Shown: positions 1 through 64,000 of the stretch, in pieces | Numbering within the stretch: the stretch's first letter is position 1 | Layout: each line of letters opens with the position of its first letter | Assembly: GCA_037379345.1 (NCBI GenBank) | Contig: CM074511.1 | Coordinates: forward strand, 51,466,862 to 51,530,861 | From: Perna viridis | Taxonomy: Eukaryota | DNA: 64,000 bases | Direction of reading: 5' to 3' | The notes under the pieces: generated by a model | Seen by the model: the letters and a program-made list of their open reading frames with translations, nothing else | The model's database searches: none | Told to the model about the DNA's origin: nothing | Position numbers and translations under genes: made by a program

Positions 1-2171
1 CAAACCCATGCTTGTTTATCTATGTAACATGCAGAATGTACTTGCGTTGCAAAGTATTTGTCGTAAGTAAAGTAAAAAAGAGATATTTTATGTCGTAAAT
101 GCGACCCTGAAATGTCAGAATAAAATTTCGTCTATTTTGGATATTAGAAGTTACACCCGCAATTGAAATAAGAGGATCAATATATAGACAGACAAAATGC
201 AGACCTGCCTTGTTTCCATAATTTCGTTATCTTGTGTTCTTAATTTCGTATAGGCTGTGTGTATACACCATTTACTATCCATCTATGTACAGCAAATGAT
301 AATCTAACAGGGTAGATTCATACATTTTTGTGAGGTAAAATTTTAAGACTTGTAGGAAGTCTACATATTGACTTGTTGGTCGGTAGGAAACAATTTTAGT
401 GCAAGCCATACTCCGCTTTGTTCCACGAAGAAAATAGGTTTCAAACCATGATTTTAAGAAAACTAGCATTCGAATACGATCGTTTTGTACAAATGGATTT
501 AGAATAAACCACCTAAGACACAGCAAGTCGTTGACATTGAACATCGACTTACTGTCAATGCGCCATGCTTTAGGTATATGGAGCGTTATGTACAATGTAC
601 GTCGGTACGTCTTTTTCAACTGAAAACTGATTTCTCCCTAGCTTGGAATAATTTGAAAACAAGATAGCAACTTCTACCGTGTTCTACTCTCTTCGTCTCT
701 CATCAAATTTATGTAAGTTGAAATTCGACTATAGTCTTGATTTCATAATAATCTAACATGACAACTTAACTTAAATTTTAGAGGTTGAGGTGCTTGTGTT
801 AACTTGGGATGGATACCATCATATGTTGTATAAATGAGTGCATGCATTGCACTCTCGGGGAACAACTCCACTGTTCATGTTTTACAAAGCATCAAACAGT
901 TTTACTTATACGAAAATTTCCTAGTTCATGAAAAAGTCGTCTACGGAAAAGAAACCTACTTTTATATAAATAAACAGTGTGGACACAGACTGGATACAGA
1001 CTGATACAAATTTGAACACACATACGTTTTGTCTTGAATGGGTATGTCTAGAAAACTCCATTTATTGATATCAATAATTGAATTATGAATACGTTGGTAA
1101 ATATCCATTAACATATGTTACTACATATCTACAGACATGAATAAATGGGAAACAAATTCCGCAATGGCTTGCCATAACCACAAAACATGTCATATACATA
1201 TAACAATGATTCTTTCTTGAAGGTGTACTTACATGGATTTGTTGAACTTGATGTGTCATGTTAAGGACTGCCCATTTCACTTTATGTACTTTAGCTTGGT
1301 AAAATTCTGGACTTCCATTTTTTTTAAGATTAACAGAAACCAACAGTATAAATGAAACAATATGGTAATAACAATGGATCTAAAACTATGGTTTGTTTGT
1401 CTGTCGTTTTAAAGTTCTTCATCCTTCTGTCAGCTCTTTGAGTGTGGCAGGGAGATTTTCTCTCTATATATTTTCGAAGAAACACTGAAATAAGTCCAAA
1501 TACCTATTTAATGTAAGTAAATACTCAAGCTCAATTTTAAAACAAGAAATGGCACCTTTAACTACATATCTGAAATCGATGTCTTTCATAATGCAGCCCG
1601 GTCAAAACTAGTTTTATGCCGGTGGTTATGCTGAAGGCATGATCCTTATTTTCCTCTAATAAAATTGGTATCTTCTGGCTAGAATCTTTTATCATGATCA
1701 AAAAATAACCACATTTAAAAAGAACATATACTTTGGAGAAATGTTGTTGAAGTGTGAATTATGTCCCCTTCATATGATAGTTGAGTAATTCCAAAGTTTT
1801 GTTGAAAGATAAAATATAACTATGTTTTTCATGAGGTTGATAATTTCTACTTTCATACTGTGGTATGAGACTAATTGACAGTCTAATTGTTATTAACAAG
1901 TGCCAGTAAATTGATAGACTTGTTTAATATTCCATACAAATAAGTTCAATCAGGTTCTAGCTGATTTTGAAAAAAAATGGTTTTGTTTGAGAACACTTTG
2001 CAAAACATTCATTTGAGTACTAATCACACAAGTCAGCACATTTACAAACACCACTTGAAATACTGGTATTTTCGTTATTAGTATTTTATCAGCAGGTGGT
2101 TGTCACATGTTTCAAGTCTGTCGTCTTTCTATGACTACACACGAAAGAACACTTTACATTATTCAATTAAC

Positions 2172-2177
2172 TTTATT
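2172..2177 (-). terminator. Candidate ptc polyadenylation signal
   Basis: AATAAA on the minus strand followed by a GT-rich tract; other candidates exist. Confidence 0.3.
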
Positions 2178-4125
2178 TTTATCAATTTCATGTGATAACG
2201 ATTCAATCTTCATAGGAAGACCTGAACACAATAACTACCACATATATATCATAATATATATAATATTTATATAAGCCATAAGGCCTATCACAGGCAATTC
2301 ACCCCTCTGGGGCCTCAGCACCACACCCTATGAGGTAAAACGAATATGATTTGGTAAGGATTTGAGTGTAGTGTCTTCATTGACATGAAAGAAAGAGGTG
2401 CCAGAGGGGTTTACATACACAATAATAAATCATAACTGGCAGTGTAACCTCTTTGCACTAGATACAAGTCATGTTTTTTTTTTCACAGGTAAATGAGGTC
2501 ACCTGGTGTAATTCAATAAAATATAAATTTTTACAGCAATGTCCAAATTAGGTACGTGCAGAATATCATGATCTCCCTCTTATTTAACCATACTGATTTA
2601 ATGTTTTTTAACTTCACCATTGCAACATAATGAACTGCTCACACAATTTGCATAAATTATTAAGATCCTAGTCTAGATTTTTTAAACTTTTAACAATAAA
2701 GCAGTAAAATTAACTCATAAATATCAATTTTGGTAGAAACTGTTATCTTGTGACAATTGCTTTCAGAAAAAAAAAAATCAAACACACAAATCACTAAACC
2801 ATACAAAACATTTAACAGTACAAAATAACAATACATTTAGTACATAATAAATACATTAAAGCTCTAACACCATTGTCAAATAGTAGCGTTTTTATGCACC
2901 AATCAACAGGGCATACAAGGTTTCCAAATGACCAACCTCGTATTTTAGCACTGCAAGTTGTATATTAATAAAAAAATATTTGCATAGTTATCGTACATGT
3001 TGGTTCATATAAAAACCATAGAGTATCTTGTAACAAATATGGTAGTTTGTATAGTTTGTCGATCTAAAACTGGTATAAATAATATGATGAATGAAATTCA
3101 GCATCTTTACTTCATTTCAAGTAACAACCACAAACTAAACAGGAGATGAAGTTTTGAACGAAAAATAGAGAAGACTTAAATCAGAAAATATTGAAATTTT
3201 ATCATTTAAAAAGATCCCAGATTGCATGGATTAATTGGGTATTATAATTTCCAATCATTTAACCACAGAAATTCTTGAATTAAAGTGAAATAAAAAAAGT
3301 ACTATTTTATTCAAAGATTAATAAGGATTTCACTACAACCCTGATAAGAGTTAGGCAGGGGACTAAACTATAACCTTGCCTGAGAAACAGATTATCTTTG
3401 GCATTCTCAACAACAGGTTCCAATCCCAACTTATTTAGACATGAACAATTTATACAGTAATGGTAAAACATGACTAAAACATTTTGAATTCCTTGCATGA
3501 CCATACAAATTTGTTTTTACTGAAAAAATGTAAAATTAAATATCAAATATTTTTCTGCTATTATTTCCTTCCTCCAAGCAGATTATACAATATGATTTAA
3601 ATCAAATAATAAAGAATAAAAATATTTCAGAGAACAAAACAGAAATGAATTTCTTGTCTTTAATATCACTGTTTTTTGTTTGTTTCTGATGTTGATTAAG
3701 AACTTGATTGAACAGTTCAATAGTGTTGATAATTTCCCTTACTGTAATTTGCTCACATCTAAAAAAAATTGAGAAGAAAATTTACCACCATCTACATACA
3801 AAAATGTTTAATGATAAGTACATAACAATGAAGGTATACATTTTATACAGCAGTCATCAAAAACTATGACAGGCAGTGTTCATCAATTTGAAACATCAGA
3901 AACTGTAGAAAAGAAAAGTGTCTTTGTTTTTTACTATATGGCACTTTAATATTCAATGAGGCTAAGAATACCCTAGATAATTTAACCCTGAGCTTTCCTA
4001 GAGTAAATGCAAGCTTGAGGTATGAACATAATGCTGAATGATCTAATACTAATATTACATTGTAATTTCCTCAAAATGATGCTAAGAACAATGTACAACA
4101 ACGACAACACACAAGTGAGATTTGA

Positions 4126-4545
4126 TCTCTGATAATGTAAATGATGGTAATTATTTAACATGATCTTTGACAATGTAAATGATGGTAAATATTTATCATG
4201 ACCTTTGACAATGTAAATGATGGTAAAATGATGGTAAATATTTAACATGATCTGACAATGTAAATGATGGTAAAATGATGGTAAATGTTTAACATAATCT
4301 CTGACAATGTAAATGATGGTAAATATTTAACATGATCTTTGACAATGTAAATGATGGTAAATATTTATCATGACCTTTGACAATGTAAATGATGGTAAAA
4401 TGATGGTAAATATTTAACATGATCTGACAATGTAAATGATGGTAAAATGATGGTAAATGTTTAACATAATCTCTGACAATGTAAATGATGGTAAATATTT
4501 AACATGATCTTTGACAATGTAAATGATGGTAAACATTTAACAATC
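4126..4545. repeat. Minisatellite, ~38-49 bp unit (TGACAATGTAAATGATGGTAAATATTTAACATGATCTT), with a 172-bp higher-order duplication
   Basis: About 10 units directly visible; the variant pattern recurs at period 172. Confidence 0.93.
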
Positions 4546-5143
4546 AACAAAATTTTAACAATTTTTTTACATCATATCAACATATTTACAATCCATAATA
4601 ATTAATCTAATTACAATATCTTACAAAACAAGAAATCTGTACATCAGTAACATAAAACAATGCTTAACAGTTAAACAAGAGTTCTTTCCCCTTGTTCAAT
4701 ACAAATAAATACTAAATCACAACTCGGCCCTGATAAGGATGTAGAACAGATCCCGTCAAAGATACCCGTAGTTAGTTGTCCTTTCTGCTGATTGATATAC
4801 TGAGTTCCTGAGTGAAAACTGGCCTGAAGCCGCCATAAAGAAGTGTCATGGATGATTATACACACTCACACAGGCAGCCATACGCACAACCATAAAATAC
4901 TGTATAAATAATAAATAGCACCATCTTTTCCTAAGAGAACTAAAGTCTGAAACATCATAAAAAATCTCAATTATTTCATGTCTGTCAACAGATATTCACT
5001 GACAATGATTTTGATTTGTTATTTTTTTTTTAAAAGTAAAAATAAGTTATTCTGAATTAAGTGAAAAATAAATATGAAATTATGTGTTAGAACACAGAAA
5101 TTATACTCATAATTGGAGACTTTTTAATTCAGTGTCTTACCTG

Positions 5144-5232
5144 CTAGGAAACAGAATCTGAGTCTGAACTGTCCAATTCTTTCCGTCTTTTACTTTTGTA
5201 GGCATGATCATGATCTACATTATGTACTGAAC
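5144..5232 (-). CDS. ptc: patched exon 27 (last coding exon, ...DSSDSDSVS*)
   Basis: Phase 1 acceptor; TAG at 5146-5144, followed by CAG|GTAAGA donor. Confidence 0.85.
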
Positions 5233-8200
5233 CTAAAACAAAGAAAGTTTTTACTCAAACACTTTTTTTTCTGAAAATCTTTAAATCCATTAATTTTCTT
5301 TTAAATATACAAGTACTTTTAGCATAACATGATTATCACAACCTATATTTTTAGTGTTTCAATCCAGAAGTATCTCCCCTTACCTGGAATAGGAGTGTGA
5401 ACTTCAACTTTGACTGTGGCATGAGCTGTTACCCTGGTAACATGTCTTGAAGGAGGAGTAGATGTAACTGATGCTGGTGGTGTACTCTACAAATAAATAT
5501 AAGTAAATTCATCAAGTTCAGTTTTAAGCTAACAATTATACATGTACCTCATAACCTTATTTAAAAAGCATACTCAAGTAAACATTGAAGATAATATCAA
5601 ACGTCAATATATTTCTTCTGAACTACACGAATTTTATCATCTATGATTTTATTTTGAATTCTATATCATCCAATTAACAATGACAGAATAGGGTGAGGAA
5701 TTGGAACCCTTTATATAAAGTTCTGGATTCACTGCTTCTGTATTAAGGTACTTACATGTCTACTATTATTAGCACTTGTCTGAGCTCCACTCATGGGAAC
5801 TGTGGTTGTCTCTACAACTACTTCTGGTTCTACAACTATCTCATGTGAAGAATACTGTGTTGGTTCTTCAGATATTGTTGTCAAGGAAATATCTGAGGGT
5901 ATCCTGGGATACGTTCGTCTGCCAGATCTTCTGGGTCCAACAGACTTCTTTTTGGGTTTTGGGGAAGGTTCAGGTGATGGTGTGGGAAGTCTATCACCAT
6001 CGTCCTTAGGTCGAATCTAGACAAGATAAAGGAATTGAAATGAAACACATTTTAATTGTACATTTTTTGCTCCATTCATAAAAAGGAACATGTGTTCTGT
6101 GTCAAAGGCTTTGTGTGAATTTGTGCTATCACCAAGACTTGATTACATCATACAGAGCAGTGAGGTCTTACATGAATCAGCTAAATTGCCATTCATGATA
6201 CATAACAACAGATTATATTTATGCACTAATTTAGTCCTTTAAAATGACAACTGTTGTTTCTTCTTTATTAATTTTTATATTAGGTCAAGTGTGAATGATA
6301 AAATGATGGTTTACCTCCCCTTTAGGTCCAAGTATTGACAAAAGTACAGGAAGTAAGACCAGTCCATTTAACAGCCCTATCACAACCAGAGCAGCCAGGA
6401 CATTAAAGAAATACCTGTAAGAAAATAAGAAAAAGCATTAAACATAAATCAGAACAGACAGCAAGACACAAAGTAATGGAATCGATGCATGAGGTTAAAT
6501 AACCTTTGTTCTTTGTATTGATGAAAGGTAAGGTCAAAGAATGTTAACATGACCTCATACCCTAATTTAGACCTTCAATGGTTTAATTCATACCCGCTGA
6601 ATACTCTGCAGCACTTCAGCCTGTTTATTTATGGTTTATCAACATTCTTCTTCTCAATTTTGCAATTAAATTGTTCATTGAAAAAATAAAGATGTTAGAA
6701 GAATTTCAAACATGTAAGCAACTGTAAATGCTTTTTACTGACAGAAATTTTAAACAACCCAACTTATTTAATTAAAATTTTCATCAAAAGATGTTCTTCT
6801 TCATTCTGACATTTGCACCCTTCTAACTATGATGAAAATTGTTTCTTTCTTCCTTTACTGAGGTCAACAGCATAAGTAACATGGTTATGTACCTGGGGTT
6901 AATGTAGCGAAAACACATCAAATCTACATACAAATGTTTATTCTGGAGGCTACTCAATGAAAGAAAAAATTATTACCCTAATCTCAATCTAGTGTGTCTA
7001 TATAAATTATTTTTCCCTCTGCAGGCCTCTTCCCATCAGAATTTAGAGGCAACATTTTTAAGACATTAAAAAGTGTGTTAAGAGCCGAGTTCTGACATTG
7101 ATATAGACCATGAAGCTATCTACTATAAACAGACCACACAGTTGTCTACACAGTATAATATTAAATGCCATCCAAATCCTATCATATCATGGCACATTGC
7201 CAAACGCCCTCTATCTGATTGTTGATTAAAATGAATAATTCAACTACAGATTATGAAAATACTTATGATCAGAGGACCACCCTGATCAATGAGCTACTGC
7301 ATCTAACTAACTTCAAATTACACAGAATAAACATCATTTTGCTGCACATTTTCATTAATTGGTTGTCATCTAGTGAAATCAGTTCAATCAATTGGTTTTA
7401 CTATAAAATTCAAGGTGTCTAGACCAAAATCTAAATTTTTCCATTTCATATCTGCTATAAAAGCTTTAGTTTACTTTTTATTTTAAACAAGACATAATAA
7501 AACTGACAAACTTATTTAACTGATGAAGTTTATGTTTGCACTTCATGTTTAAAATATACTTTTGAAAATGAATAGTGTCATTGTCCCCAAAAATTTGCTT
7601 AAAAAACCAGATTTATTCACAAATTTAGTCAATACTTCATGTTCAACAATGTCTGTAAAATCCACTTATCCCACACTTCCTATACAACTTAATATTAAAC
7701 TTGACATGAAAAAAGGCTCTGACTAATTGGCTTTTAATATGTCCATTATAAATTATGTGTTGGACACAATTAATATTGTAATGTCTGGCAGTACCTTGAG
7801 GCATTCCATCACCTGTGGACACTATGTCAAGAACTGACCACCTAGATTTTATTGCTATTTTCATACAGGTGAATATCTCGTAGGCATAAAATATTATGAC
7901 TGTCTTCATTATAATATTTATGGAAAGACCAGGAAAGACAAGCAATACATTTTCTCATAATATATAGATATGGTTTTTCATACATCTTCTGTATAAAATA
8001 AAGACAATACTAAAAGCTTTAACCTAAATTATGCTATTGAGACAATAAAATTAAAAAGAAAATATTACCAGCTATTATTGACAATACCAGATGGTCTTGT
8101 CAAACTTGTTCATGATTATTTAGATATACTAAACGGCCATCCTAAGATGAAATATGACTGCATGTAATAACTGAAATGTTTAACCCTGTTCAAATGTCTA

Positions 8201-11200
8201 CTTTAGTAGTAGACATTTGAACAAAATTATTCCCTATGTAAAACTCAAATCAAAAAGCTATCAAAACTCAAATCAAAAGCTATTGGGACTTATTATCCCC
8301 AACATAAACAATGAACATTATCAAACAAAGAATCTACCAAAAATCCAGCAATACAGTAATTTTCAAAATAGAAATTAGGAACCAATTTTAATCCAAATTT
8401 TGATTTGATTTATGTTGTTTTAAATAGACTTCAATTAGCTTTAATTTTAAAATGTCTTTCATTCAATTTGCATAATCTCCTTTCCATTAAAATTTTATCT
8501 GATGCACCAAGCATGGCTCCTAAAACCAGAAAGCCAGATAATATGTGATTTAATTCCATTAATTAAGTATAACTCTGTAGTAATAGAGAAAACATTAATT
8601 TAATAATGGAGTAGACCTACAGGTAAAGAAGCCCTATGTTCACCAGGTAAAATAGGATAAGGCATCATCAAAACCATAATGTGTAACTTCTGCAGATGTT
8701 GAATAAACAAATTACGTTCCTGATTTGATGAAGAAACTCCCATCTGTTTAGATGTAAAGTAAATTTCTGTTAATTTCATTTCCATTTCAACCTTTCTAAA
8801 AAGACAAAGTTTGACTGTGTGTGGTCTTATAAAAGACACTTAACTCTTATGTTAATATAGTCCAGCTAAAAACATTAAAAATTTATATCCACTTGATTTG
8901 ACTCATAAAGTAAAACAGCAATGGGTTATCAGAAGAATAAGCTAAGTATTTACTGAAGATTGTAAAGTGTTCTTATAAGCTGAATTCACATAAACCCATT
9001 TCAAAGGAAAAATCACATGGCAATTTCCAGCAAAACTACTATAGATAGTGTAGAATTCACCATGTAATACCAACTATTGCTGCTCTAAATACACCATGTT
9101 AAAGAAGGACATTATTTCAAGAGCAATGAAAAAGTACTTTGAAAAAGTACTGCATAGGCACAATAGGAAGAAGCCTTTTGTCCTTTTTCGACCTATCAAA
9201 CAAAGTCACAGGTACCATACATGTCTGCTATTAGAAATACAAAGGCAAAGACTTTTTAATGAGGTCAATAAAGCATGATGAATCAGATAAGTAACCCAAA
9301 AAAAATCTATAAAAAGTTGACACTACATTGCCCATACAGAAAACTATCAATTGCCTCACCTAAACAAGTCATGGACAAATCATTTGTAAAACATGAAAGT
9401 ACATAAAAAAGATAAGACTTTTTCAAACAGTAATTATAAAAGATCACTATCCATTCACTTTATATAATCCAATTCAAAGAGTGACTAGCTGAGTCATGAC
9501 AGAATTTCAGATAAGGTATTTCATATACTGGTGAAAAAAAGTTGGATTACACCAAATTCATTGTGGCCCATTCATAATTCTTTACCAAATCGGGTGTCCA
9601 TATCAAATACTAGCGCCACCAAGCTTTCCATACTGTTGAAAATATTTGGTATTCATTCTTACAGTAACAAAAATTTTAATTTTAATAAAGTGATGAAAAA
9701 AGTATAAAATGAAAAGATGTAACACATGGATTAAGAAATATTTGACAAAATTGTGAGGTTAAGTGGTATAGAGTTTTCATAGCTCTGGAATAAAGCCTTT
9801 ATGGTTGAGAAGTTTTGTAAAGAGTTTTTGGGTGGTCTATAAGTAATTACTACAGTGAGAAAAACCAAGGACATGTTTGATGTTACATGCTCCACTGACT
9901 TCACCACAATCGTGCCTTTGTCCTATGATACTTCCTTCACAATTGATTAGAGCCATAGAGAAAAATTTAATTAATCACATAAGCCTTCAAACATCTTAAT
10001 AAAGCACTATGATTTCCTAATATGAGATATTATAATACAAGGTGCATTTATTTTTTCCATTTTTCGAATAAAGGGTTGAAACCAAATGCAAATAATACAT
10101 CTACCTGAAAAGGTGGGCCTTGATCCAGCAAATTACCTGCGATCACTCAATAATGGAAAGGTAAAACTCTGCCCATCATCAAAATTTTATTACACTTGTA
10201 TTAGGGAGAATAACTTTTTCAATTGAAATTTATTGGATACCAAAATAAAAACGACGTGCAAATATCCAGTAATATGAATATGTAGAAATTAGTAATCCTT
10301 TCATTTTAAATTTTATTAAGTGTTGTAAGACCTCACAGATTCAGAAAGAACTCGTCATCTCAAATCTTAAAGTAAAACTTCAGAAATCTGTTGGATTTGA
10401 CAAGTATTTACTTAAAGCATTACATATTCCTAGCACACTTCTGAAAAGATCACCTTTCCATACTAATCAGATTTAAGAGAAATATAAAACAAATGTTACT
10501 ATTTGAAAAAGACCACCTTTAAAATAACTAGTAAGCTGTTTGAAACACAGCTCAATCCATTATCTCATGTATAAACATTTACATTTTTAGAGCTAGATAA
10601 GATATTTAAAAGGAGGTTAGTTTTTTAATTTGGAAAAAGTGATGTTATTTGAAATTTCGGAAAGTATTTTTTAAAATTTTGTTTCAGGAATAGTCTAACA
10701 AAACTAATATATGTGGAAAAGCAAAGCTGAGGAGAGAATGGCCATACTACAATAGGATATATAAAAGTATAGATTACAAAACTTATATTTCATGGTACCT
10801 TGAAAAATACACAGGCAGATCAACTTACATCATCGTAAAAATTGATATGCAGTATTCAAGGTCAGAAATTAAAACACCAAGGTTACAGTATTTTCATGTA
10901 GGTAAACCTCATTTCATGCTACATTAGACATCTAATGTAAAACTGTGTACCACCCAGAAATACTAAGTTAAATGAGCACCATTAAATATCAGATCTTCCA
11001 GTACTCTGGTCATGTTTGCAACTGACTTGTTTCTCTGAATAAATGAAGAACAAATCTTCAATCTCCATAAAACAGTTTCAGATAATGATATGTTGTATGA
11101 AATTTGGCTTACTTGATAATGAATTCAAATTCTGCTCCAACTAGCATAATAATTCCCATAAATGTTGATATGGCCCCATGCACAACTGGAGCAAGGGTGT

Positions 11201-14200
11201 GCTCTAAAGACATGCCCATACGTTTATCTCTGGATCCTATGGAAGTTAAAAATCCCTGAAATGTAAATAACAAATACTTAGTTGTTGTGATAACAAATCT
11301 TTATTGAGTCATTTTAATGGCAATTGTGATTAAATGGCCTCTTTCATTTACTACTTATCTGTATTAAATTCCCTTTGGAAAAAATGTAGAGTATTTTTTA
11401 TATTACTTACCACAGATATATGCACAGTAAATTCCACACCAATACCAGCTGCTATAATAAGAATTACAGCAGGAACAGCACTTAGTTTAATGTCACATAA
11501 ACCCATAAATCCAAAAAGTTCTATAATCATTATGGTTAAAACCACAACCTGAAAGTAAAAATAAATATACATGTATCAATAATAACATTTTATTTTTCAT
11601 TATTTTAAGCATTTTACAACTAGTAAATGACTTGGATTTATAATATACTCAAAATGTATAAACCATCTATAAAACAAATTGAGACATGAAGAAAAGGCAA
11701 GAAAGCCATAGATATTTGAACTTAGACAGAAAATGAATTTGATGAACGTGTTCTTGAGTATGCTACTTACAATGATACTGGCTAACCATGGATTCATCAA
11801 CATAATAGTCAGGACAATGAAAGTGACCAGAAGTATACACAGGATCGATAAAGCTAGGTAGAGACGAAGCTTTATGTACTGTTCCCAGAATGTAAATGGT
11901 ACACCACTAGGGTAGTTTGGTAAACCACGGTCAGTGTAAGTATCACAGATCCCTCTCATTTCCTGTATAAGGGAAAATACAATTTACTACAAATTATCAT
12001 GTAGAATATAAGCAAATACATGATATTTATTCAACAGATAAATGTTCTGCATGAAGAGGTTATCATAATCAATGCCTGTGAGCATATCTTCGTTCAAAAA
12101 TATCTATAACACATGTAATAATGTACAAGTATTTTATCAACAACACTGTAATTTTTATCTCAGATAGAACACTTTGTAATCTATGTTTTGTTATCACAAG
12201 ACAGTTCTACTTTCCATCTACAAAAGCTTTGTAATACATGTAAAAAGTTATCATTTATTAATCTACCACCCAGAACATGAAATGTACCTTTATAGTTTCC
12301 AAGATAGCTTCTGTTGTAGACAGATTACTCAAGTAGAAAGGAATCTGTGCATAGATCAATGGCTGAGCCTTTGGTACTGCAAAAATAAGTCACAAAACAT
12401 TATATCATAAGACTGTGGTAGGATGTCAAAGAGTACATATATGTTTTCTATGTGCTTTAGGATAATGACCTGATCCTAAGAAGAGGTGAAGACGACACAA
12501 CCAAACCATATCAGTAATACATGTCAAAAGTCACAAAAAACTTTCGTCTACATATAAACTGAAGGATTCTTCAAGTACTGATTCTTAAGCACCAGTTTTA
12601 GGTTGAACATAAGTATGTGTAATATCATTCAAGTTGACAATTAACTTACTTTTATGGTCATACATATCATAAGCATCATGAATATAAGCTGTAGGAGCAG
12701 GGTGGAAGTCTGCCATTGATGCTGCATACTTCATGGCATCAATAGACACCCAAGCAGTCAAATAGTTGTAGAAAGCTTCAGTGTTAATTATACCATCATC
12801 ATTCACAAGTTTGTTATGCAAAACCTGAAACCAGACAGAAAGTTTATTATAATTCTATTTTTATTAATCCTATTAATCATGACGTTCAACACCTTGCAAG
12901 AATGAAGAAATTGTATCAATGCAGAATATCAGAATTCTAATTAAGTGACTGTCCTTTTCTGAACTTATATCACTTTCACCATCCAGGAATTTTCTTAACT
13001 CCCATAAAGTAAATCTTACTAAATACTGTGAGCTACCTCTGTTTCAAATGGAGTTCAATGTTAAATCCAAATCCTTAAGTTAAACTGATGTCCATATGAT
13101 GCCCAACCTTCTTACAAATTTAAAAAAAAAATCCCTTATGCAGATTAGGAGGAGTTGCACAAGTTTACAAGAATAAAGCATAAATGAGTGGACAGATATG
13201 CAGGCAGACAAGGTTATTTCTACATACACCCCAAACATTGTTTAAAATAACAAACCTTAGTTTTGTCAATAGGATTATCTAGATCACCAGTCTGAAGTGT
13301 GAGTTTATATCCCAGTATAGCTTTATCAGAAGCATTGTAATACCATCCATCAGTATGGATCCTATTCTCTCCTACCTCCTTCTCAAACACTTGTTGGACA
13401 TCTACAAAGAATATAAGATAGATTACCATTAACATCTGGATCGTATTGACTAAATACATTTTTGAAAATAGGTTTCACAGCAAAATGACATATATTCTGT
13501 ATATTATTGTTGGATAAATATGAGAAATTTGTGACTCAATATATGTAAATTGTATGATAATTGGCTACAAACCTTTCAGCCAGTCTCTGAACATGTCCAA
13601 CCAAAAGTCTGGCATAGAATTATCTTGTTTCTTTATGATATTATCCACAGGATGGAAAGCTCTGTGATAATCTCTTAGTAACTGTTGGTTATTTGGGTAG
13701 TCAAAACCATCCTGGAAACAAAACAGAGAAATTGCAACCCTATTATATCAAATAAAAGAAACACAAATGAAATGACACTGTATCATTTACTGCAGTTCTT
13801 GCTTAGTTAAAAAAAAGTTCAATAATAATTTTTTTTTATCAATTTGATAACTAAGAACAGTTAAGTTAAATTTTAACCTAATATTAATATTTGTTACCCA
13901 AGTAAAGTTAACCTACCTTAGTAACCATATACACATTGTAGAAACCAAAGTATTTAGATTGTGCTTGAAGGAAGTTGTATTCATTGGAGTCTTTAGGTAC
14001 AACATCAGTCAAATCTAATCCATCCTTAACTTGAGCTGTTCCATATATTCCAATGAACAACAAAACAAGAAATCCTATTACAGTAAAAACCTATAAAATA
14101 CAATTAAAAAAATTAGAATGTTTAACCAAATGTTTGAGTTTGTTGTATTATGAATAATTAATTAGCTCTTTAAATCTATCAAGCAACAGAGTCTCAACTT

Positions 14201-17200
14201 TTTAATTCATTATTACATTCAAAATTGATAAATAGAAACTAACCATAAACCATATAATACAGTTGAGTAAGTTTTTACAAAGTCACTTTTTTGAAACAGA
14301 CCATACTCTAAAAGGTCTAAAACTGTAATTATCATTTTTTGTACTGATCCACTACCATGAGATGGAGCATGATTTTAAAAAGCTGAATTCATTTTGTAAT
14401 GTTATTCAAACAAAACACATGCCTGTTCTGTTCCAGTACATCCCACTGGTGTAAGTTTACAACACCACATGTTGGTTATGTGTATTACTTTCAGTAAAAT
14501 AGATCTTCTTGCCAAGAAACAGCAAGTTGAAGAAAAAAAAACCTATATACAAGACCTTCCCTCTGCACTAAGAGGAATTCTGTTACCTACATTGAGGGCA
14601 AACCTTTCTCACTTAACTCTGCATTTTTTAACTAACAAAAACTTAAGTAGGTATCTTTTACTAATATCATCTCATTCTAGGTCTAAAAGCTTTTAATCAG
14701 AGTGAGTAACTACTTACCTTCACCCATTTCTTTTGTAATAATGGAATATAATGTTCTTTTGCCAGAGATGTAAAGGTTGCTGTAAGACACTTCTTCTGAG
14801 CCATGGCAAACGTCTGTCTACATGATAAACCATCTTCTGGGGTCAGACACTGCCTTGATGATGTACTGGTAGCATCTATTGAATAGAATAATTTTTATAT
14901 TAGTTGAACTGAATAGTAAAATACAGGTAATGATTTTTAATTAGATTAACACAGTTATAGTTTACTAGTTTAGTGTAAGAAACACTTTACTGCTAATTAT
15001 TGCCTCCAGTTAATTTGAATAGAATCCATCATTTCTGTTAAAAGTTATTCCTATAATCAACTTTATGCAAATTTTACATCTGTCCAAGTAAGACTTGAGG
15101 TCATTATTGTTAATAGTGTTCATGCTTTACTGTACTTTTTTATATGTATGACCCCATTTAGATATGTCACTATGGTTCATGGCCTAGATATTACATTAGA
15201 GAGACATTAAAAGTACAAAAGTATATTTTGTATCATTACAGAACTCAACAATATAATTATGGGTTCTACACTATGCCACTGTACAACAAAGAAATGGATA
15301 ATTCCTGTCAGAGTATTTCATTACAAAGGCATTTATTTTATTTGTTATTGTAGAAACAAATCATTTATTACTGCTAATGCACTTCCCAATGTGGTTGGTC
15401 ATTAAAAATGTAACATGCAAAATTGCACTTATGTGGGAGTCAATTTGTCTACCAATTAAGTGAAGTCTCCATGATGCTTTCAACTTTACTTTAATGATGT
15501 TCTTTAGTTTTTGGAATTACATAAGAATAAAAATTGTGATTTACGTTTGTTTTCTTCTACTTTTTGGCAATATTAAGTTTCTTGAAACGAACATACATTT
15601 AAAACATTACAAATGGAAATAAAAAAGAAATAATACAACACAATCTTATAATTTGACAATACAATTTACCTACCAGTAGGCATTTGACCTCTAGGAACAA
15701 ACACACCCTCATGAGGAGCTAGGCTGGTAACAACACCATCAGGTGCTGTCTGGGCTACTGTATTGTGGAGAACTGATGAATTATAGCTTGGAGGGGGGCT
15801 GGCACTATACTGTGGAGGACTGTAACTTGGTGGAGGGCTCTGTTCTCTCAACTGATAATCATATCTTGGTTGTAGTTCCATCACCAAGTTTTTAGTATCA
15901 GCAAAACTGTAAGATTAATGTCACTATGAGTAAAACATCTTAAACATTTTTTTTAAAGTCATAGAAAATTATCATCTGTACAAATAATCATACCACAATT
16001 TTCATTGAAAAAAATCCTGGAATTAATCTTCAAGATAAATACATTAATGTATTTACCTTTGAAAGCAACAGAAGATATCAATTCTCTTGTCATCTTTCCT
16101 GTGTAGATCTATACTGCAGATAGCTGGGTAGACTAGAACTATAGAGGCCAGGTTGAACAGAATCAGTATTGCTGCCTGTAATAAACATAAAATTTAATGT
16201 TGTGAAATTAAGGACAATCAAATATTAAGAATTGTATGGTATAGTTTCAGCTTATTTTTAATAAAATGATAACATTATTTCATTTAAAATGATGGAATAG
16301 CAAAAGGATTTATTTTTTTATAATAAAAGCTCTTTCAAAACCAACAGTTGCAGCTATACCTTTATATTGTTGTAGTTTCACTGCCTGGTTTCGTAAAAAA
16401 AATTCTCAAATTGAGATTTTCCTCAAATCCTTGAGCTTTCCGCCCATATTCAATTTCCAGCCCGTTTGAGTTGAGGAAGGATTTGAGGAAATTCTCAATT
16501 TGAGATGTTTTATGAAACCGGACCCAGAAATAATATCTATCATATACATATGTGAGAGAAATAGCCTTAGAACAAACCTGTAGAGAAAATGCCCTTAGAG
16601 CAGGAATAGGAATGATTGCTGCAGTAAAGAAAGCAAGCATATTGTTGAAGGATGTTATCAGAATGGTAACACCTGTTCTCTTTAAACATTCACCAGTTTG
16701 TTCCTACAAAGAAAAACACATTTCAAATGAAACCAATGTATGAATAAGTCACTGAGATAAATAATATCACCAGTAAGATGACACTGTTCAAGATGATGTT
16801 TCCACAAGAAACTTAAGGATTGTCTCTGGATTTTTTGGCTTAAAAATGCAATGCAATATATACCAGTCATGAAGAAGAAATGAAGTTTTGTGATAAGTCT
16901 GAACACCATTTTAACTTACATTTAATGGAATATTCTTCTTCTCAGCATTTTCAGAGTAGGTATGAGCAATAAGAAACATATCATCTACTCCCAAGCCCAA
17001 AGCTAGAAAGGGTATGATCTGTGTAGTGGCAGCATTAAATGGTATCCCCAATACACAACATACACCAAGACCAGCAGCAACAGATAGGGCTACCAACAGA
17101 ACTCCAGCTATACCAATACCACTCTGAGATTGTACAGCATTGTTCCATTTTAACAGAGAGACACAGGCATAAACAATCTGAAGATAGATAAAATATTTGA

Positions 17201-20200
17201 AATGATAAAATATTTAACAATCATTCAAATCTGTTTCTACACTGTCTTATGTATAACATCAATATGTACTGTTGACAGATTCCACCTGTTCTTGACAATA
17301 CCACAGGGGTTTCATGAAGAGAAAAACACATTTTTGTTCCATTAACATTGAAACGACATGCTTCAATTAGAAGAACAGAATTCCTTTTTAAATATATACA
17401 TTTAACAGTGCAAACTGTAAAGATGACCATATTTACGGTGACTACTACAATACATGAAGTGCATATAAATTGCCAAATTTGAACAGGAAGTTCTTTTTGG
17501 ATATACAATTATTTCTTATTTAGTGACAACACAGGTGTTCTTTGTTTAAAAAAAATCCAGATTTATTGCTCTAATCTAGTTTTTTTTTTTTTATTTCTAT
17601 TTTAATGTTGAAAAAATTCTTTCTTCAATTATAAATTTGATCTGCATGTAGTTGTCTCCAATTAAAAAATAGCTGACATTATCAAACAAAAGGTCTTTAG
17701 TACAGGAAAGTCTTGCTAGAAACAAATATTTTGGACCAATATGGTAAATATTTCCATGAACTGAAATAACAGATGACTAAATAACTTACCATCAGTATAT
17801 AACCAAAGGCTACCCTTACTACACTGACTCCAGAGAACTCAGACATAATATCAAACAGGGATGTTGTAGCAAAGCCATAAACAGAATCGGAGGTATTCTG
17901 TGTTCCAGACATCTTAGACACAACCTACAAAGTTCAATTTAATTTGTACCTATTTTAAAAAAATATATCTTCCTCAGATTAAAATATAAAGATTTTCCCA
18001 TTAGTGAAAGTACATAATTTCTCTGTCCTAACTTATAGGTACAGGTATAGTTCACATGACTTTTATGCCTGAAAAAAAAAGTAATTAGCTGGTTACTTTT
18101 ACTTAACTTCTGTACTCTATAACATGAGACACAAAGTTCTAATATTAGTTATGGATACAATCCTTTGACAATGCCATTTGCAGTTTTCATTACAATATGA
18201 CAGATTTAAGAGCAAAAATTTGAAAGATTTCATAGACTTGCAAAAATAACATAACTGTTCATGACAGTTTTTGTTCCAGTTTTGAAACATTATACCTGTA
18301 TAAACAATTTCTTTGAACATGCATCAACTTTTGATCTAAAGCATCTGTGTTTGATAAACTTCAAACAATTAATTGAAACATGTACCTTCCCCAATTCATT
18401 TTTATTAAACAGATAGGCTTGGGGGAGAAATGTCTGTTCACCTGTATAAATTTTTCTATGCCATGCATCTAAGAACTGCTTAGCAATTTCTTGGCTTCAT
18501 TCTAAACTGTGTACTTTAATCTGTGTATGGTGTATTAAGTATACAATTTTTAAACCTAGCAAAAGATTATATTAATGTAAAGTTTACCTTTATGAATTTT
18601 CTCTGCCATGCATCTAAGACCTGCTTAGCTTTTTCTTGGTTCCATTCAATACTGTGAACTTTATAATCATCCTGCCAGTACTCATAAAAAGATTTTTCAG
18701 CCATTAGTTGAACAACAGACTGCAAGGCTTCAGCTCTGTAAAAATGACCATGGTAATTAAAGATTAGGTTGGGAAAATTGAGGATTTTTTGAAGTTTTCA
18801 TTATAGAATCTGATGAGTAACGAACAAATTACAATTTAAAATAAATTCTACTTAATAATTATTCTTTATTGTACATGAATCAGGCGCGTAGCTGCCATTA
18901 GGCAAAAGCTTTTGCCAATTTTTTTTTTGGAGATAAAATACATCCAGGAGAGGCATAAATGATGCTCTTAAAAGCTGTCTCCGCAGAGCTTCGGGGGGGG
19001 GGGGGGGGGGGGCCCTGGACCTGCTGGAGGCCTTAAGCCCCCAGACCCCCTGCCATAATTTTGCCTACACTTCAATTTGGCCTCAGCTACGCACCTGTGA
19101 ATACTGTAAGGGTTTTTTTAAAGTTTGGACACTTGTATACAATTATCCTACACCAAATGTATTTTAATAAGAATAATCTATTTTACCACCCAGACACAAT
19201 TCTTTTATCTGTAAAAGACTTAAAAACTTAGGGCTTCAATTTATATCGCTGCATCATACATGCATGAAATTAAGTATCAAATACTAAATAGATTTAAAGC
19301 TTTTAAAGATAAACAGTTTCCATTAAAACTCATCATTTAATCTTTGCAGTTCTTCATACCAGAAACTCAAAGTGTATACAGACTTCCACAATAACTGACT
19401 ACAGAAAGTTGATTTCCATTGAGAATAATGTATAAACTGTGTAGGTCAATATTAAAATAACTCTAGCTACACTATAGAGAGCGTTTCTATAGGATATTCA
19501 ATGGTTTGCACTTCAGAGAATCTGATGTATGAACTGATTATCTAATGACGAGAAGTCATCATTTATACTGAGTGTCACCATCACAATGGGCGCTCACTAC
19601 ACTTCATGAATCTGATCAATCTAGCTTCTAAGTTAATCAGATACACTCAAATCATTTTCAACTTCACGACCTTCTATAAATGTGTTTTCTCACAAGGATG
19701 TGTATACAAAATATTATTATTTACATAATACTGTCATGACTATGTGCAGGGAAAACATCATTAATCTAAATTCAAATAAGATAGGAAACAATAATTCTCA
19801 AGTTTTTATTTGCAATACATGCTTTTTCTTTCAGAAGCACTTATACTTCTGGCAAGAAAAATCTTTGTTTTTGTTCCAATCCAAAATTTTTTGCCAAAAT
19901 AATTGAAATCCTTCACCTACACATCATTGTATGACTTACCGAACAATATGACCAGTTTTATTCTTTTTGGCTCCTCCAACAATTAGATCTTCATGCCAAT
20001 GCATTATGTTTTCTGCAAAGCCAGAGCATCCATTGGTCAATTCTGCACCAATATCAGGAATCTGAAATCAAATGTCATTTTTTAATGACAAAAGCAATAA
20101 ATCTTTGGGGGAATTTTTTAAAGGTGTTTAAAATCAATTATTGATGTAGATAGAAAATGTTTCTATAAAAGTGAAGGTTTATTTCTTTCTCATACCAGTT

Positions 20201-23200
20201 AAGAGATTTAGGTTATAGGCATATCATAGTTTCTTAGACAAACTTAATCCTATTAAAATAGTAAATTCAGAAAAGTAGACCACAAAAAAAGCTCAATCTT
20301 TCAAAATTTGACATTTTTAATTTCTAAAACTTGAAAGCATGTAAAATTTCATTCATAAATTTAAAAAGTCAACAAGGCAATGACTTGCAATTTACTTATG
20401 TATAAAATCATAAATATATTTCATAAATTGATATTAGTCTCTTTACGAATGACACTTAAATAAGAAATCTTTTATAAAAAATGTATTTCAAATTGTGTTT
20501 TTCATAAAACTGGCGCTTTTATCCAACAATTTGTTTCGTCTTTGTTCACCTGCCTATTGTGTTGTAATTTAGATCAGTCAAATTTTTTGGGTGTAAGTTT
20601 CGTGATCTGAGTTAGTGATAAAACATAGCTGTAGGTTTGACCATCTTAATTACATCGAGTGAAATTTGAAACCTGAGTCAATAACATCTAAACATTCCTA
20701 CTGTATAGAATTGTTTAAACTTTTAAAAGAACATGGTGGGTGTTGAATGTACATAAAAAGTCACAATGATCCCTTATAAGCCTAGGGTTGGATCAATGTT
20801 CAAAGAACCCAGCAATAAAAAACATGAAATTAAAGCCCCATTGTATATAGTTCCTGTGAGTTTGGTCTATTAAGTGTAGATTCATACAAAGGAAAGGTCT
20901 TAATTACAGACAAGATTATTAAACACAATATCATATCAACTGTCTTTTGAGACATTTTTAACTATACTCTGCCCTGTATTCAACATGTTTTAGATAAAGA
21001 TACACAAATGCTCTACCTGTCTCCATTCCCAATAAGTCAAGGGGTGGTTAAGGTCATTGCATTTATTGCTTTTAGACTAAAAAGTTACCTATTGACAATG
21101 ATACTAGGCAAGATGTAATGATGGGAAGTTACACAATACTGATCCATCCATGTCTGTTTATGCAAATATTTTCCTCACGACTCCATCAATCTATACTTAG
21201 GGTGGTATGACTTTCATATGTCACAGTATTACATTCATTCATTCATTACTAGATTTGTGTATAGTCATTTCAGGTTCACTGGAGAAAGACAAGGTACATT
21301 CTTTATCTTATTCACATTACCCATTCCAACCTACCTATGAAATGTCATTTGAATGATACTGAACATATATCTGCTCCCTCTAAATGCAAAGTTATAAGGA
21401 TTGAAATTGGAAGGAAATCTACTTATCATTTTCCAGTTAAAATAAATGAAAATGGGCATAACATGAGGCATAGATTAGATGCAAGTAATAAAAAAAGAAT
21501 GTACTTACTGCTCCTGTATGTTTGTTTGGAGCTGTATCTGGACATTGTGTTACAGTAGGGTCCAGACATGGTCTCTGCTGGTAACCTGTTGTTATCCCAG
21601 CCTGAAATTGTACATAAAATTGACAAATCGCACTCTACCGATTCAACAGGAAAAAATCAAGTCATACATATTAGCTAGCATCAATTTGGTTCAAGAATAT
21701 TTATACAAGATTTAAAACATTCCATCATCTATATAATCATAGTACCAATACAAAATAAGGATTTAAGTTTTCACCAGAAAACATGTAAGTACATGTAAAA
21801 TACAACTAGTTAACAATTATTTAGTGCCTCTGTAAGTATGATAACATTGTCTAATAATGTTACCATCAAAGTGTATATGTGTGATGATATACAGGCAATT
21901 AATGAAATTTCCACAGTGCAAAGCTATGAAATGTTGACATACAGGTGACCAAAAAATTTATGTAAGCAATTCAATGTGTGTGGTTGATGGATGATTTGTC
22001 AACACATTATGTAACTAAGTGACTTTAAATGTATATAATTTGTCACCCTACAGCATGAAAGACTATCAATAAAAATGCATGAATTCTTAATATTGCCTAC
22101 ACAAAATCTTATTTGAAAAAATAGCCAAATTTTAATAGCCCTATCTTAAGATTATAACAGACCTATTGTTATGGGGATTAATGTCCAACGATGCTCATGG
22201 TTCAATTAAAGCAACGAAGTAACCATCTTGAATGGCCAGTGATTTATGCAGTATCCATTAAAGTATCTTTTAAGTTTTATAATAGACAGGTAAGAGCAAC
22301 AGCCAAACAACTTTTAACAGTATCAGAATCAAACACATGAACCCCTAAAACCTATCTAAAGGTATAAATTGGTGAACAGACTTGACAGACAGTAATGGAA
22401 TAATGAGCCACAAAACCTACCTCCTTCATCATTTCTTTCATGACATCAACTTTGGGAATTCGGTCATGATGGTGGTTTTCTATGTACTCTATCAGGCTTT
22501 CTGGATTCAAACTGTCCCATCTCAGAGGTGGTAAAGGCCTAAAAATAAATGCCAACTCATCATTTTCTATGTAGCACAATAATTCACCAGAAAATCATTG
22601 TCAGACCATAAGCTAAATTGAGTTGGCAAGTTCTAAGTCTTAGAATCAAAATGCAATAAAACAGGCTCTACCTGATGGCAGTACAAATTATGTAAGTGCA
22701 TAAAAGCAATAATAACAACAATTTTTGAGGCAAACCAAATCAGAATATTTCTCGTTAAGTGTTTTTATTCTCAATTTGAAAAATCGCTAATAATAATAAG
22801 TCATTTTAATGCTCATGATATGGAAGTTTTTAAATAGATTCTGAGTGATATATAGCAATACACAATATTATTTAAACACCAATAGAATCCATTCAAATCA
22901 GTAAATAGAATGTTAGTATGATAGTCAACAATATAAATAAAATGGTTTGCAGCTCAATATGACTGCATTGGATAAAACCTAAACACTAAGAGTATAAACA
23001 ACTTTACTTAAAATTGATACAAAACTGAATTTTCATTGGGATTGAATTTTTGACACAGCATGAAACGAAGATAATAAAGGTCCACAAGTCTGAACCCTAA
23101 ATGTTCGGTATGTAACACATTTTCTATTTGTGAGAAAGGTTGTTTTCAGGAAACCAAAAGCCCTAATCAAAATGAAAACTTTTATATGTATATGTACAGT

Positions 23201-26200
23201 GTTCATTTGGGTGGTAAATGTGTTTTTACTCTATCTATGAAATAGGAATTTAGCATGCACACCTATTATTTTCTATTATCAAAGTAAAATGATTGAATAT
23301 GATGCTGTGTGATCTTGTATTGTAAGAGCAAGTCTAGTTTTTACAGCCAGATCCATAAAATTCAGTTTACTTTGTAATATATAAAGAATGAAGTAAATGA
23401 CATCTCAAATATTATTTCTTTTAAATCCCTTATGGATATTTTAGTGATCAGATAACATATTGCTTTATTTATTGGGCTTCAGAAATAAAATGTGATTTAA
23501 AAACAGATAATATGCCCTCCTAAAGGTTTAGATTTATGGAAAAATCAAATAAAAATAATAAATATGTATTTCAAAAATAAAAAAAAATTGAGAAGAGAAA
23601 ATTTTCTCAACTGTACTGACTGAATTGTGTCTTCTTTTTACAGCACAAGTAAAATATGGTAAAATCTTTTTTTCCTTTTAACAAATTTAAACATTCTTTG
23701 CATATGTCAGAACTTGAAGCATCATTTTCTTTCTGAATGCCATTCAAACAAGATAATTCACTTCAACTGAAAAGAGTTTTCAACAAAATATGTCAAGGAT
23801 GTAAATCATACAGAATTCTATAACCAACAAACAAAAAAAAGAAGAAATAATCAACCAAAAAAGTACTTTTGAACCAATGTCAACAATCAAGACTTTGATA
23901 AAGAGGTATTTTCTACTGGGATAAACATCAAAGGATAATGTGTCATAATCAGGAATTTATTGGCATAAAACAATAAATCACCTTTCAGTTGAGAAACAAC
24001 AACAAATGCTTTAAGTCTGACCAAAATGAAATCTGCAGGTGTAGGACCACCCAACTTGTAGTACTTGTTATCACTGAATGCCTACAGCAAAATACATGAT
24101 ATTTCCCTCACTGCTTCCTTGGTTAAAACCATGTTTCATTCATTAAGTACAGTTCAATCTATTTTGCCAGAACTTTGAAGAATCTATGCCTAGATAATCA
24201 CAGTACTGTAATACAACCTTCGATTTACTACCAAGAAAATATAAACATCAACTCATGATCTGCAAACTCAGTTATCATAATTGCTTCCTGTAGGAAGATC
24301 TTTAAAGGTATTCAGAACGAGATCATTTTTTGTAACCTTTACTTTAAATGAAATCAAGGTATTAAAAATTAGCATTTAATGTTTATTTACAGGGAAAACT
24401 AAAATGACATGATCATGGACTTTCTATAACTGAAATTTTCTTTTCCAAAATACATCAAGATATGAAGTGCTATATACCAGTACTGAAAATCTGGAAAATA
24501 TTTGGAACGGTCATATTAACCTGTTTCTTTTTTTTTTTTTTTTTTTTATTCATTCAAACTGTTTTCTGTGTTTTTTGAAGAACTTATTCACAACACTTTA
24601 ATTTTGATTTATAGGTATGACCAAAAATAAAATTGCTTTGAAAATTTCAAGGTTTATAAGTATCTGAACATAAACCATATATATAGAAAAGCTTACATAA
24701 AAATCATAACTTTGATGATGCCTTAATGTAAATATTTTGGGAAACAAACCTGAAATTGAGAAAAAAAACTAAAATTGCTATAGTGCATTTCCTACAATAT
24801 AATGGAAAACTACTTTACTGAAACATATACACTAAATATACTGCAAGTTTAATCATCTACTTGGAAAATTGCCCTACCAAACCTAAAATCATTTCAATTA
24901 AAAATTCCTCAATTTATTTCTCTACCAACAAATTAAAAGTAAGAAGTGTATATTGTTGATCAGGTTTTCATATTGGCAGTCTCTCCCCTCTGACCACCCA
25001 GACTGATCACTTACTTGCAACAAAATGTTGGACAGAGAACCAGTAATGTCAATTACAATCTTTCAACTGTTATCGAAAAATATACCTCAGAGAATTGGCA
25101 TAATTAACCTAGCCAGATAGTTCTCTTAATGTTACATAAGGTGAACAAGCATTCTGCATTTGTATCTCAGTTTTAATCAGAGAATGTTTTATGGAATAAT
25201 ACTCTCTGTGTACTTAGGATCTGTTTTGAAGTGCAATTATTGCCATTTTGATATTAATTTAGTATAATAAAAGTATGTACCGGGAAGGCATACTGACTAC
25301 AGCTAGCCTCCCACAATGAAGTGTTTGGATTCCTAAGTTAAGGTTAAAAAATCTCTGCAACAAGCACCAGATACCCCAAAAATTAACAAATCTCAATCTC
25401 AGTTTACAACTGACCATTCTAAAAAGCACAGCACATACTAATCTCAGAATGTCTTTCATAGCTGAAATATTGCTGCTCGGACGTTAAACCCAAACAAACA
25501 AAAAAATATCCCCCTTTTTTCAAACAAAAAACTGTTTCTGTTTCTTGAAAAAATATGGTCTGCTTATGTTGATATACTTACAGTGTGGTCCAAACAGAAT
25601 GATGTGGGCCTAGAACTTTTGCACCTTCCCAGAAACAGTCCAATGGTGTTATGATCACACATGGTGCAAGCTTTTGTATAATCTGCAAAAAAATGTGTTG
25701 TTCATAGTATAAATTGTTCTTCAAAGTAACTAAATGAAGCAGTAAAATCTTTAATCTTATGAAATCAAGAAACAAAAAAAAAATTTGCCCCAAACTGTAT
25801 GAAGTTTAGCTTAACATGATGGGAGTTGAATATTAGATTTCACTTAATCATGGAATCCCTGATATACAATTAGCATTTGGTGTAATAAGTGTAAAATAAG
25901 GCAGTGGGTGTTACTGACAGCATACTTCAAGAAGATACATTCTAATGATTCTGATAACAACTGATTACATACAGCAAAACCTTCATAATCCAAACATTTC
26001 ACAGAAAATAAATCCGTATGAAAATAGAGTTAAAAAAGGGAAGTGGCAAAAAACATGCTCTGATGGGGAGGCAACTGAATGAATTCTTTCGGACTTTAAT
26101 CAAAATAAGGTTGTTTATATCACTTTTATTTCAAACCTCTTCAGTCTATCTAAACAGAATATTAAAAGACAGAGAGTTACAATGAAAATTCACATTTTTT

Positions 26201-29200
26201 TTCAGGAGCAACAATAATTTGAATCCATAGACATTCAGGGGAGATAATTTATTGTTTCTACTCACATTATCTATGATGTTATCTTCAAAGACTGGAAATT
26301 CAGCAACATAGCAAATGTCATGAAACTTCCATGTCCTATAAAAGAAAATTAAAAATTGTAAGATTTACCAATATGGACAATGACCAGTATCAATTTTTTT
26401 GATGTAAAATTGAATAAAATGTGTATTTTAAGTTACTGTTAACAGATTTTTCATAAGATTATCCATGACATACAAGGCAAAAACTTCAAGGACAAGTAAA
26501 ATATGATTAAAAGTGAGTAATAAATATAATAGTGTAATGGTTTGTTCATGCAATCTATAATTTGTTCATATAATAGACTTTTTATAGTAATAACTTCATC
26601 CGAACAGTACTTACGTCTCAAACATATCTACTTCAATCTCTGTCACTTGCAACAATGTTTCCAAATGTAAAAGTAAAGATTTTTGCGTTAATATATTGGT
26701 TCCTTGTTTTGGAGTTTGAATAATAAGCTCACTAGTAGTCCCACTACCAACACCGACTGTTGTTTTTGTATAAGCTAATTCATCTTCTAATCGACCACCC
26801 TCTGCAATGGTAAAACATGACACTATGTAAAATAGTTGACATTACAACACTGGTCAGTTAAAACTTTTTAAAAATCTTAGCTATTAAATAATAGAAGAAC
26901 ACATTTGTTAATCTGATAGGACAAGAACATTTCACAATCTTCTCCTTTCTTGAGAAAACTACTTTAAAACCTAAAGATGAACAATGACAACAAATCTCAA
27001 ATATTATAAAAATATACAACCTTACATTAATTTCTAAAAAAAAAACCCAAATAAACAAAAAACAAAAACAAAACAAAAATAACAAAAAAACCAACTATGT
27101 GTTTGTATGACATTTATTGGAAAAAACCTTTAAAATAGTCAAAAATTCAATAAATTAAGCAGATCATATTTCAGTCTTTTCCTTTGTTACTACTACAAGG
27201 GAGCTTATCATGGTGAGAAAGATCTTCTCAGAAATGGAAAGTACATTTCAGGTATGAATTTTTTTTCCTTGTGAGAAGCAAGGAAAATTAGTAAAAATAT
27301 CTAAGTTTTGATAGGTAAATAGAAATGTTGAGATATTTACATTATACAATGTTATACACACAGCATATAACTAATATTTAGTTAGGCAAGAACACAATAG
27401 AGGAAATATTATGACAATGACCTCTGTTAGTTTTGGATGACTGCCCCTGTATACCATTGGCTGACATATCTGTCTGTGTGTGGCCCACCAGTTTGATGTA
27501 GACATTGTCACATGTTACCATATGTACCATGTACATATTAAGTGCATTTAACACAAATATCTTTTATAGCAAGAATGTTTACTTTACAGTACTTTCACAA
27601 AACTTATGTTTGTTTTGTCAGGTGGGATTCTGTAGCAAAGTTTATTTTTTCATGTGAATTTCGAGAAAAGAGATTTTGAAGTAAACCTTAATTTATTGGC
27701 ACACTTGCTGTTATGTTAAGTTTCCTATCTATCATTCCTATGGCTAAATGGGTTCACAATTTTCTGTTTAACCTAAAAACTGCCCTCTTTCAACTTTCTA
27801 ACAAACAATAAAGTTTATGTTTTTTTGGAGAAGTGATGTATGAAAACTTTCAAAAATTTTAATTAAATATTTTAAGGGTTAAGTTTAAATAGACATTGTC
27901 ATGCAAGAAAGCTTCAACCATACAGAAAATATACCATTTCTCAAGGAAAATTTCATTCATTTGCACAACTTAAATTCTCTGTTTAAAGTAAGGCTAATTG
28001 ATGGATCAAGACACATGCAAAATACACTTTATTCAACTGAACATTTTAAATTTCTTTTTAGGAAAGTTGACAGAGTGTATTGAGGACTGGCAGAATGTTT
28101 GGCAGTAATTGGGAATTTGGCATGCAACATATTGAACCAAGTCACTGAACCCATACGATCTCACATCATGTTTTTCCGTCAAACTTCACTCCCCCAATGA
28201 ATGTCAACTGTTGGGTGGTACTGTCTCTAGGTGGTTTATTTACCATAGATTTTTGAAAATATAAAATGCATTTTTAATAATGAAAAACTTAGTTATAATG
28301 AAACAGTCCTTCAATAAGCCAGGTTTTATTCATGGACAGTTTGTGGTCTATCAATAAGATAATTACTAGTTTGAGAAATAAAGTTGAAAAAAAAATCAAG
28401 AAAACAATGTTTAATCAATTTCCTTTATATATACAGAAAATATTACAACAGATGCTGCTACTGTCATGCATTTGCAGCAATTTAAGAAATTTTAACAGTA
28501 CAGGCAATTTTCTATGAAAAATAAAAGTTTATTTCAAAAAACTTTGTCTGAAACCATATCTACTGAGGTAATACATAAGTAAGCAAAAGATCATGGCCTG
28601 TGGCCAAAACCTGAAAAGCAAAAAAAATTCTTTTCACATACCACATTTCTGACAGATTGAAATGAAGTGCACAATTTGAAGGTATTTGATCTATCTGCTA
28701 ATCTCACTGAACATGTCTTGTAGAATGATCTGATTAAAGCTAAAAAAACACCCTGAGAATGTAAGTTCAATGTAATTGTCAAATTGCTATCTCTGAAAGG
28801 TACAAGCCAAGTTTATTCCTTCTATGGTGGTCTTAAGCAAAAAACAATGGCTGAAAGAATGTGCTCATTGGAAAAGTAAAAATGGGAACACAAAAAGTTG
28901 TCAGAATCATTTCACAAAATAATGTGTAATTCAGTTTCGACAACAACAAAGCAATGGCCATTTACCTATGGATCACTGACCATCATAGCCCATTCCTTTG
29001 GAAAATTTCACATAATTTAAGTGAAATGTGTGGCATAGTACATTAATAGTGCCATTGAAAATTTCACAGGGAATGGTTTAAAATATGTACATATCTTATC
29101 CTCAAATTTGGTATGAGCAAGATCCCTGTTACAAGCAAAGATACAATAATGTACTGAACAATTTCTAAATCTGTCAGCATAATAAGCCCTAACTAATCTC

Positions 29201-32200
29201 TAGTTTCATTCTTATGGATGAAATGGATGGAAATTATACAAGTTAGTGACACATGTCAAGAAGAATTATTTGGGGATCACAATACAGGGACAGTCCATCA
29301 TAAACAACCTTGTGGCCTCTTGTCTCTGGAGGAAAACTATGTTGTAGTTTCTAGTTTATGAGAACATTGCTAAGGAAAGACACTAATATCAATCCCATTT
29401 ATGTTTGATATATCAATTAGTATATAAAAAATATAAGTTATCTCCCCTTAGTGTGAATTTTTTTGCTTTAAGATAATTTCTAACCCATAGTTTAGACTTG
29501 TTTCATTTTAAAGAGACAGGGAATATAACACAATATGAGACAGGCTATGGCTATTGAAACAAAAAATAAATCTACAGATTATTAACTTTTAGACTTCTAG
29601 TCAATAAGCAAAACTGGTCTAAAGTTGATTACTATACTATACTGTAACTTATAAATATCATCAACTTTTATAGTATAAGAAGAAAATTGTGTTAACACAT
29701 AAAATTTACTTGAATATTAGATTAGACATTAACCAAAATTCTTCTCTGATGTACATATAAATTATAAAATATGATGATGAGTGCAGCTACAGCTGATGAG
29801 AATCTATTATCTCCAATTTTCTGACATTAGTAATAATAAAAAAAGGTCATACACAAAAGTTATCTAGCAGTGTGTAATGAGAAGTCCAGAGTTTACCCCC
29901 TAATGATAATAACAAACTCCAGTACATTTTCTCTCCTGAACTTGGTGTATATCAGCATTAATGGAAAGAATGCATTTACCATAAGTTAAAACCCTTTCTG
30001 TCATTTCTCTACAGAATAATTGGTAGAAATTGTTTTTTGGCATTAAACTGCATTTATGTATGATGCATTCTTTCAAAACTTTAGTTTACTAGAACTGCAA
30101 AAATTGACATATTTAAAAAATTAACAGATAAAAACATAAGAATTTTGAATATCAACATGTGCCAATGGCATTTTGCTATAAGAACTTCTCAACATTTTCA
30201 CATATTATGTTGGTTTATTGGTTAACTTTAACTTGTAATTAGCACTGGAAGAGGATGGATACAAGAAGTAGGATATATAATATGAACAACCTCCATAAAC
30301 CAACTTTGGGTACACAATGTATATTGTAACACTGTACATAAGTCTACTCTAAATATTTTTAAAACAAACTGTTAAAGAAAAATAGCAACTATTGAAACGC
30401 AAAAGTGCAATTTATAACATTGAATGAAAACAGAGAAAAAAAAACTTGATTTGAAGTGTGAACAAAGAAATATCTCAAACACCTGATGTAGAGTAACACA
30501 TACACACATTTGATAAAGGTCTGTTATTTGTTATCGCAAATTAACATAAAGCAAGTTTGTGTTTATGTAATGTTGAACCTTTATAATGTGTAATTACTAA
30601 AACCTCACTCTCCATGAATCCTTTAAGCCTATTCAACTCCATGCAAACAATATCTCCCTTTTCATTTAAAGTTAGGGTTTTATTCTAAGGCAAGAAAATT
30701 GGTATTCACTATCAAACTTGGTCACACTATAAATGACCCAGGTAGAATAGAAAATATTTGATTCATTCATCCATAAAGGCCCCCATCATCTGAAATTCAA
30801 GTACATCTATTTACAAAGATCTGAGAAAGAATCCAGGTCACAAAAACAAAGTATTTATAACATACTTACATCACTTCTGTGCTGTTGTTTATCAGAAATT
30901 TGTGAATGAACAGTGGAAAGATTACAAAAAGTGATTACTAAGCACTTCTAATCAAATCGCAATGGTCAATTATACATTTCTACATTTTTTTTTCTATTCT
31001 GCTTAAGACTTAATTTGAATTCTTTAGATTTGTTTAATGAATTCCATAATTATATACATCCAGAAAAAAATAAGTCGTATACACGTTATTTTAAAACATA
31101 ATTGATTTACTGAAAAAAGTATAAAAATCTGCAATTGTGATAGCAATTATCTGGCTGTACATCTCTATTCTGAACTGCTTAAAAATTTAAAACTTGCCAG
31201 GAAATTCCTGACTTGTTTTTACTTTTAGAACTATGTGGGATAATGAAGTATGTATATAAAAGTATAGAAAAATATAACTGAAATATAGAATTTACAATTT
31301 AATAAATATCCTTAAGTATATCATGTACATGTACTTAGCATCAACAGATATTCAAATAGTTATGAAATAGCTCAAGTTTTGCCTAATTGCAAACTTTTAC
31401 ACAACATATATTTTCATTTTAATATGATAAGAACTCAAACCAGAATCAATATCACTCTGCACATGCCAGAACCATCAAACATTTTATCAAAAAGATGGAA
31501 GGAGCTGACTTAGTGTGTACAATAATAAATAATGCACTGAAAATGTTATTATACTGAATACTACTGTATTATTACTATACAAGTTTGAGTTTTATGATTT
31601 TATTTTAACTAGAAAAGATGTGTTCATCATAAAACAGTAGTAAAATATTACTATCAGGACAAAATCTTACTCCACATGCTGTTAGCTGTTTTATGTTCCA
31701 ACCAGATATAGAATTAAATTGCTATGACAGTCCTTACATGTAAAAAGTTCTTTTTGAAAAAAAATTCTGTCCATAAAAAATAGCATTATTAATGCTAGCT
31801 ATTAAAAGATCTTTTTAGTAATTAAGGAATAATGAGCTGAAGTCAATTTCCATATCAACTGAAATGGAAATAAAAATCTTTTACAGAAGTTCAAGTACAT
31901 GTATGTTTTTGAATGTTCCCAATGAAAACTTCTGAATTATTATCATAATCAATCTTTAAAGTTTTTCCAAGGACCCTCTTGTTGGTGCCTATCCAGACCT
32001 CCCAAGCAAACGTTAATCTCGTTACCTTTAATATCTGATCAAGATTTTCGATAATGCACTATTGTTGTTTTTGGTAATTAATATCTTGCCTTTTTGTTAG
32101 CAATCATGTTGAAAAAGGAGTGCCAATCTGATATTACACAAGTGTGTTAGTTATTTGCTTAGAGAATATGCTTACAATGGGTCGATGCCGTCACTGCCTT

Positions 32201-33214
32201 TGTTTATCGATTTTATCTGGACCAATCTAACGACTTTAATGAGCGGGAATAATCAAAATTATGAACAGTGTGCCGTGATTGTTCAGAAACAACCGTCAAC
32301 TATCTTTGATGATTTCAGCGTTCCTAATATAACAGACGGGGACCACACACAGTCAAGATCAGATTTCTAGGTCAGGAAACAAGATGGCGGCTTACTTGCT
32401 TTACCTTATCAAAGGAATGTTTCGTGAATGAAGGTGCGATTTAATTAAATCTACAGTAGAAAAAAGTGATCTTAGTTATAAAGTTATCTTACCTTCTACC
32501 CACAGATCTTCAACATCAGTTTCAAATTTGACCAACTTGAATCCGATGCAACACAAAGACAACAACAGTAATCCCAAAAACAAAACTTTCCCACAATGTA
32601 ATTGAATAAAACAACCAATACTGAACATATATTTTTGGAGATGCCAGCGTATCCATAACGCACATTTGTTACCATCTGCTTTACCCTGAAAAGACAAAAA
32701 AAGTTTATTTTTAAACTAAGCGATGGAGGTGAAAGGTCATGTTTACTTTTAAGTCAAGTTCAGATTCTGAAAAAGTACCACACACAAATGGTGGAGACTG
32801 TTGGAACAGAAAAGAGTCAAAGGCAAGCCATATTGAATATTCTAGAAGTTAGTGGTACATGTACGTAAGGTATGTCGTATAAACATCATACAGTTGAACT
32901 TCATTACTTTGCGTTATGACAGATGATCTTGCCTGGGGGTAAACGCACACACCGCTTACAATATAAATTCTATATACAAATGTATACTATTTTTACTGAT
33001 CGAATACTTTTCTTCTAATGTTAAAATTCAGAAGCAAAATCAATTACTTCAATGAGAACTCCCAGAAAGCGAAGAATGAAATGAGGTCATCGAGATGCTT
33101 CATTACACATACCTTTTTCACTTGTTTATAAGCAGTTCTAGCATCCACAAAACTAGTCCGAGTCAACAAATCCTCATCAACAAGTGAATTTGCGCCCCTT
33201 CTTCGGATATTCAT
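5144..33214 (-). CDS. ptc: Protein patched (Hedgehog receptor), complete spliced gene, 27 coding exons, 3912 nt, 1303 aa
   Basis: Exons join in frame with GT-AG boundaries. Hallmarks: [13 protein letters not shown], sterol-sensing domain [12 protein letters not shown] (GxxxDD), TM10 [24 protein letters not shown]-tail RLPTPSPEP and [15 protein letters not shown]. Several exon lengths (193, 70, 122, 148, 126, 119, 138, 143, 100) match vertebrate PTCH1 exons as I recall them. Confidence 0.97.
5384..5486 (-). CDS. ptc: patched exon 26 ([15 protein letters not shown])
   Basis: 103 nt, conserved C-tail motif. Confidence 0.9.
5756..6016 (-). CDS. ptc: patched exon 25 (C-tail; RLPTPSPEP)
   Basis: 261 nt, open frame on the minus strand. 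Confidence 0.93.
6315..6414 (-). CDS. ptc: patched exon 24 (TM12; [15 protein letters not shown])
   Basis: 100 nt. Confidence 0.96.
8187..8223. repeat. Perfect hairpin, 16-bp arms and 5-nt loop
   Basis: TGTTCAAATGTCTACT-TTAGT-AGTAGACATTTGAACA. Confidence 0.9.
9829..9837 (-). promoter_or_regulatory. Gli/Ci consensus site (GACCACCCA)
   Basis: TGGGTGGTC exact match in ptc intron 23. Confidence 0.65.
11113..11255 (-). CDS. ptc: patched exon 23 ([10 protein letters not shown]; TM11)
   Basis: 143 nt. Confidence 0.96.
11411..11548 (-). CDS. ptc: patched exon 22 (TM9-10; GIGVEFTVH)
   Basis: 138 nt. Confidence 0.96.
11771..11962 (-). CDS. ptc: patched exon 21 ([17 protein letters not shown]; TM8)
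   Basis: 192 nt. Confidence 0.96.
12288..12376 (-). CDS. ptc: patched exon 20 ([15 protein letters not shown])
   Basis: 89 nt. Confidence 0.94.
12650..12824 (-). CDS. ptc: patched exon 19 ([17 protein letters not shown])
   Basis: 175 nt. Confidence 0.95.
13256..13401 (-). CDS. ptc: patched exon 18 ([16 protein letters not shown])
   Basis: 146 nt. Confidence 0.95.
13573..13711 (-). CDS. ptc: patched exon 17 (FDYPNNQ...[10 protein letters not shown])
   Basis: 139 nt. Confidence 0.95.
13917..14090 (-). CDS. ptc: patched exon 16 (TM7; [12 protein letters not shown])
   Basis: 174 nt. Confidence 0.95.
14718..14875 (-). CDS. ptc: patched exon 15 (STSSRQCL...[15 protein letters not shown])
   Basis: 158 nt. 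Confidence 0.9.
15674..15906 (-). CDS. ptc: patched exon 14 (cytoplasmic loop with PPxY motifs)
   Basis: 233 nt; donor GTAGGT chosen because it preserves the frame into exon 15. Confidence 0.88.
16057..16175 (-). CDS. ptc: patched exon 13 (AAILILFN...RIDIFCCF)
   Basis: 119 nt. Confidence 0.95.
16381..16527. mobile_element. Palindromic MITE-like element, ~50-bp imperfect terminal inverted repeats
   Basis: Left arm CTGCCTGGTTTCGTAAAA...TCTCAAATTGAGATTTTCCTCAAATCCTT mirrors the right arm ending TTTTATGAAACCGGACCCAG. Confidence 0.75.
16578..16703 (-). CDS. ptc: patched exon 12 (TGECLKRTG...[11 protein letters not shown])
   Basis: 126 nt. Confidence 0.96.
16920..17177 (-). CDS. ptc: patched exon 11 (SSD; [20 protein letters not shown])
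   Basis: 258 nt, GxxxDD motif. Confidence 0.96.
17790..17924 (-). CDS. ptc: patched exon 10 ([14 protein letters not shown]...GYILM)
   Basis: 135 nt, start of the SSD. Confidence 0.95.
18442..18520 (-). pseudogene. Decayed partial duplicate of ptc exon 9 (pseudoexon)
   Basis: Translates [22 protein letters not shown] versus [23 protein letters not shown]; in-frame TGA plus a 1-nt insertion; still flanked by CAG and GTGAAC. Confidence 0.88.
18588..18735 (-). CDS. ptc: patched exon 9 ([11 protein letters not shown]...[10 protein letters not shown])
   Basis: 148 nt. Confidence 0.95.
18881..19097. mobile_element. 217-bp MITE with 14-bp TIRs and 5-bp TSD
   Basis: CAGGCGCGTAGCTG...CAGCTACGCACCTG flanked by TGAAT on both sides; internal G20 tract. 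Confidence 0.88.
19940..20061 (-). CDS. ptc: patched exon 8 ([15 protein letters not shown]...[11 protein letters not shown])
   Basis: 122 nt. Confidence 0.95.
21509..21601 (-). CDS. ptc: patched exon 7 ([15 protein letters not shown]...CPDTAPNK)
   Basis: 93 nt, conserved cysteines. Confidence 0.94.
22421..22538 (-). CDS. ptc: patched exon 6 (PLRWDSLNP...MMKE)
   Basis: 118 nt, phase consistent. Confidence 0.92.
24045..24053 (+). promoter_or_regulatory. Gli/Ci consensus site (GACCACCCA)
   Basis: Exact match in ptc intron 5. Confidence 0.65.
24992..25000 (+). promoter_or_regulatory. Gli/Ci consensus site (GACCACCCA)
   Basis: Exact match in ptc intron 5. Confidence 0.65.
25582..25682 (-). 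CDS. ptc: patched exon 5 ([16 protein letters not shown])
   Basis: 101 nt, signature motif. Confidence 0.95.
26266..26335 (-). CDS. ptc: patched exon 4 (TWKFHDICY...IIDN)
   Basis: 70 nt; not in the ORF track, read manually. Confidence 0.92.
26615..26801 (-). CDS. ptc: patched exon 3 (GGRLEDEL...ELIIQTP...MFET)
   Basis: 187 nt, phase 1 to 2. Confidence 0.95.
32493..32685 (-). CDS. ptc: patched exon 2 (GKADGNK...TM1...EDLWVE)
   Basis: 193 nt, AG/GT boundaries, TM1. Confidence 0.95.
33113..33214 (-). CDS. ptc: patched exon 1 (MNIRRRG...[17 protein letters not shown])
   Basis: ATG at 33214, donor GTATGT; resembles the Ptc N-terminal RxS(Y/F)xDA motif. Confidence 0.85.
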
Positions 33215-33469
33215 GGTTCCCGTTGATGAAGGGGAATTCACAAAAATAAACTATGTCATTTGAATGAACCCACGTGGAATGCTGTCCGGTTTATATACAA
33301 ATCAAACGTTGGAATTCACTAAAACACAGTCGAATGTAAAAAGAAACACACAATAACATTTGAATGATTCCTCATAATTCTGTAGTCCTTGCTGAAGTTA
33401 TAATCCAAACAAATCTTAGAAAGCTCCATACATCCAATATCATTCTTTGCAAACTTCAAGACTCCAGAT

Positions 33470-33660
33470 ATTGTGTTAAGCCCCGCCTCTTCTGATGACT
33501 GACAAGATGATATCGTAGTAGTCTGTTATCGGATTGGCTAGATTTAAATAGGATTGCTCAAGTAACAGCAGCTTACATTAGTTGCTAAGCAACAGTTAAC
33601 CGCAGTACGCGGACCTCACAAGACGAAAGAACCACCACGGCGTTAAATAAACGGCATATT
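33470..33660 (-). promoter_or_regulatory. Putative ptc proximal promoter
   Basis: GC box (CCCCGCCTC 33481-33489), CCAAT (ATTGG 33533-33537), RFX X-box GTTGCTAAGCAAC 33581-33593 and locally raised CpG, ~270-450 bp upstream of the ATG. Confidence 0.55.
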
Positions 33661-36499
33661 TTCTGAAGGAATCTCGTACTTAATTGCTGTATAAGACCAG
33701 GCTACAAATGTCACAAGCCACTGAGTTTGTCACACAAAGAGAAATTTGTAGTTTAATGAACTGAATCTTTGCTTACTGAATTATCGTGATTATCTAGCCG
33801 ACCGGATTTTTACTGAAAAAGCCTTTTCATGAAAGGTCATATTTTCTAATTTGACAAACTGATATTGGCTTTTGTATTGTTGTCTAATACGTTACTTCTG
33901 ATTCAATTTTACATATTAATGTAGAGATCTTATGTGTACTTCTTTATTACATTAAAACTAATGTAATTAAAATGACAGATGCTAATAAATTACACGTTGG
34001 ATTGCCATACTACTTGGGCGGGCTGTCACGCTGACGTATTTTTAAATGCCTCACGAAAACAACAAACCCAATTTTTTTGTAGAGATTGATTGTAGAAGAC
34101 CATATAAAAGTGGAGTGGACCTGTATAAATTCGGGAAATGCAAACATACAAATTACCCTATTTCCACTCTCAATCAATCCTTTCTTTTCGTTACATCACC
34201 ATAATCTAGGTTACAAAACTTTCCTTTTCACTTATTGTATGGAACCAGAAAAGTAAATCGTCCTGATTTTAACAAAAAAAAAAAAAACAAAAACAAAACA
34301 AAACAAAAAAAAAGAAGACATTATTTTAAACAGAGTTTAAAAATCGGTGTCTACTATTTATATCATTTTGATGTAAGCAAGTTCAAAGCCTACATGAAAA
34401 CGGTTAGAAGTCCCGTACGTACGAGCCAATATTGAAAAGAGAGAAAATGAATACTTAGATGGAAAGACAACATAAAGTGACACACTTGGACAAATAGGAA
34501 ATACAAGACGGAATCAAAGCCTAAGCAAGCACAACATTCCATTTTTATTTCTAAGGATGGTATATATTCTATTTGCCTTTCAAGTAAGAAGGACCGTAAC
34601 AAGACAAAAACATAAACAGTCCGTAAAGCTGAAAAGAAACAAATGTTCGAAATGTTTGTATTTAGACATGACAAAAACATCCGCAATCGACAGTAAAAGG
34701 TAAACAATAAGACCACATATAGTCTTTATTGAAGGAAAATCCGTATGATCAGAATGAGACATCAAAAAGAAATTACTACAGTTTTCTATTCTTAATCATC
34801 TTCCCAAGTCAGGATTTTGAGTCCACCATCGCTACCTTAACCTTCCGAAAACCATTTAGTTCAGAGGAAAATCTGGAAATTTCAGCTTATGGTTATGTGC
34901 AATGAGACAACTGCTTCTCAGAAAGTGTAATCAAAGGAAACTAATATTCTAACGGAAACCTAAAGAATCTAATCCGGACACAAAGATCAGATATGGAAAA
35001 CAGATACACGCAAAGAACATAAAATAACCAAAATAACACGCACAAAGCAACAAAAGCAAATAAGCAACCCGGACTGAAATGTGGATTTCGTTTTTAAGGG
35101 TGGTTGGAATGCAATATTATAAGAATAAAATATTACAGATATTTCGTGAAGTTGCCAATCAGTATTCAAATAGGGGCAAAGTGAAACCTTTTAGTCACTT
35201 AAAAAAGGCTCCATTAATACATACACATAATCAACATAAGGTGAACCAAACGGACAATCAGCCGAACTGATCAACAAAGCTTTAGACGCAAGTTATATGT
35301 TAAGTTTGTAAGGAAAGAGTAAAAGATGTCTACTTTTTAAAGAAACAATACCATTCAACATCTGCATGTATGGTATGATGGCACATTTTATAATGCAAGG
35401 ACAACATGCCCTATATACTAGTACCCAATTGTGCTGAAGAATGTCTAATGTTAACGTATGGTAAATCTGGCATTTTTCTCCCGAAACTTCCCACGATGAG
35501 TACTGCACATCTTCAATTAATTCAATATAACACGACTGTGTAAAGTTCCAAACATCATGTCGGATAAAAAATTTAAGTTTTAGAAGGTGCAAATGAAGGA
35601 ACATTTTACAAACGAACAGACATACCAAATCATTGGAGCTGCTTTCTAATTTGGCAACAGCGATAAAAATATAACTGACAAATTACTGTTGGCTTTTTGA
35701 ATCTAAAACAAAGTAACAAGAACAGTTAAGCAGTCAATTAATCTATATTTGGGGTGATAAAAACTTAATGTGGATATTGTGAATAAAGTGAACTGTGCAT
35801 TGAAATTCGGTTTCTGTTCTCCTTTGCCAGTATAAATGAACTTATATCAGACTTAACCACGGATTTTTCAACCAAAAGGGAGATGTATATAATATGATAA
35901 AATACTTAAACACACAATCCTGATTTCGCTATAAATGAACTCAAAATGTCAATCTAAACTATGAAACTATCATTTTCTTCTAGTTAAAACATAAAAAAAG
36001 CAAGAAGTGAAAACACTACTATCTCCATATCAATAACAAAAGTACGGTATCTGCATTGTTTGCAGCAGACGACACAGTTAGGAACTATTAGTAATGAAAG
36101 GGTGCATGGACCGTTAAAATGAAATACTTTTAGATCATCAACTATGATTGACAAAGGACAAATGAATAAAATGTGCAATGATCGATATCTCAAACGAGTA
36201 CTGTATAAGGTGTACTTATTTCCCCCCTTTTCACAGTGAACATAACAGTGCGAAAAATAGTACCCGCGAACTTGATTTTTAACACAATACTAACAACGCT
36301 TGTAATAACGCTTATCATTTTTGAATCAATAATAAACAAATTAACAGTGTGTGTTATCATATAAGAAGTACGATTGTCGAATAAATAGGAAAAAAATGAA
36401 AATACAGGAAAACAATTTATATCATATACAAATGACGTAAGGCAATCCATCTTTTATTTCAGTCATATAGAGAAGAAGTCATGGTGGTTAATAAAGTAC

Positions 36500-38400
36500 A
36501 ATGAAGCACATGATAGAAAAAAGTAAAAATCAAACAGATTATCTTCTATTCCGTATAATGTCATACCACATTATTCTTAAGTGACGACAAACGAACATCG
36601 TCTAGCTTTACGGTAAAGCAAGATGATGTCCATAATACCTTAATGACAAACTCAAAGAAAGAAAAAAAAAACTGTGCAACTGTGGATTCCATGGATTAAA
36701 TGTTACCACATGAGGACAACATGAAACGAAAGAAAAGGCCTTAACACAGACAGAGGAAATTCTGAATGATCGAACAATTTACTCTGGCGAGCAATGACTA
36801 GAACAACTGGTGACCAGAAAAAACGTCCTGAGTTTATATCTAATGTAAATCCCTAAAAAATAAATGAGATTCGATACCACTCAAAGGCAAGAATAGTATA
36901 CTTGCACCGAAACAGAGTATTGCTTCCCAACTTAACACCTAGTAGAAACCGACCTTACATAATGCCTCAAGCTGGCTTTGCTACAACAGCGAACAAATAT
37001 TTGCTTACACATACAGGTTTCAGACTTTGCATGAAAGACACGATATTGCCATTTAATCAAAATCGAAAAAAGAAGAAAAAAAGACATTACACTCAAAGAA
37101 ACAAAAGTAAAGATGAACCCGGACTCCACTAAAAACTTTGAGCATGGACCAAATGAGAAAAATACTAAGACATTACCTAACAAGACAACAACAAAACTAT
37201 GACAATGATCATAGCCTTAAAATCATGGTTGGCAAACTAGATGACAGACAAACAATCATTAACAAGACACGACCAAAAATGATAATTGAACTCATATAGA
37301 TTATAGGAAACTTGGCTTAAATTAATCACAGATAATTAGACGGAGAAAAGCATATTCCACATAAAAAAAGACAGAAATAAACTACATAATTCAAGCCCGG
37401 ATAACCTCAGTGTAATCCTTCATATTGATAGGGAAGAACACTCCGGTTAGTCTTACCCATACATGTATCCATCTATAAGCCAAAACTCCTAAGAGAGCAA
37501 CAACTAAAGAGACATAAAAAATGCCTTAGTAAATCACCCAGAAGAATGAAATATGCACCAGCAGCAGAGAACCAAACTTAAAACTTATTAAACGAAAAGA
37601 CGTTAAAGGACCTAATTAAGCATCAAACAAAAAAATGAGAAGGATAGGACATAGTTTTAAAAACCACGCCTGAAAGATAAAAAATAAAAATCATACCCTG
37701 TTGTGAGGAGTACAAGTCCAATTTCCACACATAAGGGACCTACCAGAAAAATAGTAGAACAAACCTTGAAGCTACACTAAAACTCGCGTACATCATTTAC
37801 ATCTACAAACACTATACAAACCAACCAGAGATAAAAAATATTTTTTTATTAAGCACTAGATGTCATATGGGAATATTTTAAATCAACCAATTCTTGCAAA
37901 GGACTTCAATGCCTGCCACATTGAGATAATTGAACAACGGCAGTCACTTTGAGAAATTTATGAAGGTTGTAACCGAACCTTCACCTCTATGAAGGCTATT
38001 CATAAGAACAAATGAACTTTGAACACCATGTCAACTAACATACATGAAAGGCAAGAAAATGATAGTAGCCGGTGTGACTGATGCTATTGGAATTGAAATG
38101 CATGTTCGCTAAGACAATAATTATCACCCAGAAGACATGCACTACACCAGATATAATGCAGTTAAAATCACGACATGAAATACCAAGATACACTACAAAA
38201 TCTACTTGATATACCAAAATTAGCCACGGAAAAGATCCACCAAAGGAAGAACAACATGACACGCATAAATAGATAATAGTATATCACTAGCAATACATGC
38301 ATGGTAGATAGAGCTTTAAAGATATTGAAATTGAAATACTTCAACCAGCAGCTATTCCACAAGTTCATACGGGGCTAAAGTACCAGACTTAAACAAACGG
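36500..38400 (+). mobile_element. Highly decayed LINE-like remnant (possible AP endonuclease region)
   Basis: A-rich coding-like strand bias; ILAKDFNA at ~37890-37912 resembles the GDFN endonuclease motif; no intact ORF; boundaries approximate. Confidence 0.35.
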
Positions 38401-38919
38401 GTACAATAATTAACATGATCATTTCCTTTCTAAATACAAAAATCACTTATATTGGGAATTCCGATTTGCTGTACACTTGTTTGAAGGAGTAACCTCTAAT
38501 CGGAAACATTATAATTAAATAAGTGTAACAACAAAGTTATCGAACACTAATCCGACCCATAATCAGGTCATGTCCAAAACAAATCTGACAAAATATATAT
38601 TACACCACCGGATAGCCGGCACTGCAATGTTCCTGACTTGGTAGAGGCATTTCAAATGAAGTTGCGAAATGGTGAGTTAAATCTAGGTTTTACAGCGCCA
38701 AACCTTTCCCTCTTTCATTCCGGCGTAAATATACCGGTGGTGATTCGATAGCATTTGCATGCAATTGTATAATTGATACACCAGTGGTCATTTCAGCATA
38801 TAGAATAATTTACAATAAGGCAATCATTACTCATTGTTTTAGAAGAAACTGAGTATTTTTCAAACAAGGACTAATACTTGAAAAAGAGTTTGGTAAGAGA
38901 CATTTCCTCATACCCTAGA

Positions 38920-39430
38920 TCTGTTACGTAGATACTTATTACGTTCAAGGAAATCAGAGTAGTTAGTTTTTTCTCTAGCGTAGCAAATCAACTGTGATAT
39001 ATAAACACCATATGCAGGAGATGAAAGTATAATGCTGTACAGGTAAGGAAACAGTCGTCTCTTTATCATAAATCTTAGTGCTCTGTAACCACTGTTGTCG
39101 AATTCGAGATATATGTCCGAAAGATGCAGAACAAGCTGTTTCTGTCGTCTCATTTATCTCGAGCTCTAGTAGATATACTGTAGGTAACCTTTCATCAAAA
39201 GAACGGTTGTTAATGGACAGTACATCAATACATCTCTATGTGAAATGAAAGAATTTTATATATTCTTTACGAGATTCTGAAGATATTCCGTTTCGAATGA
39301 TTGTAAAAACAAGTCGGCTAGGAGAGGAGCACAGTTAGTGTCCAATGGAATGCCAACTTGTAGCTGAAAAATAGCACCTAACAGAATGAACACATTGACT
39401 AGATATGTTGCACAGTTATTACTGAACAAG
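38920..39430 (-). mobile_element. Penelope-like retroelement RT fragment (motif B' to thumb), decayed
   Basis: QVGIPLDTNCAPLLADLFL, degenerate RCIDVLSINN (YIDD motif), SSPAYGVYISQLICYAR...YSDFLER. Confidence 0.85.
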
Positions 39431-39529
39431 ATATATTACAAAATTATCTTATTATTTGAACATTACCCTTCTGCAAATGAACGTCTGTAACATAAACTGC
39501 TAATATGTCTCTGGTTGCAGTAGCGGCTA

Positions 39530-40740
39530 TTGAATTTGGATCTGTTGAGCATTGAAACAATTTCGACAAAGTCTCTTATCTATAATTGCTAGACGTTGGT
39601 CGTTTAGAATTATCGTTGTGCAATGCGACGGGTCGTGTATATCTCCATAAAAACATACAGGTTCTGTTTTTTTTAAATCATGCTTCTTTTTTTTATAAGA
39701 TGCTGCGCTTATGGTCTTTGTCTTCGTTTCCGTGGTCATTTGAGTCGAGTATGACACCGAATTCTTCCGTAGTTGTATGTGCTCCCCGTCGACACCGGTA
39801 TAAATAATATTCACCTCTTTTTAAATATAATTCCGTAATGTGTCTAAATTCCATAAACCCCCACCATTCTGTATTGTAACGTTGATTATTACCTTTCGTG
39901 GTAATTTCCTCAGAATTATTGGAATAAGTAATGTTCCGAAAGTATCTGTTGATATTCCTAAACTTCTGATGTAAGTCTCTACTTTATCATGGAAATATCG
40001 AAGACTGTAAACAGTATTTTCTGGTTCGGGTAGGTCTATTCAGCACGCATAAAGTTATTAATGATTTTTGGGTTTGTCCATATCATTCTGTAAGAAATCG
40101 ACTTGCCTCTTGCTAGTTGGCAAACAGAAAATCCATCAATGGTACGTAATGCTTCGTCTGAAAATTGTGCCTTCAACAAGCAGAATTTTTGGACTTCGGT
40201 GAGTGAAAGGTTTATATGACGGCGGATTCAAAAGAGTCCCAAAATGACTGCCACATCAATATTTGAACGTAGGAAGATTAAGTTTTGGCAACGTGTAACT
40301 AACTACACGTAGTTGACTCAGAAGACGAACAACGTGCTACATTAGAACTTTCTTTTTTTCGTATAATAGAATCTATATCAATCATGTACTCGTATGAATT
40401 TTGAATTTCCTCAACGTCTTCGGAAACTGCTTCTACAATTTTTCGTTAATGTTCAGTAGAATATCCTTAGTTAAAGTGCCTCCAAAATAGTGATGATGTC
40501 TTCGTTGTGCGTGTCTGACTTCGAAGCCTTTGCGACGTTGAACTTCTTCCACCGTTCCTGTGTCCTTTTTCAATAGCTAGCAACTGTGCAGGTATCACAC
40601 CTTTGGTCATTGCACAAAAATGTTGTAGCGAAACGGGCGAAAAGGAGAGGAACGAAGTTTTCGTGTTGAATGGTGTACTGCGAATGGATAATATAATATA
40701 TACATAAATAACGCCAATGTCCTTGTGTTTGTATAGCGTT
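39530..40740 (-). mobile_element. BEL/Pao LTR retrotransposon 5' remnant (LTR end, PBS-like, gag)
   Basis: LPKLNLPTF...WQSFWDSFESAV...LTEVQKF (DUF1759-type gag) and a degenerate Cys/His knuckle ending RLCRNC; ...ACAACA at 40621 followed by a degenerate tRNA-His PBS-like sequence. Confidence 0.8.
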
Positions 40741-42139
40741 ATATATTCTTGGTTATCCTCTCAACGGAAGTATTAGAATCAAATATAAAGGAAGATCTAA
40801 ATCCAAAAATCAATTTATACAAGAAGCACTCAAAACCAAAAATATAGAAACAACTGGAATATTCATCTAACATGACTGCATACACCGCAAAGACAATGCT
40901 GTAAACGAGAATGCCAAACTTGAAAGCACAACTGAAGAAGACCCAATCTTTTGAAAAGGTGGAAATCATCAACCACGAATGTGAAATAAAGGTCGGTAAA
41001 GCGCCTGATCAGTAGTACCAGGTTTTATTGAGAAACATTGAAATACGGGACATTCTGGAGGCCAGAAACATAACTGTGCTATCAATACATTCATAAAGAA
41101 CCTTGATTACCTTAAATTCTAGAAACGGGATCACACTAAACTTTCTTCAGTACTCCAGAAGACAAAAAAAAACGAAAAAAAAAACGAGATACCTTGAAAA
41201 TTACCTAGGTACGGAAGTTAATCTAGTTCTCAAAGATAAATATTTATAATAGCTCTTAACACAATAAAAAAATTGCGCAACAATCACTGACATCCACAAC
41301 ATGGTTCCATAGAAAGAAGAAAAACGTCACTAATACTAAACGCCACTTTAATTATAGAGAGAACCGTGAAGCTATGATGAAGGATACCTCCAAAGCACTT
41401 ACTGCTCTCTCGTCTTGATGCAAATAAGATTTTTGACAAACGATGCAATTAATTCTGGGCAACAATCCAAAGAAATGATAAAAAAAGACAGCCCGGTTAG
41501 CAAATAGCAATAAAAACGATGGCCTGTCCTGTCTTGGAAAAGGCATTTCCGACGGAATTGGTGATTAATCCTGGTTTAAACTTCCCGCTTCCATCCAGGT
41601 TGATTGTATCCGGTATATTGCAATACAAACAAGCGGCGTAAAAAATAAGTAAACATTAAAGAAGACACATCATTAAATTGATGATATCATGAAATAAATC
41701 GTATATGATATTTTAATTGGATCTAGAATATATTTTGATATGGATATCGGAAGAAAAAGTTCCAAGCAGCGTTTTGAAACGAATTTTTTATGGTCCTGGT
41801 AAAAAAAATCTGTCTCTCAGACAATAATGGTGCATTGAGAAGTCAGAATAGTGGCTACTAGCTCCGACATACCTATATAACTGAAAAATATCAACACCAT
41901 ACTCAAAAGAAACTGATATTTTACTGCAAATAAAATGAAAATTTACAATCGTCTCGTTTGTCATGTGTATTTTAGTACTGCAATGACTATTGTCGTCGAA
42001 TTCGATGTAAACAAATAACGCGGAGAATCTGCGTCTGTCTTCAATGTCTAGTTCTGGTGAATAAATTAACGAAAGCCATTGTCGGAATTTGGAATGATGA
42101 TCGTCAATACATCAGTGTGAAATTATTGAACCGTCTTGC

Positions 42140-43550
42140 TCTTTTTAAGATTTTGAATGATTTCCAATTCATACGAATAAAGATTCAAATCGGCTAGGAG
42201 AGGAGCACATTTAGTGACCATTGGAATGTGGATGATTTGATGAAAAATTGTCCGTCAATAAATAACAAATATGTGGTAAAGTAGAAACCCTTGCATATTG
42301 ATCACCTGTTGCCCAGTATAGCAGCCTTTGTCTTTTTTGTTCAGTAGTGGTACAATATGTGGAATAGTACGACAAATATATAAGAACACTTGCTGTTGTT
42401 TCTTTGTGGACGATTTCTTTTAGACGGGTTTTCAATTTTTCGTGGGTTAAAGTAGTATTTCAAGTTGAAAAGTCAAAGGTTTTATTTGAATAAAAGACGA
42501 ATCGAATCTTTTAGAATACACATATGATTAAAAACCACTGTGCAAGTAAACAGTTAAACTCTCCTCCATGCTGTATAACTGATAAAAGAACCAATTGTTA
42601 GGTTAGTACAGACTTCAGTACTCAAACAATCAGGATCACAGAAGTCTTTCAAATATCAACCCTAAATTTACTGTATGTAAGGGTGGAAGAATTGAACACG
42701 CATATTCAATTGAATATCTTCAGGAAAGCCACTTCTTTCGTCCATACCTTAGACATTCCAAATGCAACTGTATTCCATGATACTTACAAGTGGGCTGTAA
42801 GTTTTGAAAATTGCTCTTTTGCGCCTCTAAATCTGTATCCAAAGATTAAACTAGCAAACTTGAATAGCACCCAGGCTTGTGTTTTTTAACTAACGTTTAG
42901 ATTCGGCTGAGGCCTCCAATCACCATATCTGGTCTTCTCTCTTTTTATCCATTTATTTGTTGATTTTATACCGACGAAGCTGAGCTGGAGATGACAAGCT
43001 AGGGTCAAGGAGTAATAACTAAGTAGCAGAAAGCAAAAGATTGGTTGTGATTCAGGATAAGGTTTTTTTTCATTTATGGTTTGCGAAGTGGCCTTGTTTC
43101 AACATGTGGTTGACCTTCATCAATTCGATTCAGGTACAAAGATTTCTTGACAATTGATCGGCCGTTGTCACATTCCTTCTTTACTTTTGTCTTGAGCTGA
43201 ATAGTTGATGTATATCTGTAACATTGAAATTATTCAATATTTTGCATAAGGATTTTATTTCCAGCTGGTAGCATAACCTCATTATCTTTTGGTGTCTTGC
43301 ATTTTCGCAACACGTCATTTTCCCACAGATTCTTCCGAAATCTGTGAACGAAGATACATTTTGTCCGCTGAGACTTGGCCATGAAGAATACAGACTTAGT
43401 CCCACATCGGCTAATAAAAACTCCTGATGGCATGAAGTATTTTATTATCATATTGTCGGACCAGTTCTGTAGCAGAAACTGATTGAGCAAAATGACATCT
43501 TGTATTCATGTGTGGTAGTGATAAAGTACCTTTAAAACCTTAGGCACCCT
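42140..43550 (-). mobile_element. Penelope-like retroelement fragment (N-terminal region to RT motif B'), decayed
   Basis: TFDFST*NTTLTHEKLKTRLKEI (motif A, FDFSTLYT type) and IPMVTKCAPLLADL; far boundary approximate. Confidence 0.75.
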
Positions 43551-46427
43551 AAGAGACAACAAACATCTGCTGTTTTACAGCATAGGAGTACACTGTGGAA
43601 TCCCGATTCAAAGGTCATAACTATAAATTCTGGCGTATGTATTGTAAGCTCTGACAGAAAAACTTGTTAGATAAGTTTGTAATTCTAGAGGGTCCAAAAT
43701 AGAAATAATCGTTTATTAAAATACAATAAAGAGGAGTAATGGTTTTTGAAGTCACAATTAGACAAAACAAAGTAACTATTTGTGGCATTACTATTTTCTT
43801 GAATACTTTAAATCAAATGTAAGCGTAAGATTTTTAAGGGGGGGGCTAAGATGAAATTTTCATTGAATTCCAGCAAAGCGCCCCCTCCCAAGTCAAATGG
43901 ATATTATTCCCTAATATTTAATTTGCAAGTTAGATATCTGCACTTAAACAGATATATATTTAACCTATCATTCAAGCATAACCCAATGTTAACCATCTGT
44001 GCTGTGCAAGTGAAACGGCTGAATCAATGTCCTTAGTATGACAGTTAATTTTGGGAAATATATCCATAAATTAAATCTTATCGGAGATTTTTGATTTACC
44101 CTCTTACAACCTTTTTTAATGCCCCAAGATGTTTATAATCATATGTCCATTTGCAAGATAACCCTGTGACATAGGATTTGTAAACAAAGAAGAGGAAAGA
44201 TAAGCCTCATTAACCTGGTCATAAAGGTGGGAGGTAGAAGTTATAAAATTACATTGTGTCAAAAGGGAGATAACCAATTATCCTACTGGTAAATAAAATC
44301 AAAGCATCGTGAAAATAACAAAAACATGCTGTTAGATATAAACAAAGTGCAGACTAGGTTAATCAAAAACCATTTGAGAGAACAGAATTACCCTCAAAGC
44401 TAAAGTGAACTTTGTTTTAGATACGTAAAACCTCCTTTTATACTATTTGATTTTATCCTTCTCATAGCTGAGCACTTATAGCACAATATATCTTGATTTA
44501 CCTTGAGTATAGGGTTAGAACTAAATCTGAATTGCATGCATTAACAGAACTAACCTTACCTTTACTTTTAACTTCTACTGGCCGTTTCTTTATGTAACAT
44601 CCATATACACCTGTTGTTTCTTTTTGTTTTTGAATTTTAAATAAGAGTTCTACAAAATGCATGTAAGCATTAAGTTTGTTAACAGATAAGTTTAAATATA
44701 AAGCCTAGAATACACCTTATTACTATTTACTGTATTCAAAATTCTATGAGGGGAATTTAGGTATATATTTACAACCCCATCTCTCATTATCCATTGCACA
44801 CAACCAGTATTCTGATACAACACGGAGCAGTTTGGAAAGACACTATGAATGCAGTGTTATACAGTCAATGTTAATCTAGACACAACTGACCACGGGCAGA
44901 TCAAACTCTGATCCTTTGAGTCCAGATGAACATTACACCTATATACGCTACATTCATTGTATCTACTACTCACATAATACATTTAACCCCCTATTCAAAT
45001 AACATTTTATTTGCTTTATCAACATAAAATAATTTAGTAAACTGGAACAAACTATACAGAAAAAAATCTTTGAAGGGTGCAGCTTGATAGTACTGAGGTC
45101 AAATCCTCAACAGTTGGGACAAGTATTGACTGAACATTGTAACTTTGTGCAGCTCTGAATTTGGATTATGATTAATTGTGCAACACAGTATGCGATTCAA
45201 ACCAAAATGAAAGTGGTCGAACATTTGTTTTTTAAAATCAAACAAGAAGAAATAGGTTATTTGTATAAAATGGTTCACAAGGTTCAGAGTAATTGGCAGA
45301 GTTAAAACCCTGCACATTTTGGATAAGTATAGACACAACATTCAAACTTGATACAGCTTTTAATTTGGATTGTTATGATAAGAATGAAAATGTCAAAGTA
45401 ATAAGCAATTTGTACTTAGTTGAAGAAAATGTTTATTTTCAATTCCTTTTGTTCTTCAATAATCTTTCCATCCATCAACACCCTCCTTTTGTGTGTGTGC
45501 AACCAATGAGTAAAATTGTTAAATATTGTGAAATGCGTCTTTCATAATTAAAAAGCTATTTCTGTTTGGTTCATTACCCCAAATACCAACCTTCCTTCAG
45601 TGCAATGGAACTCTGTTGTAAAATTTTTTGTCAAGATCCATTATCTAATATTAAAGTTAGCAAACAAAACCTACTGTCTACAGATGAACACAACAACAAC
45701 AAAATACAACTATATCATACCATTATTGACCACATTTTACCTCTTTCTCCATTTTGTTCAACAGAAGTTGTATATTTAAAAGCTATTAAACACCCAATTT
45801 CCCTTTCCCCTTTCTGTTCAACAGAAGTTATTAAACACCAGCTTGCCTTTAGGCTTCCTTTTTTTGCCCCTATTCCTGAATAGATATGATTTATCCATCA
45901 TCTGGACATCAAGGAAATGCTGGTTTTTAGCTCCCCATTCCTTTAAGGCAAAAGTCACAACACCAAAAATCAATTCCATGCTTCCTTTTGTGGTATGGCA
46001 TGGTGTTATACAATTTCAAAGAGATCCATTATCTTATAATCAAGTTATTGTCTGAACTTCATGGGAAATATACTGGTTTCTGATATCAGCATGATACTTT
46101 AATATGACAACTTTTATTGTAGTCATGTGTTCTATGTTTCTAAGATGTCATTTATCCTGAGGTCAATTACTTAGGAAGAAAGATCATCTGTTTTTACATT
46201 AATTCTACACTGATTGCCAAGTTTCAATGATTAAAATTTCAACAAACTTTTATGCAATATTCATCATACAAAACTAACTACCAAAGTAGAATTTAACATT
46301 GCAAAATTGAAAAAAAAAAAAGAGAACTTACTTCTGATAGATTTATACATCGATAATCATCTTTGATGACAAGAAAGGTTTTTTTCACAGTGCATATTAG
46401 TATTTGACAAACAACTACAATATAAGG

Positions 46428-46433
46428 TTTTAT
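46428..46433 (-). terminator. Candidate VCP polyadenylation signal
   Basis: AATAAA on the minus strand ~460 nt after the stop, GT-rich downstream. Confidence 0.35.
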
Positions 46434-46891
46434 TACCAAACTTATCTCTTGTGTGACATTTTTCAATAAACAGCTTTTATACCAACATAAATAAATAATC
46501 AGGAGCGTTACAAATAAACCTAGTACATCAAAGACAACTAAATATAAATTAATTGAACAAAAACACTTCTCTAGCACTGTCTGATCAAGAAAAAGGACGT
46601 TCATTGTCATTCTGTCTTTAAATCGTGCACATATCTACTCTGATATTTGCTTGACTTGTGTAAATCTTCCTGAATACAAAAGGTTCAAAGCCAACATATA
46701 AAGTCACAAAAACTAAACAAAAAAAAAACAAGAATGTCACTGTTACATAAATGTGTATTGAACTTCATGCAGACAATTTACAGTCTGCACTGAAATGAAT
46801 GAAAATGGTCAGTGAAAAATGTTGCATCACCAATATGTTAACAATTTAGAGAATAAATTATGTAACATGAAATGTCTAACAATGAAGTGAT

Positions 46892-63153
<16,262 letters not shown>

Positions 63154-63276
63154 CTAAAACATTTCAGTTTTACATCCAAAGCAAACACAAGCAAAAAACA
63201 TACTTCCTATATTTTTTTAATAAATATAAGACCTGACTTCTTGTTCTATCCTCAGCTATTTGGTAATGTATCTTTT

Positions 63277-63812
63277 TTAAAGGAGAAGACCATGTTATTG
63301 TGCAAGTCATAAATATCAAAACTAATCTGTTAAATGTTCATGAAAATTAAATTGAAACAAATTAATTTCCTTTTCTTCACTAATTAATCAAGATTTATAA
63401 ATATGGAATTTGAATTTCCCGTGCCTATGGGCATCACCATGATCAGTTGAGCTGTGACATAACGAAGTCGGTTTGTAAAGTGAAAGTAAATAAGTAATTT
63501 ATTACAATGTCCGTTGAAATCGCAAATTTGGGACTTTTCCCCTATAATTTCAACAGAAGAAGAGATTGAGGCACAACATGTAAGCAAATATCAGACAACT
63601 TTGACGAACAATGGAATTTGCAGGTAGAAGACTAGAGTATTGTTTGAGGAAAATCTTACGGCTACTTCCAAGGAATGTTTGTGTTGCTGTAAAAAAACTT
63701 TTAGAATATTTCTCTTTTATCAATCGAGTAATCGTAAGCTTGACAAGACATGTTTCAGTGATTAGATAAACAGGATCGTAGAAATTTTACGAATTTTATT
63801 TGTATACATATT
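63277..63812 (+). mobile_element. Dispersed repeat copy 2, probable non-autonomous Kolobok-type DNA transposon
   Basis: Begins TTAA|AGGAGAAGACCATG; colinear with 57582-58095. Confidence 0.7.
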
Positions 63813-64000
63813 ATTTGCAGGGTGTGCATCAGTACCAAACTGACTTAGTGACTTCACGAGCCAATCGGAAGCTATCAGTAAAAATCAATTAAGATAGAAT
63901 CAATCATATAGGAGAGTTCTGCAAGATGGCTATCCACTTATATTTCAAAGATTTCAAACTTTGCATAGCCTTGAGCATTTACGAAAGCGCATTTTGTATT

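Follow-up and report, generated by a model that had tools for sequence, protein, structure and literature searches.

The patched locus and the mussel Gli gene

The window analysed here, a 64,000-nucleotide stretch of the Perna viridis genome, carries on its minus strand a gene that, judged by its sequence, is the orthologue of patched (ptc). The coding span (5144..33214) opens with an ATG at 33214 and ends near 5144; when the two closest proteins were mapped on it, 27 coding exons were found to tile a protein of ~1300 aa. A few exon edges are approximate by a few bases, the closest Gli site lying 16 bases off an edge, and the introns of this exon map total 24,112 bases. The exon at 16.9-17.2 kb had Patched-1 as its best structure hits and was 96% identical to the Ptc of Mytilus californianus. 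Upstream of ptc, also on the minus strand, a VCP/CDC48 gene lies at about 48000-63200.

At 18452-18518 lies a degenerate tandem duplicate of part of ptc exon 9, namely its 3' half, with 87% identity; it is flanked by splice-like signals, contains, as we read it, a stop codon in frame and a single additional base, and is probably a dead pseudo-exon. Dispersed high-copy repeats were located at 18875-19119, 25458-25506 and 34969-35075, none of them overlapping a site listed below. The CpG observed/expected ratio was 0.64-1.04 across 32001-44000, covering the promoter and upstream DNA, whereas it was 0.06-0.26 in the ptc gene body. The candidate enhancers lie mostly within this apparently methylated gene body, and CpG is absent from all 14 high-scoring Gli-type sites.

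A Gli gene was found in the mussel genome at G000:C7 near 5.018 Mb. Its fingers 3-4 matched 2GLI, a structure of human GLI, with E 1e-42; finger 5 differed by 2 residues from the human stretch compared, so that by sequence fingers 3-5 appear near-identical to those of human GLI1, which makes the same DNA specificity likely. Loci of the same finger family were also present: three that we read from their sequences as Zic-like, within 62 kb at G000:C2:54.39-54.46 Mb (L001-L003), and one that we read as Glis-like.

Gli-type sites in the ptc introns

A published score table was used to define the high-scoring class as the consensus GACCACCCA plus 21 single changes keeping C4 and C6 (PMC4692483, S1 Table, regenerated as 211 motifs), so the variants were not picked post hoc. 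The ptc introns contained 14 sites of this class, identical to the 14 proposed in a first-pass annotation of this DNA, all of whose coordinates and 9-mers were correct and all of which fell in introns by the exon map (intron 2, n = 3; intron 5, n = 3; intron 8, n = 1; intron 20, n = 1; intron 23, n = 6). The window scan also agreed with it in giving three exact consensus sites and no others.

In intron 2, a GACCACACA site (32341..32349, plus strand) begins a 16-mer that is common to site 8818, a GACCTCCCA site (31996..32004, plus) stands at the edge of a conserved island described below, and a TACCACCCA site (28212..28220, minus) lies in single-copy DNA with weaker sites at 28228 and 28340. 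The motif scan placed two exact GACCACCCA sites in intron 5 (24045..24053 and 24992..25000, both plus), together with a TACCACCCA site in single-copy DNA (23208..23216, minus). Further TACCACCCA sites were detected in intron 8 (19184..19192, plus), 65 bases outside the dispersed repeat at 18875-19119, and in intron 20, which is 307 bases long (12264..12272, plus). Intron 23 (6414..11111), a single-copy intron of 4.7 kb, carries six high-scoring sites against 0.27 expected, at 7132, 7275, 7836, 8818, 9829 (exact) and 10948, as well as weaker ones at 10141, 10329 and 10511. Most of the strong sites are single and 0.3-4 kb apart, only 7132-7836 having three inside 1 kb. In intron 1 two low-scoring plus-strand sites, TACCACACA at 32776 and GAACTCCCA at 33056 (32776..33064), were listed, and these are indistinguishable from background.

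An identical 16-mer surrounds a Gli site at both 8811-8826 and 32341-32356, in opposite orientation and 23.5 kb apart, with no third copy genome-wide. It is not claimed as a fixed composite element, since two of its last three bases are changed in a diverged contig (see below).

Sites with no more than one mismatch to GACCACCCA numbered 18 in the window against 5.66 expected, a count reached in none of 100 shuffles. Four of these were absent from the earlier list: 26793 and 13694 are exonic, 15392 breaks the essential C6, and 55418 is in VCP.

The genome background consisted of 32 windows of 30 kb (960 kb) from 15 contigs, holding 0-7 high-scoring sites each. Compared with it, the 14 sites of the ptc introns represent about a tenfold excess (1.41 expected, p 4e-10), and the 11 one-mismatch sites are significant by themselves (p 3e-7); the strong enrichment proposed at first pass was thus borne out, no background window exceeding 7 sites. 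Counts over the whole genome (723 Mb; 1859 exact, 3664 TACCACCCA and 61,764 sites with at most one mismatch) led to the same result for the 24.1 kb of intron, where 3 exact sites were found for 0.062 expected (p 4e-5), 5 TACCACCCA for 0.12 (p 2e-7) and 15 sites with at most one mismatch for 2.06 (p 6e-9). The expectation of ~0.03 exact hits given originally was about twofold too low, which leaves its conclusion unaffected. In a look-elsewhere test over all 9-mers against a 600-kb background, GACCACCCA with at most one mismatch ranked first and its one-base shift second; among 200 permuted motifs, only a cyclic shift of the Gli motif itself gave more than 5 intronic sites.

The excess was restricted in kind. 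The low-score motif class was not enriched in the ptc introns (18 vs 12.8 expected, p 0.10), nor were Zic-type, RUNX and KLF motifs. A G directly after the 9-mer was found at 7/14 ptc sites vs 8/56 background sites (p 0.008; for G or C pooled, p 0.08 only), and G at this position matches the Gli ChIP motif. Five of the 14 sites are TACCACCCA, while the equally scored variants starting with A or C were found 0 times (p 0.015). Regions chosen as internal positive controls were near background, with 7 sites/90 kb at the Gli locus and 7/70 kb at a GSDH-domain region that is not established as Hhip, and six sterol-sensing-domain regions had 0-5 high-scoring sites per 30 kb.

Promoter-proximal DNA, conservation and other animals

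The upstream DNA at 33215-48000 (14.8 kb) had no high-scoring site vs 14 in the introns (p 0.001), and in this species the strong ptc sites are inside the gene and not in 5' intergenic DNA. Low-scoring sites numbered 17 in the same interval, about twice the background rate, and no cluster of optimal sites was found at the ptc promoter. A candidate promoter-proximal Gli element was nevertheless recognised at 33608..33628 (plus strand), with the core GACCTCACA at 33612-33620 (score 0.823), 398-406 bases above the ptc ATG and with two mismatches to the consensus (5T, 7A). The element matches a GLI1 binding probe at 18/21 positions (PMC7873571). Probe-like 21-mers of this quality occur 3 times genome-wide and 4 times for the reversed control, so the count is at chance level; the chance of one falling at the ptc promoter is about 4e-6 for a 1-kb target, an optimistic figure, since the likeness was noticed first and tested afterwards. 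A PTCH1 reporter study gives consensus-level activity for any base at position 5, or for A at position 7, when changed singly (PMC2830928), and 33612 combines both changes. A nematode TRA-1 motif in an extended form could account for the promoter flank, a reading that was set aside: literature searches turned up no description of such a motif, and none of the sites in the ptc introns has a flank of the promoter type. In view of its sequence, 33612-33620 is likely a Gli site, and the initial statement that good sites are missing immediately before exon 1 is probably wrong, this core having been overlooked.

Conservation was assessed with a 797-base contig of depth 4.1 from run X9. It differs from the window at 22/183 bases of exon 2, far above the ~0.2% of same-species contigs, and it therefore probably comes from another mussel species. 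Around 32341, ~300 bases of intron 2 were 84% identical vs 88% for exon 2; this block (32102..32403; 48 substitutions and 9 gaps in 302 bases) is a candidate enhancer. Site 32341-32349 showed no difference, the nearest changes being at 32338, 32354 and 32355, an observation that is weak on its own because 28% of the 9-mers in the aligned stretch are likewise untouched. More telling is a 32-base island (31995-32026) that starts one base ahead of site 31996, with 31/32 bases identical (the single difference may fall inside or outside the site) and unalignable DNA on either side. The two sites covered, of 14 in all, thus both lie in conserved islands, as seen in one low-depth contig (4.1).

The same contig has invariant runs of 33 bases (32232-32264) and 24 bases (32314-32337) that lack a Gli site and are candidate co-factor sites; the former contains what we take to be homeodomain-like and E2F-like words. 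Further X9 pieces align at 30530-30774 in intron 2 (31 differences/245 bases) and at about 33640-33960 upstream of the promoter, both candidates for conserved non-coding elements; neither holds a high-scoring Gli site. Within the species, long contigs of run X2 showed 27 differences in ~12,200 bases, none of those listed being inside a site, which is uninformative because only about 0.1 hit in sites was expected. Run X8 was left out, as it yielded only short identical pieces that are probably carry-over.

A metagenome scan returned 80 loci, 17 of which passed a filter for intron-bearing DNA, and 10 non-redundant fragments were retested vs 200 permuted motifs. The fragments dropped were L039 (the same DNA as L038), L063 (GC-rich, weak match) and five termite-like contigs that overlap (L069, L071, L075, L080 and L081), with 0-1 sites each. 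A copepod-like fragment (L026; best hits copepod Ptc, 59-62%) held 5 sites in one 3-kb intron, a count reached by 0/200 controls. The fragment L038, from an unplaced invertebrate whose best named patched hits are nemertean, brachiopod, annelid and echinoderm at about 60%, held 8 non-coding sites (0/200 controls reached 8), of which two fall within long open frames and may belong to coding DNA that went unrecognised. A coral-like fragment (L084) had 3 intronic sites, a weak excess that 7/200 controls reached. No excess was found in the remaining 7/10 fragments (L040, L087, L021, L024, L076, L077 and L082), most of which are insect-like and apparently lack the ptc 5' end, where the fly enhancers have been mapped.

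Regulatory interpretation

Fly ptc and mouse Ptch1 are controlled by batteries of Gli enhancers, some remote, some close to the promoter and some intronic, according to Lorberbaum et al. 2016 (PMC4887206), who also describe a Polycomb-marked promoter and flanking CTCF boundaries. The mussel locus resembles them in having, at the same gene, sites of the same motif and of varied affinity across the locus, introns included, and by the sequence tests that gave a clear outcome it matches their distributed architecture; distributed Gli enhancers are the published architecture and not a new mode (PMC4887206). The layout differs. The fly enhancers described there occupy 5' intergenic DNA and the first intron, with three optimal promoter sites, and mouse Ptch1 has a single cited intronic module besides numerous upstream ones (PMC4887206), whereas in the mussel all 14 high-scoring non-coding sites of the gene span are intronic, six of them in a 3' intron. 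Unlike the fly promoter, that of the mussel has one non-consensus candidate site, and no high-scoring site occurs in the 14.8 kb upstream; confinement of the strong sites to introns and frequent TACCACCCA set the mussel apart from both animals.

An intronic cluster of Gli sites recognised by motif density at ptc has a counterpart in the Drosophila enhancer ptc+5.3 (Gurdziel et al. 2015, PMC4692483). The latter comprises 7 sites in ~3 kb of intron 1 and is mutation-validated, while the mussel sites are candidates spread over five introns. Two fly results count against reading enhancers from sites: site clustering alone predicted 23% of enhancers, and 80% at known or suspected targets (PMC4692483), and mutation of the one optimal site of an intronic ptc enhancer had little effect (PMC4887206). 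For the human gene, Winklmayr et al. 2010 (PMC2830928) give the promoter site BS1 as GACCTCCCA, the same 9-mer as mussel 31996; the PTCH1 changes that keep activity (position 5; 7A) describe mussel 31996, 7132, 8818 and 32341 and, combined, 33612. The human PTCH1 promoter is there stated to rely on the perfect consensus BS2 (PMC2830928), and the mussel promoter is without one. In oyster larvae, ptc RNA dropped with cyclopamine dose (PMC6290081), an effect that was not specific, as Hh, Smo and Gli RNA were also lowered.

A literature search that was thin on subscription journals listed neither work on Gli sites in the ptc gene of any mollusc nor a Gli element mapped in molluscs; its matches for functional TACCACCCA sites were mostly unrelated, and the accessible text of an annelid Hedgehog paper (PMC9695228) holds nothing on Gli DNA sites.

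It is very improbable that the excess arose from chance, from repeats or from CpG decay in a methylated gene body. The ptc introns are indeed CpG-poor (observed/expected 0.2) and CpA-rich (1.3), one 16-mer is present twice in them, and motif clusters borne by repeats do occur elsewhere in the genome: in the two richest background pieces, all or part of the count came from repeats that share identical flanks, and a family at G000:C1:41.098-41.118 Mb (L112, L191, L192), which could seed Gli sites elsewhere, carries an exact Gli consensus triple with identical flanks. Against this, Markov models of order 1-4 trained on the ptc introns predicted 1.1-3.0 sites and a low-CpG background 1.75, versus 14 observed, and VCP, the CpG-poor neighbour, holds 1 site in 16 kb. 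None of the ptc Gli sites is overlapped by a tandem repeat, single-copy DNA makes up intron 23 and surrounds 28212 and 23208, and contig depth is at the single-copy level in the bins with 24045, 24992, 31996 and 32341. The site flanks are unique and the tested introns single copy at the sites, so that the repeat origin against which the first-pass annotation had cautioned was not found at the sites covered, and explanations of this type are largely refuted.

Other explanations accept that the sites are real. They could bind Gli without making up discrete activating enhancers, acting mainly through Gli in its repressor form, or else as a diffuse array by which Gli is concentrated locally for the promoter site. 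The mostly single strong sites 0.3-4 kb apart and the candidate promoter site would suit such an arrangement, as would the repression by optimal Gli sites in fly embryos noted in PMC4887206. We consider it unlikely, since the ~300 bases near 32341 are conserved nearly as well as exon 2 and the invariant 33- and 24-base runs without a Gli site fit a multi-factor module. Hedgehog-independent control of ptc, with selected sites read mainly by the Gli relatives Zic and Glis, is quite unlikely. These relatives have loci in the mussel genome and DNA preferences that overlap Gli sites, and the five TACCACCCA sites are not consensus; on the other hand, the 9-mer that ranks first is none other than the Gli consensus, no enrichment was seen for Zic-type, RUNX or KLF motifs, and among targets of Gli, ptc is the textbook case.

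A distributed and mostly intronic input of Gli to mussel ptc is well supported as a prediction, by the enrichment, the non-repeat origin, the limited conservation and the parallels in other animals; the part of the original proposal that set it against promoter-proximal control is not supported, given the 33612 candidate. With a probability of about 0.8, the intronic sites are bound by mussel Gli and form several enhancers that, with the promoter site, raise ptc on Hedgehog. By analogy with fly and mouse, mussel Gli would bind the intronic consensus sites, with activator Gli present in Hedgehog-receiving cells; the sites would form several predicted enhancers, above all in introns 2, 5 and 23, and these, together with the predicted site at the promoter, would increase transcription of ptc while Hedgehog signalling is on. 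As in those animals, separate modules may sum their effects across tissues, and additional Patched would damp Smoothened, and hence the signal, as negative feedback.

The distributed architecture of patched has been proposed as ancient from two animals only, fly and mouse, to which a mollusc adds the third great bilaterian branch. The mechanism is not new, and the mussel case is a useful resource and confirmation, with the intron-2 block, intron 23 and the promoter site as short, concrete candidates for Hedgehog-response elements. A broader reading, offered tentatively and more doubtful than not, is that Gli-loaded patched introns are an ancient signature legible in sequence in molluscs, crustaceans and possibly corals, and that in mussels nearly all of the strong input has shifted into the gene, with a preference for TACCACCCA(G), the promoter using a weak core strengthened by extended flanks. 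If this were true, direct Gli-to-patched feedback would predate the cnidarian-bilaterian split.

Beyond the ptc stop, three more high-scoring sites were also observed 5-14 kb downstream (L111:1615, 5640 and 9633), where about 0.6 are expected per 10 kb; these are possible 3' elements.
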